A stretch of 64,000 bases of DNA from Nannocystis bainbridge (GTDB lineage: Bacteria; Myxococcota_A; Polyangia; Nannocystales; Nannocystaceae). The DNA lies in assembly GCF_028368995.1 (NCBI RefSeq), contig NZ_JAQNDL010000003.1, forward strand, positions 2,528,001-2,592,000, written 5' to 3'. Shown in pieces: positions 1 through 64,000 of this stretch. The position numbers and the translations under genes were made by a program. How positions within the stretch are numbered: position 1 is the stretch's first letter; every line of letters begins with the position of its first letter. The notes below the pieces were generated by a model. The model saw nothing but the letters and a program-made list of their open reading frames with translations, made no database searches and was not told the DNA's origin.

Positions 1-1590
1 GGGTTCGACCCCGAGGTCCTCCGCGCGTGGACCGGCGGCGGCATCGCTTACGAGACCAAGAAGATGGGCGACGCCCGCCGGGTCGCGCGGCTCAAGGCCG
101 GCCTCGAGAAGGACCTCAAGAAGGCCAAGCTCGACCCGACCGACCTCGAGCAGGCCAAGGGTCACCCCAAGCTCGGGCGCGCCTACGAAAATTGGCGCGC
201 GCTGCAGAGCAAGGTCGACGTCATCGACCACGCCCAGCGCCGGCTCCGCTGCGAGAAGATGTTCCAGTCGGCCGAGGGCGAGGGCACCTACACCAAGGGC
301 GAGTTCGACTCGGCGACCACCCACGCGCTGGCGCAGTTCGAGAAGAAGCACGCCATCATGGGCTGGGGCCACTTCACGCGCGAGAACATCGAGGCCCTGG
401 CGCGCACGCAGGACGAGAGCGCCCACCGCCGGCTGCTGCGGGTCGTCGAGGAGCGCGTCGTCTCGGCCGCGGCGATCGTCGAGGACGGCAGCGCCGCGCG
501 CTGGAAGTCCAAGTTCCGCTGGAAGGACCGCCGCGGCGAGGAGCAGCCGCTGCGCGACCTGGTGCGCGAGTCGGTCGACGCCGCCGTCGCCGCGCTCGAC
601 CTCGGCACCCCCGAGAAGGCCCGGCGCCAGCTCGACAAGCTCAGCGAGCTCGGCAGCGGCAACTTCGAGGACCTGCTGGTCGCGATCAAGCTGCCGCCGC
701 GGCCCGACTATTACCTCGAGGACATGACCTTCGAGGTCGTCATCGACCGCGGCGACGTCTGGTACGACTTCCCGTTCGACACCAGCGGCAAGCGCCTCAG
801 CCAGCCGCGCGAGCGCTACCCGCACATCACCGTCTACACCGTCTTCGACGGCCAGAAGATCCCGCTGATCCACTGGCGCACCACCATCGGCTCGTGGCGC
901 AGCGAGCTGTACGGCGGCGGCGAGCACTACAAGTACAAGGACTCCGACGTCGGCCCGCGGGTGTGGAAGGAGATCGTGGCGGCGCCGGTGTGGATCCCGC
1001 CGGCGACCACGCCGCCGCGCGAGCTGGTGCGCCGCAAGTGGAAGGACGGCCGGGTCCGCACGGTCGTCAACAACGCCGAGTTCGGGCCCAGCTACACCTC
1101 GGCCTACGGGCTCGTCGCGGCCTACCACATCAAAGAGATCAAGAACCCCGACGGCACCCTCAAGGCCGACTTCGACAACTCGATCCGGACCCACGGCAGC
1201 GTCGATTACATGTCGATCCTGCGCCGCTACTCGCACGGGTGTCACCGCCTCTACAACATGTCGGCGGTGCGGCTGTTCTCGTTCATCCTCGGCCACCGCC
1301 AGTTCATGCGCGAGGGCCAGATCAAGCTGGGGTTCTCCCGCGAGTTCGTGCACGAGAACCAGACCTTCAAGATCGCCCTCAAGACCCGGGGTTACCGTTA
1401 CAAGCTCGCCCAGCCGATCGCCGTCGATGTCACCGAGGGCCGGATCAAGGGCACGCGGCAGAAGCCGATCGAGGGCTACATCCCCAAGCCGAACGACACG
1501 CCTGCGCCCGCTGACGGCCCCGCCGCCGAGACGCCCGGCGCGACCGAGCCCGCAGCCTCCGCGGAGAGCAGCACGCTCAGCCCCAGCTGA
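1..1590 (+). CDS. L,D-transpeptidase (YkuD-like) with probable peptidoglycan-binding region; 5'-truncated by the window edge
   Basis: Frame is open from base 1. Catalytic motif IRTHG...SHGCHRL (HxxxxxxxxxxxSHGC). TTHALAQFEKKH resembles a PG-binding helix. Confidence 0.8.
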   Translation, partial: GFDPEVLRAWTGGGIAYETKKMGDARRVARLKAGLEKDLKKAKLDPTDLEQAKGHPKLGRAYENWRALQSKVDVIDHAQRRLRCEKMFQSAEGEGTYTKGEFDSATTHALAQFEKKHAIMGWGHFTRENIEALARTQDESAHRRLLRVVEERVVSAAAIVEDGSAARWKSKFRWKDRRGEEQPLRDLVRESVDAAVAALDLGTPEKARRQLDKLSELGSGNFEDLLVAIKLPPRPDYYLEDMTFEVVIDRGDVWYDFPFDTSGKRLSQPRERYPHITVYTVFDGQKIPLIHWRTTIGSWRSELYGGGEHYKYKDSDVGPRVWKEIVAAPVWIPPATTPPRELVRRKWKDGRVRTVVNNAEFGPSYTSAYGLVAAYHIKEIKNPDGTLKADFDNSIRTHGSVDYMSILRRYSHGCHRLYNMSAVRLFSFILGHRQFMREGQIKLGFSREFVHENQTFKIALKTRGYRYKLAQPIAVDVTEGRIKGTRQKPIEGYIPKPNDTPAPADGPAAETPGATEPAASAESSTLSPS

Positions 1591-1715
1591 TGTGGGTTAG
1601 CGCACCCACCTGCCAAGTCCTCGCCGCCACGCGCGTGTGCTGCAAGCCTCGCGTGGCGCGCCGGTCTCGTGTTCGCGCTTGCTGAGGCGCCGGCCCGGGC
1701 GCAAGATTCCGCGCC

Positions 1716-2519
1716 GTGCAGCGCAACCTCGAGACCGGCTTCGAAGACAGCTACCGTCGTCACCTCGTCGTCGAGCAACGCAAGGCCGTGCTCGAGACCA
1801 TCGCCCGCGAATTGAACCCGACGACGACGACGCTCGGCGACATCGTCGACGCCGCGCAAGAGCTCGGTTGGGGCGACGCGATGGGCGAGCTGTCGCTCGG
1901 TGAGTTCGCCGAGGCCCTGCTCGGCGGAGAGGTCGCCGCGCCGGCCCTGCCGCCCGCGGTCGCCGACGCCGGCCAGGACGACGACGAGGAGGCCGACGAG
2001 GTCGACGACGAGGACGAGGACGACGCGTTCGCCGACGCCGAAGAGGACGAAGACGACCTCAACGAGACCGAGGAAGACATCGCGCCGCCGCCTCCGCCCA
2101 AGGCCAGCAAGGCCAAGACCAAGGTCAAGGCCAAGGCCAGCGCCAAGAAGATCGCCAAGGCCGCCAAGGGCAAGAGCGGCCGCGCCGTCCCGACCCAGAC
2201 CGCGCTGCCCAACATCCCGGCCACCCCGGCCAAGAAGGGCGCCGCCGCCAGCAACAAGAAGCTGAGCAAGAAGGCCGCCAAGAAGGCCGCCATGTACGTC
2301 GCTGCCATGCAGGACGACAGCGACGCGATGAACCTCGACCAGGCCGCCAAGCTGCTGGTCCCGATCGTCCGCAAGCTCAAGGAGGCGACCATGCAGGACC
2401 TCGAGGAGCAGACCGGCATGGGTCGCCGCAAGCTGCGCTTCCACATCGGCCAGCTGGTCAAGCACGGCCGCCTCAAGCGCCACGGCATGGGCCGCGGCAC
2501 CTGCTACACCGTCAAGTGA
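1716..2519 (+). CDS. Putative DNA-binding/nucleoid protein: acidic tract, histone H1-like Lys/Ala tract, C-terminal winged HTH
   Basis: DDDEEADEVDDEDEDD and KAKTKVKAKASAKKIAKAAK segments. ATMQDLEEQTGMGRRKLRFHIGQLVKHGRLKRHGMGRGTCY fits a wHTH. Confidence 0.7.
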   Translation: MQRNLETGFEDSYRRHLVVEQRKAVLETIARELNPTTTTLGDIVDAAQELGWGDAMGELSLGEFAEALLGGEVAAPALPPAVADAGQDDDEEADEVDDEDEDDAFADAEEDEDDLNETEEDIAPPPPPKASKAKTKVKAKASAKKIAKAAKGKSGRAVPTQTALPNIPATPAKKGAAASNKKLSKKAAKKAAMYVAAMQDDSDAMNLDQAAKLLVPIVRKLKEATMQDLEEQTGMGRRKLRFHIGQLVKHGRLKRHGMGRGTCYTVK

Positions 2520-2520
2520 C

Positions 2521-2563
2521 CTGTCCTCCGGGCCAGGTGGAAGTCACCTGGCCCTCGGGACAG
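2521..2563. terminator. Hairpin between convergent genes, built from two copies of the 14-bp motif
   Basis: CTGTCC-tccg-GGCCAGGTG-gaagt-CACCTGGCC-ctcg-GGACAG directly after the stop at 2519. Confidence 0.5.
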
Positions 2564-2622
2564 TCTGTCCGCCGACCGCGGCGCCCCCGATGTCCCGGCG
2601 GCGCCGCTTCGCGCGTCCGGCC

Positions 2623-5049
2623 TCAGCCCGGCAGCGGGCACTTGCCGGTGCCGCTGGCCGAGTTGTTGTCGACCCGGCACTCGTGCCACGCGTGCATCGG
2701 CATCGCATCGTCGACGACCACCCACACCACCGACGACCCGTCGAGCACCGCGGGCGGCGCGTTGGGCAGCAGCAGCGTCACGTCCTCGGCCTCGGCCGGG
2801 TACAGCACCTTGGTCGTCAAACCCGAGCCGAGCAGCACGCCGCCGTCGTTCGGGTCGCCCTCGAAGAAATGCACCGGCACGCCGGCCGGCACCGACGCCT
2901 CGCCGATGTTGCGCACGCGCCCGACCAGCCCGTACGGGTCGGGCTCGCACGCCAGACGCAGGTCGACGATCAGGTCGGGCGCCGCGAACTCGCCCTCGGG
3001 CTGGACGTTCTGGCGGTAGTTGTTGAGCCCGGGCGTGAGCCAGTTGGTCGGCTCGATCGCGGGGATCTTCCCGCCCTCCTCGGTGTTCGTGACGTGATAC
3101 GCGTGCTGGTTCCACACCCGCCGCGTCCGCACCCACTGGCCCTCGCTGTCGCCGAAGATCCGCACGCCCGTCTGCTTGGTCCCGTCGCAGGTGATGCCCG
3201 AGTAGTTGTTCGAGACCGCGACGATGTCCGCGTGGCCGTCGCTGTCCACGTCGGCGATCACCGGGTACTCCTGCAGCGTGCCGGTGGTATTGCAAGTGCT
3301 CCACAGCTCCTCGCCGTCGCTGCCGCGGTAGACGCGGAGCCGGATCTCGTCGGAGTAGACCACCTCCGCGCTGCCGTCGCCGTCGAAGTCGAACACCGAC
3401 GAGCCCGTCGACGCCGACGAGCAGTCGCGCGTCTGCTTGATCCACATGAACGTGTCCGCGTCGGCCACGTTCGGGTCCATCAGCTTCTTGCCGTCGAACA
3501 CCGCGTAGCCGACCCCGCCCGCGACCGCCACGTCGGGCGTGCCGTCGCCGTTGAAGTCGGCGATCGTCGGCGGCCCGCCGCCGCGCAGGTTGCCGGCCGA
3601 GCCCTCCGGGCACAGTTCCGGCGACAGCGCCCCGTTGATGTCGATGCCGGCGCGGAGGATCTGCGCCCCGCCCATCGCCTGCGGGTCGTGGCGCCACAGC
3701 AGCAGGTGGTGCGGCACCGTCATGCTGTTGGCGTTCGAGATCACCGCGACCTCCGGCTTGCCGTCGAGGTCGAGGTCGGCGATCGCGGGATAGGTCCCCT
3801 CGAGCCCGGTCGTCGCCAGCACCCCGCCGGCCGCGTTGAAGGCCCCGCGCGAGTAGACGATGTCGAGCTGCCCGTCGACATCGAGGTCGGCCGCCATGTT
3901 GTGACCGCCGACGCCGAGCATCAGCTTCGTCGCCCCCGTCGCTCCGTCGAGCACCGCGCCCGGCACCAGGATCTCCGGCTTGCCGTCCTGGTCGAGGTCC
4001 GCGATCGACACGAAGTTACAGGCCCCGCTGTACGTCGAGGTCCACAGCGGCTGGCCGTCGCCGGTGAACGCCCGCGTCTTGCCGCTCGACGAGCAGGCCA
4101 CCAGCTCGTTGCCCGGCAGGCCGTCGATGTCAGCGCCGGCCAGCTCGCGCCCGGGCGCGATCGGGTCGACCATGCCGGCGTTGTAGCTCCACTTCTCGAC
4201 GATCTCGCCGCCGACGATCGAGATCACGCGGATCGTCCCGTTGTCCTGATAGACCCCGCCGACGAACGTCGTGAACGCGATCTCCGGGATGTCGCGCTCG
4301 TCGACGATGCTGTCGCAGTTGTCGTCGTCGAGCTGGACCACGATCGGCGTCATCATCACCGTGCCGGCGTCCCAGTGGTACTTGACCGACGGCGTGAACT
4401 GGCCCGCGCCCGGGATGTACTGACAGGATGCCAGGCAGGTCGGCGGATCGCCCGGGTCCTCGCCCTCCAGGCACTTCGGCGGCGCCGGCAGGCACTTGCC
4501 CGTGGCCGGCACGATCCCGCCCATGCACATCTCGTCGCCGCCCATCATCGCCGGCTCGCCGAGGCTGTACTCGCAGTACTCCTCGTCGGCGCACTCGCTG
4601 GCGTCGATGCACGCATCGCCCGGCGTCACGCAGGCGTTGAACGAGCAGATGTCGCCCTGCGGGCAGCACACCTCGCCGCACGCGTGGTCCTCGTCCGGGC
4701 AGCACTCGGCGCCGATGCACACGCCCCCCTTCGCCTCGCAGTCGGCCGGGCACACCGCGCCGCCCGTCGTCTCGCTCGTGCTGCCCGTCGTCGGCTCGCC
4801 GGTCGTGGTCGACTCCGCCGCCGTCGTCGCCTCGCTCGCCGACTCGCTCCCGCCGCCCTCGCTCGTCGAAGTCGGCGCCGTCTCCGTCCCCGTCGGCGCC
4901 GTCTCCGTCCCCGTCGGCGCGCCCGTCCCGGTCGTCGGACCGCCCGTCATCGTCAGCCCCGCGCTGTCCGTCCGCCCGTCGTCCCCACAACCGCTCAGCG
5001 CCCCGCACAGCGCCGCTGCCCAGCCGATTCCCCGCAAGCTCGTCGTCAT
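2623..5049 (-). CDS. FG-GAP/VCBS repeat lipoprotein with Thr-rich stalk, Cys-rich region and C-terminal CARDB-like domain
   Basis: Signal and lipobox MTTSLRGIGWAAALCGALSGC. Multiple ADLDxDGxPE repeats. VRNIG CARDB-like motif. Confidence 0.85.
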   Translation of the reverse strand: MTTSLRGIGWAAALCGALSGCGDDGRTDSAGLTMTGGPTTGTGAPTGTETAPTGTETAPTSTSEGGGSESASEATTAAESTTTGEPTTGSTSETTGGAVCPADCEAKGGVCIGAECCPDEDHACGEVCCPQGDICSFNACVTPGDACIDASECADEEYCEYSLGEPAMMGGDEMCMGGIVPATGKCLPAPPKCLEGEDPGDPPTCLASCQYIPGAGQFTPSVKYHWDAGTVMMTPIVVQLDDDNCDSIVDERDIPEIAFTTFVGGVYQDNGTIRVISIVGGEIVEKWSYNAGMVDPIAPGRELAGADIDGLPGNELVACSSSGKTRAFTGDGQPLWTSTYSGACNFVSIADLDQDGKPEILVPGAVLDGATGATKLMLGVGGHNMAADLDVDGQLDIVYSRGAFNAAGGVLATTGLEGTYPAIADLDLDGKPEVAVISNANSMTVPHHLLLWRHDPQAMGGAQILRAGIDINGALSPELCPEGSAGNLRGGGPPTIADFNGDGTPDVAVAGGVGYAVFDGKKLMDPNVADADTFMWIKQTRDCSSASTGSSVFDFDGDGSAEVVYSDEIRLRVYRGSDGEELWSTCNTTGTLQEYPVIADVDSDGHADIVAVSNNYSGITCDGTKQTGVRIFGDSEGQWVRTRRVWNQHAYHVTNTEEGGKIPAIEPTNWLTPGLNNYRQNVQPEGEFAAPDLIVDLRLACEPDPYGLVGRVRNIGEASVPAGVPVHFFEGDPNDGGVLLGSGLTTKVLYPAEAEDVTLLLPNAPPAVLDGSSVVWVVVDDAMPMHAWHECRVDNNSASGTGKCPLPG

Positions 5050-5571
5050 CGGGCGGCAGGGTACAGACGCCCGCGCGAGCCGAGCAAGCCGCCGCGTGCG
5101 TCTCGTTGCGCGCCGCGTCCGCTGCGCGGCTCGATAACGATCGACGAAATCCACGTCACGCCGCGACCCCGCGACTTCCTCGTCGCTTTTAACATGTCCT
5201 GAAGGACAGGACATGTCCTGCGAATCCGCAGCGCGCCGCCGACCTGTCCCGCGCCGCAGCGCCGACGTAACCGATCGAACTACATGTCCGCAAAGACAGG
5301 TCCATCCGCAAGGTCGGAGCCGGGCCGGCGGACCCGCCGCCGTACGATCTTCCGTCGCGCACCCATCCGGACGGTCCCCCCGCGCCCCCTCGCCTCGTCG
5401 GGCCCCGACTGGCAGAGAGGCGGCCCTTTCGTAACTTTTGGCGTGCGCAACTGCGCCGCGCGATTCGACGCCGGCGCACGTCTGCTGGTGCCCCGAGACC
5501 ACACTCTGTTATTGAAGAGGGGTTTCTGGGCGACAGTTCTTTTCGCGGCCTGGCGCCGGCGTGGAGGAGTC

Positions 5572-7944
5572 ATGAAGCGATCCATCATCCGAATCAGCCA
5601 TCATTGTGCATCTGTCCTTTCGACCATGTGGATAGTGACCGCTTGCGGTCAGGGCGATCCGACGGCCACCGCGGGTGCGACCGACGGCTCGACTACCAGC
5701 GAGGTCCAGACCGGTACGACCGCCCCGGCCTCGACCGGCGTCATCCCGACCACCGGCACGCCGACGACGACGACGACGATCGGCATGAGCGGCACCGTCG
5801 ATCCGACCACCGACGGTCCTTCGACCACGACGACCACCACCACCGGCGAGACCGACAGCACCACCGGCGAGCCCGACCCCGTCTGCGGCGACGGCCAGCT
5901 CGACCCGGGCGAAGCCTGCGACGACGGCCCCGACAACGGCGCTGGCAAGCCGTGCAACATGCAGTGTCAGGCCAACACTTGCGGCGACGGCGATCAGGGC
6001 CCCGGCGAGGAGTGTGACGACGGCGCCGACAACATGGACACCAATAGCTGCAAGGCCGACTGCACCGACAACGTCTGCGGCGACGGGGCCGTCGGGCCGG
6101 GCGAGGGCTGCGACGACGGCAACGAAGACGATAGCGACGACTGTACCAATTCCTGCGCGCTCGCCAGCTGCGGCGACGGTATCGTCGCCCCGACCGAGCA
6201 GTGTGACGACGGCAACGCCGACAACAGCGACGATTGCACCGACACCTGCACCGACGCCACCTGCAGCGACGGTCACGTCCAGGACAGCGTCGGCGAACAG
6301 TGCGACGACGGCAACGCCAACGCCGACAACGCCGCCTGCACCACCAGCTGCAAGCTCAACGTCTGCGGCGACGGGGCCCTCTACAACACCGGCGACGGCA
6401 TCGAGGAGTGCGACGACGGCGTCGACAACGGGGCAGGCAAGGCCTGCAACGCCGGGTGTCAATTCAACACCTGCGGCGACGGCGACCAGGGCCCCGGCGA
6501 GGCCTGCGACGACGGCGACCTCGATCCGGGCGACGGCTGCTCGGCCACTTGCAAGCTCGAGGAGTGCGGCAACGGCACCCTCGATCCGGGCGAGGACTGC
6601 GACGACGGGCAGAACGGCGATGACGACGACGGCTGCACCGACAGCTGCGAGCTCCCCGCCTGCGGCGACGGCATCCATCAGCCCAACGAGGGCGAGCAGT
6701 GCGACTTCGGCGGCAGCAACAGCGACAGCGGCGCCTGCACCGTCGCTTGCAAGCTCGCCACCTGCGGCGACAGTTTCGTCCAGGCCAACGTCGAGCAGTG
6801 CGACGACGGCGTCAACAACGGCCCCGGCAAGCCGTGCAACGCCATGTGCAAGACCAACATCTGCGGCGACGGCGACAAGAGCCCCAGCGAGGCCTGCGAC
6901 GACGGCAACCAGAGCAACGACGACGCCTGCACCAACGTCTGCAAGCTCGCCACCTGCGGCGACGGCTTCAAGCAGCCCGGCGAGCAGTGTGACGCCGGCA
7001 TCGGCAACAGCAACACCGGCGTCTGCACCCTCGCCTGCAAGAACCCGATCTGCGGCGACACCTTCGTCCAGCCCGGCAAGGGCGAGCAGTGCGACGACGG
7101 CAACCTGTCCGACAACGACGCCTGCCTCAACACCTGCAAGTCCGCCAGCTGCGGCGACGCCATCGTCCATCAGGGCGTGGAGCAGTGCGACGACGGCAAC
7201 GCCAACAACAACGATTTCTGCAACAATCAGTGTCTGCTGCCGACCTGCAGCGACGGCGTCAAGAACGGCAGCGAGAGCGACGTCGACTGCGGCGGCTCGT
7301 GTGGCAAGTGCGGCCTCGGCGGCTCGTGCCAGAACAACAGCGACTGCGCCCAGCAGGCCTGCATCAACAACGTCTGCGCATTGACCAAGAGCTGCAAGGA
7401 GCTCAAGCAGGCCAACCCCGCGCTCGGCGACGGCGACTACACCATCGATCCGGACGCCGGCGGCGCGGTCCAGCCGCTCGTCGTCCATTGCGACATGGAC
7501 GCCGGCGCCTGCGGCTACACCATGGTCCGCTTCAACGATAACGCGCTCGGCAGCCACCAGGACGCCTACACCAACAAGTGCGCCGCCGTCGGCATGGAGG
7601 TCATCGTCCCGCGGACAAAGGTCCACGCCACCGCGATCGTCGGCTGGAACGGCGGCGTCGTGCCCAACCTCTACAACGTGTTCCCCAAGAACAACGGCGC
7701 CCAGGCCATCACCAACTGGACCGGCCGCTGCCAGGGCCAGCCGTGCACGTTCTGGATGACCGACAACGCCCAGGGCAACGTCTCGTGCATGGCGCCGCCC
7801 TCGTTCGAGCCCAACGGCGACAACAGCGTCAATTATCGCATCTACAAGTGGAACGAGGGCTGCGGCATCGAGGGCGGCTGGAACGACGCCAACGCCTCGG
7901 TCATGTACACCGGCTGGGTGGTCTGCTCGACCAACGACTGCTGA
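5572..7944 (+). CDS. Myxococcus cysteine-rich repeat (DUF4215-type) lipoprotein with fibrinogen-like hinge and variable C-terminal domain
   Basis: GGAGG RBS. VTAC lipobox. Many CGDG...GEeCDDGN repeats. SCKELK...GDYTIDPD...VHCDMD. Confidence 0.85.
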   Translation: MKRSIIRISHHCASVLSTMWIVTACGQGDPTATAGATDGSTTSEVQTGTTAPASTGVIPTTGTPTTTTTIGMSGTVDPTTDGPSTTTTTTTGETDSTTGEPDPVCGDGQLDPGEACDDGPDNGAGKPCNMQCQANTCGDGDQGPGEECDDGADNMDTNSCKADCTDNVCGDGAVGPGEGCDDGNEDDSDDCTNSCALASCGDGIVAPTEQCDDGNADNSDDCTDTCTDATCSDGHVQDSVGEQCDDGNANADNAACTTSCKLNVCGDGALYNTGDGIEECDDGVDNGAGKACNAGCQFNTCGDGDQGPGEACDDGDLDPGDGCSATCKLEECGNGTLDPGEDCDDGQNGDDDDGCTDSCELPACGDGIHQPNEGEQCDFGGSNSDSGACTVACKLATCGDSFVQANVEQCDDGVNNGPGKPCNAMCKTNICGDGDKSPSEACDDGNQSNDDACTNVCKLATCGDGFKQPGEQCDAGIGNSNTGVCTLACKNPICGDTFVQPGKGEQCDDGNLSDNDACLNTCKSASCGDAIVHQGVEQCDDGNANNNDFCNNQCLLPTCSDGVKNGSESDVDCGGSCGKCGLGGSCQNNSDCAQQACINNVCALTKSCKELKQANPALGDGDYTIDPDAGGAVQPLVVHCDMDAGACGYTMVRFNDNALGSHQDAYTNKCAAVGMEVIVPRTKVHATAIVGWNGGVVPNLYNVFPKNNGAQAITNWTGRCQGQPCTFWMTDNAQGNVSCMAPPSFEPNGDNSVNYRIYKWNEGCGIEGGWNDANASVMYTGWVVCSTNDC

Positions 7945-8166
7945 GCGTGGGTCGCCGCGCCGCCCCGCTCCAGGGGTGGCGCGGCCTCGATCGAGCCGTG
8001 ACACTCGACCGCCACGAGCCGACGAATGTCCGCAGTCGCGGCGAACCTTGTCCCCGCAATTACCTGGTCGTCCGCTGACGACATTTGTCCGGCGAAAACC
8101 TCGCGCGACCTCGCGCGCCCGGCCGCAGCTTGACCCGGCTGCAGACCCGGGCGCACCCTCGGGCCA

Positions 8167-8994
8167 GTGCTCTCGCCTCGACTCGCCGCGATCCGTGCGC
8201 CGATCCTCGTGATCTGGCTCGCCGCGGCGCTGCTCGCCGCGATCGATTTCCTCCGCGACGTCGAGCCCGCCCACGTGCGGCTGGCCCTCTTCATCGCCAC
8301 CGTCGTCGTCGAGGTGCTCGCGCTCGTCACCGCGATGGCCGGGCGGCGCGCCCTTCCTCATGACGATCCGACCCGCGGCGCCAGCACGGCGATCTGCCTC
8401 GGCCTCGCCCTGCGCGTCGCCGCCGAGCTCCGCCTCGGGCTGATGTACCTCTCGGCGGTCCCTGCGGTCATCCTCAAGCGCCCCGCGCTCGCCGACGCCT
8501 TCTTCTACGGTGGCCGCTATTTCTACATCGCCGCCGACCTCGCCCTGCTGCTCGGCGTCGTCCGCACCCTCGGCGGTCTGCGGCGCAGCGGCATCGGCAT
8601 TCGCCCGCGGCCGCGCGACCTCCTGGTCCTGCTATTCGTCATCCCGCTGCCGATCGCGGTCTATGCATTGCAGGTGGACGTCGATCTCTCGTCGGGCGAC
8701 ACCGGCATCATCACCTTCCGCCTGCTCGCCGCTGGTGTCGGCGCCGTCGTCGGTGGTTATTGCATCGCCCTCGCCGGCGCCGCCTTGCAGCTGGGTGGCA
8801 CCTGGGCGTGGATCTGGGGCGCCGCCGGCGTCGCCGGGATCGCCCGCGCGCTCGCCTTCGTCGCCGCCGCCGCCGCCGAGAGCGCGCTGCCGCGGGCCGG
8901 CTCGATCCTCCTCGAGCAGGGCCTGCTGTGGACATTCGCCTGCGCCTGGCTGCTCGCCACCGCGCTGCACTGGCAGCACGTGCGGCGGACCTGA
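8167..8994 (+). CDS. Multi-pass membrane protein of unknown function
   Basis: About 7-8 hydrophobic helices; host-like codon use. Confidence 0.65.
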   Translation: MLSPRLAAIRAPILVIWLAAALLAAIDFLRDVEPAHVRLALFIATVVVEVLALVTAMAGRRALPHDDPTRGASTAICLGLALRVAAELRLGLMYLSAVPAVILKRPALADAFFYGGRYFYIAADLALLLGVVRTLGGLRRSGIGIRPRPRDLLVLLFVIPLPIAVYALQVDVDLSSGDTGIITFRLLAAGVGAVVGGYCIALAGAALQLGGTWAWIWGAAGVAGIARALAFVAAAAAESALPRAGSILLEQGLLWTFACAWLLATALHWQHVRRT

Positions 8995-9147
8995 TCGCGC
9001 GCCGTCGCCAATCAAAAGCGACTCTCATGATTCGCGCCGCGAGCTCACCGCGGCCTCGCGGACCCACGCTTCAGGTCACGCCCTCGCGCCCGCGAACGCC
9101 TCCACGCGCGCTGATACGCGCCCGCGCCTCGCCGCCCCGGCGTTACG

Positions 9148-10263
<1,116 letters not shown>

Positions 10264-10393
10264 GTCCCGCCGCGGCCACCCGGCCCCGCCCGCGGCGATC
10301 GCTCGCGGACCCGCCCCCATCGGCCCGTCCGGGCGCCCCGGCGACCCGCCCTTGCGCGCCGCGGACGAGCCCCGGCATCATGGGCCCGCACGC

Positions 10394-11134
10394 ATGCACA
10401 GCCGTCACTTGATGCTCGAGAGCCCCGCCATGGGGCGCAAGGTTCACCTGTGGTGTTATGGCCATTTCGGCCCGCCCGTCATCGTCTTCCCCTCGGCCGC
10501 CGGCTTCGCCCACGAGTGGGATCGCCACGGCATGTTCGAGGTCCTCGGCCCGCTCGTGCGCGCCGGCAAGGTCAAGTTCTACTGCCCCGAGAGCAACGTC
10601 TCCCAGGTGTGGACTGACAAGGAGAGCTCGATCGCCGCGCGCATGGAGAAGCACCGCGCCTACGAGTCCTTCATCCTCGACACCCTCGTGCCGTTCATCC
10701 GCGAGGACTGCAACTGGCCGACCGCGCCGATGACCGCCGTCGGCTGCAGCCTCGGCGGCACCTACGCCGCCCTGTTCGCGCTCAAGTACCCCGAGACCTT
10801 CCGCCAGGTGCTGTGCATGAGCGGCCGCTACCTGACCACCGAGCTGACCGGCAAGCACAACGACGCCGAGCTCTACTTCAACAACCCGCTCGCCTTCGTC
10901 CCCGGCCTGCGCGGCGAGCACCTCGAGCGCCTGCGCCGCAACACCCACCTCACCCTCGTGTGCGGCCGCGGGGCCTACGAGGAGGGCTGCATCGAGGAGA
11001 CCATCGCCCTCGGCCAGCTGCTGCGCGAGAAGGACATCCCCAGCGTCACCGACATCTGGGGCCGCGAGTCGCGCCACGAATGGGACTGGTGGCAGCGCCA
11101 GGTCGCCGTCCACCTGCCGCGCCTGCTCGGCTGA
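10394..11134 (+). CDS. Putative esterase, alpha/beta hydrolase fold
   Basis: GCSLGG nucleophile elbow; HEWDWW C-terminal His motif; YGHFG.PV.VFP N-terminus. Confidence 0.8.
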   Translation: MHSRHLMLESPAMGRKVHLWCYGHFGPPVIVFPSAAGFAHEWDRHGMFEVLGPLVRAGKVKFYCPESNVSQVWTDKESSIAARMEKHRAYESFILDTLVPFIREDCNWPTAPMTAVGCSLGGTYAALFALKYPETFRQVLCMSGRYLTTELTGKHNDAELYFNNPLAFVPGLRGEHLERLRRNTHLTLVCGRGAYEEGCIEETIALGQLLREKDIPSVTDIWGRESRHEWDWWQRQVAVHLPRLLG

Positions 11135-11137
11135 GCC

Positions 11138-11207
11138 TGATCCTTCGGGCATGTCCCATCGGACATGCTCCTTCGGACCTGTCCTTTCGCACCTGCTCCT
11201 CGGGAAC
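11138..11207. repeat. Five tandem 14-bp TGTCC-N4-GGACA-type units
   Basis: TGATCCTTCGGGCA/TGTCCCATCGGACA/TGCTCCTTCGGACC/TGTCCTTTCGCACC/TGCTCCTCGGGAAC. Confidence 0.75.
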
Positions 11208-11211
11208 ACCC

Positions 11212-12813
11212 ATGCGCCAGAAGCTCGTCGACCTCCTCACCAAGTACCGCTCGCTGCTGCTGGTCGGCGTCGGCCTGCCGGTCGGCTTCGTCTTCGACGC
11301 CGTCCTGCGCCTGCGCGCTCGCGCCTACGAGGCGCTCGGCGCCGCCCCCGAGCGCCACGACGAGAAGGTCCGGGACATCCAGGAGCAGGTGCGGCGCTGG
11401 GCCAGCCAGCCGGCGGGCGAGCGCAAGCCGATGTGCACCGACCGGCGCACGTGGATGAACCTCTCGACCCGGTTCGAGCCCAAGCACACCTGGCACAAGG
11501 TGCGCATGGGTGCCCTGCGCGACGTGCTCGGCCTCGACGAGCAGGCCCGCACCGTCCGCGTCGAGCCGTTCGTCACCGTCGGCCAGGCCATGCGCTACCT
11601 GGCCCAGCGCGGCTACATGCTCGCCGTCCACCTCGAGATCGCCGACGCCACCATCGGCGGCCTCGCGCTCGCGGCCGGCATGACCACCCACTCGCACAAG
11701 GTCGGCATGTTGTTCGAGACCGTCGTCGCCTACGAGGTCGTGCTCGCCGACGGCAACCTCGTGCGCGTCACGAAGGACAGCCACCCCGACCTGTTCCGCG
11801 CCATGGGTTGGTCGCACGGCACGCTCGGGCTCCTCGTCGGCATCGAGCTCGCCGTCGTCCCGATCAAGAAGTACGTGCACATGCGCTACGTCCCGGTCCA
11901 CTCGCAGCAGGGCTACTGCGACGAGATGTACCGCCTCGCCACCGCCGAGGACGCCCCGCACTTCCTCGAGGCCACCGTCTACGCCAAGGACCGCGCCGTC
12001 ATCATGTGCGGCGACTTCGCCGACGAGCCGACCGATCCTGGCGAGCGGGCCAAGATCAACCACGTCGGCCGCTGGTACAAGCCGTGGTTCTACAAGCACG
12101 TCGAGACCTTCGCCGAGCGCGGCGGCGACGAGTACATCCCGCTGCAGGACTACATCCTCCGCCACAACCGCAGCATCTTCTGGGTCGTCGCGCACATGAT
12201 CCCGGAGGGCAACCACCCGCTGTTCCGCGCCTTGCTCGGATGGTTGATGCCGCCGCGGATCGCCTTCTTGAAGTTCTCGACCACCCCTGCGGTGCGCAAG
12301 ATGACCTTCACCATGCAGGTGTTCCAGGACATCGTGCTGCCGATGAGCGCGATGAAGCGGGCGGTCGACCTCGTGGCCGAGAAGTTCGAGATGTTCCCGA
12401 TCTTGCTGTACCCGTCGCGGGTGTACGACCACGGCGAGGCCGGCGGTCAGCTGCCGCGGCCGTTCCCCGAGGACATCGTGCCGGGCACCGACCACGCCAT
12501 GTACTTCGACCTCGGGGTCTACGGCGTGCCCGGGCCGATCCAGCGCGGCCTACCGTTCAAGACCGTGCACGCGATGCGGGCCATGGAGGCGTTCACCGCC
12601 AGCGTGCGCGGGTTTCCGTTCCTGTACGCCGACACCTTCATGACCCGCGACGAGTTCGAGGCCATGTTCGATCTCCGGCTGTACCGCCAGGTCCGCGAAC
12701 GCTACGGCGCCTCGGCCGCTTTTCCCGACCTGTACGACAAGATCAAGCCCGAAGTCGACGTCCTGGCCGTCCTGGACGAGGAGCGCGACCTGGACACCAC
12801 CCTCGCCGACTGA
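11212..12813 (+). CDS. Delta24-sterol reductase-like FAD oxidoreductase (DHCR24/DWF1 family)
   Basis: FAD_binding_4 motifs (VRVEPFVTVGQ, TIGGL, WSHGTLG) plus family motifs RWYKPWFYKHV, LLGWLMPP, LYADTFMTRDEF, AFPDLYDK. Confidence 0.85.
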   Translation: MRQKLVDLLTKYRSLLLVGVGLPVGFVFDAVLRLRARAYEALGAAPERHDEKVRDIQEQVRRWASQPAGERKPMCTDRRTWMNLSTRFEPKHTWHKVRMGALRDVLGLDEQARTVRVEPFVTVGQAMRYLAQRGYMLAVHLEIADATIGGLALAAGMTTHSHKVGMLFETVVAYEVVLADGNLVRVTKDSHPDLFRAMGWSHGTLGLLVGIELAVVPIKKYVHMRYVPVHSQQGYCDEMYRLATAEDAPHFLEATVYAKDRAVIMCGDFADEPTDPGERAKINHVGRWYKPWFYKHVETFAERGGDEYIPLQDYILRHNRSIFWVVAHMIPEGNHPLFRALLGWLMPPRIAFLKFSTTPAVRKMTFTMQVFQDIVLPMSAMKRAVDLVAEKFEMFPILLYPSRVYDHGEAGGQLPRPFPEDIVPGTDHAMYFDLGVYGVPGPIQRGLPFKTVHAMRAMEAFTASVRGFPFLYADTFMTRDEFEAMFDLRLYRQVRERYGASAAFPDLYDKIKPEVDVLAVLDEERDLDTTLAD

Positions 12814-13136
12814 CCGGCGGCCTGGGCACCGCCTCGCCGTCCGGAGCCGCCCGGCCGGGCGCCCGGAAGGCCCTGGACGGCGGCCGGCGGCACCGCGACC
12901 GCCGTTCGGCGCGGAACTCACGAGCCCGGTCCGACGCTTCGTTGCGCGCCCGCAAACCTCGTGGTATTTCACGCGCGCACAAACGTTTCTGGCACTCGGC
13001 TCATTTGCACGCTCGTCCCTGAGTTTGTATCGGCCCTTGTCTGGCGACGCTGACCTCGTGAAGCGGTTCTCACGGCGGTCGGGGTGTGAACACGGGACGC
13101 GAGGCGCCCAGGAGCCGCACGCACGAGACGACGCAC

Positions 13137-13631
13137 ATGAGCAACCGACTGTTCGTAGGTAACCTGTCCTTCCAGACCACCGAGGAGGACCTCCAGCAAG
13201 TTTTCGCAGATTTCGGTGAGATCGCCGAGATCCGCCTCGTCCTCGACCGTGAGACCGGTCGTTCGCGTGGCTTCGCCTTCGTGGCGATGGCCGACGACGA
13301 GGCTGCCAAGCGCGCCACCGAAAGCCTCAACGGCCAGATGCTCGACGGCCGCCCGCTCCGCGTGAACGAGGCCGAAGAGCGCCGCGATCGCCCGGGTGGC
13401 GGCGGCGGCGGCGGTGGCGGCGGTAGCCGTCCGTTCGGCGGCGGCGGCGGTGGTGGTAGTCGCGGCGGCGGCGGCGGCTTCGGCGGCGGCGGTGGTGGCT
13501 TCGGCGGCGGCGGCGGCGGTGGCGGTCGCGGTGGCTTCGGCGGCGGCGGCGGTGGCGGTCGTGGCGGCGGCGGTGGCCGTGGCGGCGACCGTGGCGGTCG
13601 CGGCGGTGGCGGCGGCGGCGGTCGCTGGTAG
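13137..13631 (+). CDS. RRM RNA-binding protein with Gly-rich/RGG tail
   Basis: RNP2 LFVGNL; RNP1 RGFAFVAM; long GGGGF/RGG tail. Confidence 0.92.
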   Translation: MSNRLFVGNLSFQTTEEDLQQVFADFGEIAEIRLVLDRETGRSRGFAFVAMADDEAAKRATESLNGQMLDGRPLRVNEAEERRDRPGGGGGGGGGGSRPFGGGGGGGSRGGGGGFGGGGGGFGGGGGGGGRGGFGGGGGGGRGGGGGRGGDRGGRGGGGGGGRW

Positions 13632-13813
13632 CCAGCCCCGTCCGTCCTCGACACACAGGACGACGACCCCTCGAGACGCGAGCAGGAGCCCAGCTCCTCG
13701 CTCGCGTTTCGCGCTCGAGCGCCCTGATTTTCTCGCCCGGACCGGCCAGGAGCGATCTCCCCCGCGACCCGCGCCCGGACGCCCCGATACCTGCGGTATT
13801 CTGCGCCTAACGC

Positions 13814-16021
13814 GTGTCTCCCCGCCGCCTCCGTCACGTCGTCCTCGCGGCCAGCCTCGGCGTCGCGGCCCTCGCCCTGGTCGGCGCCGGCCCGCCCGCG
13901 CCCGCCGGCCCGGACGCCCCGTCCGACCAGTTCTCGGCCACCCGCGCCCGCGACGAGCTCGCGCACCTGCTCGGCGACCAGCGCCCGCACCCGGTCGGCT
14001 CCGCCGCCAACGACGCCGTGCGCGCCCGCCTGGTCGCCCGCCTGCGCGCCCTCGGCCTCGAGCCCGAGGAGCAGCGCAGCTTCGCCTGCAGCGACGCCGG
14101 CACCTGCGCCCCGGTGACCAATGTGATCGCCTGGCTCCCGGGACAGGTCGCCGGCCCGGCCCTGGCGATCACCTCGCACTACGACTCGGTCGGCGCCGGC
14201 CCGGGCGCAGCGGATGACGGGCACGGGGTGGCGACGACGCTGGAGCTGCTGCGGATCTTGCTCCCGCTCCCGCGCCATCCGCCGCTGGTGGCGGTGTTCA
14301 CCGACGGCGAGGAGGCCGGCCTGCTCGGCATGCGGGCCTTCGCCGAGCACCCCCGCGCCAGCGAGATCGGCGTCGTCCTCAACCTCGAGGCCCGCGGCAC
14401 CACCGGCGCCGCCAGCATGTTCGAGACCAGCGACGGCAACAGCGCCCTGATCGCCGCGTTCGCCGGCGCCGGCGCCAGCGCCCTCTCACTGTCCTACGAG
14501 ATCTACCGCCGCCTGCCCAACGACACCGATCTCACGGTCGTCAAGCAACACGGCCTTCAGGGCATGAACTTCGCGTTCATCGGCGGCGTGCTGCGCTACC
14601 ACACCCCGCGCGACGACCTCGACCACCTCGACCTCGGCAGCGTGCAGCAGCAAGGCGACGCCGTCCTCGCCACCGCGCGCAACCTGCTGGCCGCCGAGCT
14701 GCCGCCGCCCTCGCCCCACAACGCCCACTACGTCGACCTGCTCGGCCTCTTCTTGCTGCGCTGGCCCGCATGGGTCGACGTCCCGCTGGCCGCCGCCGCC
14801 CTGCTCGCCCTGCTCCTCACCGCGTTTCGCCGCCGCCGCGAGCTGACCCCGCGCGCCGTCCTGCTGGCCCTCGCCGCCCCGTTCGTCGCCGTGCTCGCGG
14901 CCGCCGTCGCCGCGACCGGCCTGCTGCGCGCCGCCGAGGCTCTCACCAACCCGCTCGGCCCCTGGCGCGCCTCCACCTCGCTCGCGCTGCTCGGCCTCGC
15001 CGCCGCCGCCGTCGCTGCCAGCCTCGCCGCCGCCCGCCCGCTGATCCGCCGCGCCGGCCCGCTCGCCCAGTCGCTCGTCACCTGGCTGCTGTGGACCGTG
15101 CTCGCCCTCGTCGTCGCCACCCAGGTCCCCGGCGCCGCGATCCTCCTGCTCGCGCCCGCCGTGCTCGCCGCGATCGCCCCTGCCTCTCGCCTCGCCCCGA
15201 TCGCCGCCGCCCTGCTCGCCGTCGCCGTGTGGGCCCCGCTCGGCCCGGCCCTCGTCGAAGCCCTCGGCCTCGACCCCGTGCTCGTCGGCGCGACCGTCGG
15301 CTGGCTCGTCACCGCCCTGCTCCCCACATGTCCCGAAGAACCTGGTGAAAAGACCCTGTCCCTATGGACATGGTCTTTCGCGCTGGTCGCCCTCCTCGCC
15401 GTCGGCGCCGCCGCCCTCGCCCCGCGCCACGACTTCGACCACCCGAGCAAGGCCAACCTCGTCCACCTCACCGACCTCGACCTCGGCCGCGCCTGGCACG
15501 TCGTCGACGCCCCGGCCGGCGTGCCCGGCCCGCTCGCCGACGCCCTCGCGTGGGACCAGCCGCGCCCGCTGCTGCCGTGGTCGAGCCGCCCCGTGCCCGC
15601 GGCCCCCGCGACCCTGCTGAGCGACGACGGCCCTCGCCTCGAACCGCGGGCTCCGGCCGCGAGCGATCTGCCGGGCCGCCTCGTCATGACCTTGCGGGCT
15701 CGCCCCGGCGCGCTCGGCTCCATGCTCGTCATCCCCGCCGGCGCCGTCGCCACCCTCCGCGTCGGCGGTCGCGTCCTCGAGCCGTCGCGGCTTCGACCTG
15801 GCCCTTCGGACACCCGCATCGTCACCGTGTTCGGCTCCGCGGCCGAGGGCGTCGAGGTCGTCGCAGACATCACCACCGCCGCCGCGTGGACCCTCGTCGA
15901 CATCGCCCCCGGGCTCGCGCCCGACGCCCCGAAGCACGCGCGCCCCGAGTGGGCCGTGCCCTATCAATGGGGTGACTGGATCGCCGCGCGTCGCAGCTTC
16001 ACACCGCCCACCGCGCAATGA
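13814..16021 (+). CDS. Membrane-bound M28 family metallopeptidase
   Basis: SHYDSV, GAADDG, DGEEAGLLG, NLEARG, YHT motifs followed by many TM helices. Confidence 0.88.
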   Translation: MSPRRLRHVVLAASLGVAALALVGAGPPAPAGPDAPSDQFSATRARDELAHLLGDQRPHPVGSAANDAVRARLVARLRALGLEPEEQRSFACSDAGTCAPVTNVIAWLPGQVAGPALAITSHYDSVGAGPGAADDGHGVATTLELLRILLPLPRHPPLVAVFTDGEEAGLLGMRAFAEHPRASEIGVVLNLEARGTTGAASMFETSDGNSALIAAFAGAGASALSLSYEIYRRLPNDTDLTVVKQHGLQGMNFAFIGGVLRYHTPRDDLDHLDLGSVQQQGDAVLATARNLLAAELPPPSPHNAHYVDLLGLFLLRWPAWVDVPLAAAALLALLLTAFRRRRELTPRAVLLALAAPFVAVLAAAVAATGLLRAAEALTNPLGPWRASTSLALLGLAAAAVAASLAAARPLIRRAGPLAQSLVTWLLWTVLALVVATQVPGAAILLLAPAVLAAIAPASRLAPIAAALLAVAVWAPLGPALVEALGLDPVLVGATVGWLVTALLPTCPEEPGEKTLSLWTWSFALVALLAVGAAALAPRHDFDHPSKANLVHLTDLDLGRAWHVVDAPAGVPGPLADALAWDQPRPLLPWSSRPVPAAPATLLSDDGPRLEPRAPAASDLPGRLVMTLRARPGALGSMLVIPAGAVATLRVGGRVLEPSRLRPGPSDTRIVTVFGSAAEGVEVVADITTAAAWTLVDIAPGLAPDAPKHARPEWAVPYQWGDWIAARRSFTPPTAQ

Positions 16022-16128
16022 TTCGCTGCGACCTTTCGCCCGCGGAAGGTCGCCCTGCGCTCTGGAGCGCGCGCTTGCTGGCCGTCGAGCGCCCATGGTA
16101 GCGTCGCCGCGCTGGAGGCTTGGAAGAC

Positions 16129-18810
<2,682 letters not shown>

Positions 18811-18898
18811 GCCGCAAAACCCGCTTCGGGGCGTGCAGCGATTACACGCCCCGAACCAGAGAACGATCGCTCGGCCGCCTGAAGGTGGCCGCGCGGCT

Positions 18899-20227
18899 TT
18901 AAGGCTCCTTGATCACATCCCCCGGCGCTTCGGGGAGGCGCTTGAACCCAAACGCGACGGTCCCGGGTTCGTTCACCGGCGCGAGGAGCCGAAGCGAGTG
19001 CCGCCCGGGACGCAGCGTGGTCCACCGCGGAGTCCCGCCCTTCTGCGTCTCCATGAAGCCGGTCGAGCAAGCACCACACGGGAAGATCGACACGGCGGTG
19101 TTGGGTTGATCGAACTTCACGTGTATGTCCGGCACGAACGTGGCGAGCTGCTCGTCACCCGCCAGACGCAGCTCGTAGAAGCTCGTCTCATAGATGTCGA
19201 AGGTGAACTCGACGCTCATGCGCCCGTCGTAGGGGCCGATCGTGTCGGCACGCGAGCAGTCGATCTCGGACTCCATCTCGAAGTATTCACCGTTCCACGG
19301 GATCGCCGGCGCGTTGCACTCGCTCAGCAACGCGTCGAAATTACAATCGCTCCATGGATTTGTCAGATCCTGAAACTCAGCGACGCTCTCAGCCAGGGAC
19401 ACGCCCAAGCCGTCGTGAAAGTTTTGATCGATCTGCTCGATCGTCGCATCTGCCGCGACCTCCGAGTACAGGCGAATAAAATCGTCGATGCCATGCCGCC
19501 CGATGAGGTACCCGGCGAACTGTCCCACGACGGGATAGGCTCCGGAGAAGCCGGCCAATTCGCTGTGAGACAGCTCCAACAGATCGAAGATCTCGATATC
19601 GTGTTTGGCATCCTCACGGAACAGTCGACCATCATAGCCTTCGAAGGCAACGGCAGCTCCCTCGGTGAAGAACGGTCGCGGGTGCCTGTCCTTGATCCTG
19701 TAGGTGATATTGTGAATCAGTTCATGGTTCAGCGGCGCCATCGTGGATGCCGACCTGCCGCCGCCCTGCGCACACCCCGACACGTCGGGAATGCTGCAGT
19801 GCTCTTTCAGCGTCTCCGAATCCTTCACCCAGGTGTATCGAATGCGGTCATCTCCGACCGGCGCCTGGACCCCGAAGCGCATGGAAGCTTGCGAGATGAA
19901 GCTGTCCATGTGCTGCATCGTCCCGCCGCACAGTTCGAGCCCCTCGTCGGCGATCACCACGACATGCTCGCCCTCGTAGGAGGGCTGCTCTTGCTCGCCC
20001 GTGCTCGGCTCGGGCCCCTCTGTCGACGGCATGTCGTTGCTCGTCGTCGACTCCGTCCACCCCGCCTCACTCGTGAGAGCTTCCGAGGTCCCCGAGGTGC
20101 TCGACGCGCTCGAGCTCGTCGTGAGAATTTCAGAGCCCGTGGTGCTCTGTTGCGCGACTTCCTCGCCGGCGCAATGCGCCCCGGCGATGCAAACGGCGAC
20201 CATCCGGACCGAGACAGAGATACGCAT
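18899..20227 (-). CDS. Exported protein with HExxH zinc-peptidase-like motif
   Basis: LNHELIH followed by FFTEGAA (gluzincin-like third ligand); signal-like N-terminus; less GC-biased codons. Confidence 0.65.
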   Translation of the reverse strand: MRISVSVRMVAVCIAGAHCAGEEVAQQSTTGSEILTTSSSASSTSGTSEALTSEAGWTESTTSNDMPSTEGPEPSTGEQEQPSYEGEHVVVIADEGLELCGGTMQHMDSFISQASMRFGVQAPVGDDRIRYTWVKDSETLKEHCSIPDVSGCAQGGGRSASTMAPLNHELIHNITYRIKDRHPRPFFTEGAAVAFEGYDGRLFREDAKHDIEIFDLLELSHSELAGFSGAYPVVGQFAGYLIGRHGIDDFIRLYSEVAADATIEQIDQNFHDGLGVSLAESVAEFQDLTNPWSDCNFDALLSECNAPAIPWNGEYFEMESEIDCSRADTIGPYDGRMSVEFTFDIYETSFYELRLAGDEQLATFVPDIHVKFDQPNTAVSIFPCGACSTGFMETQKGGTPRWTTLRPGRHSLRLLAPVNEPGTVAFGFKRLPEAPGDVIKEP

Positions 20228-20334
20228 CGAGCTCCAGTAGAGTGCGTAATTCCGGGCGCCGTCAACGTCCTCGTCGCACGATCGCGACACCTTCAAGCCC
20301 TGAAACTCGCAGCCCCTTTGAACAGCCCGCGAGG

Positions 20335-21873
20335 TCAGCTCTCCGAACCGGGATCCTCGCCCCGTCGCCGCAGCGCCAGCGCCCCCGCGGCCGCGAGCAA
20401 CGCCCCGGCCCCCGACCCCCCGTCCGCCGTGCAGCCGCATCCGCCGTCGTCGTCCAGCACCCCCCCGCCGCCCGAGTCGGTCGCCTCCGCGTCGGTGCTC
20501 GCGGCCGTCGTGCTCACGCCCGTCGTGCTCACCGCCCCGCTCGTCGGCGCCGCCCCGGTGTCCGAGCTGCCGCCCGACTCCGTCTCCCCGCCGGTCGTCT
20601 CCGGCAGCGGCTCGAACTCGGGGAACGGCCCGCGGATCGCCACCGTCAGGTGGTCGAACATGAGGTTGACGAACATCGTCTTGCCGTCGGGCGAAAAACA
20701 CACCCCGGCGAATTCGCTGTCACTCTTGGCATTGCGGGCAAAGTCGAACACATGCCCCTTGGCGTCGAGCCCACGCACGTAGTTGTCGCCGTTGCCGTCC
20801 TCCGCCATGAACAGCTCGCCCCACGGCGCGACGGTGATGTTGTCCGGATGGTCGAGCACCTCGAGGTCCTCCGAGCGCGCCACCAGCTCGAGCGTCCCCC
20901 CGTCGGGCCCGTCGACCAGTTTGAAGATCTGACCGCCGCCGACCGGCCCCCCGTTCGTCGAGCACACATAGACCGCGCCCTGCCAGTAGACGATGCCCTC
21001 GCCGCGCTTGACCACCGCCGCGCCCTTCGCCTGCGCCTTGGCCCGCACGCTGTCGTCGTTCGGCGTCGGCTCGTCGACATCGACCCACGCGATCGCCACC
21101 ACCTGGCCGACCTCCATGTCCGTCGTCGCGAATCGATCGACCTCGACCGCTCGCAGCGCCTGCAGCTTGCCGGTGAACGGGTCGGCCTTGTCGTCCGGCA
21201 CGAACCGATAGAGGCAGCTGTCGCCGCGATCTTCGGTGAGGTAGGCGACGAACGTGCGCGGATCGATGCAGGCGGCCTCGTGCCTGTACCGCCCATAACC
21301 GGCGATCTGTCGCGGCGGCTGCACGCTCGTCGCCTCCGTCGAGCACAGGTAGGTGTAGCCGTGCTTGCCGTCGACGGTCTCCTCGCACGACAGCCAACCC
21401 CACGGGCTCATGCCACCGGCACAATTACGCAGGGTGCCGAACAACACCAGGTTGCTCGACTTCAGCTCGAGCGTGTCGTTGTCGATCACGAGCCGCGTGA
21501 CCCCGCCCGACGCCCCCGGGTTGTAAGCCTCCGGCGGCACCGGCTGCTCGGGGTAGAGCGGCGTGTGCAAGATGTCGAGCACGCCGAGCTCATGGTTGCG
21601 CATGAGGATGATGGTGCCGTCCGGCCCGGGGAACGCACCCATGGCGTCGGGGAGCCCAGGAGAGCGATAGCCGTCACTCAGCGGATCGAACAACCGAGTC
21701 AAAATTTTATAGGAGAAGCCGGGCGGCAGATCGAGGATGCCGTCCGGGTCGGACACCAGGTCGCCGTATTTCGCAGCCCGGGCGATGCGGTGATAGGTGA
21801 ACGTGAATGGCAGCGCCGCCGAGCCCGCGATCGCCGCCCCGCCGCGCAACAGCCCCCGCCTGCCGAACTTCAT
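20335..21873 (-). CDS. phoX: PhoX family alkaline phosphatase with Tat signal and MYXO-CTERM sorting tail
   Basis: GRRGLL Tat motif; RNHE, NCAGG, WLSCEE, RHEA, YLTED, PDNI; C-terminal GCGC...ALLAAAGALALRRR. Confidence 0.85.
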   Translation of the reverse strand: MKFGRRGLLRGGAAIAGSAALPFTFTYHRIARAAKYGDLVSDPDGILDLPPGFSYKILTRLFDPLSDGYRSPGLPDAMGAFPGPDGTIILMRNHELGVLDILHTPLYPEQPVPPEAYNPGASGGVTRLVIDNDTLELKSSNLVLFGTLRNCAGGMSPWGWLSCEETVDGKHGYTYLCSTEATSVQPPRQIAGYGRYRHEAACIDPRTFVAYLTEDRGDSCLYRFVPDDKADPFTGKLQALRAVEVDRFATTDMEVGQVVAIAWVDVDEPTPNDDSVRAKAQAKGAAVVKRGEGIVYWQGAVYVCSTNGGPVGGGQIFKLVDGPDGGTLELVARSEDLEVLDHPDNITVAPWGELFMAEDGNGDNYVRGLDAKGHVFDFARNAKSDSEFAGVCFSPDGKTMFVNLMFDHLTVAIRGPFPEFEPLPETTGGETESGGSSDTGAAPTSGAVSTTGVSTTAASTDAEATDSGGGGVLDDDGGCGCTADGGSGAGALLAAAGALALRRRGEDPGSES

Positions 21874-22008
21874 GCACGCCCATGATCGCCAGCTCCAGCC
21901 CCCTCTTCAAGCCCGGCACCGTGACGATCATCACCGCCGCCGCGGCCGGGCTCGCTCCCATACCTGACCTTTGCGACAGCCTCGTCGGCCGGCTTCGCCA
22001 CCTGTCCC

Positions 22009-22539
22009 TTGCGACATCCGGCGCCGCCCCCCGCCTCGTGCGGGCGGTGCTATAGTCGCGCCCGTTTGCCGCCTCTCGGCCGCACCAGCCTCCTCGGCAC
22101 GCTGCTCGCCTACGCCGGCCTCACCCTCGGCGTCTGCATCCTCTCGCGCGCGTCGGCCTGCGCGGGCGCGCCCCAGCCCGCCAGCCACGGCACCGCCGCC
22201 GAGGAGACCGCCCTGTGGGCCTTCTTCGGACCTGTCGCTCCGGGCATGTCGCTCGGGACATGGTCCATCGTACATGTCACTCCGCCGCGCGGCGGCTCGG
22301 TGATCTTCACCCTGCGCGCCGCCGGCCTCCCCGACCTCGAGCTCGCCGTCACCCGCCTCGTGCCCGACGGCCCGCGCCCGCTGGCCCGCACCGCTCACCT
22401 GGCGCTGTACCTCGCCCGACCTGACCCTTCGGACAGCCCTACCCCATCCGCGACCCTCGCCGCCGCCACCGCCCTCGCCGAGGCCTTCACCGCCCGCGAG
22501 GCCGCCATGTCCCCGCCGCTCGCGCCCCTCACCCCCTGA
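22009..22539 (+). CDS. Hypothetical exported protein (start uncertain)
   Basis: Hydrophobic N-terminal segment; host-like codon pattern in this frame. Confidence 0.45.
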   Translation: MRHPAPPPASCGRCYSRARLPPLGRTSLLGTLLAYAGLTLGVCILSRASACAGAPQPASHGTAAEETALWAFFGPVAPGMSLGTWSIVHVTPPRGGSVIFTLRAAGLPDLELAVTRLVPDGPRPLARTAHLALYLARPDPSDSPTPSATLAAATALAEAFTAREAAMSPPLAPLTP

Positions 22540-22613
22540 ACGAGCGGCCAGCTCGCTCTTACAACCTGTCTCTTCGGACATCCTATCCGGCACCTCAGCC
22601 AGCCCCTCCGCCT

Positions 22614-22757
22614 CTCTCTTCCACATCCTCGACTGGCCCTCTCCGCTCACCGAACCACGCCCTGTCCGCTCGACCAGCATCGCCCCTCTCGTCCACATCC
22701 TCGACCATCGCTCACCGCTCCTCGAACCACCGCCTGACCCATCGGCCAGCCTCGCCC
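22614..22757. repeat. Imperfect 2 x 72-bp intergenic tandem duplication
   Basis: CCACATCCTCGAC at 22621 and 22693; remainder aligns without gaps. Confidence 0.7.
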
Positions 22758-22770
22758 GCCCTCCCCGCGC

Positions 22771-24426
22771 ATGAAGTCCTCCGCTCGCCTCGCCGCGCCC
22801 GCGCTGCTCGTCGGTCTCGCCGCCGTGCACCTCGCGCTCGCGTGGCCCGGCGCTGGCGAGCGCGGCGTCATCGCCGAGGAGATCACGCCCTACCTGGCGC
22901 GTCACCCCGTCGTGCTCGCCAGCGCCGACGGCGGCGGCGTCCGCCTGCTCCCGCCGCACGATCGACCCGAACATCGCGGCTGGGTCTCGACCGCGCAATG
23001 GCCCAACCTCGCCTACGTCGGTGACAGCCGCACCTGGCCGCTGCTTATTAAAGGCCACCAGAGCGCCCTCGGCACCTGGTATGGCATCGCCGCCGCGCCC
23101 GTCCTCGGCGACGGCATCGCTGGCGTCCGCCGCAGCTCCGTCCTCCTCGGCCTCGCCCTCGTCGGCCTCGTGTTCGCGCTGGCCCGTCGCCTCGGTCTCG
23201 GCCTCGCGCTCGCCAGCGCCGCCGCGCTCGCGTGCGTGCTCTCGCCGGGCCTCCTGTTCTTCGCCCGCACCGGCTACGGCTTCGAGCTCGCCAGCCGCGT
23301 CGCCATGCTCGCCGCGCTCGTCATCGCCGCGCGTCCGCTCACCACCGCGCGCAGCCTCGCGCTCGGCCTCGTCCTCGCCGCCGCGATCCTCTGCCGCGCC
23401 ACCATCGCCGTCACCCTGGTGCCCGCGCTGCTGCTCCTGCTGGTCGCCCGCGGCAATTCCGTGCGCCGCCCCGCGCTCGCCCTCGGCCTCGGCGCTGCCA
23501 TCCCGCTGCTGTTCGCGCTCGTCGTCCAGCTCGCGATCCCGCTGCACGAGGGCACCGCTCCCGCGGCCAAGCTACCGCTCGCCGACCTGGCCCATAGGAC
23601 AGCCGCCGCCCCGGCCACCCTCGCCGCCCAGCTGGCGTGGATCGCCGATCCCAACACGATCCTCCTGCCGCTCGTCGCCGACCTCGCGCGCTCGCCCCTC
23701 CTCGGCCTGGTCTTTGGGACAGCCGTCCTCGCGCTCGCCCTGGCTCGCTGGTGGCGCGCTCGCGCCGGCGACGGCGAATGCATGTTCGTCGCCGCGATCC
23801 TCGGCAACGCCCTGTGCGGCGCCTGGCTGTACGGCGACCCGCAGCAGTTCCAGCTCGGCATGGCCCTGGAGCCCCTGTTCGTGCTCGCCGTCGCCCACCA
23901 ACTGCACTCCCTGCGCTCGCCGCGGATCGCCGCGCTCGCGATCGCCGCCCTGCTGGCCGCCCGCGCCTGGCAATGCGGCGTCCTCCTGGCCGCCGAGCGC
24001 ACCGTCGGCAACCCCATGCTCAGCGGCGCCGCCCAGCGCCAATTGACCGCCGCGCTCCTGGGCCACCACCCCGGCCCCGGCGACATCGTCACCACCACCT
24101 ACAATCACGTCGGCATGCTCGAGGCCTGGGCCCCGCAATCACCACACCCGCCGATTCACGCCTATCGCGCGCTCCGCCGCGGCCGCGACGACGCCGCGGC
24201 GATCTCCGCCTGGACGGCGATCCTCCGCGCCTATCCGGCCCGCTTCATCGTGGTGTCCACCGGCCCCAATCTCTTCGACGGCCCCTTCACCGACAACGCC
24301 GCCACCGAGCGCGCCCTCCACTCCGCCCTGCCCGCCGCGGCCCGGCGAATCGTCGCCCGCCGCGAGTTCGCCTGCGAATCTGGCCGCCCCTGCCTCGCAT
24401 TGCTCGAGCTCTCGCCGCCGCCGTGA
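22771..24426 (+). CDS. Polytopic membrane protein, possibly a GT-C (ArnT/GT39-like) glycosyltransferase
   Basis: One N-terminal TM, acidic EE loop, about 11 further TMs, soluble C-terminus. Confidence 0.55.
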   Translation: MKSSARLAAPALLVGLAAVHLALAWPGAGERGVIAEEITPYLARHPVVLASADGGGVRLLPPHDRPEHRGWVSTAQWPNLAYVGDSRTWPLLIKGHQSALGTWYGIAAAPVLGDGIAGVRRSSVLLGLALVGLVFALARRLGLGLALASAAALACVLSPGLLFFARTGYGFELASRVAMLAALVIAARPLTTARSLALGLVLAAAILCRATIAVTLVPALLLLLVARGNSVRRPALALGLGAAIPLLFALVVQLAIPLHEGTAPAAKLPLADLAHRTAAAPATLAAQLAWIADPNTILLPLVADLARSPLLGLVFGTAVLALALARWWRARAGDGECMFVAAILGNALCGAWLYGDPQQFQLGMALEPLFVLAVAHQLHSLRSPRIAALAIAALLAARAWQCGVLLAAERTVGNPMLSGAAQRQLTAALLGHHPGPGDIVTTTYNHVGMLEAWAPQSPHPPIHAYRALRRGRDDAAAISAWTAILRAYPARFIVVSTGPNLFDGPFTDNAATERALHSALPAAARRIVARREFACESGRPCLALLELSPPP

Positions 24427-24566
24427 TTGTGCGTAGCCCGCACTCGCATTCGTGACTCGGCGCGAATCGTCGGTCCACGCATGCAGAAGGGGCGGCTTCG
24501 CGCAGCTTTTTATTTGACTGCGGGCGCGCCCTCGCGCTTTGATGCGCACTGGAGTGTCTTTTTCTC

Positions 24567-25430
24567 ATGCGTAGCAGCGTGCTGTCGTCTCTGGCCTGTA
24601 TGGCCGTCCTCGCCCTCCCCGGCCTCGCGCACGCCAACGTCGGCGTCGCCTTCGTCCACGGCACTGGCAAGCAGACCAATGCCCTGGCCGACTATTGGAC
24701 GGCCCCGTTCGTCGATTCCGTGCGCCAGGGGCTGCCCAACCCCAGCAATTACGTCGTCATCAATTGCGACTTTGAACAGTACATGTTCGATCCGGAGGCT
24801 GCTGGCTGCCTCGCCGGTCAGCTCACCAGCTTCATCAACACCAAGAAGATCACCTCGATGGTGGTGATCACCCATTCCAACGGCGGCAACGTGATCCGGT
24901 GGATCCTCTCCAACCCCACCTACGATAGTCGCTACCCCAAGATCATCAACACCATCCGGTGGGTCGACGCCCTCGCGCCCTCGAGCCTCGGCACCCCGCT
25001 GGCCGACGCCGTCACCGCCGGCAACAGCTTCGAGAAGTCGCTCGGCTGGCTGCTCGGCTACAAGAGCGAGGCCGTGACCATGCAGCAGACCAGCCACATG
25101 GCCTTCTACAACAGCAACTACCTCTACGGCACCGCCGGCCGGCCCGCGCTCCCGCGCGAGCTGTGGTCCATCGTCGGCACCGACGTCGACTCCTCGCCCC
25201 TCGACAACGACTCCTACTGCGGCGGCTACTCGCTCAACGTCGGCCTCGAGACCACCCAGAACTGGCTCGACGCCTGCTCCGACGGCTTCCTCGAGTGCAG
25301 CTCGCAGGCCGGCGCCGGCTACGTGTGGTTCTACGACACTGAATTCGCGATCGGCGGCGAACCGCTGAGCCACGCCCAGAGCCGTCGCAATTGCTTCGGC
25401 CTCGACGTCGTCCTGCGCAACGACGTCTGA
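24567..25430 (+). CDS. Secreted lipase-like alpha/beta hydrolase
   Basis: Signal peptide (AHA); FVHG; THSNGG; GTPLAD; C-terminal DG and SH. Confidence 0.8.
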   Translation: MRSSVLSSLACMAVLALPGLAHANVGVAFVHGTGKQTNALADYWTAPFVDSVRQGLPNPSNYVVINCDFEQYMFDPEAAGCLAGQLTSFINTKKITSMVVITHSNGGNVIRWILSNPTYDSRYPKIINTIRWVDALAPSSLGTPLADAVTAGNSFEKSLGWLLGYKSEAVTMQQTSHMAFYNSNYLYGTAGRPALPRELWSIVGTDVDSSPLDNDSYCGGYSLNVGLETTQNWLDACSDGFLECSSQAGAGYVWFYDTEFAIGGEPLSHAQSRRNCFGLDVVLRNDV

Positions 25431-25476
25431 TCTGTCTTCTCCTTCGCCGCCCGCTCCTTCACGAGGATCTTCCGTC

Positions 25477-26727
25477 ATGCTGACCCGCCTCTGTCTCCTC
25501 TCGCTCGGCGCCGCCCTGCTCGCCGCTCCGACCGCCGCTGCCGCCCCCGCCGCTCCCGACGTCCGCCTCTCCGCGCCTGTGGCCGGCGACATCGCCGGCG
25601 ACCGCCTCGCCACTGAGGTCCCCGCCGTGTCCGCCGCCATCGATCGCGCGCCCGTGGCGATGAGCTGGCCGATCGACCAGGCCGCCGACGACCTCCAGAG
25701 CCGACCTGCGGCCCACCGCGCCGAGAGCCGCGTCTGGTGGCGCCGCTTCGAAGTCGCCGCCCTCGCCAAGGGCGTCTCGCTGCCGATCAGCGAGCCCGGC
25801 GCGCTGCTCAAGCTCAGCCCGCAGGACGGCGCCAGCATCGGACTCGACGCCCTCGAGCTCGTCGATGCGCAGGGCCGCGTGCTCGCTGGCGCCGACGCCC
25901 TCAAGCCGCTCGTCGACCCCAGCCACCTGCGCAGCGCCGGCGCCCCCTTCGCGCCCGGCACCGCCATGTTCACCCTCCGCCCCGACCTCGGCGTCGGCGC
26001 CTTCGTGCTGCGCGCCCGCGTGCGCTCCGCCGTGCTCGTGCACGTGCTCGAGCGCGACGCCGGTGCTTACCTGTCCCTCGAGCCAGACGCCGACCTCGCG
26101 CTGGTCGGCGGGCGGCTGCAGGTGCGCGCGCACCTGCGCGACGGCGAGGCTGTCCTCAAGGCCAGCTCGATCAAGGGCGAGCTCATCGCCCCCGACGGCG
26201 AGATCACCCGCTTCGACCTCGCCCGCGCCGCCGACGGCAGCTATCGCGCCGAGCTCGCCGCCCCGCGTCGCGCCGCCGCCCCGGGCGCCCTGCACACGCT
26301 CCAGGTCCACGCCGAGGGCGTCACCGCGCGCGGCGTCCCGGTCCGGCGCACGGTCACCAATGCGGTCTCCATCGCCGCGCCCACCGCCCGCTACACCGGC
26401 GGCGTGACGGTCGAGGACAGCGGCGACGGACGTCTGCGCATTCGCCTCCAGGTCGAAGTCGGCGCCGCCAGCCGCTTCGGCGCCGCCGCGGTCCTCCACG
26501 GCACCAATCGCGGCGGCAAGCTCCAGCCGCTCGGCGTCGGTCAGGCCGCGGATTGGCTCGAGCCCGGCCCCGGTGAGCTCGTGCTCGAATTCGACGAGGC
26601 CACGCTCAAGGCCGCCGGCCTGCGCGGCCCCTACGAGCTCCGCGACCTCCGCCTCGTCGATCAGGGCCGCCTCGCCACCGTCCATCGTCAGGCCCGCGCG
26701 CTGGCGCTCCCGACCGCGCGACGCTGA
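25477..26727 (+). CDS. Secreted DUF4785-like protein (partner of the upstream hydrolase)
   Basis: Signal peptide; ESRxWW, GALLKLSP, PYELRDLRLVDQ motifs recalled for this family. Confidence 0.65.
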   Translation: MLTRLCLLSLGAALLAAPTAAAAPAAPDVRLSAPVAGDIAGDRLATEVPAVSAAIDRAPVAMSWPIDQAADDLQSRPAAHRAESRVWWRRFEVAALAKGVSLPISEPGALLKLSPQDGASIGLDALELVDAQGRVLAGADALKPLVDPSHLRSAGAPFAPGTAMFTLRPDLGVGAFVLRARVRSAVLVHVLERDAGAYLSLEPDADLALVGGRLQVRAHLRDGEAVLKASSIKGELIAPDGEITRFDLARAADGSYRAELAAPRRAAAPGALHTLQVHAEGVTARGVPVRRTVTNAVSIAAPTARYTGGVTVEDSGDGRLRIRLQVEVGAASRFGAAAVLHGTNRGGKLQPLGVGQAADWLEPGPGELVLEFDEATLKAAGLRGPYELRDLRLVDQGRLATVHRQARALALPTARR

Positions 26728-26853
26728 TCTGTCCCAAGGGACATCTCACCGGACCTCCTGTGTGGTCCGGCGCTCGCCGAGTCGCCGGACCGCACGACGA
26801 CTCGGCCGCTCGGACAGTTGCGCCCGTCAGCGCGATCGGTAAGCTGGGCGGCT

Positions 26854-27906
26854 ATGAGTTCAAAATGCCTCGCCCTAACTCACGCCTTAATCGCCGTCCA
26901 GCTCGCCGCCTGTGGTGAGCCCGTGACCCAGGGCGACACGGGCAACATGAGCGACGGCTCGTCGACCACCGACGGCAACCTGACCGCGACGACCGTCCCG
27001 ACCACCGGCCCGACCGGCAGCGGCAGCGAGACCGGCACGAGTGACAGCGAGGGCAGCGGCAGCAACAGCGACACGCAGGCCACCACCTCGACCAGCACCA
27101 CCGACCCGCTCACCGGCACGAGCGCGACCGACAGCACGGCGACCACCACGCCCGGCACGACCACGCTCGACACCACCACGCTCGACACCACGACGACCAC
27201 CGACTCGACGACGTCGACCGCGAGCACCACCGGCGAGACCGCGACCGACACCACCGACGGCACCACGAGCACCACCGATGGCGGCACCACGGGCGACCCG
27301 GTCGGCTGTGGTGATTCGCTGACCGCGGTCATCCGCGACTTCAAGCTCGCGCACCCCGACATGGAGGATTACTGCTGCGGCCAGGTCGACGGCCTCGTCC
27401 AGCCTACCCTCGGCCCCGACAAGAAGCCCGCGTTCAAATCGGTCGGCAACCCCAAGATGCTCACCGACGCGCCGACCTTCGCGCAGTGGTACAACGACGT
27501 CGCCGACGTCAATCATAAGACCCAGATCTCCCTGAACCTGGTCGAGATTCAGCCCGGTCTCTACTCGTACACCAACAACGATTTCTTCCCGGTCGACAAT
27601 ATGTTGTGGGGCAACGAGGGCCAGAACCACAACTTCCACTTCACGACCGAGATCCACACCAAGTTCCAGTACGCCGGCGGCGAGACCTTCACCTTCCAGG
27701 GCGACGACGACGTGTGGGTCTTCATCGACGGTGACCTCGTCATCGACCTGGGCGGCGTCCACGGCGTCGCCAGCGGCACCGTCGACCTCGACGACCTCGG
27801 CCTCCAGCTCGGCGACATCTACAACCTCGACGTCTTCCACGCCGAGCGCCACACCGTGCAGTCGAACTTCCGCATCGACACCACGATCTGCGCCGTCCCG
27901 ATGTGA
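26854..27906 (+). CDS. Fibro-slime (PA14-like) domain lipoprotein
   Basis: LAAC lipobox; [35 protein letters not shown]. Confidence 0.9.
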
Positions 27907-28212
27907 CCGGCCGCTGAATCCGCCCGCGACCTCGCCCTCGATGACCGAGCGCGAGGTCGCGTCGCGACTGCGACCGACCCTCGCGCGGATCAGCGCCGCC
28001 TCTCGAGCACGAGTTGAACTCGAATGAGAGCGATATCGAGGCGCGCGGGGCTGCCCGCCCCTTGCCATCGCCCGCCGAGGGACCATCTTCGCACATGCGT
28101 GGTCCTCGTTCGCGAGTCCGCGGCCCCGGCGTCCGGGCCCAGCGATACGGCTCGATACATTCCGATTCATTAGGATAGGAAATCGCCCCAGCTTCTCCCC
28201 GAGGTTCGCAGG

Positions 28213-28270
28213 CAACCTGTTGAAATCATGCATGTTGGCCACCCGATTGACGGCTGGCCTGTTGCGTGCT
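28213..28270 (+). promoter_or_regulatory. Candidate sigma54 (-24/-12) promoter with upstream IHF-like site
   Basis: TGGCCTGTTGCGTGCT (GG-N10-GC) at 28255-28270. TTTCAACAGGTTG on the minus strand at 28213-28225 is one mismatch from WATCAANNNNTTR. Confidence 0.5.
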
Positions 28271-28284
28271 CAAGTGGGGTCAAG

Positions 28285-28625
28285 GACCTGCGTCATGGCA
28301 CCGATCGCCGTCACCACGAAAGATACGCACCAGCCCGTCGCCAGAGATGCGATGGGTAAGCGTATTCAAACGTGGCGACGTGGTCGCGGGTGCTGAAGCA
28401 GAGCACTGCAACCGTCCGCGACCACGAAGTCGGCGAGCGTCCAACTGGCGGCAAAACGAAGCGCCGCCAGACGCTCAGTTCGCGGCGCGTCGATCGTTCG
28501 TCTCCTCCGCGAGCTTCTTCCAGGTCGCCCTCGCTTCCGGGTTCGGAAGACCGGGGCCACACCTCGGGCCTGCGTCGAAAGACGCTGGCATCGGCCAACT
28601 CGGCCGGATTCGCGTCGTCGACGCG
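28285..28625 (+). ncRNA. Unassigned ~340-nt multi-helix structured RNA or leader preceding the tRNA array
   Basis: At least 10 helices visible by eye, a closing helix GACCTG/CAGGTC and a GAAA tetraloop; no credible ORF. Confidence 0.65.
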
Positions 28626-28626
28626 C

Positions 28627-28644
28627 GTTCTTTTACAACTGAAT
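28627..28644 (+). promoter_or_regulatory. rRNA-operon-type boxA antitermination-like element
   Basis: GTTCTTTTACAACTGAAT resembles rrn boxA (GYTCTTTRAMAA); preceded by a hairpin at 28611-28625. Confidence 0.55.
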
Positions 28645-28665
28645 CGTGGAAGAGGAAGAGAAGAT

Positions 28666-28734
28666 TGCGTCGTCGGGCGGCCCCGACCCTCGGCTCTGAC
28701 CCGAGGCTTGCTGGATCGACACCAGCCGGCGCAA
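28666..28734 (+). tRNA. tRNA-Gln(CUG), compact and atypical
   Basis: TGCGTCG/CGGCGCA; CTCGG-CT-CTG-AC-CCGAG; T-loop ATCGACA. Confidence 0.75.
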
Positions 28735-28776
28735 TTTCAGTCGCAGGCCCGACCTATCGTCGGCCTGCGCAATCGA

Positions 28777-28847
28777 GGTGCCGTGGCCGAGTGACAGGCA
28801 GCGCTCTCATAAGGCGCCATACGCAGGTTCGTTACCTGCCGGCACCA
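28777..28847 (+). tRNA. tRNA-Met(CAU) (Met versus Ile2 not resolved)
   Basis: GGTGCCG/CGGCACC; GCGCT-CT-CAT-AA-GGCGC; T-loop TTCGTTA. Confidence 0.8.
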
Positions 28848-28863
28848 TCCTCGATGACAAATT

Positions 28864-28936
28864 GGGCTGCGAGCGAAGGCGCTGGCGAACCCTTGCAAGG
28901 TTCGTGTTACATCGGGGGCGGTACCCGAGCGGTCCA
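28864..28936 (+). tRNA. tRNA-Ala(UGC), atypical
   Basis: GGGCTGC/GCGGTCC with G3:U70 and A73; CGAACC-CT-TGC-AA-GGTTCG; T-loop GGCGGTA. Confidence 0.75.
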
Positions 28937-29020
28937 TACGCGGCGTAACGGCGCCTGTTACGTCACAGCGAGCGTTCTGCACACACACGGCGGTCGGAGC
29001 CGTGCTCGCACCGACAACCT

Positions 29021-29108
29021 GGAAGCGTCGTCCAATGGTAGGACAGCAGACCGTTAATCTGCCTGGGCAATCGCCCACTCGATGCAAGTTCGATCCTTGC
29101 CGCTTCCG
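29021..29108 (+). tRNA. tRNA-Asn(GUU) with long variable arm
   Basis: GGAAGCG/CGCTTCC, G73; GCAGA-CC-GTT-AA-TCTGC; V-arm TGGGC-AATC-GCCCA. Confidence 0.8.
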
Positions 29109-29113
29109 CTCCT

Positions 29114-29186
29114 GGGCCGATGGGACAGATGGATGTTCAGCGGGTTCTTACCCCGCCTCAGGCTGGATCGTTACCAGCTCGGCTCG
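29114..29186 (+). tRNA. tRNA-Lys(CUU)
   Basis: GGGCCGA/TCGGCTC; GCGGG-TT-CTT-AC-CCCGC; T-loop ATCGTTA. Confidence 0.8.
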
Positions 29187-29220
29187 TATCTCTTATTTAT
29201 TCTATAATCATTAGCAAACT

Positions 29221-29308
29221 GGGCTCCGGCCAGGACGGGAATGGGGCGGACTTTTAATCCGCATGCCGGGCGCTTGCGCTCGACCGAGTTCGACTCTCGG
29301 GGAGCTCT
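29221..29308 (+). tRNA. tRNA-Lys(UUU) with long variable arm
   Basis: GGGCTCC/GGAGCTC; GCGGA-CT-TTT-AA-TCCGC; V-arm CGGGCG-CTTG-CGCTCG. Confidence 0.8.
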
Positions 29309-29355
29309 TATATCTTCAATAACACTCTCGTTCGCGGCTCGAATGGGCCGCTCTT

Positions 29356-29429
29356 GCCGCCGTAGGGGAGTTGGAGTCTCCGCCTCGTTGTCAGCGAGGA
29401 GATCGCGGGTTCGAGTCCCGCCGGTGGCG
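29356..29429 (+). tRNA. tRNA-Asp(GUC) copy 1
   Basis: GCCGCCG/CGGTGGC, G73; CCTCG-TT-GTC-AG-CGAGG; TTCGAGT. Confidence 0.9.
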
Positions 29430-29471
29430 TTGTTCATTGATATCGATATCTCGGCCCGTACGGGCCGATTT

Positions 29472-29545
29472 GCCGCCGTAGGGGAGTTGGAGTCCTCGCC
29501 TCGTTGTCAGCGAGGAGATCGCGGGTTCGAGTCCCGCCGGTGGCG
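29472..29545 (+). tRNA. tRNA-Asp(GUC) copy 2
   Basis: Near-identical to copy 1. Confidence 0.9.
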
Positions 29546-29577
29546 TCGATCCATCTCTGCCAGCAGGGCCATTCTTT

Positions 29578-29651
29578 GCCGTCGTAGGGGAGCTGGAGTC
29601 CCCGCCTCGTTGTCAGCGAGGAGATCGCGGGTTCGAACCCCGCCGGTGGCG
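29578..29651 (+). tRNA. tRNA-Asp(GUC) copy 3
   Basis: Near-identical to copies 1 and 2. Confidence 0.9.
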
Positions 29652-29658
29652 CTCGAGC

Positions 29659-29727
29659 AGGGGCGCGCGTGGTGTGCTACGCGAGGCTTTGAACCTCGTA
29701 AGGAGAGTTCGAACCTCTCCGCCCCTT
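29659..29727 (+). tRNA. tRNA-Gln(UUG), compact
   Basis: AGGGGCG/CGCCCCT; CGAGG-CT-TTG-AA-CCTCG; TTCGAAC. Confidence 0.75.
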
Positions 29728-29800
29728 ACCCCTCGGATTTATCTTCGACTCTGATGAATCTTCCACCCGACGTGATTCGTATCTGAATCATCGAACATTC

Positions 29801-29871
29801 GCCGATGTGGCCTAGTGACTGGGCGTCACCCTTCCAAGGTGAAGACGCGGGTTTGATTCCTGCCATCGGCT
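29801..29871 (+). tRNA. tRNA-Gly(UCC)
   Basis: GCCGATG/CATCGGC, U73; TCACC-CT-TCC-AA-GGTGA; T-loop TTTGATT. Confidence 0.85.
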
Positions 29872-29885
29872 CTCTGTGAACCTCT

Positions 29886-29957
29886 GCAGTTCAGGTCTTG
29901 TCAGTGAGACGCGTGGTTGCCTACCACGAGGGCCCGGTGCGACCCCGGGGAGCTGCT
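29886..29957 (+). tRNA. tRNA-Gly(GCC)
   Basis: GCAGTTC/GAGCTGC, U73; CGTGG-TT-GCC-TA-CCACG; T-loop TGCGACC. Confidence 0.78.
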
Positions 29958-29969
29958 CTACCGTGAATA

Positions 29970-30037
29970 GCCCTTGCTCCAAGGGGGCGCGCTGCTTGGT
30001 ATGTAGCGATGTCCGGGAGCGTTACCCGGCGAGGGCT
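29970..30037 (+). tRNA. tRNA-Thr(GGU), reduced D-arm
   Basis: GCCCTTG/CGAGGGC; GCTGC-TT-GGT-AT-GTAGC; T-loop AGCGTTA. Confidence 0.7.
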
Positions 30038-30047
30038 TTTGAATCTT

Positions 30048-30120
30048 GCCCCCCAAGCATCAATGGTGATGCGCCGCCCTCGTAGCGCGGAATCGCCGGG
30101 TTCGATCCCCGGGAGGGGCT
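30048..30120 (+). tRNA. tRNA-Thr(CGU)
   Basis: GCCCCCC/GAGGGGC; loop CT-CGT-AG; TTCGATC. Confidence 0.8.
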
Positions 30121-30135
30121 ACCTTTTGAAAGGCC

Positions 30136-30207
30136 GGTCCACGAGCTCCCCGGTCGAGCGCCTGCCTGACATGCAGGAGGTACGAGGTTCGATTCCTCGA
30201 TGGACCA
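30136..30207 (+). tRNA. tRNA-Val(GAC)
   Basis: GGTCCAC/ATGGACC, A73; CCTGC-CT-GAC-AT-GCAGG; TTCGATT. Confidence 0.85.
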
Positions 30208-30230
30208 CTCGTTTCCAGTCTGGACAATCT

Positions 30231-30302
30231 GCTCTCGTCGTCTAATAGATAGGGCCCAGGTCTACGGAGCCTGCGATGGTGGTGCGATTCCACCCGAGAG
30301 TA
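30231..30302 (+). tRNA. tRNA-Arg(ACG)
   Basis: GCTCTCG/CGAGAGT; CAGGT-CT-ACG-GA-GCCTG; T-loop TGCGATT. Confidence 0.82.
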
Positions 30303-30322
30303 CTCATTTTGATAAAGACAAT

Positions 30323-30394
30323 GGCCTCGAAGTGTATGAGATTGCACGCGACCGTCCGAAGGTCGTGGACCGGGTGCGACTCCCGGCGGGGCTG
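30323..30394 (+). tRNA. tRNA-Arg(CCG)
   Basis: GGCCTCG/CGGGGCT; CGACC-GT-CCG-AA-GGTCG; T-loop TGCGACT. Confidence 0.8.
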
Positions 30395-30415
30395 CCGGGC
30401 CTGCTTGCGGGTCAC

Positions 30416-30488
30416 GCTCGCGTAGCTCAGCTGGACGAGCATTGGTCTTCTATACCATCGGACGCAGGTTCGAACCCTGCCGCGAGTA
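30416..30488 (+). tRNA. tRNA-Arg(UCU)
   Basis: GCTCGCG/CGCGAGT; TGGT-CT-TCT-AT-ACCA; TTCGAAC. Confidence 0.87.
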
Positions 30489-30514
30489 TCTTCGTTCGTT
30501 TGAATCGTTCATCC

Positions 30515-30586
30515 AGGGGAGAGGTGTTGATGGTGACATGCGGGACTCCAACTCCTGCGAACCGGGTTCGAGTCCCGGCTCCCCTG
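30515..30586 (+). tRNA. tRNA-Trp(CCA)
   Basis: AGGGGAG/CTCCCCT, G73; CGGGA-CT-CCA-AC-TCCTG; TTCGAGT. Confidence 0.87.
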
Positions 30587-30616
30587 TCTTGCATGGGCCC
30601 GGTGCTTCCGGGCCGT

Positions 30617-30682
30617 GGAGCCCGTTCTGGTGGAACGTCGCGGCGCTGCCGCGGTCGTCGGTTCGAGTCCGGCGGGGCTTCT
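30617..30682 (+). tRNA. Minimal tRNA-like RNA with GCU (Ser) triplet, no variable arm; identity uncertain
   Basis: GGAGCCC/GGGCTTC; GTTC-TGGTG-GAAC; TCGCGGC-GCT-GCCGCGG; canonical T arm GTCGG-TTCGAGT-CCGGC. Confidence 0.5.
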
Positions 30683-30683
30683 T

Positions 30684-30754
30684 TGGGCTAAAGCTCGTGA
30701 GAAGAGCGGTGCTCTGTGACAGCACAGGAGAGGGGGCGGAACCCTCTAGCCCAC
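30684..30754 (+). tRNA. tRNA-His(GUG) without encoded G-1
   Basis: TGGGCTA/TAGCCCA, C73; GTGCT-CT-GTG-AC-AGCAC; T-loop GGCGGAA. Confidence 0.78.
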
Positions 30755-30776
30755 CCGCGCGCCAACCGGCGCGCAC

Positions 30777-30848
30777 GCCCGCGTAGCTCAACGGAAGAGC
30801 GGCGTTCTCACACATCGCAGGTCGGGGGCTCGACACCCTCCGCGGGCA
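30777..30848 (+). tRNA. tRNA-Val(CAC)
   Basis: GCCCGCG/CGCGGGC, A73; loop CT-CAC-AC; T-loop CTCGACA. Confidence 0.8.
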
Positions 30849-30870
30849 ACGAACGTCTTCGTAACAACCT

Positions 30871-30941
30871 GGCCCTGTAGTTCAACGGCAGAACCCCGCG
30901 CTCTCTACGCGGAAACCGGAGATCGTCACTCCGCAGGGTCA
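30871..30941 (+). tRNA. tRNA-Glu(CUC)
   Basis: GGCCCTG/CAGGGTC; CCGCG-CT-CTC-TA-CGCGG; T-loop ATCGTCA. Confidence 0.8.
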
Positions 30942-30947
30942 TTCGTA

Positions 30948-31020
30948 CGAGGTGAAGGCTTGATGGTAAGCCGCATGCTCGGGGAGCATGAGATTGTGCG
31001 TTCGACTCGCACCACCTCGA
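30948..31020 (+). tRNA. tRNA-Pro(GGG)
   Basis: CGAGGTG/CACCTCG (C1-G72, A73); CATGC-TC-GGG-GA-GCATG. Confidence 0.83.
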
Positions 31021-31042
31021 TTGTTTTTATTTCAACAATCAT

Positions 31043-31116
31043 CGGAGACGGATCGCGGAGTGCGAGGCGTGTTTCGGGAACACGTAGGCGGGGTGCGACG
31101 CCCCGGTCTCCGACCA
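31043..31116 (+). tRNA. tRNA-Pro(CGG), encoded CCA
   Basis: CGGAGAC/GTCTCCG, A73 then CCA; CGTGT-TT-CGG-GA-ACACG; T-loop TGCGACG. Confidence 0.8.
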
Positions 31117-31162
31117 ACCCCTGCCCCGGGCCGCGGCCAAGCGCTGCGGCCCGGGCTCTCTC

Positions 31163-31233
31163 CCGCGTCCGTGGACGGTGCCACACCTCGTCTGATAAGC
31201 GAGCCCTTCGGAGTTCAACTCTCCGGGCGCGGA
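31163..31233 (+). tRNA. tRNA-Ile(GAU)
   Basis: CCGCGTC/GGCGCGG, A73; CTCGT-CT-GAT-AA-GCGAG; TTCAACT. Confidence 0.78.
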
Positions 31234-31277
31234 TTTCGATTCTCTTCCTCATCCACGATCCGCGTCGTGCCCCGGGC

Positions 31278-31904
31278 TCATGGCCCGGGGCGCGGCGCCA
31301 GGTAGCCGCCGACGAGGGCGATGAGCTCCTCGACGAGGCGGGGGTCGGACAGCCGCTCGGGCTGCTCGAGCACGCACGTGAGGATCACCCACTCGATCGC
31401 GCTGACGATCACGAACGCGGCCAGCTCCGGGTCGACCGGCCGCAGCTCGGCGCTGCGGGCGATCAACGCGTCGCGCAGGCGCTCGCGGCCCGCGTGCACG
31501 TGGGCCCGCAACGCCTCGACGCGACCGACCCGCGGCACGTGCAGCAGCACCGCGCGGAAGAACTCCAGATCGCCGCGGTAGAGGTCGATCGCGGCGCGCA
31601 GGCCGTCGCGCATCTGCTCGGCGAAGGAGCCGCCGTCGGGCGCCGGGACCTCGAACACGCGCTCGATGCCGCGGGTGAACTTGCGGTCGAGCGCCGCCGC
31701 GAGCATCGCCTCCTTGCTCGGGAAGTACTGGTAGAGCGAACCGACGCTGACCCCGGCGACCCGCGCGATCTCGTTGGTCGTCGTCGCCTCGAGGCCGCGC
31801 TCGCCGAGCACGCGGACGGCGGCGTCGAGCAGCGTATCGACCATCTGCTGGCTCCGCGCCTGGCGCGGCTGCTTGCGCGGGGTATGGCGAATCGGCGAAG
31901 TCAT
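31278..31904 (-). CDS. TetR/AcrR family regulator
   Basis: PRQARS; TTNEIARVAGVSVGSLYQYFPSK HTH. Confidence 0.92.
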   Translation of the reverse strand: MTSPIRHTPRKQPRQARSQQMVDTLLDAAVRVLGERGLEATTTNEIARVAGVSVGSLYQYFPSKEAMLAAALDRKFTRGIERVFEVPAPDGGSFAEQMRDGLRAAIDLYRGDLEFFRAVLLHVPRVGRVEALRAHVHAGRERLRDALIARSAELRPVDPELAAFVIVSAIEWVILTCVLEQPERLSDPRLVEELIALVGGYLAPRPGP

Positions 31905-31932
31905 CGGATCGCCCCTCGCACCGGGAGCACGG

Positions 31933-32334
31933 TCATTCGCCCTGCTCCGCGCTCTCGCGCGTCGGCGTCGGCGTCGGCTCGGCGGCGACGGCGGCGGGGG
32001 TCGCCTTGACGATCAGGTAGCGCAGCGGCGCGTCGTCACGCTCGTTGCGCAGCTCGAGCGTCGACCGGAACGGCAGGAACACCACCGAGCCGGGGCCGAA
32101 CGGCAGCGCGTGGCCGTCGACCCGCGCCTCGCCGCAGCCCGTCAGGCCGATCACGATCTCCGAGTCGCGCTGCTGCACGTGGCGCCCCACGTGCCCGCCC
32201 GCCTCGAGCACGCACGAGAGCACCGACGTGAACGGCGGCGCGGGCTGGCCCGCCAGCAGGTCCCAGACGAGCACCTCGCCGTGACCGCCGAACATCGCCT
32301 GTCGCCGCGAGGGTGGGCCGTGACCGATCTGCAT
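31933..32334 (-). CDS. Cupin domain protein
   Basis: VGRHVQ..EIVI..G.G..GPGSVVF..LRN cupin pattern. Confidence 0.75.
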   Translation of the reverse strand: MQIGHGPPSRRQAMFGGHGEVLVWDLLAGQPAPPFTSVLSCVLEAGGHVGRHVQQRDSEIVIGLTGCGEARVDGHALPFGPGSVVFLPFRSTLELRNERDDAPLRYLIVKATPAAVAAEPTPTPTRESAEQGE

Positions 32335-32447
32335 CGGCCCATGATACCACGCCTCGCCCGCCATGACGGACGAATCCGCGCCCCGCCAGCGCCGTCGCCC
32401 TCACGAATGGCGGCACGGAGCGCTGTGTCCACGCATTCGAGCTATGA

Positions 32448-33290
32448 TCATAGCTCGAGCGTGGCCCCGAGACCCAGGAAGCGCGTGCGCTCCTCCAGAC
32501 CCGCGGCTGCGAACGCGCGGTGCAGCTCGCTCTCCGGCTGCTGGAAATGCGCCCAGCCGGTGCGGTGGATCGGCAAGATCTGCCTGGCATCGACCATGCG
32601 GCAGGCCGCGATCGCCTCGGCCGCGTCGAACGTGAAGCGGGCATGGCGGAAGCCCGGCGCGTGCGGGAAGCCGACGGCGCCGCAGTGGACCACCGCGAGG
32701 TCGACGGGGCGCTCGCGCCGGAGCTCGGACAGTTTGGCCGCGAGCGCCGGAAACATCACCGTGTCGCCCGAGATCCACACGCGCGGGCCGTCGTCGACGT
32801 CGATCACGAAGCCCGTGACCTCGTGGACCTGCGGCGCGTAGCTCGGGCCGTGGCGGGCCACGATCGCGGTGATCGTCAGCGGCCCGACGCGTGTGCGAGC
32901 GCCCGGTGCGAGGCCGATCGCGCGCTCGCCGAGGCCGAGGCCGCGGCCGGGCGCGTCATGGTTCGCCGGCGAGCGGGCCAGGCGGCGCGCGCTCGGCACG
33001 GTCGTGATCACCTGCGCCACGCGGGCCTCGTCGGCCACCAGCGCGCGGCCGGAGAGATCGAGGTTGTCGGCGTGATGGTCGTGGCTGAGCAGCACCGCGT
33101 CGAAGCGGCCGAGCGACGCCGGGCTCACCGGCGTCGTGTAGCGCTTCTCACTGGCGAACCACGAGCGCGGCGTGAACCACAGCCCGAAGTCGTAGGTGCT
33201 GCCCATCGCATCGAACACCGGGTCGGTCAGGAGCCGCGTCTCACCGACGCGGATCGCCAGCGTCGCGGTGCCGAGGTACGTCAGCTCCAT
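32448..33290 (-). CDS. MBL-fold metallo-hydrolase (UlaG-like)
   Basis: LTDP, SHDHHADNLD, ISGDT, PIH. Confidence 0.85.
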   Translation of the reverse strand: MELTYLGTATLAIRVGETRLLTDPVFDAMGSTYDFGLWFTPRSWFASEKRYTTPVSPASLGRFDAVLLSHDHHADNLDLSGRALVADEARVAQVITTVPSARRLARSPANHDAPGRGLGLGERAIGLAPGARTRVGPLTITAIVARHGPSYAPQVHEVTGFVIDVDDGPRVWISGDTVMFPALAAKLSELRRERPVDLAVVHCGAVGFPHAPGFRHARFTFDAAEAIAACRMVDARQILPIHRTGWAHFQQPESELHRAFAAAGLEERTRFLGLGATLEL

Positions 33291-33297
33291 GGCCGGC

Positions 33298-34131
33298 TCA
33301 CGACGCCGCGCGGCTCTGCAGGAACGCCAGCAGGTCGGCGTTGATGCGGTCCTTTTGGGTGGTCGGCAGGCCGTGGTCACCGCCCGCGTAGACCTTGAGC
33401 TGCGAGCCCTTGACCAGCTTGTGACCGGCGTGCGCACTGGCGCCGATGGGCACTATTTGGTCGTCGTCTCCGTGGATGAACAGCGTCGGCACGTCGACCT
33501 TCTTCAGGTCCTCGGTGAAGTCGGTCTCGGAGAACGCCTTGATGCAATCGAGCGCGTTCTTGAGGCCGGCCTGCATGCCCTGGCGCCAGAAGCTGTCGCG
33601 CACGCCGTCGGACAGCTTGCCGCCGGGGCGATTGGCGCCGTAGAACGCGGTCGGCAGGTCCTTGAAGAACTGCGAGCGGTCGGCCGTGACGGCGGTGCGG
33701 ATGCCATCGAACGCGTCGAGCGGGATGCCGCCCGGGTTGGCCTCCGTCTTCAGCATCAGCGGCGGCACCGCGCCGACCAGCACCAGCTGGGCGACCCGCG
33801 ACGTGCCGTGGCGACCGACGTAGCGGGTCGCCTCGCCGCCGCCCGTCGAGTGGCCGATGAGCGTCGCCTGCTGCAGATCGAGGTGCTCGATCAGCTGCGC
33901 CAGGTCGTCGGCGTACGTGTCCATCTCATTGCCGTCGTACGGCTGGCTCGAGCGACCGTGACCGCGACGGTCGTGGGCGATGCAGCGATAGCCGCGCGCC
34001 GCGAGGAACACCATCTGGTCCTCCCACGCGTCGGCGGTGAGCGGCCAGCCGTGGCTGAACACCACCGGGCGACCGGCGCCCCAATCCTTGTAGTAGATCT
34101 GCGTTCCATCCTTGACGGTGATCGTGGCCAT
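33298..34131 (-). CDS. cpo: Non-heme chloroperoxidase/arylesterase
   Basis: [40 protein letters not shown]. Confidence 0.92.
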
Positions 34132-34137
34132 GACGGG

Positions 34138-35613
34138 TCAGTCCTTTCTCTCGTTCGCCGGCGCGGCGGCGGGTTGGTCGAGGCCCAGCGCGCGGGCCAC
34201 ACCGGCACCGTACGCGGGATCGGCCTTCGTGCAATTGGCGACGTGGCGGCGCTGCACCTCGAGCGACGCGCCGCCGAGCGAGCGGCCGGTGTTGGCGAAC
34301 AGCGCCTGCTGCTGCGCCGGTTTCATCAGGCGGAACAGGTTACCCGGCTGCTCCCAGTGGTCCTCGTCGACGCGGTGGTCCCAGTGGGCCGCGTCGCCCG
34401 GGGTCGCGAGCGGCGGCTCACCTGCGTCGGGGTTGTCGTTCCATTCGCCGTGGCGGTTGGGCCAGTAGTGCTTGGTCGCGCCGAGGTTGCCGTCGACCCG
34501 CATCGCGCCGTCGCGGTGGAAGCTGTGGAACGGGCACTTCGGGGCGTTGACGGGGATCTGATTGAAGTTGACGCCGAGGCGGTAGCGCTGGGCGTCGCCG
34601 TAGGAGAAGAGGCGCGACTGCAGCATGCGGTCGGGCGAGAAGCCGATCCCGGGGACGATGTTGGCCGGCGAGAACGCGGCCTGCTCGACCTCGGCGAACA
34701 CGTTGTCGGGGTTGCGATTGAGCTCGAGCACGCCGACCTCGATGAGCGGGTAATCGCCGTGCGGCCACACCTTCGTCAGGTCGAACGGGTTGTGCTTGTG
34801 CGTCTGCGCCTGCGCCTCGGTCATCACCTGAATGCAGAACTTCCAGCGCGGGAAGCGGCCGGCCTCGAGGCTCTCGAACAGGTCGCGCTGGCTGCTCTCG
34901 CGGTCCTTGCCGACCACCGCCTCGGCCTCGGCGTCGGTGAAATTTTCGATGCCCTGCTGGCTTACGAAATGGAACTTGACCCACACGCGCTCGTTGGCCC
35001 CGTTGATCAGGCTGAAGGTGTGGCTGCCGAAACCGTGCATCGTGCGATAGCTGCGCGGCAGGCCGCGGTCGCTCATCACGATCGTCACCTGGTGCAGCGC
35101 CTCCGGCAGGCCCGACCAGAAATCCCAGTTGTTGTCGGCGTTGCGCATGCCGGTCCGCGGGTCGCGCTTGACCGCGTGGTTGAGGTCGGGGAAGCGCAGC
35201 GGATCGCGGAAGAAGAACACCGGGGTGTTGTTGCCGACGATGTCCCAGTTACCCTCTTCGGTGTAGAACTTGACCGCGAAGCCACGGATGTCGCGCTCGG
35301 CGTCGGCGGCCCCGCGCTCGCCCGCGACCGTCGAGAAGCGCACGAACACCGGCGTCTGCTTGCCGACCGCGCCGAACAGCTTGGCCCGGCTGTAACGCGT
35401 GACGTCCTGCGTCACGGTGAAGGTGCCGTAGGCTCCCGAGCCCTTGGCGTGCATGCGCCGCTCGGGGATCACCTCGCGGTCGAAGTGCGCGAGCTTCTCG
35501 AGCAGCCAGATGTCTTGCAAGAGCGCCGGGCCGCGCGGACCCACCGTCTGAATGTTGACATTGTCGACCACGGGCGCGCCCGTCGCGTGCGTCAATTTGG
35601 GCTTTTCGGACAT
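34138..35613 (-). CDS. katA: Monofunctional heme catalase (small subunit)
   Basis: [15 protein letters not shown]; RFSTVAGE; [12 protein letters not shown]. Confidence 0.96.
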
Positions 35614-35649
35614 CAGTACCTCCGGTGTATCGCGAGCATGCCCGAAAGC

Positions 35650-35671
35650 GAAAACCCGACCAAGGTCGGGT
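35650..35671 (-). promoter_or_regulatory. 22-bp palindromic operator upstream of katA
   Basis: ACCCGACC-TT-GGTCGGGT-TTTC; identical copy at 38525-38546. Confidence 0.7.
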
Positions 35672-35777
35672 GACCGCGTTCGGCCCGTTTCGCGGTCGGG
35701 CCGGATCGAGGCTCGCTATCCTCGATCGTCACGGCGCCGTGACGGCAGCGACGATCCGGAAAAGCCCCATCAGGTCT

Positions 35778-38441
35778 TCACGCCCGCAGCTCCTCGAGCG
35801 CGAACTGAAACGTCGCCCCATGGGTCTCGTTGGCGGTGGCCCACAGCTTGCCGCCGTGGCGCTCGAGGATCGAGCGGCTGATCGAAAGACCCATGCCGAG
35901 GCCGTGCTCCTTCGTGGTGTAGAAGGCGTCGAAAAGGCGCGCGCGGTCGGTGCCGGCGCCCAGGCCGACGCCGACGTCTTCGACCGCGACGTGCACGAAC
36001 GAGCCGCTCTGACGCCGCTCGACGAACGAGTGGATCACCACGCGACGGCGCTCCGCCGGCATGTCCTTGCACGCCTCGCCGGCGTTGAGCAGCAGGTTCA
36101 GCACCACCTGTCGCAGCTGCACCGGATCGCCCTCCACTCGCGGTAATTCGGGCAGCAGCGCCTGATGAATCTCGATGTGGTGCCGCGTCAGCTGCGGCGC
36201 CACCAGCGGGACCACCTCGCGGATCACGTCGTTGAGGTCGCACGCGAGGTGCTGCGGCGACACCCGCGACAGCAGCGAGCGGATCTGCCGCAACACCTGG
36301 GCCGCGCGCCCGCCCTGGTCGATGATCACGGCCAACGACTCGCGCACCTTCGCCAGCGCCGGCGGCTCGGCGGCCGACCAGTTGAGCGCCGCGCTGGCCT
36401 CGGCGATGATCGCCGTCAACGGTTGATTGACCTCGTGGGCGATCGAGGCCGCCAGCTCGCCGAGAGTCGTCACCCGCGAGACGTGGGTCAGGGCCGCCTG
36501 CGCCTGCTGCAGCTCGTCGGCCGCGCGGCGGCTGGCGGTGATGTCGGTCGCAGCGCCGACGAGCTCGAACTCGCCGGCGGCGCTGGTGCGCGAGCGGCCG
36601 AGCACGCGGACCAGCTTGACCGCGCCGTCGTCCATCACCAGGCGATGCTCGTGGTCGAAGTCGCCGCCCTCGCGCAGCGTCCGGCGCACGAGCTCGACGA
36701 CGCGCTCGCTATCGTCGGGGTGGATGCGCTCGAGCAACTGGGCGAGGTCGGGCCGCGGCGTCCCGGGCAGGCCGACGATCTCGCGGATGCCCTCGGAGAA
36801 GTCGCATTCACGGGTGCGGAGGTTGACGCCGAAGCTGCCGGTGCGACTGAGGCGCTCGGCCTCGACGCGATACGCCTCGCTGCGCCGCAACGCTTCCTCT
36901 GACTGGCTGCGCTCGATCGCCAGGCTGGTCACGCGGGCGCACCACTCGAGCAGCTCGAGCTCGCTGGCGGTCGGGCCGCGCGGCTGGGCGGCGTAGATGC
37001 CGAACGTGCCCAGCACCCTGCCGTCGGTCGAGAACATCGGCAGCGACCAGCACGCGCGCAGGCCGTGGGCCAGCGCGTGCTCGCGGAACAGCGCGCCGAG
37101 CGGGTCGGTCTCGATGTCGGTCACCACGACCAGCTCTCTCCGCCAGGCCGCGGTCCCGCACACGAACGCGTTCGGCCCGATCGGCGAGCCGTCGATCGCC
37201 GCGGTGAAGCTGCGCGGCAGGCTCACCGCGGCGATGTGGCGCACGGTGCCCGCTTCGGGATCGAGCAAAAGGATCGACGCTCGCGCGCCCGGGGTGCCTT
37301 CCTCGACCAGACGGACCACGCCTTCGAGGAAGCGCGAGGCCGGTTCGCCGCGCGTCAGCATCTCGAGCAGGCGCTGCTCGCCGGCGGCGCGCGCCTGCGC
37401 TTGCTTCTGCTCCTCGATGTCGCTGCCGAGGCCCCACCACTTCGCCACCTCGCCGCGCTCGTCGAGCAGCGGCACCGCGTGGATCTGGAACCACCGGTAG
37501 CGACCGCACGCGCGCTTCAGACGGGCCTCGATGCGCCCCTCCTTGCCCGACGCGAGCAGCCGCGCCCACGCTTCGATCACCGCGGCGCGGTCGCTCGGAT
37601 GGACCAGGTCGGTGGTCACCCAGGCCCAACCTCGCAGCTCCGGCTCCGCCTTGCCCGCGTACGTCTGCCAGCCCCGGCTCAGGAACTCGAGCGAGCCGTC
37701 GGCGCGGGCGCTCCACACCAGGCCGGGCACCGCGTCGATGACCGCGAGCAGCTCGTCGACCGCACCGCCGCCGTCGCGCAGATCGAGCAACGTCGGCGCG
37801 ATGTGACCGTGCGTTGCCCAGGCAACCGCGCATCGCTGAAGATCGGCGAGGACCTGGCTAGCCGTCGCGTACCCGACTTCGTCGCGCTCGACGAGCCGCG
37901 CCACGATCTGCTCGAGCGCCCGCGGCGACCCGTCCGTCGCGCCGACCAACATCTCGTGCAGCACCGCGCCGCAGCCGCGGAGGTCGCAGCGCACGTCGAC
38001 GGAGCGATCGGTCACGACCGCGCCGAGCCGCGCCGCCGCGCCGAAGCCGGTCAGCCAGCACTCGCCGGTGGCCGGCTTCGTCAGCACGTTGCTCGCGCGG
38101 AAGTCGTTGTGCGCCAGGCCTCGCGCGTGCAGCCGCACCAGCGCGGTGACCAGCCCGATCGCCACGCGCAGGAACGCCGCGATGTCCCACGGCGCGCCGA
38201 GCAGCTCGCCGAGCGGCCGGCCGCCGGGATCGGCGAATGTCAGCGACACGCTGTCGCCGTCCCGCTCGATCGTCAGCGGGCGCAACGCCGCCGATGGATC
38301 GAGCTCGTCGCGCAGCGACCACTCGTGCTCGAGCATGGCGACGCCCCACGCGTCGCTGCAGGTCCGCACCAGCCGCGACGCGCTCCCGCCCGCTCCATCG
38401 ACGCGAATGTCACTCACGGGCGCGTGCAGAGTGAGACTCAT
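35778..38441 (-). CDS. PAS-GAF-PAS sensor histidine kinase with degenerate N-terminal Ser/Thr-kinase-like domain
   Basis: HEVNQPL H-box; NLLLNA; FYTTK; GLGMGLSI; PAS motif VHP.D; kinase-like HNDFRASNV and LTGFG. Confidence 0.87.
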   Translation of the reverse strand: MSLTLHAPVSDIRVDGAGGSASRLVRTCSDAWGVAMLEHEWSLRDELDPSAALRPLTIERDGDSVSLTFADPGGRPLGELLGAPWDIAAFLRVAIGLVTALVRLHARGLAHNDFRASNVLTKPATGECWLTGFGAAARLGAVVTDRSVDVRCDLRGCGAVLHEMLVGATDGSPRALEQIVARLVERDEVGYATASQVLADLQRCAVAWATHGHIAPTLLDLRDGGGAVDELLAVIDAVPGLVWSARADGSLEFLSRGWQTYAGKAEPELRGWAWVTTDLVHPSDRAAVIEAWARLLASGKEGRIEARLKRACGRYRWFQIHAVPLLDERGEVAKWWGLGSDIEEQKQAQARAAGEQRLLEMLTRGEPASRFLEGVVRLVEEGTPGARASILLLDPEAGTVRHIAAVSLPRSFTAAIDGSPIGPNAFVCGTAAWRRELVVVTDIETDPLGALFREHALAHGLRACWSLPMFSTDGRVLGTFGIYAAQPRGPTASELELLEWCARVTSLAIERSQSEEALRRSEAYRVEAERLSRTGSFGVNLRTRECDFSEGIREIVGLPGTPRPDLAQLLERIHPDDSERVVELVRRTLREGGDFDHEHRLVMDDGAVKLVRVLGRSRTSAAGEFELVGAATDITASRRAADELQQAQAALTHVSRVTTLGELAASIAHEVNQPLTAIIAEASAALNWSAAEPPALAKVRESLAVIIDQGGRAAQVLRQIRSLLSRVSPQHLACDLNDVIREVVPLVAPQLTRHHIEIHQALLPELPRVEGDPVQLRQVVLNLLLNAGEACKDMPAERRRVVIHSFVERRQSGSFVHVAVEDVGVGLGAGTDRARLFDAFYTTKEHGLGMGLSISRSILERHGGKLWATANETHGATFQFALEELRA

Positions 38442-38524
38442 GGACCGCCCGACTATAACCGCTTCTGCTTTTCGCACGAACCGGCTTTCGGAGGTCCCCA
38501 GCCCGCACGCGGACGTTCCGCCCG

Positions 38525-38546
38525 ACCCGACCTTGGTCGGGTTTTC
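38525..38546 (+). promoter_or_regulatory. Second copy of the 22-bp operator, upstream of the lysophospholipase
   Basis: Exact reverse complement of 35650-35671. Confidence 0.7.
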
Positions 38547-38656
38547 TGCGCTTGCGATCGCGGCGATACGGATACGACTCCCACGCCTGCGCGGTCGGTC
38601 TCTCACGCTGAACCTCGCGCTGCGTGAGTCCGCCTCCAATCGGAAGGAACGTCGAG

Positions 38657-39478
38657 ATGAAGCAAGAGAAGTTCGCAGCCAACGACGGCACCCAGATCCA
38701 CCTGCGCTCGTGGCAGCCCGCCGACCCGCGCGCGATCCTGGTGATCGTCCATGGGTTCAAGGCGCACGGGGGCCTTTACGAGTGGGCCGGCGGCCAGTTC
38801 GCCGAGCGTGGGTTCGCCGTCTACGCGCTCGACCTGCGCGGTCACGGCGTGTCCGAGGGCGACCGGCTCGAGGTCGGCAAGTTCGGCGACTACGTCGGCG
38901 ACGTCCATACCCTCGTCAAGCTGGCCAAGGCCCGCAACCCCGGGCTGCAGGTGTTCCTGCTCGGACACAGCGCCGGCGGCGTGATCTCCAGCATCTACAC
39001 GCTCGAGCACCAGGAAGAGCTCGCGGGCTTCATCTGCGAGAGCTTCGCCCACGAGGTGCCGGCGCCGGACTTCGTGCTCGCGGTCCTCAAGGGCCTCAGC
39101 CACATCACGCCGCACGCCCACGTGCTCAAGCTCGAGGACGAGGGCTTCTCGCGCGACCCCGCGGTGGTGGAGGCGATGAAGAACGACCCGCTGATCGAGC
39201 GCCAGGGCTACCCGGCGTATACGGTCGCCGAGATGGTCCGCGCCGACGAGCGGCTCAAGCGCGAGTTCCCGCAGATCACCCTGCCGGTGCTCATCCTCCA
39301 CGGCACCGCGGACCGCGTGACCCTGCCGAAGGGCAGCCAGCGGTTCTTCGACACCGGCGGCTCGCAGGACAAGACCCTCAAGCTGTACGAGGACCACTAC
39401 CACGACCTGCTGGCCGACTACGGCAAGGAGACCGTGCTGGCCGACATCCTGGCGTGGATCGTGGCGCGCATCCGCTGA
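38657..39478 (+). CDS. Lysophospholipase/monoglyceride lipase (Hydrolase_4)
   Basis: VHG, DLRGHG.S, GHSAGG, HGTAD, YHDL. Confidence 0.88.
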   Translation: MKQEKFAANDGTQIHLRSWQPADPRAILVIVHGFKAHGGLYEWAGGQFAERGFAVYALDLRGHGVSEGDRLEVGKFGDYVGDVHTLVKLAKARNPGLQVFLLGHSAGGVISSIYTLEHQEELAGFICESFAHEVPAPDFVLAVLKGLSHITPHAHVLKLEDEGFSRDPAVVEAMKNDPLIERQGYPAYTVAEMVRADERLKREFPQITLPVLILHGTADRVTLPKGSQRFFDTGGSQDKTLKLYEDHYHDLLADYGKETVLADILAWIVARIR

Positions 39479-39665
39479 GCGTCGACTGCCACCATTCAGG
39501 TCAGGCCCGGCCGCGCCACGCGCGAGCCGGGCTGCTGTGTTTGCCCTGCCTCAATGATCATAGCATCCGGTGAGCCCGAGGCGATGGACAGGTTCGGCAC
39601 GTCGCGCCGCAGCCGGCGCGGGACCGCGCCGGCTCTCCATCGACTAGTCCTTCAGGACATGTCCC

Positions 39666-41033
39666 TCAGAACACGTGGCCGACGTCGACGTAGAAGCCCT
39701 GCGTCTTGTCGGTCGGCGAGTACGCGCCGTCGAAGCGGACCAGGAACGTCTCGCCCCAGCGCACGCGCAGGCCGCCGCCGGTGCCGAGCTTGAAGGTGCC
39801 GCCGTCGATGCCCTGGCCGCCGAGCTCCGTGCGGCCGAAGTCGGCCCAGATCCGCGCGGCGTCGAGGAACGCCACCGCGCCGACCGTGAAGTGGTTGTTC
39901 TTGATCGTGAACTTCCAGAACATGCTGCGGAGCTCGAGGTTCTGGATCAGCTTGATCTTGCCGGCGTAGCGCTGGCGCGGCACCCCGCGCAGCGACCACC
40001 CGCCGCCCGGGCCGTCGCGGGGCATCAGCGCGCCGAAGCGCGTCAGCTCGTAGAACGGCGCGTCACCGACGATCACGTCGGCGACCCCGCGGATCGCAAA
40101 CGACAGCCACTCGCCGAGGAACGCCTTGTACCACGCGCTGTTGAGGCTGAACGCCGCGTAGCGCAGGTTCTGCTGGACCCCCGGCGAGGCGCGGACCGTC
40201 AGCTCGGTGAAGGTCCCGCGGGTCGGCGTGTACTCGTGGTCGCGGGTGTCGAACAGCGCGCCCGCGCTGAGCACCACGAGCGCGTGCGGATCTGTCCCCT
40301 GGAGCAGGTTGCCGAGCGCCTTGCCGTCGGGCGTGCCCGACGCCTTGAGGGCGATGTCCTGCTCGAGCAGGCTGCCGGCGTACGGCCGCACGATGTTGTA
40401 GGTCGTGTTGAGCCCGACCAGCGCCTCGATGCGGCGCCGCTGCTGCACCGTCGAACGGTCCCACACCTTGATGCGGGCGTTGAAAAGCAGCAGTGGGTAG
40501 ATGTGATCGAAGCGGTGGTAGCGGCGCGCGGCCTGGTAGGCCATCAACTCCTGGTCGGGGTCGATGCCCTCCCACGGCTCGGTCGCCGCCGAGTCGTTGC
40601 CGAACCCGTAATAGCCGGTGTTGGCGAACTTGCGGAAGCCGACGCGCGCGGTGATCCGCAGGCGGTCGCCGGCCAGCCCGGGGAAGTCCATGTTGAGGTA
40701 GTCGTCGTGGAACGGCACCTCGATGCCGCGGCCCGGCGCGCGCTTGGCGTTCGCCGACAGCAGCAATTCGAGGCGCCAGCGGTACGGGCGATAACCCGGC
40801 GAGAAGCGGGCCACGCTGGCGATCAGGCCGAAGCCGAGCCCGAGGTCGCTGTCGTAGCTGAGGGCCGGCAGCGCCCCGATCTCGATGCGCTCCGGCTTCG
40901 GCGGGCCCTTCGGCTTCTTCGGCTGCTTCGGCTTCTTGACCCGATCCTTGGCGGCCGCGGCCACAGGCACAGGCGCAGCGATCGCGCAGACCACCAATGC
41001 CGCCAGCAGCGCGGGCAGCCGGCGCCGGCACAA
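39666..41033 (-). CDS. Omp85/BamA-TamA family outer-membrane beta-barrel (start uncertain)
   Basis: SYDSDLGLG; DTRD; SLRG..RY; ELR; G.GLR; C-terminal Phe (GHVF). Confidence 0.8.
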   Translation of the reverse strand: MCRRRLPALLAALVVCAIAAPVPVAAAAKDRVKKPKQPKKPKGPPKPERIEIGALPALSYDSDLGLGFGLIASVARFSPGYRPYRWRLELLLSANAKRAPGRGIEVPFHDDYLNMDFPGLAGDRLRITARVGFRKFANTGYYGFGNDSAATEPWEGIDPDQELMAYQAARRYHRFDHIYPLLLFNARIKVWDRSTVQQRRRIEALVGLNTTYNIVRPYAGSLLEQDIALKASGTPDGKALGNLLQGTDPHALVVLSAGALFDTRDHEYTPTRGTFTELTVRASPGVQQNLRYAAFSLNSAWYKAFLGEWLSFAIRGVADVIVGDAPFYELTRFGALMPRDGPGGGWSLRGVPRQRYAGKIKLIQNLELRSMFWKFTIKNNHFTVGAVAFLDAARIWADFGRTELGGQGIDGGTFKLGTGGGLRVRWGETFLVRFDGAYSPTDKTQGFYVDVGHVF

Positions 41034-41090
41034 TGCATATATGTCCCCAAAGACAGGTGACGCCCGGGCTCGCTGTGGTAAGGTCGCCGC

Positions 41091-42416
41091 GTGTCGAGCT
41101 CGCCCTTGAAGCGCCCCCTGCTCCTGGCCTACGCCGCGGGCTCGATCGGCTCGGGCCTGTTCAGCACCGTGCCCGGCCTGCTGCTGCTGTTCTACTTGAC
41201 CGACACGCTCGGCGTGGCCGCGAGCCTCGCGGGCCTGGCGATCCTGATCCCGCGGATCTGGGACATCGTCACCGATCCGCTGGTCGGCGCCTGGTCCGAC
41301 CGCACGCGCTCGCGCTGGGGCCGGCGACGGCCGTTCTTGCTGGCCGGCGCGCTGCTGCTGCCGCCCGGCTTCATCGCCCTGTTCTCGGCCCCGGTCGGCG
41401 ATCCGTCGCTCAGCTTCGCGTGGGTGCTGGTCGCCTTCGTGTGGGCCACCGGCGCCTTCACCCTGTTTCAGATCCCCTACGCCTCGATGCCGGCCGAGAT
41501 GACGGCCGATTACCACGAACGCACGCGGGTCGTCGCCCATCGCATGGCCTTCCTGCCGATCGGCATCCTCGCCGGCGGCGCGCTGGCGCCGATGCTGATC
41601 AAGGCCAGCGGCGGCGGCCCGGCGGGTTATCGGGTCATGGCCGTCACCCTGGCGATCATCGCCGCGGTCGCCATGTCGGTCGCGTTCTTCGGCACCCGCA
41701 GCGCCCCGCAGCTGCCGGCGCCGAGCGAGTCGGCCGGGCTGCGCGAGCAGATCCGCGTGGCCCTGTCGCATCGGCCGTACCGCCGCCTGCTGCTCGGCTT
41801 CGCCGTGCAGAACATCGGCATCGGCGCCGTCCTGGCCGCGGTGCCCTACTACTGCCACTACACCCTGCGCGGCGGCGAAGCGGCGGTGACCGTCCTGTTC
41901 GTGTCGCTGGTCGGGCCGGCGATCGTCGCCATGCCGCTGTGGATGGCGGTGTCGCGGCGGTTCGGCAAGCGCGTCGGCTACATCCTCGCGACCGTGCTGT
42001 TCGCCGGGTGCGCGCTCAGCCTGCTCAGCGCCGCGCCGGGTCGGCTGGCCTTGGTGGCCGCGCAGGTCGGCGTTCTCGGGGTCGGCTTCGCCGGCCTGCA
42101 GGTGTTCCCGTTCGCCATGCTGCCCGACCTCGTCGACGACGACGCGGCCGTGACCAATCAGCGCCGCGAGGGCATCTTCACCGGGCTGTGGTTCGTCGGC
42201 GAGAAGGGCGGCCTGACCCTCGGGGCATGGCTCGTGAGCCAGGTGCTCGCCACGACCGGGTTCGTCGAGCGGCGCGCCGGCGAGCTCGTGACCCAGCCCG
42301 AAGCGGCGCTCGTCGGCGTGCTCGTGGCCACCGCGGTGGTCCCGGCCGCGTGCGCGCTCCTCAGTCTCCCCTTGCTGTTTCACCACGTCGAATCTGCCAG
42401 GAACCGAGCGACCTGA
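41091..42416 (+). CDS. MFS transporter, GPH/MelB (MFS_2) family
   Basis: WDIVTDPLVG..SDRTRSRWGRRRPF; PYASM; ERT; RREG. Confidence 0.9.
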   Translation: MSSSPLKRPLLLAYAAGSIGSGLFSTVPGLLLLFYLTDTLGVAASLAGLAILIPRIWDIVTDPLVGAWSDRTRSRWGRRRPFLLAGALLLPPGFIALFSAPVGDPSLSFAWVLVAFVWATGAFTLFQIPYASMPAEMTADYHERTRVVAHRMAFLPIGILAGGALAPMLIKASGGGPAGYRVMAVTLAIIAAVAMSVAFFGTRSAPQLPAPSESAGLREQIRVALSHRPYRRLLLGFAVQNIGIGAVLAAVPYYCHYTLRGGEAAVTVLFVSLVGPAIVAMPLWMAVSRRFGKRVGYILATVLFAGCALSLLSAAPGRLALVAAQVGVLGVGFAGLQVFPFAMLPDLVDDDAAVTNQRREGIFTGLWFVGEKGGLTLGAWLVSQVLATTGFVERRAGELVTQPEAALVGVLVATAVVPAACALLSLPLLFHHVESARNRAT

Positions 42417-42418
42417 CC

Positions 42419-43867
42419 ATGAAGCTGCCCGAGACCGGATGGACCCGCGACCAGATCTTCACCGCCCTCGCCGAATTGCGTGCGGGTGATTTGCCCACTG
42501 AAGGCGGTGCCGCCTTCGCTTACGTCTACGACTCGGGCGAGCGCGCCGCGAGCGAGCTGGCGGCCGAGGCGTTCCGCCTGTTCCTCGGCAGCAACGGCCT
42601 CGACCCGACGGCCTTCCCCAGCCTGCTGCGGCTCGAGAACGAGGTCGTCGGCTTCGCCGCGGCGCACCTCGGCGGCGGGCTCGAGGCGGCCGGCTCGTTC
42701 ACCAGCGGCGGCACCGAGAGCCTGATGCTGGCGGTCAAGACCGCGCGCGAGTGGGCCCGCGAGCATCGGCCCCACATCACCGCGCCAGAGATGATCGTGC
42801 CGGCGACCGCTCACGCGGCGCTGCACAAGGCGGCCCATTATCTCGGCGTCACGCTGGTGCCGACGGCGATCGACCCGATCAGCTTCCGCGCCGACGTGGC
42901 CGCGATCGCGGCCGCCATCACCCCCAACACGATCCTCCTCACCGCCTCGGCCTCGAGCTACGCCCACGGCGTGGTCGACCCGATCGCCGAGATCGGCCAG
43001 CTCGCGCTGCGGCACGAGCTGCTGTTCCACGTCGACGGCTGCATCGGCGGGTTCTTGCTGCCGTACTTCCGCCGCCTCGGCGCCCAGGTGCCGGCGTTCG
43101 ACCTGTCGGTCCCCGGCGTCACCTCGGTGTCGATGGACTTCCACAAGTACGCCTACGCGCCCAAGGGCGCGTCGGTGATCGTCTACCGCGACAAGGCGCT
43201 GCGCCGGCACCAGATGTACGCGTGCGCCGGCTGGACCGGCTACACCGTCATCAACCCGACGGTCCAGAGCACCAAGTCGGGCGGGCCGCTGGCGGCCGCG
43301 TGGGCCCTGCTGCGCGCCATCGGCGATCAGGGCTACCTCGACCTGGCCCAAAGGACACTCGATGCGACGCGCGCGATCATCGGCGGCCTGCGCGAGATCG
43401 AGGGCCTGCGCGTGCTCGGCGAGCCGGAGATGAGCCTGGTCGCCTTCACCGGCGCGAGCCCCGAGTTCCCGCTGTTCGCCCTCGCCGACGCGATGAAGCT
43501 GCGCGGCTGGCTGGTCCAGCCGCAGTTCTCCGGCTTCGGCTCGCCGGCCAACCTGCACCTCACGATCAGCGCCGCTCACCTCGCGGTCAAGGACCGCTTC
43601 CTCGCCGACCTCCGCGCCGCCGTCGCCGAGGTCCAGACGAGCCCGCCCGACCCGGGCATGGCGCTCCTGCTGCAGGCCGCCGCCGCGCTGGACTTTTCGA
43701 ACATGTCCGAAGAGACATTCATGCAGGCGCTCGCGCTCGCCGGGGTCCAGGGCGGCCGCCTGCCCGACAAGATGGCGGCCATCAACGGCCTGCTCGACGC
43801 CCTGCCCGCGCCGGCCCGCGAGGCGGCGATCGTCGCGTTCGTCAACGACCTCTACACGCATGCCTAG
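42419..43867 (+). CDS. Sphingosine-1-phosphate lyase-like PLP enzyme
   Basis: TSGGTES; TAHAA; YAHGVVDPI; HVDGCIGGF; DFHKYAYAPKGAS. Confidence 0.82.
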   Translation: MKLPETGWTRDQIFTALAELRAGDLPTEGGAAFAYVYDSGERAASELAAEAFRLFLGSNGLDPTAFPSLLRLENEVVGFAAAHLGGGLEAAGSFTSGGTESLMLAVKTAREWAREHRPHITAPEMIVPATAHAALHKAAHYLGVTLVPTAIDPISFRADVAAIAAAITPNTILLTASASSYAHGVVDPIAEIGQLALRHELLFHVDGCIGGFLLPYFRRLGAQVPAFDLSVPGVTSVSMDFHKYAYAPKGASVIVYRDKALRRHQMYACAGWTGYTVINPTVQSTKSGGPLAAAWALLRAIGDQGYLDLAQRTLDATRAIIGGLREIEGLRVLGEPEMSLVAFTGASPEFPLFALADAMKLRGWLVQPQFSGFGSPANLHLTISAAHLAVKDRFLADLRAAVAEVQTSPPDPGMALLLQAAAALDFSNMSEETFMQALALAGVQGGRLPDKMAAINGLLDALPAPAREAAIVAFVNDLYTHA

Positions 43868-44979
43868 GTCGCGCCGGCGCCGGCAGCGGCGCTGGCCTCG
43901 GCCGGATCGAAGTAGATGCCCCGCAGCCAGCGCGGGCCGGTGAAGCCGGTCCGCGCGTGCAGCGTGCGGTGGTTGTCGTAGACCAGCCAGTCGCCCGGCT
44001 GCAGCCCGACCAGCACGTGGTGCTGCGGGTCGCGGACCAGGCGGATGAAGCGGTCGTGCGCGCGGTAGAACTCGCCCATCTGCGAGAACGGCAGGCGGTG
44101 CGGCGCGAGCGTGAAGTAGGAGCAGCGGACCAGAAAATCACGGTCGCCGCGGCGAGCGACGATCGGCGACTCGACCACGCGGGCGAAGTTCTGCTGCTTG
44201 CGATCGAAGCGGACCGGCACGGTCGCCAGCAATTCGGCCGCGCGCGCGTCGTGGGCCTCGAGGTGGCGGAACGCCGCGCGCGCGTCGGCCAGCAGGTTGT
44301 CGCCGCCCTGGTCGGCCGCGCGGATGCACTGCAGCACCTGATAGCGCGGCGGACGCTCGAGGAACGGCTGGTCGGTGTGGAGGTGGATCGGCGCGTCGGT
44401 GTAGCCGAGCTGGTCGGTGTTCTGGTTGGTGGTGTTGTCGGTGCGCAGGTCCTCGATGCGCCCGAAGTGGGTCGCCACCGCGCGCAGGCCCGCGGCCTCG
44501 AAGGCGGTCACGATCGCCTCGGTCTGCGCCTCGGGCGGCGTGCTGTCCGAAGGGTCATGTCGCACGACCGCGGCTCCGCGCTCGCGCACCCGGGCCAGCG
44601 CCGCGGCGATCTGGCGCCCGAGGGCGACGTCGGCGGCGGACACCTCGAGCGCCGCGAGGTCGGCGGACGGCGCCGGCACGTCGACGCGGCCGCGCGCGTA
44701 GGCGTGGGTGTCGAGCCAGGTCAGCGGGTACAGGCTCTCGTGGCCGTCGGGCTCCCACACCACGAACAGCGCGTCGCCGGCCAGCGAGGCCACCCGCGGG
44801 CGCACGTCGTCGGCCAGCTCCGACGAGCAGCGCGTGCGCTCGCGCGTGAGCGGGTGCCGCTCGCGGTCGCAGTTGTGGCGCAACCATCGGTAGTGAAAGT
44901 CCGCCGTGTGCCCGTCGCCCAGCGGCACGCGCAACCAGTCGCCGTGGAGCTCGACCGCGTCCCGGGGTGCATCTTTCAT
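43864..44979 (-). CDS. TauD/TfdA dioxygenase, gamma-butyrobetaine/trimethyllysine hydroxylase-like
   Basis: WLRHNC N-terminal domain; HTD; DNHRTLHAR; RWLRG. Confidence 0.85.
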   Translation of the reverse strand: MKDAPRDAVELHGDWLRVPLGDGHTADFHYRWLRHNCDRERHPLTRERTRCSSELADDVRPRVASLAGDALFVVWEPDGHESLYPLTWLDTHAYARGRVDVPAPSADLAALEVSAADVALGRQIAAALARVRERGAAVVRHDPSDSTPPEAQTEAIVTAFEAAGLRAVATHFGRIEDLRTDNTTNQNTDQLGYTDAPIHLHTDQPFLERPPRYQVLQCIRAADQGGDNLLADARAAFRHLEAHDARAAELLATVPVRFDRKQQNFARVVESPIVARRGDRDFLVRCSYFTLAPHRLPFSQMGEFYRAHDRFIRLVRDPQHHVLVGLQPGDWLVYDNHRTLHARTGFTGPRWLRGIYFDPAEASAAAGAGAT

Positions 44980-45035
44980 GCTGAAGTGAGTTTCAGCAAA
45001 ATGGAGAAGGCCGTCAAGGGCCGAATTCGCGGCCC

Positions 45036-46238
45036 TCAGCCCCAGGGCGGCGCGACCGGCAGGGTGGCACGGCGGACCAGCGACGGCGCCCCGGTCTCGC
45101 GGTCGCGGCGGATCATGTACACCCCGCGGTCGCTGCCGAGTCGGGCGTGTCTCGGCTCGTCGCACGCGTCGAGCTCGATCGTCCTCGGCTCGCCCGGCCC
45201 GCCGAAGCCCCACGTGCGCGACTGGATGCAGCCCACCGCCTGGTCCTGGGGGGTGCACACCGACCATGAGCCGATCGGGTTGCCGTTCGGCGCCGCGTCG
45301 ACGACCCCCGTCGCCGGCCCGAAGTGATTCCCCGGCAAGCCCCTGGCGACGACCCCTTTCACGCTCTCGCCGGTCGCCAGCTCGCAGCTGCCCATGATCG
45401 CCTCCTCGCCGTCGAAATGCTCCGAGCCGTCGAACAGCACGCGCGTCTCGGTCGTGGCGAGGCGCCCGCCGCCACACGCTGTCTCGACCCGGTTCGCCCC
45501 GTCCGGATCGACGAGGGTGACGAGCGGCCCGCCGAGCGCCAGCCGATCGCCCACGGCGTCGATGAGGTGCACGAACAGCGGCCCCTCGAAGTTCGCCAGC
45601 AGCTCCCCGGTCCACGACAGCGTGGTCACCCTCTCGTAGTCCGCGAAGCTCACCCCCACCGACGTGATCGCCATGTCCCGCGACGCGTCCGCCTTCGCCA
45701 CCAGCAGCGGCTCCCCGATCGGCCCGTCGATGCCCGCCCGCACCAGCATCAGCGTCCCGCCCGGCAGCCCGCCGAGCACGCCGACCTCGTCGTGCGCCCG
45801 GTTGACGTGAAACGCGACCACCCACGCGTCCGCCAGCGCCGTGAAGTCGACCTTCGTCACCTGCCCCGACGGCTCGACGCGCTGCACCACGACCCCACCC
45901 GCCTCCGACTCGCCGACCACCCACGCGCGCTGCGAGTGCGCCAGGTCGAAGCCCAGCACGTCTTCCATCGGCGTCAGCGGGGCGCTCCACGCCAGCGGCG
46001 GCTCGACCGGCGAGGTGCACGCGGCGGTGCACGCGTCGCACTCGTCCTCGCCGTCGTCGCACGCCTCGCCCGGATCGACGACCCCGTCGCCGCAGCGGCC
46101 CGTCGGCACGTCGAGCCCACCGCTGCTCGTGCCGCCGGCGTCGCTGCTCGTGGCGCGCGTACTGGCGCCCGCAGTGTCGTTTTGCGGCTCGGGGCCGCAC
46201 GCACAGATGATCGCCATCACCCACCACGGACCGCGCAT
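45036..46238 (-). CDS. Lipoprotein with one Myxococcus Cys-rich repeat
   Basis: ICAC lipobox; CGDGVVDPGEACDDG. Confidence 0.7.
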   Translation of the reverse strand: MRGPWWVMAIICACGPEPQNDTAGASTRATSSDAGGTSSGGLDVPTGRCGDGVVDPGEACDDGEDECDACTAACTSPVEPPLAWSAPLTPMEDVLGFDLAHSQRAWVVGESEAGGVVVQRVEPSGQVTKVDFTALADAWVVAFHVNRAHDEVGVLGGLPGGTLMLVRAGIDGPIGEPLLVAKADASRDMAITSVGVSFADYERVTTLSWTGELLANFEGPLFVHLIDAVGDRLALGGPLVTLVDPDGANRVETACGGGRLATTETRVLFDGSEHFDGEEAIMGSCELATGESVKGVVARGLPGNHFGPATGVVDAAPNGNPIGSWSVCTPQDQAVGCIQSRTWGFGGPGEPRTIELDACDEPRHARLGSDRGVYMIRRDRETGAPSLVRRATLPVAPPWG

Positions 46239-46354
46239 CGGAGCAGCGTATCACCCTCACGCGGGCGTGCGCCACGACCTCGGGCCTGCTTCCAGCGAGC
46301 CGGCCCGATCGCCCCGACCCGATCGCCGGCCGCCCAGCCGCGTGAGGCTCGCCG

Positions 46355-46684
46355 TCAATCGTCGTGCTCGTCCTCGACGTGGACGATCGCCCCGGTCTCG
46401 CCGTCGACCTCCACCTCCTTGCGCGGCTGGCTGCGATCGTCCGGCTGGATCTCGATGCTGTAGATCCACCGCCCGCGCTCGCGCTCGAGCTCCGCGTCGA
46501 TCACCGTCCCGGGCACCCGCTTCAGCGCCGTCGCCTGCGCCGCCTCGAGGCTGATCTTCGGCGTCGTCGCCTCGCGCGGCGCCGTCGCGGCGGGCGCCGT
46601 CGAGGCAGTCGGAGTGGCGGAGGTCGCCGCGTGCGAGCAGGCCGGCGCGAGCGACAGGAGGAGGGACATCAGCAGGAAGTGCAT
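46355..46684 (-). CDS. PepSY domain lipoprotein
   Basis: ISLEAA...VPG.VIDAELE...EVEVDGETGAIV. Confidence 0.85.
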   Translation of the reverse strand: MHFLLMSLLLSLAPACSHAATSATPTASTAPAATAPREATTPKISLEAAQATALKRVPGTVIDAELERERGRWIYSIEIQPDDRSQPRKEVEVDGETGAIVHVEDEHDD

Positions 46685-46792
46685 GCTCGCAGCATGCCGT
46701 CCGTGGCCGCCCACGGCCCGTTAAGCCCTCGTGAAGCCGCGGCGTCGGCCTCGCGCTTGACCGCCATCGTTTCGCCCGCGAAAGTTTGACGC

Positions 46793-48247
46793 GTGGACCT
46801 CGACGCCCTCGTGCGACCGATCCTCGACCTCCTGCGGCGGGCCGACGCGCGCGACCCGAGGATCTCCGACCTCGCCGGCCCCGACGCTCACGCCGACGCC
46901 TTCGCCGCGCTCGGCGTGCCCCTGTCTCTCGGGCCAGGTGAACCGCCCGTCGATCCCGCTGCCCTCGCGCGGACGATCGAGGCCATCATCGCCCGCTCGG
47001 TGCGGACCCTGCACCCGCGGTTCTTCAACCAGAACTTCGCTGGCGCCGACCCGATCGCCGTCGTCGGTGATTTCCTCGGCGCCGCCCTCAACACCACCAT
47101 GGCCACCTACGAGGCCGCCCCGGTGTTCACCTTGATGGAGCGACAGGTCCTCGCCCGCCTCGCCGCGCTCGCCGGCTGGAGCGCGCACGAGGGCCTGTTC
47201 GTCCCCGGCGGCTCCTACTCCAACCTCTACGCCTTGCAGCTCGCGCGCCTGCGGGTCGACCCCGACGCTCGCGAGCGCGGCCACGACGGCGCCGCGCGGG
47301 TCGCCTTCACCTCGGCGCACGGGCACTACTCCCTCGAAAAATCCGTCGTGCTGCTCGGCCTCGGCCGGCGCGCCTTGATCAAAGTCGCCTGCGACGAGCG
47401 CGGCCGCATGCGCCCTGACGCCCTCGCCGCGGCGATCGACGACGCCCTCGCGCGCGGGCAGCGGCCGTTCTTCGTCAACGCCACCGCCGGCACCACCGTG
47501 CTCGGCGGCTTCGACCCGTTGCCCGCGCTGGCCGACCTCGCCGAGCGCCACGGCTTGTGGCTGCACGTCGACGGCAGCTTCGGCGCCTCGGCCCTGTTCT
47601 CCCCCGCGCAGGCCCACCTCATGGCCGGCGTCGAGCGGGCCGACTCGCTGGCGTGGAACCTCCACAAGATGCTCGGCGCCACCCAGCAGTGCGCCGCCTT
47701 CCTGGTCCGCGGGACAGGTGCCTTGCGGCCCGCCTTCGCCGCCGGCGCCGACTACCTGTTCCAGCCCGACAAGCCGTTCGCCGAGCTCGACAGCGGCGAC
47801 ACCACCTTTCAGTGCGCCCGCCGGGTCGACGCGCTCAAGGCCTGGCTGCTGTGGAAGGCCCGCGGCGAGCCCGGCTTCGCCGCCCGCATCGACCACGCCG
47901 TCGCCCTCGCCGACAGCTGCGCCGCGCGCATCGCCGGCGACCCGCGGTTTCGCCTGGCCGCCCCGCCCTCGTGGGTCAACGTGTGCTTCTGGTGGCTGCC
48001 TCCGGCCCTACGGCCCCTGCCCGCGCGCACCGCCGACGTCGACGCCGTCCTCCATGATCTCGCCCCGCGGATCAAGGCCGCCATGCTGCGCCGCGGCGAG
48101 GCCATGCTCGGCTTCCAGCCGGTCGACGGCGGGCCCAACTGCTTCCGCCTGCTGTTCATCAACCCGGCGACCACGACCGCCGACATCGAAGCGACCCTCG
48201 AGCTGCTCGACGCCTGCGGCCGCGAGGCCTCGGCCGCAGGCGCGTGA
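46793..48247 (+). CDS. Group II PLP decarboxylase, CSAD/GAD-like
   Basis: HPRFFNQ; YEAAPVF; PGGS.SN; TAGTTVLG.FDP; WNLHK; GD..QCARRVD. Confidence 0.85.
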   Translation: MDLDALVRPILDLLRRADARDPRISDLAGPDAHADAFAALGVPLSLGPGEPPVDPAALARTIEAIIARSVRTLHPRFFNQNFAGADPIAVVGDFLGAALNTTMATYEAAPVFTLMERQVLARLAALAGWSAHEGLFVPGGSYSNLYALQLARLRVDPDARERGHDGAARVAFTSAHGHYSLEKSVVLLGLGRRALIKVACDERGRMRPDALAAAIDDALARGQRPFFVNATAGTTVLGGFDPLPALADLAERHGLWLHVDGSFGASALFSPAQAHLMAGVERADSLAWNLHKMLGATQQCAAFLVRGTGALRPAFAAGADYLFQPDKPFAELDSGDTTFQCARRVDALKAWLLWKARGEPGFAARIDHAVALADSCAARIAGDPRFRLAAPPSWVNVCFWWLPPALRPLPARTADVDAVLHDLAPRIKAAMLRRGEAMLGFQPVDGGPNCFRLLFINPATTTADIEATLELLDACGREASAAGA

Positions 48248-48324
48248 CATGTTCGTAGCGCCATGCCCTTCAGGGCATGCCCTTCGCTACATGCTCGAAA
48301 CGACATGCTCCACGAGACATGTCC
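48248..48324. repeat. Tandem 14-bp motif array (six CATG junctions in exact phase)
   Basis: CATG at 48248, 48262, 48276, 48290, 48304, 48318. Confidence 0.8.
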
Positions 48325-48726
48325 GCCCGTCCCCGAAGGACCTCGCAGTCGGCGCCGCGCCCGCGCCGCTCGAGGGCCGCATCGGCGACGCGCCCATGCC
48401 CGGGTTCACTCCTGGGCCAGGGCCCGGCGGCACCTGTCTTCAAGGACAGACGGACCCCGGCCCGCGCTCGTCCGCGCGCGACGTGGCGTGAGCCACGTGC
48501 AGCGGCCCGGCGAACGCGACCCGAACGGTGGTCTCCTCGCGCCGCGGCCCGAACCGCCGCGGGCGCGCGTGTGGCCGCGCGGCGCACAGCATGACGATCG
48601 CGCAAGCCGGCGCACGAGGCCGCGGAGAGCTGATAGAACTGTGTCCGTGTGGACCCGTGGCGCGGCCGCTCCGGGTGTGGCCCAGGAAACAATCTGACGC
48701 TGCGGATCGGCGCTATCGCGACGGAC

Positions 48727-50151
48727 ATGGAAGAACGCCAACACCACGAGCCTTCTCCGCCCCGCGCCCCGCTGTGGGCGCGGTTGTTCGGCCCGGTCGA
48801 CATCGCCTCGCTGGTCTGCTTCCGCGTCGCGTTCGGCGTGCTGATGATGGCCGAGGTGGTCCGCTACATCCCGCGGATCGCCCGCTACTACATCGACCCG
48901 CCGCTGCACTTCTCCTACTACGGCTTCGAGTGGGTCCGGCCGTGGGCGGGCGACGGCATGTACGTGCACTTCGGCGTGCTCGGCCTGGCCGCCCTGTGCA
49001 TCACCATCGGCCTGTGTTACCGGCTCGCCGCCGCGGTGTTCTTCCTCGGCTTCAGCTACATGTTCCTGCTCGAGCAGGCGCGCTACCTGAACCACATCTA
49101 CCTGCTGTGCCTGATCGCCTTCATCATGATCTTCGTGCCGGCGCACCGGGCCTTCTCGGTCGACGCCTGGCTGCGGCCGAAGCTGCGCCGTGACACCGCG
49201 CCGAAGTGGGCGCTGCGGCTCGTGCAGCTGCAGATCGGCATCCCCTACGTCTACGGCGGCCTGGCCAAGCTCAACCCCGACTGGCTGCGCGGCGAGCCGA
49301 TGCGCATGTGGCTGGCCGAGCGCGCCGACCGGCCGATCGTCGGCCCGCTGATGACCCAGGAGTGGGTCGTCTACTTCTTCAGCTACGGCGGCCTGCTGTT
49401 CGACCTCTTCATCGTCCCGGCGATGCTGTGGCGGCGCACCCGGCCGTGGGCGTTCGTCGCGGCGCTCGGCTTCCACTTCATCAACGGCAACATCTTCACC
49501 ATCGGCATCTTCCCGTGGGTGATGGCCGCGGCGACGCTGATGTACTTCCCGCCCGACTGGCCGCGGCGCTTCCGCGACCTCCTCGGCCGCCTGCTGCGCC
49601 TGCCGCCGGCCGCGGCAAAGCCCGCACTGCCGCCCGCGCCGCTGCCGACCCGACTCGGCCGCGGCCAGAAGTGCCTGCTGACGTTCCTCGGCGTCTACAC
49701 CGCCTGGCAGCTGCTGTTCCCGCTGCGGCACTGGCTCTACCCCGGCGACGTCGCCTGGACCGAAGAGGGCCACAAGTTCTCGTGGCGCATGAAGCTGCGC
49801 GACAAGGGCGGCAGCGTCGCCTACCACGCCACCGACCCCACGACCGGCGAGTCGTGGAAGATCGACCTGCGCGGCAAGATCAAGCGGTGGCAACTGTCCG
49901 AGATGACAGGCCGACCCGAGATGATCTTGCAGCTCGCACATTACCTGGGCGAACAGCTGCGCGCCGAGGGCATCCCCGATGTCGAGATCCGTGCTCTCGC
50001 CCCTGTTTCGCTCAACGGTCGCGAACCCGAGTTCCTGATCGACCCGGAAGTCGACCTCATGAAGGTCGAACGAAGCTTGCTTCCGGCAACCTGGATCCGC
50101 CCCGAAGCCCCGCTCGAGCCTGCGGCCGAGGCGCGTCTGTCAGAGATGTAA
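48727..50151 (+). CDS. HTTM domain, vitamin K-dependent gamma-carboxylase-like protein
   Basis: FR..FG; YLNHIYL; SVDA; GLAKLNPDWLRGEP; WTEEGHKFSWRM. Confidence 0.88.
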   Translation: MEERQHHEPSPPRAPLWARLFGPVDIASLVCFRVAFGVLMMAEVVRYIPRIARYYIDPPLHFSYYGFEWVRPWAGDGMYVHFGVLGLAALCITIGLCYRLAAAVFFLGFSYMFLLEQARYLNHIYLLCLIAFIMIFVPAHRAFSVDAWLRPKLRRDTAPKWALRLVQLQIGIPYVYGGLAKLNPDWLRGEPMRMWLAERADRPIVGPLMTQEWVVYFFSYGGLLFDLFIVPAMLWRRTRPWAFVAALGFHFINGNIFTIGIFPWVMAAATLMYFPPDWPRRFRDLLGRLLRLPPAAAKPALPPAPLPTRLGRGQKCLLTFLGVYTAWQLLFPLRHWLYPGDVAWTEEGHKFSWRMKLRDKGGSVAYHATDPTTGESWKIDLRGKIKRWQLSEMTGRPEMILQLAHYLGEQLRAEGIPDVEIRALAPVSLNGREPEFLIDPEVDLMKVERSLLPATWIRPEAPLEPAAEARLSEM

Positions 50152-50234
50152 TCCGCGGTTAATCGACCCGGAAACACTGTTGCCGCTAATCCACTGGGCA
50201 GCGCGGACGATCGACCTCGTCCGCCCACGCCCAG

Positions 50235-53200
50235 ATGCTTGGTTGGCTCATCCATCAATCGATCCAGCTCCGTTTGTTGATGCTGGGTCTCCTGCTGACG
50301 CTCCTCGTGGGCGGCGGCCTCGCTGCGCGCAACCTCCCGATCGACGCGCTGCCCGACATCTCGACGATCCAGGTCAGCGTGCTGACCGAGGCGCCAGGCC
50401 TGTCGGCGCCGGAGGTCGAGCGCAACGTGACGTTCCCGATGGAGAACGCGCTCAACGGCGTGCCCGGGCTCGAGGAGCTGCGCTCCGTGTCCCGCGCCGA
50501 CCTCAGCGCGATCACGGTGGTGTTCCGCGACGGCACCGACCCGTGGTTCGCGCGCCAGCTGGTGTTCGAGCGCATGTTGCAGGCGCGCGGCGACCTGCCC
50601 GACGGCCTGCCGACGCCGCAGCTGGCGCCGCTGAGCACGGGCCTCGGCGAGATCTATCAGTTCGTGGTCCGCTCGCCGGTGCACTCGCGCAAGCAGCTGC
50701 GCACGCTGCTCGACTGGGAGATCGTGCCGCGCCTGCGCGGCGTGCCCGGCGTCATCGAGGTCAACACCCAGGGCGGCGAGCTCAAGCAGTACCAGGTGGT
50801 CGTCCAGCCCGACCGCCTGGCCGCCTACGGGCTGACCCTGCGCGAGCTCAGCGAGACGCTGTCGTCGGCCAGCGCGATCATCTCCGGCGGCTACATCGAC
50901 CGCACCGCCGAGTCCTTCACCCTGCGGGCCGTCGGCACCTACACCGGCGTCGAGGACCTCGAGAGCGTGGTCCTCAAGGTCGCGCCCGACGGCACGGCGA
51001 TCCTCGTCAAGCACGTCGCCAACGTCCGCGACGGCGCCGCCCTGCGCCACGGCATCGTCACCTACATGGGCGAGGACGAGGCCGTCGCCGGCGTCATCAT
51101 GATGCTGCTCGGCTCGAACAGCCGCGACGTCATCTACGCCGTCAAGGACCGGGTCGCCGAGATCCAGTCCGAGCTGCCGGCCGGCGTCGTCATCGAGGCC
51201 GTCTACGACCGCGCCGAGTTCGTCGAGCGCACCCTCTCGACGGTGGTGAAGAACATCCTCGAGGGCGCCGCGGTGGTGTTCCTCGTCCTCATCGTCCTGC
51301 TCGGCAGCGTCCGCGGCGCGCTCGTGTGCGTGCTCGGCATCCCGGCCTCGATGTCGGTGGCGCTGTTCGGCATGCACTGGGCCGGCGTCGCCGGCGACCT
51401 CATGTCGCTCGGCGCCATCGACTTCGGCTTCCTCGTCGACGGCCCGATCGTCCTGCTCGAGGCGCTGATCGCCACCTTCGCCGGCCAGCAGCTGACCAAC
51501 CGCGAGCGCGCCGACGCCTACGCCGCCTCGCTGTCCCGCGTGGTCCGCCCGGTCGCCTTCGCGGTGGCGATCATCATGCTGGTGTACATCCCGCTGCTCA
51601 GCCTCGAGGGCGTCGAGGGCCGGCTGTTCAAGCCGATGGCCACCACCATGGCGTTCGCGCTGTTCGGCGCGCTGGTCTACTCGGTGGCGTTCCTGCCGGC
51701 CTTGCTGGTGCTGTTCGTCCCGCCGGCCAAGCACGGCACCAGCGGCTGGCTGCGCGTCCTCACCCGCGGCTACGAGCGCGCCCTGCCGTGGGCGATGACG
51801 ATGCGCTGGCCGCTGCTGATCGGCGCCGCCATCGTCCTCTTCATCACCGGCGGCATCTTCGCCGGCAAGGGCGCCGACTTCGTCCCGCGCATCGACGAGG
51901 GCGACATGGTGGTCAGCCTGCGCCGCCCGCCCTCGATCAACCTCACCGAGGCCAAGCGGCTCGACCTCGAGGTGCAGAAGATCCTGCTCGGCTTCCCCGA
52001 GGTCGACGGCACGCTCGCGTTCACCGGCCGCGCCGAGGTCGCCATCGACCCCGCCGGCAAGGACAAGACCGACATCGTCGTCCCGCTCAAGCCCAAGGAC
52101 GGCTGGACCACCGCGCACGACCTCGACTCGCTCAGCGTCGTGTTCAAGGACGCGATCGAGTCGCGGGTCCCGAGCACCTTCGTCTCGATCTCGCAGCCGA
52201 TCGAGGACCGCAACAACGAGATCATCTCCGGCTCGCGCGCCGACATCCAGATCATGGTCCTGGGGCCCGACCTGCTCGAGCTCAAGCGCATCGCCGACTC
52301 GATCGCCGCCGCCGTCCGCCCGATCGACGGCACCGGCGACCTCCGCGTCGAGCAGGTGCTCGGCATGCCCGAGCTGACCGTCAAGCCCGACCGCGCCCGC
52401 CTGGCCCGCTACGGCGTCGCCCTCAAGGACGCCCTGCTCGCGGTCGAGGCCGCCCGCGTCGGCCTGCCGATCGGCCTGGTCTACGAGGGCCAGCGCCGGT
52501 TCGACGCCCGCCTGCTGGTGCCGCCGCGCGAGCCCCGGCCCGAGGCGCTCGGCGACCTGTTCGTCGAGACCGTCGACGGTCACCGCGTGCCGCTGTCCGA
52601 GGTCGCGACCATCGAGGAGACCGAGGGCCCGGCGCAGATCCGCCGCCAGGACCGCATCCGTGTCGTGCGCGTCGAGGTCAACTTGCGCGGCCGCGACCTG
52701 GTCTCCTGGGTCGGCGACGCCATGGCCGCCGTCGAGCAGAACGTGCCGCTGACCCCGCCCTACAAGGTCACCTGGAGCGGCCAGTTCGAGAACTTCCAGC
52801 GCGCCAGCCAGCGCCTCGCCGTGGTCGTGCCGATCTGCCTGACCCTGATCTTCGGCATGCTGCTCTGGAACTTCCGCGACGTCCGCTACGCAGCCGCCGT
52901 GTTCGCCCTGGTCCCGTTCGCCCTCATCGGCGGGCTCGCCGGGCTCATCCTCCGTGACATGTCGTTCAGCATCCCCGCCGCCGTCGGCTTCATCGCCCTC
53001 GCCGGCGTCGCCGTCCTCAACGGCGTCGTCCTCGCCTCCGAGGTCCGCACCGCGCTCGACGAAGGCCACCGCTTCGACGAGGCGCTGATCAAGGGCTCCT
53101 CGCACACCATGCGGGCCGTCCTCACCACCGGCGCCGTCGCAGCGCTGGGCTTCCTGCCGATGGCCCTCGCCACCGGCGCCGGCTCCGAAGTGCAGCGGCC

Positions 53201-53327
53201 GCTTGCGACGACTGTCGTGTTCGGTATCGGCGCCTCCACCATCCTCACCCTCTTCCTCCTCCCTGCCCTGCTGAGGCTGGTGCTTCGCCGCGAGCGCCGG
53301 GCCAGCGAGAACGTGACGGATCTGTAA
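50235..53327 (+). CDS. czcA: CusA/CzcA heavy-metal efflux RND permease
   Basis: PIDALPD; TGLGEIY; MSLGAIDFG; EGRLFKPMA; GSEVQRPLA. Confidence 0.9.
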   Translation: MLGWLIHQSIQLRLLMLGLLLTLLVGGGLAARNLPIDALPDISTIQVSVLTEAPGLSAPEVERNVTFPMENALNGVPGLEELRSVSRADLSAITVVFRDGTDPWFARQLVFERMLQARGDLPDGLPTPQLAPLSTGLGEIYQFVVRSPVHSRKQLRTLLDWEIVPRLRGVPGVIEVNTQGGELKQYQVVVQPDRLAAYGLTLRELSETLSSASAIISGGYIDRTAESFTLRAVGTYTGVEDLESVVLKVAPDGTAILVKHVANVRDGAALRHGIVTYMGEDEAVAGVIMMLLGSNSRDVIYAVKDRVAEIQSELPAGVVIEAVYDRAEFVERTLSTVVKNILEGAAVVFLVLIVLLGSVRGALVCVLGIPASMSVALFGMHWAGVAGDLMSLGAIDFGFLVDGPIVLLEALIATFAGQQLTNRERADAYAASLSRVVRPVAFAVAIIMLVYIPLLSLEGVEGRLFKPMATTMAFALFGALVYSVAFLPALLVLFVPPAKHGTSGWLRVLTRGYERALPWAMTMRWPLLIGAAIVLFITGGIFAGKGADFVPRIDEGDMVVSLRRPPSINLTEAKRLDLEVQKILLGFPEVDGTLAFTGRAEVAIDPAGKDKTDIVVPLKPKDGWTTAHDLDSLSVVFKDAIESRVPSTFVSISQPIEDRNNEIISGSRADIQIMVLGPDLLELKRIADSIAAAVRPIDGTGDLRVEQVLGMPELTVKPDRARLARYGVALKDALLAVEAARVGLPIGLVYEGQRRFDARLLVPPREPRPEALGDLFVETVDGHRVPLSEVATIEETEGPAQIRRQDRIRVVRVEVNLRGRDLVSWVGDAMAAVEQNVPLTPPYKVTWSGQFENFQRASQRLAVVVPICLTLIFGMLLWNFRDVRYAAAVFALVPFALIGGLAGLILRDMSFSIPAAVGFIALAGVAVLNGVVLASEVRTALDEGHRFDEALIKGSSHTMRAVLTTGAVAALGFLPMALATGAGSEVQRPLATTVVFGIGASTILTLFLLPALLRLVLRRERRASENVTDL

Positions 53328-53365
53328 TGTCCGAACAAAAAGCCGCCGTGTATGCTTCCAGACCC

Positions 53366-54031
53366 ATGAAGGCGCTGATCGTCGAGGATGACGTCAAGGT
53401 CGCGCTCTTCATCGCCCGCGTCCTCACGGAGGAGGGATGGGTCACCGACCAGTGCACCCACGGCGCCGACGCCGTGCGCCAGGCGCGGTCTGTCGAGTAC
53501 GACATCATTCTGCTCGACTGGATGTTGCCGGACATCGACGGCCTCGCCGTGTGCCGCGAGCTGCGGCGGGCCGGCTCGGTCGCGCCGATCATCATGTTGA
53601 CCGCGCGCGGCGAGGTCTCCGAGCGCGTGCTCGGGCTCGAGGCCGGCGCCGACGACTACGTCGTCAAGCCGTTCGAGATCGACGAGCTGCTGGCCCGCGT
53701 CAGCGCGCTGCTGCGGCGGACCCAGGGCTTCGGCCGCTTGCAGGTCGGCGGCCTCGAGATCGATCGCCTGCGCCGCGTCGTCACCCTCGAGAACAAGCCG
53801 GTCGATCTCACCGGCCGCGAGTACGCGCTGCTGCTGTGCCTGGCCAGCCAGGAGGGCCGCGTCGTCGCTCGTTCGGAGTTGCTGACCCAGGTCTGGGCGA
53901 CGCACTTCGACCCCGGCTCCAACCTCATCGACGTCCAGATCAGCCGCCTGCGCGACAAGCTCGGCGACTACGCGTGGATGATCGACACCGTGCGTGGCAA
54001 GGGCTACCGTCTCCGGCGCGACCCGCCATGA
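53366..54031 (+). CDS. OmpR-family response regulator (CzcR/CusR-like)
   Basis: VEDD; LDWMLP; GADDYVVKPF; SNLIDV; TVRGKGY. Confidence 0.92.
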   Translation: MKALIVEDDVKVALFIARVLTEEGWVTDQCTHGADAVRQARSVEYDIILLDWMLPDIDGLAVCRELRRAGSVAPIIMLTARGEVSERVLGLEAGADDYVVKPFEIDELLARVSALLRRTQGFGRLQVGGLEIDRLRRVVTLENKPVDLTGREYALLLCLASQEGRVVARSELLTQVWATHFDPGSNLIDVQISRLRDKLGDYAWMIDTVRGKGYRLRRDPP

Positions 54032-55413
54032 GCCTCCGCGTCCGCTACGTCGTCGCGACCTCGGCCATCACCCTGGTCACGCTCGGCGCCGCGTCGATCG
54101 CCGTCACCCTCGCCGTCAACGCCAGCCAGGAGAAGCAGCTCGACCTCGCCCTCATCCGTGAGGCCCGCGAGGAGGCCGCCGAGGCCGACAAGCTCGGCGG
54201 CGACGAGCTCGCCATCTCCAACCGTCCGGGCCCGTTCGCCAACGACGTCGGGCCGCTCACCAAGTACGCCGTGATCTACGGCTCCGGCGACCGCGTGATC
54301 GCCCAGACCCTGTCGTGGCAGCGCGACCCGCCGCCGCTGTCCGAGCTGCCGCCGCCCGACGGCAACTGCTTCGACCTGTGGTCGGCCCACGAGCACCTGC
54401 GGGCCGTGCACGTCGACATGCCCTCGCACGACGGCATCTCGCTGCTGCTCGCCGCCCCGCGCGCCGACCTCGACGGCGACGCCCGCTTCCTCGAGCGCGC
54501 CATGGCCACCGGCTTCGCCGTCGCCCTGGTGTGGACCGTGCTCGTCGCCCTCGCCGTCGTCCACCGCCTCACCCGCGACCACCGCACGATCGCCGAGGTC
54601 GCCCGCCGCGTCGCCGCCGGCGACCTCGCCGCCCGCATCGACCTCCGCCACGGCGACCGCGAGATCGTCCAGCTGGCCCGCGACATCGACGCGATGATCG
54701 AGCGCCTCGGCCTGCTGCTCGGCCTCCAGCGCCGCTTCGTCGCCAACGCCGCCCACGAGCTGCGCTCGCCGCTGACCACCCTCTACGGCGAGCTGTCGCA
54801 CGCGCTCCGCCGCTCGCGCGACGCCAGCGAGTACGAGCGGGCCATCCGCGAGGCGCTCGAGAGCACCTCGCGTCTGCGCCGCCTGACCGAGGACCTGCTG
54901 GCCGTCGCGCGCATGGGCGCCGCCGGCGACGAGGCCGGCGAGCCGGTCGACATCGGCGAGCTCGGGCACGAGGCGATCGGCCTCGTCCGCCACGAGAGCG
55001 ACGCCAAGGGCGTCAAGATCGAGTGGGACGGCCCGGGCGCCGACGTCGTCGGCCGCGCCCACGACCTCGTGCGGCTGCTCCGCAACCTGCTCGAGAACGC
55101 GGTCCGCCACACGCCCGCCGGCGGCACGGTGCGCGTCCACTGCCGGCCCGGCCCGGCCCGCGTCGAGCTGAGCGTGCGCGACGAGGGCCCCGGCGTCCCG
55201 CCCGCCGAGCGCGAGCAGATCTTCGAAGCCTTTTATCGAGGCACCCGCGAGCGCGGCGCCAACGACGGCGGCACCGGCCTCGGCCTCACCATCGCCCGCG
55301 AGATCGCCCACGCCTACGGCGGCGAGGTCGTCGTCGCCGCCGAAGAAGGCCCCGGCGCCGTGTTCGCCGTCACCCTCAAGCGCGCCCCCGACGACGCCTC
55401 CGCCAAGGCGTAG
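54028..55413 (+). CDS. HAMP sensor histidine kinase
   Basis: ATGA overlap with the regulator; 2 TMs; HELRSPL; NLLENA; DEGPG; GTGLGL. Confidence 0.9.
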   Translation: MSLRVRYVVATSAITLVTLGAASIAVTLAVNASQEKQLDLALIREAREEAAEADKLGGDELAISNRPGPFANDVGPLTKYAVIYGSGDRVIAQTLSWQRDPPPLSELPPPDGNCFDLWSAHEHLRAVHVDMPSHDGISLLLAAPRADLDGDARFLERAMATGFAVALVWTVLVALAVVHRLTRDHRTIAEVARRVAAGDLAARIDLRHGDREIVQLARDIDAMIERLGLLLGLQRRFVANAAHELRSPLTTLYGELSHALRRSRDASEYERAIREALESTSRLRRLTEDLLAVARMGAAGDEAGEPVDIGELGHEAIGLVRHESDAKGVKIEWDGPGADVVGRAHDLVRLLRNLLENAVRHTPAGGTVRVHCRPGPARVELSVRDEGPGVPPAEREQIFEAFYRGTRERGANDGGTGLGLTIAREIAHAYGGEVVVAAEEGPGAVFAVTLKRAPDDASAKA

Positions 55414-55431
55414 CGGCCCGCCTCGCAAGCA

Positions 55432-55529
55432 TGTCCTCCAGGGCATGCCTCAAAGACAATGCCCCGAAGGACATGGCTTCTCGGTCATGTCCTTTCGAGC
55501 ATGCCCGAGAGACCATGTCCTCTCGCGCT
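55432..55529. repeat. Seven tandem 14-bp motif units
   Basis: TGTCCTCCAGGGCA/TGCCTCAAAGACAA/TGCCCCGAAGGACA/TGGCTTCTCGGTCA/TGTCCTTTCGAGCA/TGCCCGAGAGACCA/TGTCCTCTCGCGCT. Confidence 0.8.
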
Positions 55530-55569
55530 GGCACGCGATCCATGTCTCTTGCGGCCGCGACGCCGCCTC

Positions 55570-56001
55570 TCACCGCCGGTTCGCCAGCAGCCCGCCCCAC
55601 CAGGCTGTCGGGAACGCCGTGGCGACGACCGCGAGCGCGTACCACTTCGGCCCGAACTCCGGCCCCGCGCCCCAGGTGGCGATCGCCCCGAGCGCGCTCA
55701 GCACCAGCCCGATCGTCGCCAGCACCGCCACGTGGCGCATCGGCCGGCGCCGGGCCAGCCGCCCGGTCACGAAGCCGCCCGCCACCCCGAAGCCCACCCG
55801 GTAGGCCAGCGCCAGCAGGAACAGCCCGTCGGCCATCGGCTGACCCAGCGGCGGAAAGACCCCGCTCGCGTGCATGAAGGCGTCGGTCGCCACCGACAGC
55901 ACCACCGTCGTCACCAGGCCCGCCAGCACCGGCCCGACCCGCCACAGCGCCCTCGCCAGCGGGCTCGAGTTCTCGTCGGGCGACATTTCAGGGTCTCTCA
56001 T
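55570..56001 (-). CDS. Small 4-TM membrane protein
   Basis: GAGGAG RBS; four hydrophobic segments; GP.WY motif. Confidence 0.7.
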   Translation of the reverse strand: MRDPEMSPDENSSPLARALWRVGPVLAGLVTTVVLSVATDAFMHASGVFPPLGQPMADGLFLLALAYRVGFGVAGGFVTGRLARRRPMRHVAVLATIGLVLSALGAIATWGAGPEFGPKWYALAVVATAFPTAWWGGLLANRR

Positions 56002-56112
56002 GGCCGTTCTCCTCGTCCTCACCCTCCACGTCGAAGCCGAACCCGCCGGTTCGACATCACCCCGAAGATTTTTTCGCGCCCCTCGCGCAAACCTCGATCT
56101 ACCGGTCCGCAG

Positions 56113-57186
56113 TCACGCCGCGCGCGGTCGCAGCAGCCGGCTGAACCCGTGGGCCAGCACGATCGCCGTGAACTTGAAATTGCGCAGCAGCAGGGCTGGC
56201 CACGAGATCGGCAGCGGCCCCTCGTCGCTGCGGGCCGGTCGCTGGCTGAAGCAGCGGGCCAGGCGGTCGCCGAGCCGGGTGATCCACGCCACCGAGCGCG
56301 GCGCCTCGTGGATGCCCGCCAGCCAGCGCGGCGGGATCGTCCGCGGCCCGCTCGCCGCCCCCGCCAGCCCGCCGGTGATCGCCGCCACCGTATCGGTGTC
56401 GCCGCCGAGGCGCACCGCCAGTTCGACCGCCGCGCCGACGTCCCGCGGCGCGCTCGCCCAGCAATACAGCGCCACCGGCACGGTGTGGTGGATATATCCC
56501 GACACCCCCGTGACCTGTCCCAAAGCGCAGGCGAATGTCTCTGCTGGATCTCCGCGCCGCAGGTGCTCCGCCGCCAGCGTCAGCGCCGCCGTCAGCTCGC
56601 GATCGTCCGCCGCCTCCGCCAGCGCTGCCAGCAGGCCCGCCGGGTCGTCCGCCGCCTCGTCGTACACGATCGCCGCTGCCGCCCGCGCCACCGCCAGCGC
56701 CCCGGCCAGCGCCCGCGGATCGCTATGGGTCATGCGCGTCGAGCGAGCCACGAACGTCGCCAGCCGCACCGGATCGTCGCCCACGCACACCCCGAGGATC
56801 GCCGCTCGCATCGCCGGCCCGTTGCCCGCCGACTCGACCCCGCTGCGCTCCGGCGACCAGCCGAGCCACAGCCGCACCAGCGCCCGCAGCGTGCCCCAGC
56901 CGATGCTCGCGGGCAGCCCGAGCAGCCACCCACGCAGCCGCCACGCCAGCGAGCGGGCGAACGCGCGCGAGTCGTCGGGCGCCGTCAGCAGCGCCTGCCC
57001 CGTCATGCACGCGTGCTCCGTGTCGTCGCTGATCATCCCGCGCGCGCCGATCAGCGCGTGCTGCAGCGGCGCCGCGCCGACCGCCGCGCCGATGCGCGCC
57101 CGCGTCAATCCTTCCCACGGCAGGCCGATCGCGTCCCCCACCGCGCCCCCCAGCAGACAGCCCACGATCGCGTCTCTCAACTCCAT
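56113..57186 (-). CDS. ADP-ribosylglycohydrolase (DraG/ARH family)
   Basis: GDAIG; SDDTE; GNGPAMR; TH; GGDTDT. Confidence 0.9.
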   Translation of the reverse strand: MELRDAIVGCLLGGAVGDAIGLPWEGLTRARIGAAVGAAPLQHALIGARGMISDDTEHACMTGQALLTAPDDSRAFARSLAWRLRGWLLGLPASIGWGTLRALVRLWLGWSPERSGVESAGNGPAMRAAILGVCVGDDPVRLATFVARSTRMTHSDPRALAGALAVARAAAAIVYDEAADDPAGLLAALAEAADDRELTAALTLAAEHLRRGDPAETFACALGQVTGVSGYIHHTVPVALYCWASAPRDVGAAVELAVRLGGDTDTVAAITGGLAGAASGPRTIPPRWLAGIHEAPRSVAWITRLGDRLARCFSQRPARSDEGPLPISWPALLLRNFKFTAIVLAHGFSRLLRPRAA

Positions 57187-57691
57187 GCGCACCTCCGGCC
57201 CGCCTCACAGCAAGCCGCGCGCCAAACCATCGCGCAGACAGGAAGTCACCGCCGCCTCGCGGTCCCTCGCCGAAGCTTGCCATCGTGGCGCGACGCTCCT
57301 CCGCCTCCGTCATGAAGCATCGGCGTCGGCTCGCTGGCAGCGCCGGGGCTGTGGCTGATGCCTCGGCTTCGCCTCCGACGCGCCCGCACGACCTCTTCGT
57401 GCGCCTCGCCGTGGCCCGCTGCGGCCGCCTCGTGCTCGCTCGACGCGTCACCCGAGCCCTCGCGCCCGCTGACAATTCGTCGCGCAGGCCCGCCTGACAA
57501 ATCGTCGACCTCGACGCCGCGACCCGGCCCAACCTGTCAGCACCCCGCGACATCGCGCCGTCGGCTCCAGTCATCACCACCGCGATGTCCTTCGTCGCCC
57601 GCGCGCGCGAACGGCCGCGCTCCCGCGCCCGGCCTCGGATTGCGTCCCTGGGCTCGCGCGGGCATCCTCGCGGCTTCAGGAGCGGTTTCCG

Positions 57692-58621
57692 ATGATCGAC
57701 ATCGTATGGGACATGGAGACCGGCGACCCCGACGACTTTCTCACCCTGCTGCTGCTGCTCGGCCACCCGCAGGTCAACCTCAAGGCCGTCACCGTCACGC
57801 CCGGCACCCCCGATCAGGTCGGCGTCGTCCGTCGCGCCCTCGAGTGGTTCGGCCGCGACATCCCGGTCGGCGCGCACGACCTCGATCATCAGCCGCGCTC
57901 GGTCCGCGAGGGCAACGGCCCCGGCGACGGCCGTCACGGCGCGCGCGGCGTGTGCGTGTCTTCGTGGCACTACAAGGCCTACGGCGACATCCCGCCCTCG
58001 CGCGACGCGGCCCCCGGCGGCGAGGTCTTGCACGCCCACTGCGACGAGTCGACCACCCTCGTCACCGGCGCGCCGCTCAAGAACCTCGGCGCCGCCATGC
58101 GCCTGCCGAACTTTCGCGTCGGCCGCCTCGTCGTCCAGGGCGGCTTCGCCGGCGAGGGCGTGGTCCCGCCCGAGCGCCAGCTCGAGAAGTTCCGCGGCCT
58201 CGTCACCTGCCCGACCTACAACCTCAACGGCGACCCGCGCTCGGCCGAGGCCGCGCTCGTGCACCCTGGCATCGGCGTGCGCCGCTTCGTCGCCAAGAAC
58301 GTGTGCCACGGCGTCTACTACGACGCCGACATGCACGCCGCCGTGACCGCCGTCAAGCACCGCAGCATCTCGCTGCAGCGCATCTGGCAGGGCATGGAGG
58401 TCTACCTCGACAAATCGCCCGCAGGTAAAAAGTTCCACGACCCGCTCGCCGCCTGCTGCGCGATCGACGAGGCGATCGGCGAGTGGGCCGAGGTCGAGCT
58501 CTACCGCGCCCGCGGCGGCTGGGGCTCGCGCCTGAGCCCGGGCTCGAACACGTGGATCATCACCGGCCACGACCACGCCCGCTTCGTCCGCACCCTGCTG
58601 GCCACCGAGCCACCTGTCTGA
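57692..58621 (+). CDS. Nucleoside hydrolase (IU-NH family)
   Basis: DMETGDPDD; PLKN; YN..DP; FHDPLA. Confidence 0.82.
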   Translation: MIDIVWDMETGDPDDFLTLLLLLGHPQVNLKAVTVTPGTPDQVGVVRRALEWFGRDIPVGAHDLDHQPRSVREGNGPGDGRHGARGVCVSSWHYKAYGDIPPSRDAAPGGEVLHAHCDESTTLVTGAPLKNLGAAMRLPNFRVGRLVVQGGFAGEGVVPPERQLEKFRGLVTCPTYNLNGDPRSAEAALVHPGIGVRRFVAKNVCHGVYYDADMHAAVTAVKHRSISLQRIWQGMEVYLDKSPAGKKFHDPLAACCAIDEAIGEWAEVELYRARGGWGSRLSPGSNTWIITGHDHARFVRTLLATEPPV

Positions 58622-58742
58622 AGGGCCAGGCTCGAAGCGGCACCGCGCGCCTCTCCCCTGTCCTCATGGACATGTCTGCTCGCCACCGGCTCACGGGCAT
58701 CGAGGTCCGCGACCGCCTCGCGCGCGTGGCCTCACGCCCCTC

Positions 58743-59633
58743 GTGATCCCCGCCGCGCCTGGCGTGCTACAACCCAAGCGCGTGGAGGTCGAGCGCACCC
58801 GACACGGGCCCTTCGAGCGGCTGTCCTTCGCCTTCGCCACTGCGACGGGTCGCAGCCAGCACTCCGTCTATCGCCTCGGTGACACCTTGATCGACGCTGG
58901 CGGCACCGTCGCCACCAAGGAGCTGCTCGCCCTCCTGCGCGATCGGCCCCCGCGGCGGATCGTCTGCACCCATCAGCACGAGGATCACGTCGGCAACATC
59001 GCCGCCATCCGGCGCGCCTTCGGCGACCTGCCCGTGTTCGTCCCCCGGCATCACGTCCCGATCGTCACCACCACGGCGCGGATCCCCGAATATCGCGCCC
59101 TGTTCTGGGGCCACCCCGAGCCCAGCGGCCCCGTCGAGCCCTACGACCCCGGGGCTGTCTTCGAGGACAGCTCCGTCGCCCTCGAGGCCGTGCTCACCCC
59201 TGGCCACACTCCCCATCACATCACCTTCGTCGCCCGCGACGGCGCCACCACCTACGCCCTCACCGCCGACCTCTACACCTCGCGTCCGCTCGAGGGATGG
59301 TTCGAGTCGGCCGCCGACGACATGATCGCCTCGCTGCGCCGCATCGCCGCCCGGACCCCGGACCTGGTCGTGCTGCCGAGCCACGGCCGGATCAAGCCCG
59401 ACGGCGCACGTGTCCTTTCAGACATGTCCGTCTGGATCGAGCGCGAGGCGACGCGGATCCACCTCGCCGCCGAGCGCCTCGGCACCCGCGACCCGCGGGC
59501 CATCGCCGCCGCCGTCTACGCCGACCTCGGCCCCGACCTCGCCGACCTCGGCTCCGGCGGCGAGATCAGCCGCGCCGGCTTCGTCCGCTCGATCCTCAGC
59601 CCCAACCGCGGCCTGCCCGTCGACCCCCCGTGA
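58743..59633 (+). CDS. MBL-fold metallo-hydrolase
   Basis: LIDAG; THQHEDHVG; TPGHT; PSHG. Confidence 0.85.
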   Translation: MIPAAPGVLQPKRVEVERTRHGPFERLSFAFATATGRSQHSVYRLGDTLIDAGGTVATKELLALLRDRPPRRIVCTHQHEDHVGNIAAIRRAFGDLPVFVPRHHVPIVTTTARIPEYRALFWGHPEPSGPVEPYDPGAVFEDSSVALEAVLTPGHTPHHITFVARDGATTYALTADLYTSRPLEGWFESAADDMIASLRRIAARTPDLVVLPSHGRIKPDGARVLSDMSVWIEREATRIHLAAERLGTRDPRAIAAAVYADLGPDLADLGSGGEISRAGFVRSILSPNRGLPVDPP

Positions 59634-59639
59634 GCCGCG

Positions 59640-60473
59640 TCATTGCGGCCGCGGATCGCGGATCGAAAGGATCTTGATCCGGTCTTCCTCCTGCATCAGC
59701 TCGATCTTCATCAGCCGCACCGACCGCTCGCAGTTCAGGTGGATCAGCGTGCCGCGCACGCTGACGAGGTCGGGCTCGCCGAGCGAGCAATCGCCGTGCT
59801 TCGACCGCACGTCGAGCAGGAACCGGCGGATCTTCTCCTCCTCGAACTTCTCGCTGAAGCTGCGGCGAAACAGCGCCGGGTCCCACTGGTCGTACAGCCG
59901 CATCACCGCCTCGGCGGCCGCGCGCACCGGCTCCGCGAGCGCGACGCCCCGCGCGGCCATCATGATGCGGGCGATCTTGCCGGTCTCCGGCGACAGCGAG
60001 AACTGCACCTCGAGCTGCCCGTGCTCGCACTCGTGGCGGTACCGCACCGCCTCGTCCTTCACCATCATCGGTTCGCCGGCGCCGCACTCGCCCACGCGCG
60101 CCCGCAGCCACTGCACCCACTCCTCGAGCCCGACCGAAGGCTTCTCATACAGACCCGCCGCCGCCTCGAGATCGAACGTGTTGAACAGCGCGATCACCTG
60201 CGACGCCGCCTGCGCCTGCTCGTGGCTCGGCGGCCGCGGCACCCGCCAAAGCAGCTCGACGAGCCCCTCGGTGAACCCCGCCAGCCGCTGATTCTTTGAT
60301 GCGGGGGACGCCTCCTCGATGACGGAGCTGCTCCCCGTCTGCGAATCGCCCTCCGCTCGCGGCCCCGCCCCCTCGGTCGTCGAGCCGTCGGCGGTCGACG
60401 GCGATCCACCTGCGAAGAACACCAGGCCGATCGCAACGATCAGCGACGCCAGCAAGATCAGTCGTAAGCGCAT
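59640..60473 (-). CDS. Exported hypothetical protein with an internally duplicated domain
   Basis: N-terminal hydrophobic segment; LRARVGEC...ECEHG is echoed by VRSKHGDC...NCERS. Confidence 0.6.
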   Translation of the reverse strand: MRLRLILLASLIVAIGLVFFAGGSPSTADGSTTEGAGPRAEGDSQTGSSSVIEEASPASKNQRLAGFTEGLVELLWRVPRPPSHEQAQAASQVIALFNTFDLEAAAGLYEKPSVGLEEWVQWLRARVGECGAGEPMMVKDEAVRYRHECEHGQLEVQFSLSPETGKIARIMMAARGVALAEPVRAAAEAVMRLYDQWDPALFRRSFSEKFEEEKIRRFLLDVRSKHGDCSLGEPDLVSVRGTLIHLNCERSVRLMKIELMQEEDRIKILSIRDPRPQ

Positions 60474-60564
60474 ATCCGCCAGCATAACCGAGCGCCGTCG
60501 AACGCGCGCGAGGCGGATCCATCGATCCATGTTCCTGCCCCTTTAGGACAGGATGACCCCGACC

Positions 60565-63500
60565 CTAAGGCCCCGAGAGCGCCGCCAGCTCGGGCCGCGC
60601 GCGGATGATGTCGTCGACCAGCAGCGGCATGTCCGACGCTGCCCTCGCCGCCTCCGCGTGCTCCGCCGCCGCCGTGCGGTCTCCGGCCTCTGCCGCCAGC
60701 GACGCCAGGTCCAGCAGCAGCATGCTCGCGCGCAGCGACACCGCCTGATCGGCGCGACGGCACAGCTCGAGCGCCCTACTAAAATCATCGCGGGCCGGCC
60801 CCGGTCGCTTCGCCCGTCGCTGCAGCCGCGCGCGCCAGGTCAGCAGGTCGGCCGCGCGCAGCATCGTCGCCGGGCTGCTCCCCGGCGGCGCCAGCGACTC
60901 GGGCGCCAGGCTCGACAACATGTCCAAAAAGACAGGTGCCACCCGCGGATCGTCGAGGTGATTGACCCCCGTGTTGCGCCACGCTTCCGCCAGCACGTCG
61001 AAGTAGCGCGCCTCCCACATGGCCCGAAGGACAGATCCGACCTCCGCGTGGTACCCTCGCAGCAGTGTATGCAGCGCCCCGCGGGCTGCTGGATCTTCGC
61101 TCGCCAGCAGCGCCTGCCACAGCGGCGCCGCCTCGGCCGCGCGCCCGGCCTGGACCAGCAGCAGCGCCTGCAACGCCTGCTCACGCGGCCCCGCCGGCCC
61201 CGAGCTCGCCAGCGCCGCCAGCGTCGCCACTGCGTCACCCTCGACCGCCGCCGCCGCGTACTGTCGCGCCGCTGCCGGCCTCGCCTCTGCCTCGTCCTCG
61301 ACCGCCGCGGCTTGCGAAGCCTCGGCCTGCGGCTCGACGATCCGCGCCCCGCGGATCGCCACCTGGTGGACCTGCGCCGACAGCCACGCCGGCACGTCCC
61401 CGCCCGCGCGCAGGATCAGCCGATAGCGCCCTGGCCGCCCGAGCCGCCCCGTCAGCCGCTCGCGCATCGTCCGTGATGCCCCGTCGTCGACATCCGTCAG
61501 CGTGCAGCCCAGCTCGCCCAGCGGCGCCACCGCGAACACTCGCAGCCGCCCGCGCGAGCGCACCGCCGGGTCCGCCGGCAGCAGCGGCGGCTCGTGATTG
61601 ACATAGAACCGCTGCTCTCCGGCCTGACACTGGTACTCGCGCAGCGTCGGCTGCCCGCCGCGGCTGGTCCCGTGCGTCATCAGCCCCAGGCGCAGCACTG
61701 GCCGCTCCGGCTCCGCCTCGGGCACCAGCTCGAGCACCAGCGACGCGCTCCACTCGCTGTGCTCGAGCGTCACGTCGAAGCTCACGTCGATCGTCTCGCC
61801 GTCCCACTCGAGCGGCAGCTCCGCCAGCGGGCCTGCGCTGGCCGTGCGGACCTGCAGCGTCCCTTCCAGCGGTCTTCGGCGCAGCGCCAGCGCATCTGCG
61901 ATCGTCCACGCCGGCGCCAGCGGGCGCTCGAAGCCGATGTCGATCGGCGGGTGCTCGTAGGTCGCCCGCACCAGCCGCTCGCGCTGCGTCAGCAGCTCCG
62001 CCGCCTCGTCCGCCGCCAGCCCTGGCCGCGTCCGCAGCGACTCGAGCGCGCGCAGGGCCCGGTCGTACTCGCCGAGCCGCAGGTGCGAGCGGAACGCCCC
62101 CTGCAGCGCCGCCGTCGCCTCGTCGCCCTCCGCCGCCGCGCGGTACAGCGCCAGCGCGGCCGCGTCGTCGCCCAGCCGCTCGCGCAGCCCCGCCGCGTCG
62201 ACCAGCACCGCCCGTCGCAGCTCGCCCGGCGGGCTGCGCCGCGCCAGCGCCTCGTACGCCGCCGCCGCGTCGGCCGTCAGCCCCAGCCGCCGCAGCTCGT
62301 CGGCCCCGGCGAACGCCCGCCGCAGCCCCTCGTCGCTCACCCCTGACCGATCGGGCATGTCCTCGCGGACAGGTTGCGAGATCGGCAGCTGCTCCGTCCC
62401 TGCTCCCAGCAGCCACAGCTCGAGCGCCCCCGTGCGCGCCTGGACCTTCGCCACCAGCTCGTCCGCGCGGTCGTCGTCGACCTGCACCAGCCGCAGCACC
62501 TCGATCCCGTCGAGCACCGCTGGCACGAACCCGCCGCGCTCGTCCTGCAGCTGCACGATCGAGTGCCGGACCCCGCGCTCGAAGTAGTGATTGACGAAAT
62601 CACCGCGCCCGTCGCCGTCGACATCGCCGACCAGCGGCTGCCAGTGGACCCCGTCGGCCTTGCCGCCCTCGTCGTCGCGGAGGAACGGCACGTGCGCGCG
62701 GCGGACCAGCCGGTCGTTCGACAGCGCCAGCAGGTACGTCCCCGGCGGCGCCCCGTGCGGCTGGTCCGCCGGGAACACCAGCGGATTGGGCTCGCGGTGG
62801 AACACCTCGGCCACCACCTGCACCTCCCCCCGATCGCCGCGCAGCGTCCCGAGCCCGAACGCCTGGCCGATCTTGTCGCGCGCCACCGTCACCAGCTTGC
62901 CTGTCCCCGGGGACAGCCGCAGCACGCGCACGTCGTAGGCTCGCCAGCCGCCGAACGCCGCCACCAGCTCCTGGCGCCCGTCGCCGTCGAGGTCGGTCGC
63001 CAGCAGCGAAGTCACGACCGACTCGACGCTGTCGCCGACGTCGTAGACCATGCGCGTGGTGAAGCCGCCGGCCCCGTCGGGCTCGACCGCGGTGATCTGG
63101 CACGAAGAACCTGTCCCGACGTACAGCTCGCGCTCGCCGTCGCCGTCGAGGTCGGCCGCGGCCGTGGCGAGCACCTGGCTCTCGGGCCAGGTGAAGATCT
63201 TCTCGATCCCGCCGCCGCTGCGCCGCCCGTACAGCGTCAGGCCGTCCTCCTGCGCGATCACCTGCCCGCGCAGCGGATCGACCACGTCGACGCGGCCGGT
63301 CCCCGGCGGGAACGCGTGCTTCCACTTCGGCGCCAGCGCGCCGTCGGCCGTCGCCGCGTGCAGCACCGGCGGCCCCTGCCCCTGCTCGAGCAGCCACACC
63401 TCGTCGCCGACGCGGCCGTAGACGTGGTGCACGTCGGTGAACGCGGTCCGGTGCGCCAGCGCCAGCGCCTCCGCCAGCGCCCGCTTCGGCCCGGTCAGCC

Positions 63501-64000
63501 GGGTCGCCGCCGCCGCGAAATCGCGGCGGGCCAGCGCCACGTCGCCGCGCACCGCCGTCAACGTCAGGTCGGCCGCCGCCTCGGGGTGGCGCTGGTCGAG
63601 CAGCGCCAGCACCTGCCCCAGGCCGTCCCACGCCATCTCGGCGCGCAGCAGCCCGACCAGGCCGAGCAGCGCTTCACGGCTGTCCTTTGGGTCATGTGCC
63701 AGCGTGAACGCCCGCGCCTGGGCCGAGATCGCCGCCTTGCGCTGGCCATCGGCCTCGCGCCGGCTCGCCTCGCCAAGCCACGCGCGGGCGATCGCGCGGG
63801 TGTCCTTGTAGACAGGCTCGCCCAGGAACCCGGCCAGCAGCCGCTCCCCCGCCGCCGCGTCGCCCGCCGCCCGCGCCTCGGCGATGCGCGCCTCGAGCTC
63901 GACCACCGCCGCGGCCGCGTCCTCTTCTCGCTGCGCCCGCCGCAGGCGCTGCTGCAGCGCCTGCACCAGCAGCCCGACCGCGATCACGATCGCCGCCGTC
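60565..64000 (-). CDS. Large FG-GAP plus TPR-like protein; N-terminus lies outside the window
   Basis: DLDGDG.EL repeats; helical TPR-like segments; frame open to the window edge. Confidence 0.75.
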   Translation of the reverse strand, partial: TAAIVIAVGLLVQALQQRLRRAQREEDAAAAVVELEARIAEARAAGDAAAGERLLAGFLGEPVYKDTRAIARAWLGEASRREADGQRKAAISAQARAFTLAHDPKDSREALLGLVGLLRAEMAWDGLGQVLALLDQRHPEAAADLTLTAVRGDVALARRDFAAAATRLTGPKRALAEALALAHRTAFTDVHHVYGRVGDEVWLLEQGQGPPVLHAATADGALAPKWKHAFPPGTGRVDVVDPLRGQVIAQEDGLTLYGRRSGGGIEKIFTWPESQVLATAAADLDGDGERELYVGTGSSCQITAVEPDGAGGFTTRMVYDVGDSVESVVTSLLATDLDGDGRQELVAAFGGWRAYDVRVLRLSPGTGKLVTVARDKIGQAFGLGTLRGDRGEVQVVAEVFHREPNPLVFPADQPHGAPPGTYLLALSNDRLVRRAHVPFLRDDEGGKADGVHWQPLVGDVDGDGRGDFVNHYFERGVRHSIVQLQDERGGFVPAVLDGIEVLRLVQVDDDRADELVAKVQARTGALELWLLGAGTEQLPISQPVREDMPDRSGVSDEGLRRAFAGADELRRLGLTADAAAAYEALARRSPPGELRRAVLVDAAGLRERLGDDAAALALYRAAAEGDEATAALQGAFRSHLRLGEYDRALRALESLRTRPGLAADEAAELLTQRERLVRATYEHPPIDIGFERPLAPAWTIADALALRRRPLEGTLQVRTASAGPLAELPLEWDGETIDVSFDVTLEHSEWSASLVLELVPEAEPERPVLRLGLMTHGTSRGGQPTLREYQCQAGEQRFYVNHEPPLLPADPAVRSRGRLRVFAVAPLGELGCTLTDVDDGASRTMRERLTGRLGRPGRYRLILRAGGDVPAWLSAQVHQVAIRGARIVEPQAEASQAAAVEDEAEARPAAARQYAAAAVEGDAVATLAALASSGPAGPREQALQALLLVQAGRAAEAAPLWQALLASEDPAARGALHTLLRGYHAEVGSVLRAMWEARYFDVLAEAWRNTGVNHLDDPRVAPVFLDMLSSLAPESLAPPGSSPATMLRAADLLTWRARLQRRAKRPGPARDDFSRALELCRRADQAVSLRASMLLLDLASLAAEAGDRTAAAEHAEAARAASDMPLLVDDIIRARPELAALSGP

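Follow-up and report, generated by a model that had tools for sequence, protein, structure and literature searches.

A two-fold symmetric 14-bp word, abundant in Nannocystis genes and phased at gene ends, is kept by selection and may be the site of a dimeric DNA-binding protein

The stretch of 64,000 nucleotides analysed here, from the genome of the soil myxobacterium Nannocystis bainbridge (the window; contig NZ_JAQNDL010000003.1, positions 2,528,001 to 2,592,000) raises the question of why one palindrome, TGTCC-N4-GGACA, is written again and again into both its genes and its intergenic DNA. A first-pass annotation had listed seven perfect and 28 degenerate copies and proposed an undescribed system of chromosome-organising sites. 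All seven perfect copies are present where they had been placed, against 0.05 expected (none of 100 shuffles reached seven), and the 28 degenerate copies were all recovered, 22 of them with one mismatch and six with two. Further one-mismatch copies, which had escaped the list, lie at 15799, 26151, 48642, 55432, 55460 and 59156. With at most one mismatch the window holds 35 copies, where 1.71 are expected, and with at most two it holds 79, where 26.85 are expected, so that about one third of the two-mismatch matches are due to chance. Matches of this chance type are seen, for example, at 29389, 29505 and 29611, inside tRNA genes. In the whole 11-Mb genome, which has 71% G+C, the word occurs in 1987 perfect copies, compared with three for the reversed control.

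The arms are conserved and the spacer is free, as the annotation had it, but with a preference for YYRR and for CG in the middle. Only a spacer of 4 bp is in use (N4 1987, N3 16 and N5 5 copies in the genome). Swapping the order of the arms (GGACA-N4-TGTCC) leaves 13 copies. The preference for CC or CA on the left was confirmed, with C at -2 in 67% and A or C at -1 in 52% and 43% of copies, respectively, giving an extended consensus RCA-TGTCC-YYRR-GGACA-TGY. Information content is restricted to these ca. 20 bp, with the flanks RCA and TGY and without a GTAG or CGTC tag, and the sequence flanking the word shows neither a periodic pattern nor conservation past 20 bp. The bases kept most strongly are T0, G1 and C3 with their mirror images.

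Copies occupy every 250-kb bin of five contigs, at 4.8-31.6 per 100 kb. No empty or exclusive zone indicative of macrodomain confinement or exclusion was observed on these contigs, which are unscaffolded and do not resolve a fine ori/ter gradient. This bears on the likeness drawn by the first-pass annotation to matS, Noc NBS, SlmA SBS and RacA ram, which are likewise dispersed chromosomal palindromes. Those are 12-16-bp palindromes read by dimeric proteins, with tens to about 100 sites that are restricted to a macrodomain or kept out of one, whereas the Nannocystis word has about 2000 copies, fills every bin and forms rows at gene ends. An additional ParB/Noc paralogue was rejected as a candidate reader, the genome giving a single ParB_N match, the same as in most of the family, including motif-free genera. 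The claim of an undescribed genome-wide site system in genes and spacers stands, while that of a distribution like that of chromosome-organiser sites does not; the word may nonetheless have a nucleoid role. No description was found in the literature on the word or, judged by titles and the beginnings of abstracts, on Nannocystis palindromes.

Approximately 60% of the copies are intergenic, mostly at gene 3' ends. Their density is highest in convergent spacers (1.48/kb), followed by tandem (0.62) and divergent ones (0.22). Of 2571 convergent gene ends, 1106 (43%) have a unit no more than 100 bp from the stop codon, as do 787 of 4479 tandem ends, and in tandem spacers most unit centres are located 10-30 nt past the upstream stop. 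Units often stand in rows, in which they follow each other at an exact period: pair distances peak at 14 (485), 28 (305), 42 (232) and 56 bp (128), with fewer than 12 pairs at 13 or 15 bp. Neighbouring spacers in rows are identical in 19 of 485 cases, compared with 1.7% for random pairs; as they are mostly unrelated, the rows are not mere recent duplications. Neither the 3'-end bias nor the phased rows had been part of the first-pass annotation.

Both features are visible in the window; gene coordinates throughout this analysis stem from a crude codon-score gene caller made for it. Perfect units are located 3 nt past the stop at 26727 (26730..26743) and 38 nt past the stop at 58621 (58659..58672), the latter with no aligned unit in relatives. 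In the convergent spacer between 2519 (plus strand) and 2623 (minus strand), two one-mismatch units 27 bp apart, which jointly form a longer inverted repeat (2522..2562), start 3 nt past the stop at 2519. About five 14-bp units follow one another in phase (11138..11207) from a few nucleotides past the stop at 11134; of these, 11152 is perfect and 11180 has two mismatches. In a head-to-tail pair (39646..39673) the second unit overlaps the stop codon of a minus-strand Omp85-family gene (39666-40964). Another row comprises seven 14-bp units, each beginning with CATG (55430..55527), in a convergent spacer 17 nt past the stop at 55413; all five aligned relatives have a counterpart at the same place, in which the CATG phase is kept and the spacers differ. 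Eight degenerate units form a loose cluster in an intergenic, weakly coding stretch (21965..22748). The perfect unit at 5195 and a one-mismatch unit at 5285 (5195..5298) occupy a divergent spacer (4950-5635), and the orthologous spacer contains units in all three relatives compared. Genome-wide, 82 genes have a divergent spacer upstream of them that contains a perfect unit, and were listed with an autoregulated reader in mind; in the window, the genes flanking such units are of the FG-GAP, DUF4215 and Omp85 types, with no regulators among them.

Units directly behind stop codons, densest between convergent genes, would also suit an RNA hairpin with a 5-8-bp stem and a tetraloop, which would either terminate transcription in both directions with the help of a factor or stabilise 3' ends, in the manner of TRIT or REP. 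The predicted fold of the 20-nt unit (-8.4 kcal/mol, -2.3 when shuffled) is in agreement with such a structure, and TRIT is reported to be palindromic, sequence-conserved, genus-restricted and placed at stop codons as well (PMC3152330). Compensatory covariation, however, is absent from the arms: the pair at positions 2/11 is T-A in 1987 copies, C-A in 381, T-G in 314 and C-G in 146, single-arm changes thus far outnumbering paired ones. Nor is there an overall sense bias of the G.U-compatible variants (325 sense and 284 antisense, five variants summed in tandem spacers), one of which leans towards sense (113 vs 77), or of the loop, for which the spacers CGAA and TTCG were counted 37 and 29 times. 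The flanks, oriented by transcription, mirror each other, downstream T equalling mirrored upstream A, with no U tract, and the at least 500 single conserved copies within genes lie where terminators would harm. We consider it unlikely that the word acts as an RNA element; its exact two-fold symmetry at the DNA level, combined with the lack of RNA-type signatures, fits a protein site. An Rfam scan of the window returned 12 tRNAs and no match at the units. Among metatranscriptome contigs, nine runs had small shares (0.05-0.17).

The copies within genes allow the constraint on the word to be evaluated. As the first-pass annotation had noted, they lie in reading frames on either strand. Called genes contain 18 of the 35 window copies with at most one mismatch (crude caller), and the frame of the gene was the best frame on both flanks for 509 of 590 deep genic copies, which places at least 500 in real coding frames. 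The enrichment expected over a codon-preserving shuffle was found: 4772 confident coding sequences contain 627 copies, as opposed to 15.4 after synonymous-codon shuffling (41-fold) and 3.0 after shuffling codon order. In the window, a called M28-peptidase ORF carries a unit pair 28 bp apart (15329..15370, 15357 being perfect) with the same best frame on both flanks. A one-mismatch unit in a metallo-beta-lactamase-fold gene (59156..59169) has at most one mismatch in four of five relatives and two in the fifth. In the in-gene head-to-tail pair at 59411..59438, all five relatives have a perfect first unit, from which N. bainbridge differs by one G-to-A change, and of the two in-gene one-mismatch units at 60921 and 61020 (60921..61033) the second is kept in all five. 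A further in-gene head-to-tail pair (62344..62371) includes the perfect unit 62358; where N. bainbridge has C-G at arm positions 5/10, the relatives have C-A or T-A. Three in-gene one-mismatch units follow (63112..63814); every one of the five relatives retains those at 63112 and 63681 in place, and four retain that at 63801, the fifth having more mismatches there. The perfect in-gene unit at 62902..62915 is unique to this genome among those aligned: the aligned sequence is GGTCCCCGGCGCCA in four relatives and a variant in the fifth, so that here the word arose by three arm substitutions.

The arms are under purifying selection. In a sample of about 24 in-gene sites from one 560-kb region, compared with three relatives that are not independent of each other, pairwise divergence was 0.050 in the arms and 0.14-0.16 in the flanks (24 sites, 64 site-pairs). 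The synonymous-site conservation that had been suggested as a check was observed, third codon positions differing at 13 of 238 in the arms, 210 of 1098 in the flanks and 15 of 64 in the spacer. Where these positions hold a disfavoured A or T, the arms differ at 7 of 85, compared with 6869 of 10830 elsewhere. In a stricter test on terminal branches the protection of perfect sites was only modest, with loss at 10 of 660 arm positions, while five control words gave 0.021-0.041. Positions in intergenic spacers are conserved too: where a unit is present here the relative also has one in 79 of 117 cases, and where there is none in 13 of 250.

High copy number, palindromy and clusters at gene ends are also traits of selfish mini-repeats that a transposase copies, such as REP/REPIN-RAYT or MITE elements. 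The identity of some adjacent spacers and a 36-bp minisatellite with one copy of the word per repeat would be in line with such an origin, which we nevertheless regard as very improbable. No match to the Y1 transposase (RAYT, PF01797) was obtained in the genome (90.5% complete), while the control matched in 6 of 14 genomes. The conservation ends beyond 20 bp, the flanks of the 585 in-gene perfect copies are all different, the new copy at 62902 was created by substitution and not by insertion, positions are kept across species, and in-frame copies are incompatible with 14-bp insertions.

A self-DNA tag, comparable to DUS/USS and discussed for HIP1, has other evidence on its side. A receptor or recombination factor that prefers word-bearing fragments would by drive accumulate the word in core DNA where coding allows, and pile it up in permissive gene-end spacers. 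In one region, 26 in-gene copies were found in the 156 kb of coding DNA for which all three relatives gave an alignment, and none in the 51 kb for which none of them did. Genes with a unit behind them have a higher native codon score, the density of the same word is graded across three genera, the substitutions that created the site at 62902 are clustered, and N. bainbridge possesses ComEC. In addition, HIP1 is reported to raise transformation efficiency (10.1101/2024.09.10.611283). Biased uptake or recombination would equally produce symmetry and conservation. On the other hand, known uptake words are asymmetric 9-12-mers and not interrupted palindromes, and the presence of ComEC, which 58 of 61 family genomes share, does not track the motif and is uninformative. 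Gains on terminal branches have no direction towards the word (2 vs 4, 3 vs 8 and 17 vs 36), and the exact 14-bp register with unrelated spacers is left unexplained by drive. Taken together, we see a self-DNA tag as a minor, improbable candidate. Directed conversion towards the word was rejected, since terminal branches show none and the three-substitution gain at 62902 is an anecdote.

Phyletic spread gives further indications. Of 17 genera sampled, Nannocystis has the word in abundance, two others of its family are enriched in it at a lower density, and 14 show no enrichment. According to the model that Elhai put forward for HIP1, the word is marked by a methyltransferase, and repair restores near-cognate sites to it; abundance and in-gene conservation resemble those reported for HIP1 (PMC4390886, PMC5861425), and the commonest one-base variants are indeed transitions at arm positions 5/10. 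The components of such a by-product are missing or do not follow the motif, however. Vsr is absent from all four Nannocystis genomes searched, and no C5 methylase (PF00145) was found in the N. bainbridge genome. As a reader, the single D12 methylase is a poor candidate with its presence in 59 of 61 family genomes, and so are six PF01555 methylases, whose orthologues, in the genomes probed, also occur in motif-free genera or are missing from motif-bearing ones. Profiled over two motif-bearing and three motif-free genomes, none of them gave the sought pattern (+ + - - -); the nearest, L178, is represented by orthologues not only in G011 and G013 but in motif-free G031 as well. As changes on terminal branches are undirected as well, we hold methylation-linked repair to be a highly unlikely source of the word.

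The two-fold symmetry and the unread centre of fixed length could also reflect a hard-wired site of a type IIA topoisomerase (gyrase), as in E. coli BIME-2, with the free 4 bp matching the 4-bp staggered cut and rows placed where positive supercoils collect between convergent genes. The preference for convergent gene ends agrees with this, and gyrase is reported to cut with a 4-bp stagger, its cleavage sites being over-represented in BIME-2, which act as strong sites independently of transcription (PMC6379681). The gyrase motif given in the same report is a long and degenerate one with a phase of about 10 bp, though, whereas the word combines shortness and sharp specificity with a 14-bp phase and aperiodic flanks. 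All bacteria have gyrase, moreover, but no enrichment is seen in 14 of the 17 genera, and the chance that the word is a gyrase site appears very small.

Our preferred explanation, which we advance tentatively and at slightly less than even chances, is that the word is a selection-maintained, two-fold symmetric site of a putative homodimeric, sequence-specific DNA-binding protein, and that the rows are gene-end segments coated by it. In geometry the word may resemble the LexA box CTGT-N8-ACAG, the FNR box (5-N4-5) and parS. T0, G1 and C3 and their mirror bases are about one helical turn apart, so that two recognition elements could each contact one of two consecutive major grooves from the same side of the helix, while the middle 4 bp are fixed in length without their identity being read. 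Single sites are tolerated and kept in core genes, and in the non-coding DNA behind stop codons sites stack at the exact 14-bp period. There each unit provides the next one with its preferred flank (GGACA|TGTCC), with adjacent dimers predicted to lie 120 degrees apart around the helix. From the position of the rows, chiefly between convergent genes, we infer a function at gene ends: as protein-coated marks they may be barriers to transcription or to the spread of supercoils, or anchoring points of the nucleoid.

Each of the known hyper-abundant words shares part of these properties. HIP1 of cyanobacteria (GCGATCGC) is likewise a short palindrome, hyper-abundant in genes and spacers, conserved and clade-restricted, with a reader that is not known; it is reported to be 15- to 300-fold over-represented, with a proposed nucleoid role (PMC5861425), and to be linked to cognate methyltransferases (PMC4390886). 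It is, however, an uninterrupted octamer with methyltransferases, whereas the Nannocystis word is an interrupted 5-N4-5 palindrome with phased gene-end rows, tracked by none of seven methylases tested. REP/BIME elements are also high-copy palindromic units, clustered at regular intervals in the spacers that follow gene 3' ends. They are imperfect palindromes with a GTAG or CGTC tag, extragenic by name, that alternate in orientation and have a RAYT partner. Reported as 20-40 bp long (PMC3733652) and bound by several proteins (PMC2817692), they differ from the 14-20-bp, self-symmetric Nannocystis units, of which at least 500 lie in genes and for which neither a Y1 transposase nor a tag was found. 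TRIT of Mycobacterium shares the genus restriction, the sequence conservation and the tight location at stop codons, and is described as mostly bidirectional, its authors suspecting an extra factor (PMC3152330). Its 147 copies with a long conserved stem modelled as RNA contrast with about 2000 perfect copies with a 5-bp arm, no covariation, numerous conserved in-gene copies and 14-bp rows. DUS (Neisseriaceae) and USS (Pasteurellaceae), finally, are reported as thousands of highly conserved copies at permissive gene sites and in gene-end spacers, enriched in the core and absent from recent acquisitions (PMC2397512). The Nannocystis word matches them in abundance, placement, core enrichment and conservation, but they are asymmetric words of shown uptake function, while it is a palindrome with a free centre.

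REP, HIP1 and DUS each opened a field, namely mobile-element domestication, nucleoid structure and self-recognition in transformation, and the function of HIP1 is still debated after decades. The Nannocystis word adds a further hyper-abundant case from a different phylum, with unusually clean features: a free centre of fixed length, exact 14-bp rows, selection at disfavoured codon positions and a density graded over three genera. Such features should make the reader protein findable by pull-down or phyletic profiling. In its widest form, which is doubtful but conceivable, our proposal is that of a private genome-wide address code in Nannocystis and two genera of its family, in which a putative dimeric protein would read the palindrome at thousands of selected sites, even at the cost of rare codons, and coat nearly half of the convergent ends in rows, as a gene-end boundary and nucleoid system without a described bacterial counterpart. 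For practical use, the word tells native DNA from acquired DNA in these genomes, which are rich in natural products. Should the rows be barriers at gene ends, they would reveal how convergent transcription units are separated in a genome of 71% G+C that has no U-tract terminators at these sites.

The palindrome TGTCC-N4-GGACA occurs in seven perfect copies in the 64 kb of the window (about 70% G+C), against 0.05 expected from shuffled sequences, with 35 copies at up to one mismatch (1.71 expected) and 79 at up to two (26.85 expected). All seven perfect copies lie exactly where the first-pass annotation had placed them, and its 28 degenerate copies are all present among the matches with up to two mismatches; six further one-mismatch copies were absent from its list. 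Chance explains about a third of the two-mismatch matches, and three fall in tRNA genes. The latter, at 29389, 29505 and 29611, are parts of three similar tRNAs; a tight plus-strand array of 12 tRNA genes (29021-31018) lies in the lowest-GC stretch of the window (0.644). Across the parent assembly (11.05 Mb, five contigs) we counted 1987 perfect copies, with 151-225 per Mb on each contig, and three matches to the pattern read backwards. The spacer length is fixed at 4, as N3, N5, N2 and N6 variants occur 16, 5, 8 and 3 times, and the swapped order GGACA-N4-TGTCC 13 times. With 2237 copies, 30-fold over base composition, GACATGTC ranks second among the over-represented 8-mers of the genome.

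The sequence logo spans about 20 bp, R-C-(A/C)-TGTCC-YYRR-GGACA-(T/G)-G-Y, and outside it no conservation is seen except for weak echoes 14 and 28 positions to either side. Tolerance was scored for each arm pair with the other four kept perfect. Numbering the arms T0 to C4 and G9 to A13, the pair G1/C12 is almost invariant, C3/G10 and T0/A13 are strong, C4/G9 accepts a transition and T2/A11 is the loosest. Changes in a single arm far outnumber paired changes that would preserve a stem, and 72% of the half-sites CATGTCC (n=3806) stand opposite an arm with up to two mismatches, against 11% at random. The unit is thus the whole palindrome, set by its sequence and not by pairing.

Genes were called by codon likelihood, with training on long ORFs of the same genome; the calls are crude and their starts unreliable. 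By these calls, 703 of the 1987 perfect copies lie more than 60 nt inside genes. The codon-preserving null proposed in the first-pass annotation was applied to 4772 confident CDS (7.24 Mb), where 627 copies compare with 15.4 after synonymous-codon shuffling within genes and 3.0 after codon-order shuffling (five rounds each). Among 590 copies located 180 nt or deeper in a gene, 509 have that gene's frame as the best one on both sides (random genic points: 1795/1863). Whichever frame fits is occupied, giving V-[P/L]-x-D, [L/M]-S-x-[G/R]-T or, rarely, C-P-x-G-[Q/H], and no residues are conserved around in-gene copies beyond the encoded word. No two of the 585 perfect copies that lie 60 nt or deeper in confident genes share their flanks, and 379 of these have no second unit within 200 bp. 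The host genes in the window are mutually unrelated: an M28 peptidase, a pyridoxal-dependent decarboxylase-family gene, a TauD dioxygenase, a metallo-beta-lactamase fold and an FG-GAP protein. In genes the word is a DNA signal overlaid on coding sequence, not a protein motif. It is repeated in a few low-complexity proteins. One such protein of 1485 aa, outside the window on contig C2 of the same genome (2066053-2070511, minus strand), has EAVPADS-type repeats that each encode the palindrome, and its 19 units in 1.8 kb form the densest cluster of the genome. The window also contains two large FG-GAP repeat proteins (2623-4950 and 60565-63987), the latter holding nine of its units. A gene at 48784-50151 contains the HTTM domain (E 2.8e-91) and the lumenal domain of vitamin-K-dependent gamma-carboxylase (E 9.5e-42), both in full, which places an enzyme family of animal type in a myxobacterium.

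To follow individual copies, window positions 53000-64000 were aligned to five congeners. The in-gene units at 61020, 63112 and 63681 are found at the same position with at most one mismatch in 5/5 relatives, the one at 59156 with at most one mismatch in four and two in the fifth, and all five have a perfect unit at 59411. The in-gene unit at 62902-62915, itself perfect, is new in this genome: four relatives carry GGTCCCCGGCGCCA and one a variant, so it was created by three substitutions among its ten arm positions while the flanks hardly changed. If a minus-strand reading in a guessed frame holds, a favoured threonine codon was thereby replaced by a rare one. On a larger scale, a syntenic 400-kb stretch of each of three congeners was compared with 560 kb around the window (35-46% aligned, identity about 0.887). 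For 24 perfect sites inside genes (64 site-pairs), the arms diverge by 0.050, the spacer by 0.113 and the flanks by 0.14-0.16; of the third codon positions, 13/238 differ in the arms, 15/64 in the spacer and 210/1098 in the flanks. The sharpest of the conservation tests exploits the genome's aversion to A/T at third positions: where A or T does occur, the relative has another base at 7/85 positions in arms and 6869/10830 elsewhere, an about eight-fold effect for which Fisher values overstate the significance, as pairs are not independent. For G/C third positions the values are 12/238 and 26294/191190. When an intergenic region has a unit here, so does its counterpart in the relative in 79 of 117 comparisons; when it has none here, the figure is 13 of 250. 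In-gene copies are confined to shared DNA, with 26 in the 156 kb of coding DNA that aligns to all three relatives, one in the 19 kb that aligns to one or two of them, and none in the 51 kb that aligns to none. In a stricter test of loss and gain, restricted to positions where three other genomes agree, perfect sites lost arm bases at 10/660, and five control words of like composition at 0.021-0.041, indicating that protection of perfect sites is modest. Changes at mismatched positions toward the word were not above those in controls (2 vs 4, 3 vs 8, 17 vs 36). Modest protection of the arms and undirected gains run against a strong reading of the conservation.

Intergenic DNA, 17% of the genome, holds 1201 of the 1987 perfect copies. 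Convergent intergenic regions hold 1.48 copies per kb, tandem ones 0.62 and divergent ones 0.22, and in tandem ones the units lie close to the upstream stop (median 82 nt) and farther from the downstream start (median 207 nt). Of gene ends with a convergent neighbour, 1106/2571 have a unit (up to one mismatch) within 100 bp of the stop, as do 787/4479 of those with a same-strand neighbour; genes with a unit that near have a higher native codon score. Units form rows in an exact 14-bp register: the spacing from unit to unit has maxima at 14 (485), 28 (305), 42 (232), 56 (128), 70 (64) and 84 (32), with fewer than 12 each at 13 or 15. The longest rows comprise eight units when up to two mismatches are allowed, and several span the entire gap between convergent stop codons, the stop TGA supplying the opening three bases of the first unit. 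Within the window, a row of seven units (55430-55527) begins 17 nt past the stop at 55413; this row was found in 6/6 aligned genomes with its CATG phase kept and differing spacers. Adjacent units share the same spacer in 19 of 485 cases (random pairs: 1.7%), which indicates that rows are not simply recent tandem duplications. Some tandem duplication among units does occur. In an intergenic region of contig C2 (about 1217400-1217850, outside the window), a minisatellite with a 36-bp repeat runs to about eight to ten copies, and a perfect or near-perfect unit lies in nearly every repeat.

The placement at stop codons agrees with an RNA hairpin of the TRIT/REP type, an explanation that fails three RNA-specific tests and that we consider unlikely. 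Variants whose G.U pair would survive in one strand only show no overall sense-strand preference in tandem intergenic regions (325 sense vs 284 antisense, five variants summed), with one variant leaning sense (113 vs 77). There is no orientation bias of the loop (CGAA 37, TTCG 29), flanks oriented by transcription are mirror images, and no T tract was found downstream of units. The folding energy of the 20-nt unit is only -8.4 kcal/mol, and Rfam gave no match at the window units. The lack of strand bias, T tract and covariation, together with the conserved in-gene copies, points to a protein of two-fold symmetry that recognises double-stranded DNA.

The closest genomes in the collection are Nannocystis, at 93-95% protein identity. 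Among 61 family genomes in 17 genera, word counts per genome are 333-2090 in the genus of the window (eight genomes), 67-696 in a second genus (seven genomes) and 87-169 in a third (five genomes); a fourth has 5-20 copies (control 2-7), and the remaining 13 are at control level. The word is therefore not strictly genus-only, since two other genera show enrichment, at lower density. In one genome of the second genus, coding DNA holds about half of 15 sampled sites and rows are rare. The genus of the window splits into two depth groups (G002, G006 and G008 vs G001, G003, G005 and G010). For a conserved methylase, identity is 92-94% in four large genomes but no more than 65-70% in three that are smaller and fragmented; these three also carry fewer copies of the palindrome per genome. 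Along the contigs, density is 4.8-31.6 per 100 kb in 250-kb bins, and 100-kb bins are over-dispersed (mean 18.0, variance 73.2). No empty or exclusive zone was seen along the five contigs, which are unscaffolded, so that a shallow gradient may have escaped, and no density step at the GC-skew switch of contig 3. In this distribution, present in all 250-kb bins with neither confinement nor exclusion, the word is unlike matS, NBS and SBS, the chromosome-organiser sites named in the first-pass annotation. A tag of self-DNA driven by uptake or recombination would match the core-only distribution and the graded density, but leaves the palindromy and the exact register unexplained, and seems to us improbable. 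ComEC is family-wide and does not track the word.

In the search for the protein behind the word, no Y1 transposase or C5 methylase was found in the genome, no Vsr in four genomes of the genus, and no extra ParB, each genome having one ParB_N as in motif-free genera. That the units are repeats copied by a transposase, or products of methylation-linked repair, is in either case very improbable, and a hard-wired gyrase site has an equally slim chance. Two methylase candidates were discarded: the single D12 methylase is present in 59 of the 61 family genomes, and none of six PF01555 methylases tracks the motif across two motif-bearing and three motif-free genomes. The word resembles HIP1 in hyper-abundance and conservation within and between ORFs (PMC5861425), REP/BIME in clustering at gene ends (PMC6379681), TRIT as a genus-restricted palindrome at stop codons (PMC3152330) and DUS in core-genome bias (PMC2397512), but it misses defining features of each. 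A search under four spellings and for Nannocystis palindromes, with most subscription journals and supplements outside its scope, found no published description.

The best-supported reading, to which we give close to an even chance, is that the word is bound by a putative homodimeric protein. From one arm to the other, the strongly kept bases would lie about one helical turn apart, with a centre whose length is fixed and whose bases would not be read. At the 14-bp offset each unit would provide the preferred flank of the next, and by helix geometry neighbours in a row would be turned by 120 degrees (14 x 34.3 degrees), so that overlapping 20-bp sites need not clash. Rows may then be protein-coated stretches at gene ends, and their position suggests that they could act there as a barrier or an anchor.

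Follow-up and report, generated by a model that had tools for sequence, protein, structure and literature searches.

The 64-kb stretch of DNA from the soil myxobacterium Nannocystis bainbridge analysed here (hereafter, the window) contains a dense array of 26 tRNA and tRNA-like genes, all on the plus strand, which is conserved in gene order in six Nannocystis genomes and is under purifying selection. With moderate confidence, we class the array among the long tRNA arrays (‘L-arrays’), as a supernumerary operon that is selectively maintained and has become fixed in the Nannocystis chromosome.

At default settings, ARAGORN predicts 23 tRNA genes within positions 28665–31233 and none in the rest of the window, whereas the relaxed search, which an earlier note on this DNA had recommended, adds the Thr(GGT)-like gene for a total of 24. 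Two further blocks of 72–73 nt, 97%–98% conserved across the six genomes, fold as cloverleafs with the hallmarks of tRNA-Ala and tRNA-His (Table 1), bringing the count to the 26 genes on one strand that the earlier note had proposed. Its description of these tRNAs as atypical also holds, given that only 14 of the 26 elements reach the Rfam tRNA gathering score (12 fall below) and that the Rfam tRNA model misses the Ala-like and His-like elements even with the cutoff loosened to E ≤ 10, as does its observation of clustering by amino acid (Lys-Lys, three Asp, Gly-Gly, Thr-Thr, three Arg and Pro-Pro). Around 15 amino acid identities are covered, those without an array tRNA being L, S, F, Y and C. 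Pro(CGG) is indeed the sole gene of the array with an encoded 3′ CCA; however, only 6 of the 69 housekeeping tRNA genes of this genome encode CCA, so that its absence is normal here rather than a sign of atypicality. The region 27907–31277 can be called protein-free, as previously claimed: it holds no ORF of at least 100 aa with GC3 of at least 0.85, and the six ORFs scanned have no Pfam match.

Table 1. Features of the tRNA array and its upstream region (positions in the window).
Feature	Position	Strand	Evidence and remarks
Four direct repeats CGATAC/CGATAC/CGATTC/GGATAG, 10–11 nt apart	28143–28180	+	Conserved in six-genome alignment
IHF-like site CAACCTGTTGAAA	28213–28225	+	Alignment; GTTGAAATCA invariant in 6/6 genomes
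Sigma-54-type −24/−12 element CTGGCCTGTTGCGTGCT	28254–28270	+	GG-N10-GC in 6/6 genomes
Structured leader RNA, ~380–400 nt	28262–28664	+	RNAalifold −175 kcal/mol, 134 pairs
Candidate 33-codon leader ORF (MAPIAVTTKDT...RGRGC)	28296–28397	+	AAGGA 8 nt upstream of ATG
GC-rich hairpin CGCGTCG-T-CGACGCG, boxB-like or terminator stem	28611–28625	+	Compensatory change in N. radixulma
U-rich boxA-like run GTTCTTTTACAAC	28627–28640	+	10/11 match to GYTCTTTAANA in N. bainbridge
Left arm of long-range stem	28643–28662	+	20 nt, 95% complementary to right arm
tRNA-Gln(CTG), U1:A72, T-loop ATCGACA	28665–28735	+	ARAGORN
tRNA-Met(CAT), T-loop TTCGTTA	28777–28847	+	ARAGORN; Rfam 50.7 bits
tRNA-Ala(TGC)-like, G3:U70, A73, T-loop GGCGGTA	28864–28936	+	0.98-identity block; RNAalifold cloverleaf; missed by ARAGORN and Rfam
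Hairpin and acceptor/T-arm-like minihelix, 3′ end ACC	28936–29013	+	Conserved; lost along with Asn in N. radixulma
tRNA-Asn(GTT), long extra arm, G73	29021–29109	+	ARAGORN
tRNA-Lys(CTT), T-loop ATCGTTA	29113–29187	+	ARAGORN
tRNA-Lys(TTT), long extra arm	29221–29308	+	ARAGORN
tRNA-Asp(GTC), three copies, G73	29355–29430, 29471–29547, 29578–29652 (span 29355–29652)	+	ARAGORN; 1–2 copies in other genomes
tRNA-Gln(TTG), A1:U72, 4-nt D-loop	29659–29727	+	ARAGORN
tRNA-Gly(TCC), U73	29801–29872	+	ARAGORN; 61.5 bits; N. punicea copy split by IS630-type insertion
tRNA-Gly(GCC), U73, T-loop TGCGACC	29886–29958	+	ARAGORN
tRNA-Thr(GGT)-like, minimal D arm, T-loop AGCGTTA	29969–30038	+	ARAGORN relaxed
tRNA-Thr(CGT)	30048–30120	+	ARAGORN
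tRNA-Val(GAC), A73	30136–30208	+	ARAGORN
tRNA-Arg(ACG), T-loop TGCGATT	30231–30303	+	ARAGORN; two copies in four other genomes
tRNA-Arg(CCG), T-loop TGCGACT	30323–30396	+	ARAGORN
tRNA-Arg(TCT), most canonical of array	30416–30488	+	ARAGORN; 60.1 bits
tRNA-Trp(CCA), G73	30514–30588	+	ARAGORN
87-nt tRNA-like element called Thr(GGT), long extra arm	30595–30681	+	ARAGORN; N. bainbridge only
tRNA-His(GTG)-like, C73, without encoded G-1, T-loop GGCGGAA	30684–30756	+	0.97-identity block; cloverleaf; missed by ARAGORN and Rfam
tRNA-Val(CAC), T-loop CTCGACA	30777–30848	+	ARAGORN; TAC in three genomes, TGC in N. exedens
tRNA-Glu(CTC), T-loop ATCGTCA	30870–30942	+	ARAGORN
tRNA-Pro(GGG), C1:G72, A73	30948–31020	+	ARAGORN
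tRNA-Pro(CGG), C1:G72, A73, encoded CCA, T-loop TGCGACG	31043–31116	+	ARAGORN
tRNA-Ile(GAT), A73	31163–31233	+	ARAGORN
Right arm of long-range stem	31240–31259	+	20-bp pairing with left arm

The gene order is identical in N. punicea, N. exedens, N. pusilla, N. radixulma and Nannocystis sp. RBIL2, but the array was not found in 62 genomes from 16 other genera of Nannocystaceae; the family-wide synteny that the earlier note had suggested checking thus extends throughout the genus only. The six genomes are not near-identical strains, since the proteins flanking the array are just 72%–95% identical between species. Nevertheless, the tRNA bodies are ~97% identical, with conserved blocks at identities of 0.93–0.98 in the six-genome alignment, whereas the spacers have diverged and accumulated indels; over the whole array, mean column identity, with gaps scored as differences, is 0.82 for tRNAs versus 0.54 for spacers. 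Stem cells with letters number 2229: 2125 show no change, 68 show a one-sided compatible change and 7 a compensatory one, and in 29 the pairing is broken. Substitutions are rarer at paired (2.7%, 122/4484) than at unpaired positions (9.4%, 317/3363). By our own reading of the per-genome ARAGORN lists, anticodons are constant in every genome holding the gene, save for Val (CAC/TAC/TGC). The combination of conserved bodies and diverged, indel-bearing spacers refutes neutral decay in relatives, the fate against which the earlier note had set its proposal. However, a 1.7-kb IS630-type insertion sequence splits Gly(TCC) within the N. punicea operon, and N. radixulma has a 0.7-kb insertion and has lost Asn, so that neither every member nor the continuity of the unit is essential. 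The 87-nt element at 30595–30681 is absent from the five other genomes and from related environmental contigs.

The array tRNAs are only 56%–76% identical to their housekeeping counterparts of the same amino acid specificity, and the anticodon loop equals that of the housekeeping isoacceptor in just 6 of the 23 ARAGORN genes. Canonical T-loops are found in 13 of these 23 genes, as opposed to 69 of 79 elsewhere in the genome, where the 10 exceptions are odd calls of 78–97 nt. T-loops with G55 or A54 could hamper elbow formation or use by EF-Tu and the ribosome. Judged by the rules known from E. coli, identity hallmarks (Ala G3:U70 and A73; Pro C1:G72 and A73; a weak 1:72 pair in Gln) and discriminator bases (G73 in Asp, Asn and Trp; U73 in Gly; C73 in His; A73 in Val, Ile and Met) agree with the anticodons. 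There are lineage-specific oddities, such as C33 in Asn and pyrimidine 37 in Glu of N. bainbridge, or the N. exedens tRNA in which an Ala anticodon (TGC) sits on a Val-like body and which is probably not chargeable.

The array is bracketed by the two arms of a long-range stem, as previously noted, which pair in all six genomes with duplex energies of −32 to −43 kcal/mol, compared to −14.9 ± 3.0 (minimum −26.4) in 1000 shuffles. One G-C pair is swapped to C-G in N. radixulma, a compensatory change. The left arm resembles the 16S processing-stem arm of the same genome: together with its upstream flank, it matches the rrn leader at 21 of 26 aligned positions by our own count, including an exact 11-mer, and the rrn leader arm itself pairs with the sequence following 16S at −61 kcal/mol. 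Of the rRNA-operon-like architecture proposed earlier, the bracketing stem and its rrn-like arm hold up, whereas the boxA-like element is weak. The array is probably transcribed as a single RNA with an end-pairing processing stem. The inverted repeat might also act at the DNA level.

Upstream of the array, a sigma-54-type element matches the consensus at 10 of 14 positions in each of the six genomes and is preceded by a putative IHF site, which we take to resemble the IHF consensus, and by four direct repeats, candidate sites for an activator (enhancer-binding protein); the 11-Mb genome has just two further sites with a run of at least three such repeats. A semi-strict sigma-54 pattern, fitted after the site had been seen so as to include it, has 19 genome-wide matches, 10 of them in noncoding-like DNA. 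The genome holds RpoN and ~30 activator genes. No activator gene lies near the array. A sigma-70 scan of the promoter region found nothing; a weak sigma-70-like arrangement, TTGACG (28247) and TCAAGT (28275) with a spacing of 17, overlaps the sigma-54-type element and is missing in one genome. That the sigma-54 promoter drives the array is, in our estimate, close to an even call, falling slightly short of it.

Covariation bears out the earlier claim of a structured RNA ahead of the tRNAs: the leader has 13 compensatory pairs, compared to 3.7 ± 1.6 in shuffles (0 of 500 reach 13) and 0–3 in slid controls, and matches no Rfam family at E ≤ 1. The candidate leader ORF is open in all six genomes (N. 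radixulma carries an indel that keeps the frame), its variable columns are distributed 3/2/10 over the codon positions, and its last codons fall within the 5′ arm of a conserved stem. Only 1 of its 33 residues belongs to L, S, F, Y or C, a content equally low in 1.4% of the ATG-started 33-codon windows of the genome; the putative peptide thus uses almost solely amino acids served by the array. The boxA-like run is the only such site adjoining a hairpin in the genome, but its standing as a boxA is weakened because the critical C4 is replaced by G in the five other genomes, the N. bainbridge rrn leaders do not carry a GYTCTTTAANA-type motif, and the hairpin with the TTCTTTT that follows it was flagged as terminator-like by a scan.

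Several other explanations have to be weighed. It is unlikely that these are ordinary extra tRNA genes, constitutively expressed and adding to the pool of a very large (11–13 Mb), GC-rich genome, with the leader and stem as processing aids. The anticodons (CTG, CTT, CGT, CCG, CAC, CTC, CGG, GGG, GCC, GAC and GGT) are GC-adapted, in contrast to the U34-rich set of the Anabaena array, and, to judge by the rrn-like arm, the transcript may be processed together with growth-related RNA; yet all 23 anticodons called by ARAGORN recur elsewhere in the N. bainbridge genome, the sequences and elbows are very unlike those of the housekeeping set, the array region has no promoter of the sigma-70 TTGAC-N17-TACAnA type found at the rrn and Leu-cluster genes of this genome, and the conserved 400-nt leader and upstream repeats look regulatory. 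Less likely again is a role chiefly outside ribosomal decoding, in which the tRNAs would donate aminoacyl groups to tRNA-dependent enzymes of secondary metabolism or the cell envelope, or would be decoys (sponges) that draw off tRNA-targeting toxins. Specialised non-proteinogenic tRNAs are known in other bacteria, and the non-canonical T-loops, conserved in 13 of the 26 elements, recall them. Toxins that cut tRNA T-loops exist (PMC9086364), and in N. exedens and Nannocystis sp. RBIL2 the gene immediately upstream of the array encodes a PAAR-RHS polymorphic toxin; however, N. bainbridge, N. punicea and N. radixulma lack this neighbour, whose toxin domains have no family match, and a set of ~15 identities with conserved anticodons and mostly normal U33/R37 loops is more in keeping with decoding than with service as dedicated donors.

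Lower still we place the notion that the array came in on a non-autonomous mobile cassette, with the 20-bp repeats as its terminal inverted repeats, acting as DNA instead of as an RNA processing stem. L-arrays are thought to spread horizontally (PMC8421152, PMC4758250), the left flank of the locus varies between species, and terminal repeats would likewise show co-variation of the arms. Nevertheless, the 20-mer has no further location in the 11-Mb genome at up to two mismatches, no target-site duplication was seen, the promoter and leader are conserved outside the repeats and yet always travel along, the left arm matches that of the rrn processing stem, and the arms tolerate U-A to U-G changes. 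Least credible by far is that the array derives from an integrated phage or ICE tRNA cluster and is now decaying and without function: tRNA scores are poor for many members, and two species carry insertions and a deletion, but the selection on bodies and stems relative to spacers already contradicts decay in genomes this divergent, and the anticodons are conserved. Moreover, there is no array-level match in 50,697 phage or 72,556 plasmid records, and the ten neighbouring proteins scanned (PhoX, PMT_2-like, DUF7379-like, DUF4785, PA14, TetR, cupin, MBL hydrolase, alpha/beta hydrolase and catalase) are products of ordinary chromosomal genes, with no match to integrase, HNH, RtcB or phage families, as the earlier note had stated; downstream synteny (cupin, MBL, hydrolase and catalase) is kept in four genomes.

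Under the preferred reading of a maintained supernumerary operon, a promoter under tight control would drive the whole unit as one precursor, the best-conserved candidate being the sigma-54 element with the IHF-like site and the four repeats. Transcription would pass through the folded leader, ending in the hairpin and U-rich run, which may serve as a Nus-type site or attenuator, and the precursor ends would pair in a helix patterned on that by which the cell processes its own 16S rRNA. Cleavage of this helix by RNase III, followed by RNase P and 3′ trimming, would free the tRNAs, to be completed by the CCA-adding enzyme.

The mature tRNAs could then serve as an alternative decoding set, distinct in structure, which the cell would bring into play when translation or its normal tRNA pool is impaired, possibly as a backup against anticodon nucleases. 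Such a stress-backup role is tentative and is drawn by analogy with the Anabaena trn operon, the precedent for a reserve set induced under compromised translation: that L-array is silent and is induced 100- to 1000-fold by ribosome-targeting antibiotics (PMC8421152). Collectively, the conserved array, the folded leader and the rRNA-operon-like end stem point to a regulated second set of tRNAs in Nannocystis.

The Nannocystis array is a conserved, redundant and structurally distinct set of tRNAs maintained by selection, with a covarying leader in front of it and a stem that joins its two ends. The 23 tRNA genes that ARAGORN calls in the window share the plus strand; a Thr(GGT) gene is gained under relaxed settings, and two further blocks of 72-73 nt, one Ala-like and one His-like, match the called tRNAs in conservation (0.97-0.98 identity in the six-genome alignment) and are cloverleafs by RNAalifold, which brings the total to the 26 elements claimed in the earlier note and the density to 9-10 genes per kb (23 by ARAGORN, up to 26, in 2.57 kb). 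The description of these elements as atypical is borne out by the Rfam tRNA model (RF00005; gathering threshold, 29 bits): no more than 14 of the 26 reach it (39-61 bits), ten are called by ARAGORN alone, and two by neither ARAGORN nor the Rfam model, which does not report the Ala-like and His-like elements even at E ≤ 10. That a single gene encodes CCA also agrees with our analysis, Pro-CGG alone having CCA directly 3'; because only 6 of the 69 housekeeping tRNA genes of the genome encode CCA, its absence is no peculiarity of the array. The region, described in the same note as protein-free, indeed holds no ORF of at least 100 aa bearing the GC3 signature of the genome, and the six ORFs scanned in it have no Pfam match; its G+C content is 58-65% vs 71% for the genome (11.05 Mb in five contigs, with the window at 2528001-2592000 of contig C2). 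Mobile genes were likewise said to be missing nearby, and the ten scanned neighbour proteins are ordinary chromosomal ones with no HNH, integrase or RtcB among them, namely PhoX, PMT_2-like, DUF7379-like, DUF4785 and PA14 proteins upstream, and TetR, cupin, MBL-fold hydrolase, alpha/beta hydrolase and catalase in convergent orientation downstream.

Coordinates of the array, its control region and related loci (N. bainbridge features in window positions unless a contig is named)
Feature	Sequence	Position	Strand	Remarks
Block CCCCTTGCCA...CATGTTCGCC	window	28058-28095		upstream of the direct repeats; kept in five genomes, not in N. radixulma
Candidate sigma-54 element	window	28254-28270		CTGGCC-N-GTGCT
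Leader	window	28262-28664		
Candidate leader ORF	window	28296 (ATG)		33 codons; AAGGA 8 nt upstream
GC hairpin	window	28611-28625		ends the leader
Hairpin + U-run	window	28611-28640		
Left stem arm	window	28643-28662		pairs with right stem arm
Array	window	28665-31233	+	extent of ARAGORN-called genes
Ala-like element	window	28864-28936	+	anticodon TGC, G3:U70 pair, A73
Thr(GGT)	window	29969-30038	+	
87-nt element	window	30595-30681	+	N. bainbridge only, absent from the other five genomes
His-like element	window	30684-30756	+	anticodon GTG, C73
Val gene with varying anticodon	window	30777-30848	+	
Right stem arm	window	31240-31259		pairs with left stem arm
TetR-family regulator gene	window	31278-31904	-	between right stem arm and cupin gene; N. 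bainbridge only, absent from the other four syntenic genomes; 3' end overlaps GC hairpin 31262-31298
rrn leader	C1	4457856	+	processing-arm motif identical in all three rrn leaders
rrn leader	C1	2068059	-	
rrn leader	C5	70468	-	
Small tRNA cluster (L019)	C2	2356727-2357509		Pro-Leu-Leu-Tyr-Leu-Leu-Leu
Small tRNA cluster (L020)	C1	3057230-3057513		Cys x3
Small tRNA cluster (L021)	C3	526095-526398		Ser x3
IS630-type transposase	N. punicea (L013)	9251-10946		inserted into tRNA-Gly(TCC); 377 aa, DDE_3 and HTH domains
Val orthologue	N. exedens (L016)	10437-10508		anticodon TGC (Ala)
PAAR-DUF6531-RHS toxin gene	N. exedens (L016)	1712-6706		1664 aa
PAAR-DUF6531-RHS toxin gene	Nannocystis sp. RBIL2 (L014)	1405-6801		1798 aa
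25-nt leader match	'Alcanivorax sp.' record (L023)	7921-7945		

Compared with the best housekeeping tRNA of matching amino acid, the array tRNAs reach only 56-76% identity, and every anticodon called by ARAGORN in the array is also present elsewhere in the genome. Since the members are just ~60-75% identical among themselves, the Asp copies excepted, the array is an old, diverse set rather than a recent amplification; recent internal duplication accounts for the Asp genes only. The anticodon set is GC-adapted and includes no Leu, Ser, Tyr, Phe or Cys gene, and the 7-nt anticodon loop is common to the housekeeping tRNA with the same anticodon in 6 cases and different in 17 of the 23. Under the textbook identity rules, which come mostly from E. 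coli, the acceptor features agree with the anticodons: C1:G72 with A73 is found in the two Pro tRNAs and U1:A72 or A1:U72 in those for Gln, the discriminator is G73 in Asp, Asn and Trp, U73 in Gly, C73 in His and A73 in Val, Ile and Met, and the Ala-like element bears the G3:U70 hallmark of tRNA-Ala. The T-loops set the array apart, with TTCRA in 13 of the 23 ARAGORN-called members vs 69 of the 79 calls elsewhere in the genome, where the ten exceptions, calls of 78-97 nt, are probably false. Altered T-loops are found in 13 of the 26 elements and include the types TGCGA (Gly-GCC, Arg-ACG, Arg-CCG and Pro-CGG), ATCG (Gln-CTG, Lys-CTT and Glu) and GGCGGWA (the Ala-like and His-like elements).

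Three smaller same-strand clusters elsewhere in the genome together supply Leu, Tyr, Cys and Ser, which are missing from the array; none has a Phe gene. Ordinary tRNA scores are the rule among their genes, but the Rfam list lacks two of the seven from the Leu cluster and one of the three for Ser. The promoter of the Leu cluster, TTGACC-N17-TACATA, is of the rrn type, and its leader is ~330 nt long. A link between the array and these clusters was rejected, given that their members look canonical and that the Leu cluster has an rrn-type promoter.

A search of genome contigs with a 24-mer of the leader retrieved N. punicea FL3, N. exedens DSM 71, N. pusilla Na p29, N. radixulma and Nannocystis sp. 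RBIL2, and per-genome ARAGORN runs place the array in all five relatives with the same gene order, Gln-Met-(Ala)-Asn-Lys-Lys-Asp-Gln-Gly-Gly-(Thr)-Thr followed by Val-Arg-Arg-Arg-Trp-(His)-Val-Glu-Pro-Pro-Ile. Copy number varies across the genomes for Asp (one to three) and Arg-ACG (one or two). The array of N. radixulma has additional Thr-TGT, Arg-CCT and Phe-GAA genes, is without Asn and the minihelix element preceding it, and carries a 0.7-kb insertion between Val and Glu (L017), in which we noted an ORF of ~150 aa on the strand opposite the array, with a signal-peptide-like start. In N. punicea, the IS630-type insertion splits the operon 1.7 kb upstream of the remaining 12 ARAGORN-called genes, which are still conserved. 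Downstream, the cupin, MBL, hydrolase and catalase genes are syntenic in four of the five relatives; the upstream side differs. Across the family, the synteny that the earlier note suggested checking holds within Nannocystis but does not extend to the 62 genomes of 16 other genera, none of which has the locus: the leader and the first third of the array were found in 6 of 73 genomes, all of the genus Nannocystis, and the five genus members without it are represented by fragmented assemblies (4.5-9.1 Mb, 64-88% complete). No array-level match occurs among phage (50,697) or plasmid (72,556) records or in viral contigs, blastn against the phage and plasmid sets giving single tRNA-Val matches or nothing. 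Four environmental contigs, probably DNA, carry related Nannocystis-like arrays, and their similarity begins at 28247, as the DNA upstream of there differs. Two sets of short leader matches were discarded, one in an 'Alcanivorax sp.' record (25 nt only in otherwise unrelated DNA, a coincidence) and the other a 22-mer in four metagenome contigs with no tRNA on them (L028-L031, taken as chance matches); such exact matches to the most conserved 22-25 nt of the leader in unrelated, tRNA-less DNA (L023, L028-L031) may coincide with a conserved coding motif.

On the variable upstream side, N. exedens and Nannocystis sp. RBIL2 have a PAAR-DUF6531-RHS polymorphic toxin gene directly upstream of the array, 1-2 kb from the leader. 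The C-terminal domains that follow the DPLGL core differ between the two toxins and have no counterpart in Pfam. The N. pusilla copy is apparently frameshifted, and other genes take this place in N. bainbridge, N. punicea and N. radixulma. A toxin adjoining a spare tRNA set may be meaningful or may be a coincidence of the variable flank.

Selection on the array is evident from the six-genome alignment, in which the conserved blocks are the tRNA bodies (0.93-0.98 identity) and the spacers have diverged, with indels. When the N. bainbridge cloverleafs were projected onto this alignment, 2125 of the 2229 stem cells with letters were unchanged, 68 had a one-sided change that still pairs, 7 were compensatory and 29 broken, and the substitution rate was 2.7% at paired vs 9.4% at unpaired positions. 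According to the per-genome ARAGORN lists, the anticodons are identical in every genome holding the gene, except for one Val gene, whose anticodon is CAC in N. bainbridge, TGC in N. exedens and TAC in three other genomes; conservation extends to the unusual T-loops. The N. exedens orthologue has an Ala anticodon in a body that is otherwise unchanged and has no G3:U70, a shift that probably leaves the tRNA unchargeable or miscoding. With flanking proteins 72-95% identical, the six genomes are not near-identical strains. Given this divergence, the conserved bodies and stems and the diverged spacers, the neutral decay in relatives named in the earlier note as evidence against its proposal is not seen; bodies, pairing, anticodons and odd T-loops have all been kept.

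In each of the six genomes, the two arms that bracket the array form a duplex of 20-23 bp (-32 to -43 kcal/mol); in N. bainbridge, its -32.8 kcal/mol compares with -14.9 ± 3.0 in 1000 shuffles (minimum -26.4). A G-C pair has become C-G in N. radixulma, a compensatory swap, and the stem tolerates several changes from U-A to U-G. The 20-mer of the arm has no further copy in the genome at up to 2 mismatches and so is not a multi-copy transposon end; nor was the arm motif found in viral contigs. By a count made by eye, the left arm and its upstream flank ACAACTGAATCGTGGAAGAGGAAGAG agree with the three rrn leaders AAAACTGGATAGAGGAAGAGGAAGCC at 21 of 26 aligned positions, including a shared exact 11-mer that is the sole blastn-short match (E 0.26), and the rrn leader segment forms a duplex of -61 kcal/mol with the sequence just after the 16S rRNA. 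The rrn-like stem arms proposed earlier are therefore well supported, the left arm resembling the 16S leader arm of the same cell. (ARAGORN finds Ile/Ala at the C5 operon only, so that the two rrn operons on C1 may lack spacer tRNAs or differ in assembly.) As in rRNA operons, a conserved helix of about two turns arises in the six genomes from sequences 5' and 3' of the structural RNAs, and a hairpin lies just upstream of a U-rich, boxA-like run; unlike them, the stem encloses tRNAs only, has 20-23 bp vs ~35 bp for 16S, and follows a promoter candidate that differs from the TTGAC-N17-TACAAA of the rrn operons. We infer that RNase III would cleave the long-range stem.

For the promoter, a sigma-70 type was rejected, as a scan found none and the likely -35 element TTGAC (28247) is missing in N. 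radixulma. CTGGCC-N-GTGCT is kept in all six genomes with GG and GC 11 nt apart, a sigma-54-type -24/-12 arrangement agreeing in each of the six with 10 of 14 positions of the consensus. A semi-strict pattern fitted to include this site has 19 matches in the genome, of which 10 lie in noncoding-like DNA and some adjoin activator genes. An invariant IHF-like CAACCTGTTGAAA lies ~60 nt upstream of the transcription start predicted at about 28281, and four CGATAC-type repeats, spaced by 10-11 nt, at about -100 to -140, comparable repeat runs being present at only two other places in the genome. RpoN and about 30 sigma-54 activators are encoded in the genome, no activator gene being found within the window. 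Although fitted after the site had been seen, the putative sigma-54 element is the best-conserved promoter candidate.

The leader is conserved to the same degree as the tRNAs and matches no Rfam family at E ≤ 1. RNAalifold predicts 134 pairs, 13 of them with compensatory change; column shuffles give 3.7 ± 1.6 (none of 500 reaches 13) and slid controls 0-3. As the fold was itself derived from this alignment, the comparison leans somewhat in its favour. The terminal GC hairpin, with a compensatory change in N. radixulma, is followed by GTTCTTTTACAAC. The boxA-like element of the earlier note can be read in N. bainbridge, where GTTCTTTTACA matches 10 of 11 positions of the gamma-proteobacterial consensus GYTCTTTAANA given by Baniulyte et al. 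(2017), including the C at position 4 described there as critical; the other five genomes have G at that position (GCTGTTT(T/C)ACA). With the critical C missing in five of the six species and the motif absent from the genome's own rrn leaders, which carry CCCTGAAAACTGG at its place, a firm boxA call was rejected. A terminator scan flags the same hairpin and U-run, which may be either boxB/boxA or a terminator-like site.

The leader can also be compared with the trp, his and leu operons, which are controlled by leader-peptide transcription attenuators. The candidate leader ORF is open in all six genomes, with an in-frame indel and a shifted stop in N. radixulma, and its variable columns in the five closer genomes number 3/2/10 by codon position. 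Only 1 of its 33 residues, the final Cys, is from the group L, S, F, Y and C, so 32 of the 33 codons are served by the array, and the diverged N. radixulma peptide likewise has one such residue, a Ser; equally low values are reached by 1201 of 86,652 (1.4%) ATG-started, stop-free 33-codon windows in the genome and by 91 of 10,849 (0.84%) ATG ORFs of 28-40 codons. The ORF is rich in codons rare for this genome, and its 3' end falls within a conserved stem, in the 5' arm. Ribosomes would translate it at the very start of the transcript and, if the matching housekeeping tRNAs were cut, depleted or uncharged, would stall and let the leader refold, whereupon the hairpin and U-run would fail to stop RNA polymerase and the array would be transcribed. 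Such a leader would be an attenuator that senses translation and lets the spare tRNA set regulate itself, atop a sigma-54 switch. The likeness to the trp/his/leu attenuators lies in a short ORF with a ribosome-binding site opening a folded leader that closes with a hairpin and then a U-rich run; unlike theirs, the candidate peptide draws on 13-14 amino acids, matching the array repertoire, with no single one enriched, and the hairpin lies 215 nt past the stop codon. The ORF is a post-hoc candidate in a region that is also structured RNA, a lead to follow, and we consider the attenuator unlikely. If true, attenuation of the trp/his kind would here respond to many amino acids and guard a back-up decoding system.

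The array falls within the definition of a tRNA array unit given by Tran et al. (2015, PMC4758250), 20 or more tRNA genes with a density of 2 per kb or above, and has the structure of the L-arrays described by Santamaria-Gomez et al. (2021, PMC8421152) as long, same-orientation and non-periodic, with supernumerary redundant isodecoders: all genes are on the plus strand, members are ~60-75% alike and anticodons redundant. L-arrays are portrayed there as sporadic, horizontally acquired and tied to plasmids, phages, ICEs or homing endonucleases; the Nannocystis tRNAs look foreign, yet they occupy one locus with conserved downstream synteny in a single genus. Shared with L-arrays and the PCC 7120 trn operon are at least 20 same-strand, non-periodic tRNA genes at ~10 per kb (PMC8421152, PMC4758250, PMC10272220) and redundant isodecoders added with no new anticodons, odd or pseudo-like members, a patchy phylogenetic distribution and conserved repeats in the promoter region. 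Unlike that precedent, the array is chromosomal, at one locus genus-wide and under strong purifying selection, with a 400-nt structured leader and the end-to-end stem. The Anabaena L-array is described as silent, induced 100-1000-fold by ribosome-targeting antibiotics and aiding survival (PMC8421152), and its repressor TrcR as cyanobacteria-restricted (PMC10272220). Gene order and content differ from that operon: the pCC7120delta order Asp-Glu-Ser-Glu-Tyr-Ser-Arg-Phe-Asn-Gln-Gln-Leu... is unrelated, no plasmid record matches in sequence, the Anabaena operon adjoins an HNH gene whereas the ten scanned Nannocystis neighbours include no HNH, integrase or RtcB, and, in contrast to the Anabaena set, Leu, Ser, Tyr, Phe and Cys are missing and the anticodons are GC-adapted. 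By gene order and sequence, the Nannocystis array is not a member of the cyanobacterial trn lineage.

The arrays of phages and mycobacterial plasmids are viewed as counter-defence against tRNA-cleaving systems in the reports consulted (PMC10264068, PMC11555353, PMC12803027); the Nannocystis array likewise duplicates host anticodons and has altered loops, but its carrier is the chromosome of a free-living predator. The literature searched on tRNA arrays or clusters in myxobacteria and on Nannocystis tRNA contains no description of this array, although the species lists of PMC8421152 and PMC4758250 may include Nannocystis. Set apart from the arrays in the literature read are the genus-wide single-locus inheritance under strong selection with no mobile-family match in the ten scanned neighbours, the conserved non-canonical T-loops in half of the members, the 400-nt covarying leader and what appears to be a processing-type stem around a tRNA-only operon, copying the cell's 16S stem arm.

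Taken as a whole, the locus would yield one regulated, probably sigma-54-dependent transcript, with the leader gating read-through into the array; the transcript ends would pair and be cut in the manner of rrn operons, after which RNase P and 3' trimming would free the tRNAs, and the CCA-adding enzyme would complete them, as needed for most tRNAs of the cell. The products may take over as a second decoding set at times when translation or the normal tRNA pool is impaired, a role suggested by analogy with Anabaena, by the altered loops, which recall phage tRNAs that are described as escaping tRNA-cutting defences (PMC10264068), and by the existence of T-loop-cutting toxins (PMC9086364). Against it, some members may be unchargeable, and in two species the array bears insertions or has lost genes.

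Long tRNA arrays are usually held to be sporadic, horizontally moving and mostly cryptic, with a demonstrated physiological role in Anabaena only. Here, an array has apparently become a fixed part of the chromosome throughout a genus of soil bacteria that are predatory and produce antibiotics, its bodies, anticodons and non-canonical T-loops being under strong purifying selection and accompanied by an elaborate control and processing region of their own. Nannocystis thereby offers a clean, culturable system for asking what purpose a second tRNA set serves, whether tRNAs with a G55 or A54 elbow can function in translation and whether a tRNA operon can borrow the logic of the rRNA processing stem.

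Follow-up and report, generated by a model that had tools for sequence, protein, structure and literature searches.

We propose that the ~380 nt at positions 28281-28664 of the window (the whole 64-kb stretch of DNA that was analysed) form the 5' leader, acting in cis, of a regulated operon of 23 tRNA genes (an L-array) in rrn style in Nannocystis-type genomes, and we assign this reading a probability of about 0.6. The leader consists of a genus-specific three-domain RNA (28275-28607) followed by a module similar to the leaders of rRNA operons (28609-28662). It most likely acts as a regulatory and processing leader rather than as a free-standing giant RNA. The rrn-like module and the array-enclosing helix were recognised by sequence comparison and add to what the initial annotation described; a literature search on myxobacterial and Nannocystis tRNAs, tRNA arrays and boxA-bearing tRNA operons turned up no account of the element among the papers listed, judged for Nannocystis tRNAs by title and beginning of the abstract.

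Long supernumerary tRNA arrays are found in many phyla, and how they are controlled has been elucidated for one cyanobacterium, in which a repressor binds the promoter. The locus analysed here suggests another design, in which a tRNA array takes on the guise of an rRNA operon: it has an antitermination-type site and is enclosed as a whole by a helix, and it is headed by a large conserved RNA domain and a regulated-looking promoter. If this is true, the rrn leader-trailer and Nus machinery would be recruitable for the making of tRNAs, culturable Nannocystis strains would provide a handle on when and why a second tRNA set is switched on, and the first ~330 nt of the leader would represent a structured RNA motif that is new and has three domains open to direct probing.

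Fold, domains and distribution of the proposed leader RNA

The initial annotation had described a structured RNA of several domains heading the tRNA array. The fold energies, the consensus fold and the double changes agree with this description and place the RNA on the + strand. The + strand of 28285-28625 folds with -177.1 kcal/mol, compared to -141.8 ± 5.6 kcal/mol for 100 dinucleotide shuffles (z = -6.35; none of the 100 is as good), while the - strand reaches z = -3.60. Sub-domains 1, 2 and 3 folded alone give z-scores of -4.43, -4.47 and -3.16 on the + strand, the last computed on 28531-28627 and thus including the hairpin at 28609-28627, and weaker values of -3.42, -1.60 and -1.99 on the - strand. 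The most divergent homologue (L006, 70% identical) has a fold z of -3.65.

The RNAalifold consensus for six species comprises three domains with 134 pairs, 95.6% of the cells being paired, and a single three-way junction. Its many G-U pairs are compatible with the + strand only. Twelve consensus pairs are changed on both sides, against 3.5 ± 1.5 in 500 shuffles (none of which reaches 12) and 0-3 in a control with slid partners. Because the structure and the count of double-changed pairs come from one and the same alignment of six sequences from one genus, four of them ~88% alike, this covariation is suggestive and falls short of proof.

Domain 1 (28275-28414) is a long irregular rod composed of the helices 28275-28302/28389-28414, 28303-18/28371-85, 28322-28/28360-66 and 28333-41/28349-57, in which the pairs 37/113, 42/109 and 53/97 of the alignment are changed on both sides; the segment folded alone adopts the same rod shape. 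Domain 2 (28418-28528) is a three-way junction closed by the stem 28418-29/28517-28. It carries a hairpin (28435-41/28470-76 plus 28446-52/28463-69) that has a 10-nt loop with just two variable positions, and a second hairpin at 28477-92/28499-515. Its double changes are at alignment pairs 167/206 and 181/196, and its fold makes up 15% of the ensemble when the domain is folded alone. Domain 3 (28533-28607) is a row of four short hairpins (28533-50, 28551-67, 28568-89 and 28591-607), the third of which is the GCGTC-GAAA-GACGC hairpin of the initial annotation; double changes occur at alignment pairs 266/283, 306/321, 307/320, 309/318 and 329/341.

All 13 helices listed earlier are complementary in the window, 12 of them perfectly and one (28310-18/28371-79) with 8 of 9 pairs. 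Nine belong to the six-species consensus and four fall outside it. Among the latter, the helix 28301-05/28429-33 is kept in 6/6 sequences, and the one proposed to close the whole structure (28285-90/28521-26) loses a pair in 2/6 sequences and is devoid of covariation. The remaining two, 28380-89/28416-25 and 28390-94/28402-06, are part of a domain 1 fold that differs from the rod, and only 6/10 and 3/5 of their positions are paired in the divergent species. In four species domain 1 has two near-isoenergetic folds, and in the two more divergent ones the rod is preferred by 8 and 23 kcal/mol; the alternative fold was tested as a conserved switch and rejected on account of the latter value. Both pseudoknots suggested before are unsupported: 28486-93/28618-25 has 8/8 pairs in the window and 4/8 in the divergent species, and 28456-60/28497-501 forms just 2/5 pairs in 3/6 sequences. 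The conserved RNA starts at ~28281, about 4 nt before the boundary drawn originally, and continues to 28664; its length is ~330 nt without the rrn-like module and ~380 nt with it.

A search for homologues yielded five that are full-length (four at 87-88% identity, one at 70%), each directly before a syntenic array, and the RNA and the array co-occur in 6/6 cases. A covariance model built on domain 2 (R1) matches 6 of 73 genomes of the family with 107-140 bits; all six are of one genus and are the same six that hold the tRNA array. Leader and array are present in 6/11 genomes of the genus; neither was found in the remaining five, which at a completeness of 64-88% may still have them. Beyond the six, a search with R1 of the 73 family and 151 class genomes returned two chance-level matches (29 bits, E = 0.02-0.07), and a BLAST search of 61 relatives retrieved the same six genomes. 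When genome and metagenome contigs were scanned with a 21-mer taken at the invariant 5' end, five Nannocystis records were identified. An Alcanivorax record and four contigs of metagenomes matched as well and were rejected as homologues, for all that they have in common with the leader is 25 nt inside a protein-coding gene. Viral contigs contain no match to a degenerate pattern of the domain 2 hairpin. The leader is conserved at least as well as the array (87-88% against 81-88%), whereas conservation is poor in the DNA that precedes the promoter; sequence conservation begins at the -24/-12-like element discussed below.

Comparison with Rfam upheld the claim that the RNA is unrecognised. At gathering thresholds, cmscan detects nothing but tRNAs in the whole window, and at E <= 10 the region 27900-29100 gives 7 matches, none of them to GOLLD, ROOL or T-box, and none tRNA-like inside the leader region. 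Two of these matches lie inside the element, mir-1893 (E = 5) and Erse (E = 5.6), both at chance level. A divergent copy of RNase P RNA or 6S RNA was also rejected, as the genome has its own elsewhere (205 bits and 52.5 bits, respectively).

The rrn-like module and the helix around the array

The array (28665-31233, + strand) comprises 23 tRNA genes for 13 amino acids out of the 102 tRNA genes predicted in the genome by ARAGORN. Each of the 23 has at least one counterpart with the same amino acid outside the array, and identities to the best of these counterparts are only 60-76%; the array is thus a cluster of more than 20 tRNA genes beyond a complete housekeeping set, as defines an L-array. 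Its distribution is patchy (6/11 genomes of the genus), and in other genera only matches to single tRNAs were found, in 6 of 30 searched genomes. The neighbouring genes encode DUF4785, PA14, TetR, metallo-beta-lactamase fold, catalase and histidine kinase proteins, and include no enhancer-binding protein, tRNA enzyme or mobile-element gene; the context is chromosomal, not prophage.

The last ~55 nt of the leader resemble the rRNA-operon leaders of the same genome: a hairpin is followed by a boxA-like run, and the latter by a strand rich in purines. The hairpin (28609-28627), which takes the position of boxB directly 5' of the boxA-like run, is kept in 6/6 sequences and has one double change (alignment pair 354/361). 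Together with the T-run that follows, it is intrinsic-terminator-like (28611-28634) in the window and in homologue L002; in L005 and L006, the other two of the four sequences tested, the hairpin is kept and the T-run criterion fails. The boxA-like element GTTCTTTTACA (28627-28637) agrees with the boxA consensus of gamma-proteobacteria, GYTCTTTAANA (PMC5725501), in 10/11 positions, and its counterparts in the alignment agree in 9/11 positions in three species and 8/11 in two; both this drop and the gamma-proteobacterial origin of the consensus weaken the assignment.

A 43-nt ungapped segment that includes the boxA-like run agrees in 33/43 positions with one of the genome's own rrn leaders, and the other two rrn leaders show 19/22 identities. 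The score of the match is 36, compared to 22 ± 2.4 for shuffled sequences (maximum 32). The similarity is confined to the last 43 nt of the leader, and the ~330 nt before it have no counterpart. The motif AACTGRAT..GGAAGAGGAAG occurs only here and in the three rrn leaders, which together account for 4 of the 11 GGAAGAGGAAG sites genome-wide. In an rrn operon the shared segment pairs (-63.6 kcal/mol) with sequence ~1.6 kb past the approximate start of 16S rRNA, which should be where the 3' end of 16S is expected. The label "boxA" for the shared segment is uncertain, since in the rrn leaders the segment itself belongs to the 16S stalk.

The purine-rich strand at 28643-28662 is complementary to a trailer strand at 31240-31259, 6 nt past the last tRNA. 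This inverted repeat (20 nt, 95% complementary, 2577 nt apart) brackets the whole ~2.6-kb array. The duplex between the 40-nt flanks on each side of the array has -34.8 to -42.9 kcal/mol in 5/5 species, against shuffles of -15 to -18 ± 3-4 kcal/mol, and one compensatory change from G-C to C-G is seen in L032. Read from the flanks, the helix has 17-23 bp in the other four species for which both flanks are available. When ten other tRNA clusters of the genome were checked for a comparable leader or flank helix, a short flank helix was read only at the Thr-Tyr-Gly-Thr cluster; for these GC-rich flanks, duplex energies are uninformative. Past the trailer, a GC-rich hairpin with an 8-bp stem and a 7-nt loop (31269-31291) was read from the sequence; it overlaps the stop codon of a convergent TetR-family gene and is a possible end of transcription.

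A study of rRNA operons (PMC10250234) describes a boxB-boxA-boxC antitermination site in the leader and a leader-trailer helix that is cut by RNase III, and more than 17 bp of this helix as critical for 16S rRNA. The order of elements in our leader is equivalent, with a hairpin, a boxA-like run and one strand of a long helix that encloses genes of stable RNAs, and the helix, of 19-23 bp (17-23 bp as read from the flanks of the other four species), reaches or exceeds the 17 bp reported there. The likeness extends to direct sequence similarity with the genome's own three rrn leaders, where the same segment forms the 16S stalk. In contrast to these leaders, it is 23 tRNA genes and not an rRNA that the helix surrounds, ~330 nt of extra structured RNA are placed in front, and the promoter looks sigma-54-like or otherwise regulated, whereas TTGACG-type sites can be seen by eye upstream of the rrn leaders.

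Putative promoter region and a possible course of transcription

Sigma-54 promoters are characterised by a -24 GG and a -12 GC element at fixed spacing. The putative promoter region (28247-28275) contains such a sigma-54-like element, TGGCC-N7-TGCT at 28255-28270 (GG at 28256-57, GC at 28268-69), which overlaps a weaker sigma-70-like reading (TTGACG at 28247-52, 17 nt, TCAAGT at 28270-75); both would place the start of transcription near 28281. TGGC and TGCT are invariant in 6/6 sequences with a variable spacer between them, and rpoN is present in the genome. The pattern TGGCMYN6TGCW is found once in the 64-kb window, at this promoter, with a chance expectation of 0.58 per window, i.e. by itself it is no rarer than chance, and none of the neighbouring genes encodes an activator. 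A simple consensus scan of 27900-31500, including the stretch between the hairpin and the first tRNA, found no sigma-70 promoter. Farther upstream, four direct repeats GAT(A/T) start at 28144, 28154, 28164 and 28174 (28144-28178), exactly 10 bp apart and ~105-137 bp before the predicted start; their columns are invariant in 6/6 sequences within poorly conserved surroundings, which makes them a candidate site for a regulator or an enhancer-binding protein.

Contigs from two root RNA-seq runs (28464-28838 and 28310-28730, ~91% identity) join the leader to the first tRNAs (tRNA-Gln and tRNA-Met); such contigs mainly cover the leader region, and they come from metagenomic libraries, were chosen for holding this stretch and may include DNA carry-over, for which three runs are flagged. 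As a side observation that was not used as evidence, the 2952-nt contig of X1 starts at 28247, and the runs X3, X7 and X8 leave parts of the array uncovered.

Of the three readings offered by the initial annotation, a regulatory leader fits best, given the absence of a sigma-70 promoter in the scan, the pairing of the rrn-like module with the 3' flank and the co-occurrence with the array in 6/6 genomes. In the model that we favour, transcription would start near 28281 from a regulated promoter composed of the sigma-54-like -24/-12 element and the four phased upstream repeats. Nus factors recruited by the boxA-like element would let the polymerase read through the long untranslated array, and the Nus complex would keep polymerase and leader strand close together until the trailer emerges. 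The leader-trailer helix would then form and be cut by RNase III, as at 16S rRNA, and tRNA-Gln would be freed from the leader by RNase P. The three-domain RNA may be a cis element that either sets the amount of transcript that gets past the hairpin and T-run or protects and organises the 5' end, and it might be released as a stable by-product.

Alternative explanations and known RNA families

The suggestion of a new ncRNA class could apply to the first ~330 nt, yet it is not the best-fitting of the three original readings. One form of it, to which we give a low but appreciable probability, is that these ~330 nt represent a new class of sensor RNA for the spare tRNA set that reads the state of translation. 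The input would be ribosomes stalled on a 33-codon ORF, or a bound tRNA or alarmone; the polymerase would either stop at the hairpin and T-run or proceed over the boxA-like site into a processive rRNA-style complex, which would make and package the 23 alternative tRNAs. A ribosome-mediated attenuator, in which this ORF is translated and ribosomes that stall on it during translational stress remodel domain 1 and downstream pairings, with read-through of the hairpin and T-run at 28611-28634 into the spare tRNA genes, is an unlikely explanation. The candidate ORF (28295-28396, 33 codons and a stop) lies wholly inside domain 1, with AAGGA 8 nt before its ATG. It is open with the same start in 6/6 sequences; the peptide has 33 aa in five of them and 34 aa in the divergent one, where 3 nt are deleted in frame. 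Of the codons that vary among the five close sequences, 6/11 do so synonymously, compared to 0/10 in either of the other frames and a downstream background of ~23%, and the variable columns are biased towards the third codon position (3, 2, 10). The near-isoenergetic folds of domain 1 in four species and the response of the Anabaena L-array to translational stress, as reported in the main text of PMC8421152, point in the same direction. However, with six sequences the positional bias is gone (18, 7, 15) and synonymous codons number 6/26, against 4/24 and 1/22 in the other frames. The peptide shares 14/33 residues with that of the divergent species by hand count, which we estimate to be little above a non-coding frame at the same nucleotide identity; it has no match in Pfam or NCBIfam, and 25 nt around the ORF start are invariant at all codon positions. 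Furthermore, the alternative fold of domain 1 is disfavoured in the divergent species by the 23 kcal/mol given above, the T-run is not preserved in 2 of the 4 scanned sequences, and the stop codon lies 215 nt before the hairpin, from which an independent stable domain separates it. T-box and attenuation leaders are likewise long structured 5' leaders linked to tRNA, and a hairpin with a T-run is found here in some species; but no T-box model matches at E <= 10, the T-run is unconserved, and where those leaders precede synthetase or amino-acid genes, ours is followed by tRNAs and has no conserved antiterminator alternative that we could find.

A free-standing gene for a trans-acting sRNA of ~350 nt that ends at 28611-28634, the array being transcribed by leak-through or from an unseen promoter, is quite unlikely. 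It would account for the terminator-like site in the window and L002, for a compact fold conserved as well as the tRNAs, and for the concentration of root RNA-seq contigs on the leader region. It is opposed by the failure of the T-run criterion in L005 and L006 despite the kept hairpin, by the contigs that continue into tRNA-Gln and tRNA-Met, and by the scan, which detected no promoter in the stretch that separates the hairpin from the first tRNA. Moreover, likeness to rrn leaders is strongest in the 30 nt past the hairpin, and these pair with the distal end of the array, which is sensible only if transcription continues. We regard it as very improbable that the region is a GC-rich spacer, or a set of decayed tRNA genes, which folds well by composition and has no function of its own. 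GC-rich DNA does fold well, the - strand also beats its shuffles and the sample is from one genus, but the z-score of -6.35 is relative to dinucleotide-preserving shuffles, the leader is no less conserved than the array in contrast to the DNA upstream of the promoter, the double changes preserve pairs, and nothing tRNA-like matches the region at E <= 10. It is hardly credible that the RNA belongs to the GOLLD/ROOL group of large ornate RNAs as a short and divergent form, which the initial annotation suggested with respect to GOLLD. Like GOLLD (RF01998) and ROOL (RF03087), the leader is large for a bacterial non-coding RNA, folds into many helices and lies beside tRNA genes. Adjacency to tRNAs is reported for both families in PMC5737381, according to which ROOL averages 581 nt and GOLLD ranks as longer. 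The leader is only ~330-380 nt long, about half that size or less, and has one three-way junction rather than the several multistem junctions and pseudoknots expected of an RNA of >~580 nt from this group, both proposed pseudoknots being unsupported. It also has no covariance-model match to either family at E <= 10 over 27900-29100, is limited to one genus, is joined to the array in a chromosomal context with non-prophage neighbours, and its hairpin pattern is absent from viral contigs.

The regulated leader that we prefer can be compared with the L-array of Anabaena sp. PCC 7120, which, according to the main texts of PMC8421152 and PMC10272220, is repressed by TrcR via direct repeats in its promoter and induced by translational stress. 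Those texts describe no structured leader or bracketing helix. Both arrays consist of ~23 supernumerary tRNA genes besides a complete housekeeping set, both are patchily distributed among relatives, and both have conserved direct repeats near the promoter, which suggests a dedicated regulator. The Anabaena repeats, as described there, overlap a sigma-70 promoter's -10 box and start site, whereas in Nannocystis they are located ~105-137 bp upstream of the start predicted for a sigma-54-like one.

A structured RNA ahead of the tRNA array

The interval 28285-28625 lies within a 758-nt gap between a PA14-domain gene (26818-27906, + strand) and an array of 23 tRNA genes, called by ARAGORN at 28665-31233, all on the + strand. 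The folding energy of its + strand is -177.1 kcal/mol, at z -6.35 relative to 100 shuffles that preserve dinucleotides, and the - strand has z -3.60; the three sub-domains folded separately gave z scores of -4.43, -4.47 and -3.16 on the + strand and weaker values on the - strand. All 13 helices proposed in the initial annotation are complementary at the positions given there, and together with the z scores and sub-domain folds this indicates that the leader region is real and its structure above chance. An inverted repeat 19 nt past the stop of the PA14-domain gene (27925-27961; 16 bp, 94% complementary, 5-nt loop) is likely a transcription end separating that gene from the leader unit.

The RNAalifold consensus of six sequences (28270-28664 and its counterparts) comprises 134 pairs, with 95.6% paired cells, and is organised into three domains and 3' hairpins on the + strand: a rod (domain 1, 28275-28414), a three-way junction (domain 2, 28418-28528), a set of four hairpins (domain 3, 28533-28607) and a further hairpin (28609-28627). 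Twelve pairs changed on both sides, compared to 3.5+-1.5 in 500 shuffles (none reached 12) and 0-3 when the partners were slid by 1-3 columns, these counts being derived from six sequences (four of which are close) and from a structure predicted from the same alignment. Nine of the 13 annotated helices recur in this consensus, three form part of an alternative domain-1 fold, and neither the helix described as closing nor the two suggested pseudoknots are conserved across the six sequences. In four species this alternative differs from the rod by no more than ~3 kcal/mol, and in the two more divergent ones it is 8 and 23 kcal/mol worse; the 70% identical homologue folded alone also forms the rod (z -3.65). 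We treat the rod as the predicted conserved fold of domain 1.

A search of the whole window against Rfam at gathering thresholds returned 12 matches, all to tRNA. In the permissive covariance-model scan of 27900-29100 (E<=10), the kind of check that had been proposed for this element, there were seven matches, two of them tRNAs; just two fell within the leader, both at chance level. The scan gave no signal for GOLLD, ROOL, T-box, RNase P, 6S, tmRNA or SRP, in agreement with the annotated lack of tmRNA, RNase P, SRP and T-box signatures, and the idea of a divergent GOLLD-like RNA is not supported. RNase P RNA and 6S RNA of this genome are both located elsewhere. The leader element is outside every Rfam family.

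A rival reading of domain 1 would be translation. The ATG at 28295 is preceded, at 8 nt, by AAGGA and starts a frame of 33 codons, which spans the domain and is open in all six sequences. Among the five close sequences the variable columns number 3, 2 and 10 by codon position, and 6 of 11 variable codons are synonymous, versus 0/10 and 0/10 in the other frames. This coding-like signal fades when the divergent sequence is added (18, 7 and 15 columns; 6/26 synonymous codons versus 4/24 and 1/22), and the ORF matched no protein family. We keep a translated frame as a possible rival, not as the main reading, which takes the region as structured leader RNA.

rRNA-operon-like signals

The best-supported interpretation is that of a cis-acting 5' leader of a tRNA transcription unit built in the style of an rRNA operon, i.e. 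the regulatory-leader option of the initial annotation; the structure, the linkage to the array, the rrn-like end and the enclosing helix are what the analysis shows. The segment 28643-28662 (20 nt) is 95% complementary to 31240-31259, which starts 6 nt past the last tRNA. This array-bracketing helix is present in all five species for which both flanks are available, with duplex energies of -34.8 to -42.9 kcal/mol versus -15 to -18 (+-3-4) for shuffled trailers, and in record L032, where the leader strand has C in place of G, the trailer has G in place of C. The leader strand with the preceding ~20 nt resembles the leaders of the three rRNA operons of the same genome (33/43 identical positions, ungapped, for one operon and 19/22 for the other two; similarity score 36 versus 22+-2.4 for shuffles, maximum 32). 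AACTGRAT is found just upstream of 4 of the 11 genomic GGAAGAGGAAG sites, namely only those in the three rrn leaders and the tRNA-array leader. The rRNA-operon copy pairs at -63.6 kcal/mol with sequence that begins ~1.6 kb past the approximate 16S start; its partner should lie where the 3' end of 16S is expected, and we read the segment as the putative strand contributed by the leader to the 16S leader-trailer helix.

The boxA-like sequence GTTCTTTTACA (28627-28637), preceded by a conserved hairpin, agrees at 10 of 11 positions with GYTCTTTAANA, the boxA consensus that PMC5725501 gives for gamma-proteobacteria. Hairpin, boxA and helix strand is the element order of the rrn design as outlined in PMC10250234. 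A terminator-like score was obtained for the hairpin and its T-run in the window and at the homologous locus L002, and none at L005 or L006, which makes it unlikely that an intrinsic terminator is conserved here. Outside the window, the flanks of the housekeeping Thr-Tyr-Gly-Thr cluster (C2:2134398-2134804) are also complementary close to the cluster ends over ~12-13 bp, thus enclosing helices may be more widespread among the tRNA operons of this genome.

In the six-sequence alignment conservation begins abruptly near 28247, and both blocks of TGGCC..TGCT (28255-28270) are kept in 6/6 sequences around a variable spacer. The GG-GC spacing is that of sigma-54 promoters, and rpoN is encoded in the genome; alone, the pattern is not significant (one found versus 0.58 expected per window). 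A weaker sigma-70-like reading overlaps this element, and a simple consensus scan of 27900-31500 found no sigma-70 promoter. Both readings would place the transcription start near 28281, ~4 nt before the annotated 5' end. Four GAT(A/T) repeats, spaced by exactly 10 bp and ~105-137 bp upstream, are invariant amid variable DNA and constitute a plausible candidate regulator site; no activator gene was found among the neighbouring genes.

In the unit that we infer, a regulated promoter with a predicted start site and sigma factor would be followed by a structured domain of ~330 nt, whose three parts would act in cis, by an antitermination-type site for Nus action, and by a leader-trailer helix that would enclose the array for RNase III-type release. 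The element is probably an operon leader with rrn-type signals, which is a known kind, combined with an uncharacterised genus-specific RNA domain; its rrn-like end adds to the initial annotation.

Distribution and expression

BLAST of 28200-28660 against 60 relatives and the own genome revealed five more genomes, all of the same genus, with a full-length match (88, 88, 88, 87 and 70% identity), so that homologues ahead of other arrays, as the initial annotation had suggested collecting, amount to five, each directly 5' of a syntenic array. R1, a covariance model of domain 2, matches 6 of 73 family genomes, all of one genus (107-140 bits), and among 151 genomes sampled across the class nothing except two chance-level matches at 29 bits. 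The array is present in the same six genomes as the leader. Five further genomes of the genus lack both, but their absence there is unproven because the assemblies are only 64-88% complete. All named records with the invariant 21-mer and full-length similarity are Nannocystis (N. punicea, N. exedens, N. sp. RBIL2, N. pusilla and N. radixulma).

The 21-mer also matches an Alcanivorax record (L028) and four metagenome contigs (L033-L036), as part of 25 nt at the invariant 5' end of the leader (28282-28306) that recur without mismatch at L028 7921-7945 and in the contigs. There the segment is coding and reads KDLRHGTD, in a putatively penicillin-acylase-like gene; no similarity to the leader was found past the 25 nt. 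By a rough estimate such a 25-mer match would not be expected by chance.

No pure-culture run holding the leader stretch was found, and 5-20% of the sampled words occur in each of 16 environmental runs. Among the four examined in detail, all selected on this stretch, two root RNA-seq libraries each yielded one contig, of 375 and 421 nt (~91% identity; 28464-28838 and 28310-28730), and these join the leader to tRNA-Gln and, in one case, also tRNA-Met. Two more contigs represent a variant with flanking letters as in the divergent homologue G003; thus, relatives with the same leader-array layout exist. The contigs, which give no ends or strand and may include DNA carry-over, are compatible with a leader-tRNA precursor.

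The tRNA array

The array holds 23 of the 102 ARAGORN tRNAs of the genome, each with a same-amino-acid tRNA outside it, and its members are only 60-76% identical to their best outside counterparts. It fits the "L-array" class as described in PMC8421152. According to PMC8421152 and PMC10272220, the studied L-array is expressed only once translation is impaired, and according to the latter it is controlled via promoter repeats bound by TrcR; the words "leader" and "UTR" are absent from the main texts of both.

The 173-nt spacer between tRNA-Met and tRNA-Asn contains a tRNA-like cloverleaf (28863-28937, + strand), called neither by ARAGORN nor by Rfam at E<=10. In the minimum free energy structure of 28862-28939 (47% of the ensemble), an acceptor stem of 8 bp is combined with a short D arm, a T arm and an anticodon arm of 7 bp, whose loop CUUGCAA contains the anticodon UGC (Ala). 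No other part of the locus is as well conserved: identity is 94-99% in 6/6 genomes, among them the one whose leader is only 70% identical.

Three array tRNAs carry long variable-region insertions, all on the + strand: Asn-GTT (29021-29109, 89 nt), Lys-TTT (29221-29308, 88 nt) and Thr-GGT (30595-30681, 87 nt); the tRNA-Asn of L002 (72 nt) has none. Comparison with the relatives' loci L029-L032 and G001 gave counts of 21, 21, 21 and 24 tRNAs versus 23 in the window, the differences including e.g. additional genes for Arg, Phe or Ala and an Asp copy number of one to three; G001 has two matching blocks ~1.7 kb apart. The leader and the rrn-like motif are absent from all four further small clusters outside the window, i.e. 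Leu x5 with Tyr and Pro (C2:2356727-2357509), Cys x3 (C1:3057230-3057513), Ser x3 (C3:526095-526398) and Ala x2 (C5:153032-153200), which supply amino acids missing from the main array.

Follow-up and report, generated by a model that had tools for sequence, protein, structure and literature searches.

A supernumerary array of tRNA genes in Nannocystis bainbridge, a soil myxobacterium, is enclosed by two complementary 20-nt segments, kept at the array ends in all six array-bearing genomes of the genus, and the upstream segment nearly copies one strand of the helix predicted to close the host's own pre-16S rRNA. On balance, these arms probably form an rRNA-type leader-trailer helix of a tRNA polycistron, most likely cut by RNase III. 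Coordinates below refer to the window, i.e. the whole stretch of 64,000 nucleotides that was analysed.

The tRNA array and its two arms

28643-28662, + strand: left (5', purine-rich) arm
28665-31233, + strand: supernumerary L-array of 23 tRNA or tRNA-like genes (ARAGORN)
31240-31259, + strand: right (3', pyrimidine-rich) arm, at which the conserved block stops

With 23 ARAGORN calls on one strand within 2569 nt, the array falls under the L-array definition as given in PMC4758250 (at least 20 tRNA genes at a density of at least 2 per kb). The Rfam gathering score for tRNA is reached by 13 of the 23 calls, and no rRNA was found by Rfam in 26000-34000. The array is supernumerary to the housekeeping tRNA set, as all 21 of its distinct anticodons recur outside it (102 tRNA calls in the whole genome), and its GC content is 0.60-0.64, compared with about 0.70 around it. 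It is also patchily distributed, being present in 6 of the 73 genomes of the family, all six in the genus Nannocystis, with 23, 19, 21, 21, 21 and 24 tRNA calls and spans of 2408-4007 nt (in one of them, G001, it is interrupted by an IS630-like DDE_3 insertion). These arrays occupy at least two different contexts on the chromosome: the DNA on either side of the G003 array maps to C2:733860-740853 of the present genome (G000), 1.8 Mb from its own array, and the left flank in G000 is unlike those of its relatives. No homologous array or DNA similarity was detected in phage or plasmid collections.

The two arms lie 2577 nt apart and are complementary at 19 of 20 positions (95%), the sole mismatch in this genome being an A.A at arm position 9. 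This pairing around the array had been proposed in a first-pass annotation and is upheld, as is the 6-nt gap between the last tRNA and the right arm, while the left arm ends 2 nt before the first tRNA call rather than the 3 nt then given. Both arms are found in all six array-bearing genomes, always adjoining the first and last tRNAs, at 2-3 nt before the former (Gln-CUG-like) and 3-6 nt after the latter (Ile-GAU-like). The mere existence of a 20-nt inverted pair is only mildly unusual, the window containing two such pairs (at most one mismatch, 200-5000 nt apart) and 40 dinucleotide-preserving shuffles giving a mean of 0.3 (range 0-2). The energy of the arm duplex is ordinary for this GC-rich genome (a value of -34.8 kcal/mol or lower is found for 609 of 1500 randomly chosen pairs of 45-nt windows spaced 2.6 kb), and the arm core is rare, with five matches at up to one mismatch in 11 Mb, two of them the arms themselves (reversed control: two). 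It is the placement at both array ends, together with the retention of both arms in each of the six genomes, that excludes a chance origin.

Conservation of the arms is close to that of the tRNA genes. Invariant columns account for 18/20 positions of the left arm and 15/20 of the right arm (the latter read by eye from a MAFFT alignment in which G003 is mis-gapped), compared with 259/291 in the tRNAs, 14/110 (13%) in the 3' spacers and 1/30 (3%) in the flank beyond the right arm. With 15 near-invariant positions in each arm, the sequence itself matters, beyond pairing alone. Between 18 and 20 of the 20 positions are paired in each genome. One position shows a double compensatory change (position 6, G-C to C-G in G003), U-A has become U.G on the tRNA-sense strand at positions 2 and 5 (five genome-positions), and three changes break a pair within the 18-bp core (position 5 in G001, position 9 in G000, position 20 in G003). 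Covariation support for the helix is thin, coming from six sequences of which two are near-identical and in which most arm positions are invariant. The comparison of homologous arrays advised in the first-pass annotation has given a mixed answer on compensatory changes, with one double swap and three core breaks, and a clear one on joint conservation, the loss of which was to have counted against the stem: both arms are retained throughout. Full-length minimum free energy folds, generally unreliable for long-range pairs, join the arms in all six genomes (19, 15, 20, 20, 18 and 18 of the 20 left-arm bases paired); in G000, 16 of 19 arm pairs have a probability of at least 0.97, and in G005 and G007 duplexfold gives a helix of about 23 contiguous pairs by our own count.

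Likeness to the pre-16S helix and a model for maturation

28637-28658, + strand: module AACTGAATCGTGGAAGAGGAAG, shared with the predicted pre-16S leader-trailer helix (its 5' strand)

Pre-16S and pre-23S rRNAs are closed by helices of this kind. A leader-trailer helix is predicted for each of the three rrn operons of this genome, and its 5' strand is identical to the array module at 19 of 22 positions. At up to four mismatches, the module occurs in the 11 Mb only as itself and in the three rrn leaders, and its controls (the reversed pattern and 20 shuffled ones) returned no match at up to three mismatches; the second-best rrn match (24/31) lies in the 16S-23S spacer, adjoining the predicted 23S stem. 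The rrn motif is genus-specific, with three copies in each of the six array genomes and no match in any of 30 further genera that were sampled. In a second control, based on local alignments to random 601-nt genome windows, the left-arm score of 29 ranks only at the 95th percentile, and the right arm is not significantly similar to rrn, its score being attained in 286 of 300 shuffles. This link between the left arm of the tRNA array and the pre-16S helix strand emerged in the present analysis. Because its 5' strand is so nearly that of the host helix, the array seems to make use of the recognition features by which rRNA is matured, and the tRNA block is probably matured like ribosomal RNA. The earlier proposal of an RNA stem of the rRNA-precursor type is strengthened accordingly by both the conserved pairing that brackets the whole array and the likeness of the left module to the pre-16S strand. 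Leader-trailer helices are cleaved by RNase III in E. coli, where that of pre-16S rRNA is described as functional only if longer than 17 bp (PMC10250234), a length that the array helix also exceeds with its 18-20 paired positions per genome. An RNase III gene is present in the genome (72.4 bits).

The model that we favour would start from one long precursor RNA comprising a structured leader of about 380 nt, the purine-rich left arm, 19-24 tRNAs and the pyrimidine-rich right arm. Once transcribed, the 3' arm would pair with the 5' arm, forming a helix of 18-23 bp that closes the whole array, and a cut in this helix, most likely by RNase III, would sever the tRNA block both from its regulatory leader and from any RNA read through into the convergent gene that follows, leaving individual tRNAs to be released by RNase P and 3' trimming enzymes. 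We infer here a single transcript over both arms, a helix that forms in vivo and its cleavage by RNase III. As a counterpoint, tRNAs are not known to need such a helix for their maturation, and RNase P, if it cleaved early, could separate the left arm from the rest before the right arm has been transcribed. Action of RNase III on a polycistronic tRNA precursor would have a precedent in the tRNA cluster of phage T4, in whose maturation Pragai and Apirion reportedly described an RNase III step in 1981, said to be a local cut near the 5' end and not one in a helix enclosing the cluster.

Like the proposed array helix, rRNA leader-trailer helices are made of complementary segments lying kilobases apart in one precursor and enclosing the mature RNA (PMC10250234; PMC11404451), and the host pre-16S helix has the same polarity, its 5' strand being rich in purines and its 3' strand in pyrimidines. 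The array helix differs in that it begins 2-6 nt from the mature ends and encloses about 20 tRNAs instead of rRNA. Since only tRNAs are enclosed, it is a variant rather than a strict member of a class that the available text of PMC10250234 and PMC11404451 describes for rRNAs only. The array itself is comparable to the L-array of Anabaena PCC 7120, which likewise comprises 20 or more tRNA genes on one strand at a density above 2 per kb, is supernumerary to a full housekeeping set, includes some non-canonical tRNAs, and is of atypical composition and patchy distribution (PMC8421152; PMC4758250). For the Nannocystis array we propose a regulated promoter region of its own that contains direct repeats, such as was shown for the Anabaena array. 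The L-array of Anabaena pCC7120delta, the only other one analysed, has no comparable bracket, its best pair (15/20) lying about 400 nt away from one end of the array. In PMC8421152 the main text mentions neither RNase III nor 'inverted', and PMC4758250 mentions neither 'RNase' nor 'inverted repeat'.

Leader, putative promoter and borders of the conserved unit

28143-28179, + strand: GATAC-type pentamers repeated directly about every 10 nt, in conserved blocks of the six-genome alignment; possible activator-binding site
28255-28274, + strand: sigma-54-like promoter element TGGCC-N7-TGCT, with GG-N10-GC spacing
28281-28642, + strand: conserved structured leader with a presumed 5' end (RNAalifold, six sequences)
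28295-28396, + strand: small ORF of 33 codons within the leader, with AAGGA 8 nt before its ATG
28611-28637, + strand: GC hairpin (28611-28625) then T-rich GTTCTTTTACA (28627-28637); terminator-like, and boxB/boxA-like or attenuator-like
31262-31298, no strand assigned: strong GC hairpin (inverted pair and fold) at the 3' end of the convergent TetR gene, in this genome only, with no T-run after it
31278-31904, - strand: inserted TetR-family gene (Pfam TetR_N, 2.1e-19) that separates the right arm from the syntenic cupin gene, outside the conserved unit

A putative promoter lies about 360 nt 5' of the left arm: its -24-like and -12-like blocks are invariant in the six genomes, the spacer between them varies, and no sigma-70-type site was found in 27900-31500. 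The triple GATAC repeat pattern upstream occurs once in the 11-Mb genome. In the leader, RNAalifold predicts 134 pairs, 12 of them with pair-keeping changes on both sides; two compensatory pairs belong to the hairpin at 28435-28476 and one to that at 28611-28625, which stays paired in G003 through a U-A to C-G change. The leader matches no Rfam family, even at E<=5. Its small ORF is open in all six genomes, with 33-34 codons and an unchanged start context, and coding is unproven since the nucleotide sequence is itself near-invariant. GTTCTTTTACA agrees with 10 of the 11 positions of the BoxA consensus GYTCTTTAANA, which is given as a gamma-proteobacterial one in PMC5725501. This reading is weak because matches at up to one mismatch number 169 genome-wide, with none at the rrn operons. 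The left arm may resemble leader-trailer helices also in being preceded by a hairpin and a T-rich, doubtfully BoxA-like motif, as in the boxB/boxA layout of rRNA leaders, if the two elements do not form an attenuator instead.

No intrinsic terminator with a T-run is present 3' of the right arm in any of the six genomes. The TetR gene is missing here in G001, G005, G007 and G010, in which homology to the window from 31955 onward resumes 10-52 nt past the arm; as this homology starts at the convergent cupin gene, scant room is left for a separate terminator in these four relatives. On the other side, homology among the genomes, including the relocated G003 copy, extends leftward for 390-510 nt beyond the left arm. 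No target-site duplication was seen in the flanks, as read from the window and the six-genome comparison, and the nine neighbouring ORFs scanned contain no recombinase or transposase domain, three observations that together disfavour a mobile cassette or an inversion. The orientation of the array relative to the leader is identical in all six genomes, with no inverted copies.

Other readings of the arms

Could the helix form and remain uncut, acting as a clamp against exonucleases at both ends, as a folding insulator (from the leader or from antisense read-through), or as a switch that hides the left arm until the RNA is full-length? This is a serious alternative that we nevertheless consider unlikely. 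It draws on the same structural evidence as the leader-trailer reading; the lack of a T-run terminator beyond the right arm means that a terminal helix could replace a protective 3' hairpin, and the consensus fold of the leader alone pairs parts of the left arm locally (UUUUAC with GUGGAA, and CC..UC with GAGG). However, the match to the rrn helix strand, a substrate of RNase III in E. coli (PMC10250234), points to shared processing. The switch, moreover, had been specified in the first-pass annotation as a pairing of the left arm with CTTCTTCCA, which is indeed located at 28514-28522 and could form nine pairs (one G.U) with 28647-28655, but this motif is intact in only four of the six genomes (CTGCTTCAA in G001, CTGCTTCCA in G003), and its CTTC pairs with GAAG at 28426-28429 in the leader-only consensus fold, leaving a folding switch through CTTCTTCCA unsupported.

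The repeat might also act in the DNA, as two opposed sites bound by a single protein, for looping or as a boundary or roadblock, or as crossover sites for an inversion flipping the array relative to its promoter. The inverted repeat is just as symmetric in DNA, each arm contains a tandem GAAGAG hexamer, and both arms are near-invariant in sequence, not just complementary. We regard this as improbable, given the single orientation of the array and the absence of recombinase domains from the nine neighbouring ORFs scanned, and given that changes compatible with U.G pairing would be plain mismatches between two DNA sites and that the left arm resembles an rrn element operating at the RNA level. 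That the helix is an evolutionary relic, the unit having been built from a piece of an rrn operon whose complementarity is now without function, is very improbable: ancestry alone could account for the 19/22 match to the leader strand, but both arms have been kept at the array ends in six species with spacers down to 13% invariant columns, and one paired position has changed on both sides.

Terminal inverted repeats of a non-autonomous mobile cassette carrying the array, which the first-pass annotation had rightly ranked lower, deserve almost no credence: as in IS or MITE ends and invertible switches, a 20-bp inverted repeat flanks a discrete segment (2.4-4 kb), the unit occurs in different chromosomal contexts, with a left flank in G000 unlike that of its relatives, and conservation halts precisely at the right arm's outer edge, but homology extends so far past the left arm, even in the relocated copy, that the arms do not delimit the moved unit, no direct-repeat duplication was seen beside them, the core motif is not scattered across the genome, and no homologous array was found in phage or plasmid collections. 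The search for an empty site that the annotation had suggested yielded no clean one, because the G000 counterpart of the G003 insertion site is occupied by another gene.

Finally, the leader-trailer reading may be extended to an exchange with the rRNA operons. The left arm and the pre-16S leader strand have an exact 11-nt core in common, and the right arm is a perfect complement of this core, so that arm fragments freed by processing could base-pair in trans with pre-16S rRNA, in its leader or its trailer, or alternatively compete with it for RNase III and assembly factors. The array would then be a stress-inducible unit that both imitates the rRNA operon and communicates with it, a proposal that we rate as quite improbable. 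If true, switching on the spare tRNA set would simultaneously slow or re-tune the biogenesis of 30S subunits, and tRNA supply would be coupled to ribosome production in a new way.

Complementary arms at the ends of the array

The window corresponds to C2:2528001-2592000 of the host, a myxobacterium of the genus Nannocystis. The host genome (11.05 Mb, 5 contigs) contains 102 tRNA calls, and its array comprises 23 of the calls made by ARAGORN, all on the plus strand and spanning 28665-31233. Each of its 21 distinct anticodons is also present outside it, and the array is therefore supernumerary; it qualifies as an L-array (tRNA array unit) as defined in PMC4758250 and PMC8421152. Its GC content (0.60-0.64) is lower than that of the surroundings (~0.70). 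The Rfam tRNA cut-off is passed by 13 of the 23 calls, while the other 10, among them the Gln-CUG call that opens the array and the Ile-GAU call that closes it, score below it, yet are strongly conserved in the genus. Two segments bracket the array:

28643-28662, plus strand: left arm, inverted-repeat arm of 20 nt, ending 2 nt before the first tRNA call
31240-31259, plus strand: right arm, inverted-repeat arm of 20 nt, starting 6 nt past the final tRNA call

The arms reported at these positions by the first-pass annotation were recovered with identical coordinates and a complementarity of 19/20. Its distance to the last tRNA also holds, whereas the 3 nt given before the first tRNA have to be corrected to 2.

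The window holds 2 inverted pairs of such quality at a distance of 200-5000 nt, for a mean of 0.3 in 40 dinucleotide-preserving shuffles. The duplex energy of the arms is unremarkable in this ~70% GC genome, being reached by 609 of 1500 random window pairs, and was dropped as evidence for a helix after this control. As neither repeat quality nor duplex energy is very rare, what speaks for a real feature is the placement of the arms together with the comparative data. Besides the arms, the window has a single 20-nt inverted pair (35649-35668 and 38528-38547); it corresponds to two similar hairpins (ACCCGACC..GGTCGGGT, with T/A runs) on either side of a 953-codon ORF (35778-38639), and these hairpins resemble twin bidirectional terminators.

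Homologous arrays occur in five further Nannocystis genomes (G001, G003, G005, G007 and G010), the six arrays having 19-24 tRNA calls over 2408-4007 nt. None was found in five fragmentary MAGs of the genus or in 62 genomes of other genera of the family (family and order searches covering the same 73 genomes), and a pattern scan of genome contigs located the array outside the host only in the five known relatives. Phage sequences gave single-tRNA matches only, and the plasmid collection none. The first of two metagenome scans returned no match, and the second only four copies (L039-L042) of an unrelated coding contig devoid of tRNAs, which have in common with the leader ~27 nt near the start of its small ORF, exact but with dissimilar flanks.

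The same two arms are present in all six genomes, the left one 2-3 nt ahead of the first gene, which is Gln(CUG)-like, and the right one 3-6 nt past the last, which is Ile(GAU)-like.

Invariant alignment columns across the six genomes (MAFFT)
Left arm: 18/20
Right arm: 15/20 (counted by eye, G003 being mis-gapped by MAFFT)
tRNA columns: 259/291
3' spacers: 14/110
Flank after the right arm: 1/30

Depending on the genome, 18-20 of the 20 arm positions are paired. Position 6 shows a G-C to C-G swap in G003, five U.G-compatible changes fall at positions 2 and 5, and three changes inside the 18-bp core break a pair. The alignment thus suggests a covariation that is real but thin, the joint conservation of both arms being the main signal. 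Contigs of 150-500 nt from four soil DNA runs revealed neither a strand-change or skipping joint at the arms nor informative arm variation, and are evidence neither way. In minimum free energy folds of the inferred full-length RNAs, the arms are paired in 6/6 genomes, with a probability of at least 0.97 for 16 of the 19 arm pairs in the host, and the helix meets no competitor elsewhere in the predicted transcript, long-range predictions of this kind being fallible.

Several other features lie within the arrays. A 173-nt stretch (28848-29020) has no tRNA call, belongs to well conserved left-end spacer columns (83/155 invariant), and may be an undetected RNA. The spacer between tRNA-Pro(CGG) and tRNA-Ile harbors a GC hairpin (31118-31151) whose pairing is kept despite changes in G003, as judged by eye. 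In N. punicea (G001), an IS630-like transposase gene (L024:4419-5525; DDE_3 1.5e-20, plus HTH domains) is located between tRNA-Gln(UUG) and tRNA-Gly(GCC), leaving the arms unaffected.

Relation to the pre-16S helix and possible processing

Leader-trailer helices are usually viewed as belonging to rRNA precursors. The three 16S genes of the host were located and their flanks folded; in the leader-trailer helix predicted in this way, AACTGGATAGAGGAAGAGGAAGCCGAG is part of the 5' strand. A module of the array that overlaps the left arm, AACTGAATCGTGGAAGAGGAAG (28637-28658), matches this strand at 19 of 22 positions. This score is reached by 1/300 shuffled queries, and lies only at the 95th percentile of random genome windows. 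Genome-wide, matches at ≤4 mismatches are limited to the module itself and the three rrn leaders, and neither the reversed pattern nor 20 shuffled patterns matched the genome at ≤3 mismatches. The second-best rrn match (24/31) is in the 16S-23S spacer, adjoining the predicted 23S stem, and the rrn motif is genus-specific. The right arm alone has no significant similarity to rrn. Both the array helix and the pre-16S helix combine a purine-rich 5' strand with a pyrimidine-rich 3' strand.

In E. coli, according to passages of PMC10250234, leader-trailer helices enclose each rRNA, are preceded by boxB-boxA-boxC elements and are cut by RNase III, with >17 bp needed for 30S formation. The Nannocystis array has the same arrangement, with the host's own helix strand borrowed, but its helix encloses tRNAs instead of rRNA. 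Given this common layout, the borrowed strand and the presence of an RNase III gene in the host genome, the arms most likely represent, by analogy, a leader-trailer helix of the rRNA type carried by a tRNA polycistron, and a putative RNase III site. We infer that the array is transcribed, that the helix forms and that it is cleaved; a cut at the arms would detach the tRNA block from the regulatory leader and also separate it from any read-through into the convergent gene.

The first-pass annotation had proposed either a processing stem or a folding switch, in which the left arm pairs with the upstream CTTCTTCCA (28514-28522). Conserved arms, predicted pairing and the match to the rrn strand all favor the former. 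The sequence does allow the pairing required by the switch, but only 4/6 genomes have an intact motif, and the consensus fold of the leader engages it elsewhere; the latter is not supported.

The best-studied L-array, that of Anabaena, is without a bracketing helix, unlike the Nannocystis array. The terms "RNase III" and "inverted" are absent from the main text of PMC8421152, as are "RNase" and "inverted repeat" from PMC4758250 (supplements may list myxobacterial arrays), and the leader-trailer survey PMC11404451, in the sections available, covers rRNAs only, in contrast to the tRNA-enclosing helix considered here. None of the papers returned by the literature searches describes a helix bracketing a tRNA array.

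If the leader-trailer reading is correct, the processing logic of rRNA would be reusable for other stable-RNA polycistrons, and such an array would provide a natural design to release multi-tRNA cassettes from a long transcript. Long tRNA arrays are, to our knowledge, an unexplained class of spare tRNA sets that has spread horizontally, and there has been little study of how they mature and are controlled; the arms, RNase III and a leader with a sigma-54-like promoter would then offer a handle on the conditions and the mode of their expression. N. exedens DSM 71 and N. pusilla Na p29, for example, can be cultivated and would allow a direct test of the system.

The conserved leader

The ~500 nt that precede the left arm are conserved in the six genomes, with the following elements:

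28143-28179: GATAC-type direct repeats with ~10-nt spacing, conserved in 6/6 genomes
28255-28274: sigma-54-like TGGCC-N7-TGCT, ~80 nt after the repeats, read from the alignment; -24/-12 blocks invariant in 6/6, spacer variable
28295-28396: small ORF (33-34 codons), its ATG preceded by an AAGGA ribosome-binding motif, open in 6/6, with an in-frame length difference in G003
28281-28642: structured leader with several conserved hairpins; 134 predicted pairs, 12 with double-sided compensatory changes
Immediately before the left arm: GC hairpin, then a T-rich motif

A search of 27900-31500 gave no sigma-70-type site. Judging from their sequences, the repeats and the sigma-54-like element could constitute a candidate enhancer-dependent promoter of the array, and if so, the left arm would lie ~360 nt inside the transcript. 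The small ORF could encode a leader peptide, or could merely be part of the structured leader RNA. The latter has no match among Rfam families and is, on the basis of its modelled fold, a candidate new cis-regulatory RNA. The T-rich motif agrees at 10/11 positions with the BoxA consensus GYTCTTTAANA (as printed in a passage of PMC5725501), but is only a lead, because there are 169 such matches genome-wide and none at the host rrn operons. The host genome also encodes four RtcB-family ligase paralogues (C1:3113129, C2:2478898, C1:3404977 and C1:2905312), one of them ~76 kb upstream of the array; a genome-wide search for the upstream repeat motif located it at the array only, and gave no link to these paralogues that would support a regulon shared by the array and rtcB.

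Limits of the conserved unit

The left limit of homology falls within 28129-28255, at 390-510 nt before the left arm begins, and the flanks diverge beyond. On the right, a cupin, an MBL-fold protein and a catalase gene, all on the minus strand, are common to the host, G001, G005, G007 and G010, and in the four relatives the homology containing the convergent gene restarts just 10-52 nt past the right arm. The G003 array is at another locus, its flanks mapping to host positions C2:733860-740853, 1.8 Mb from the host array; this host locus carries a different gene, and no clean empty site was found for the G003 insertion. The left limit and the G003 relocation together indicate that the conserved, relocated unit consists of leader, array and right arm, and not of the inter-arm segment.

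Terminal inverted repeats of a mobile cassette, already considered less likely in the first-pass annotation, are accordingly disfavored: homology passes the left arm, no target duplication was seen beside the arms, and no recombinase or transposase domain was detected in the 9 neighboring ORFs scanned. An inversion switch is likewise disfavored in view of the same lack of recombinase domains in these ORFs and of the single orientation of the array in 6/6 copies. A stretch of ~700 bp with a TetR-family gene (31258-31954), present in the host genome only, is inserted precisely where the right arm ends on its outer side.
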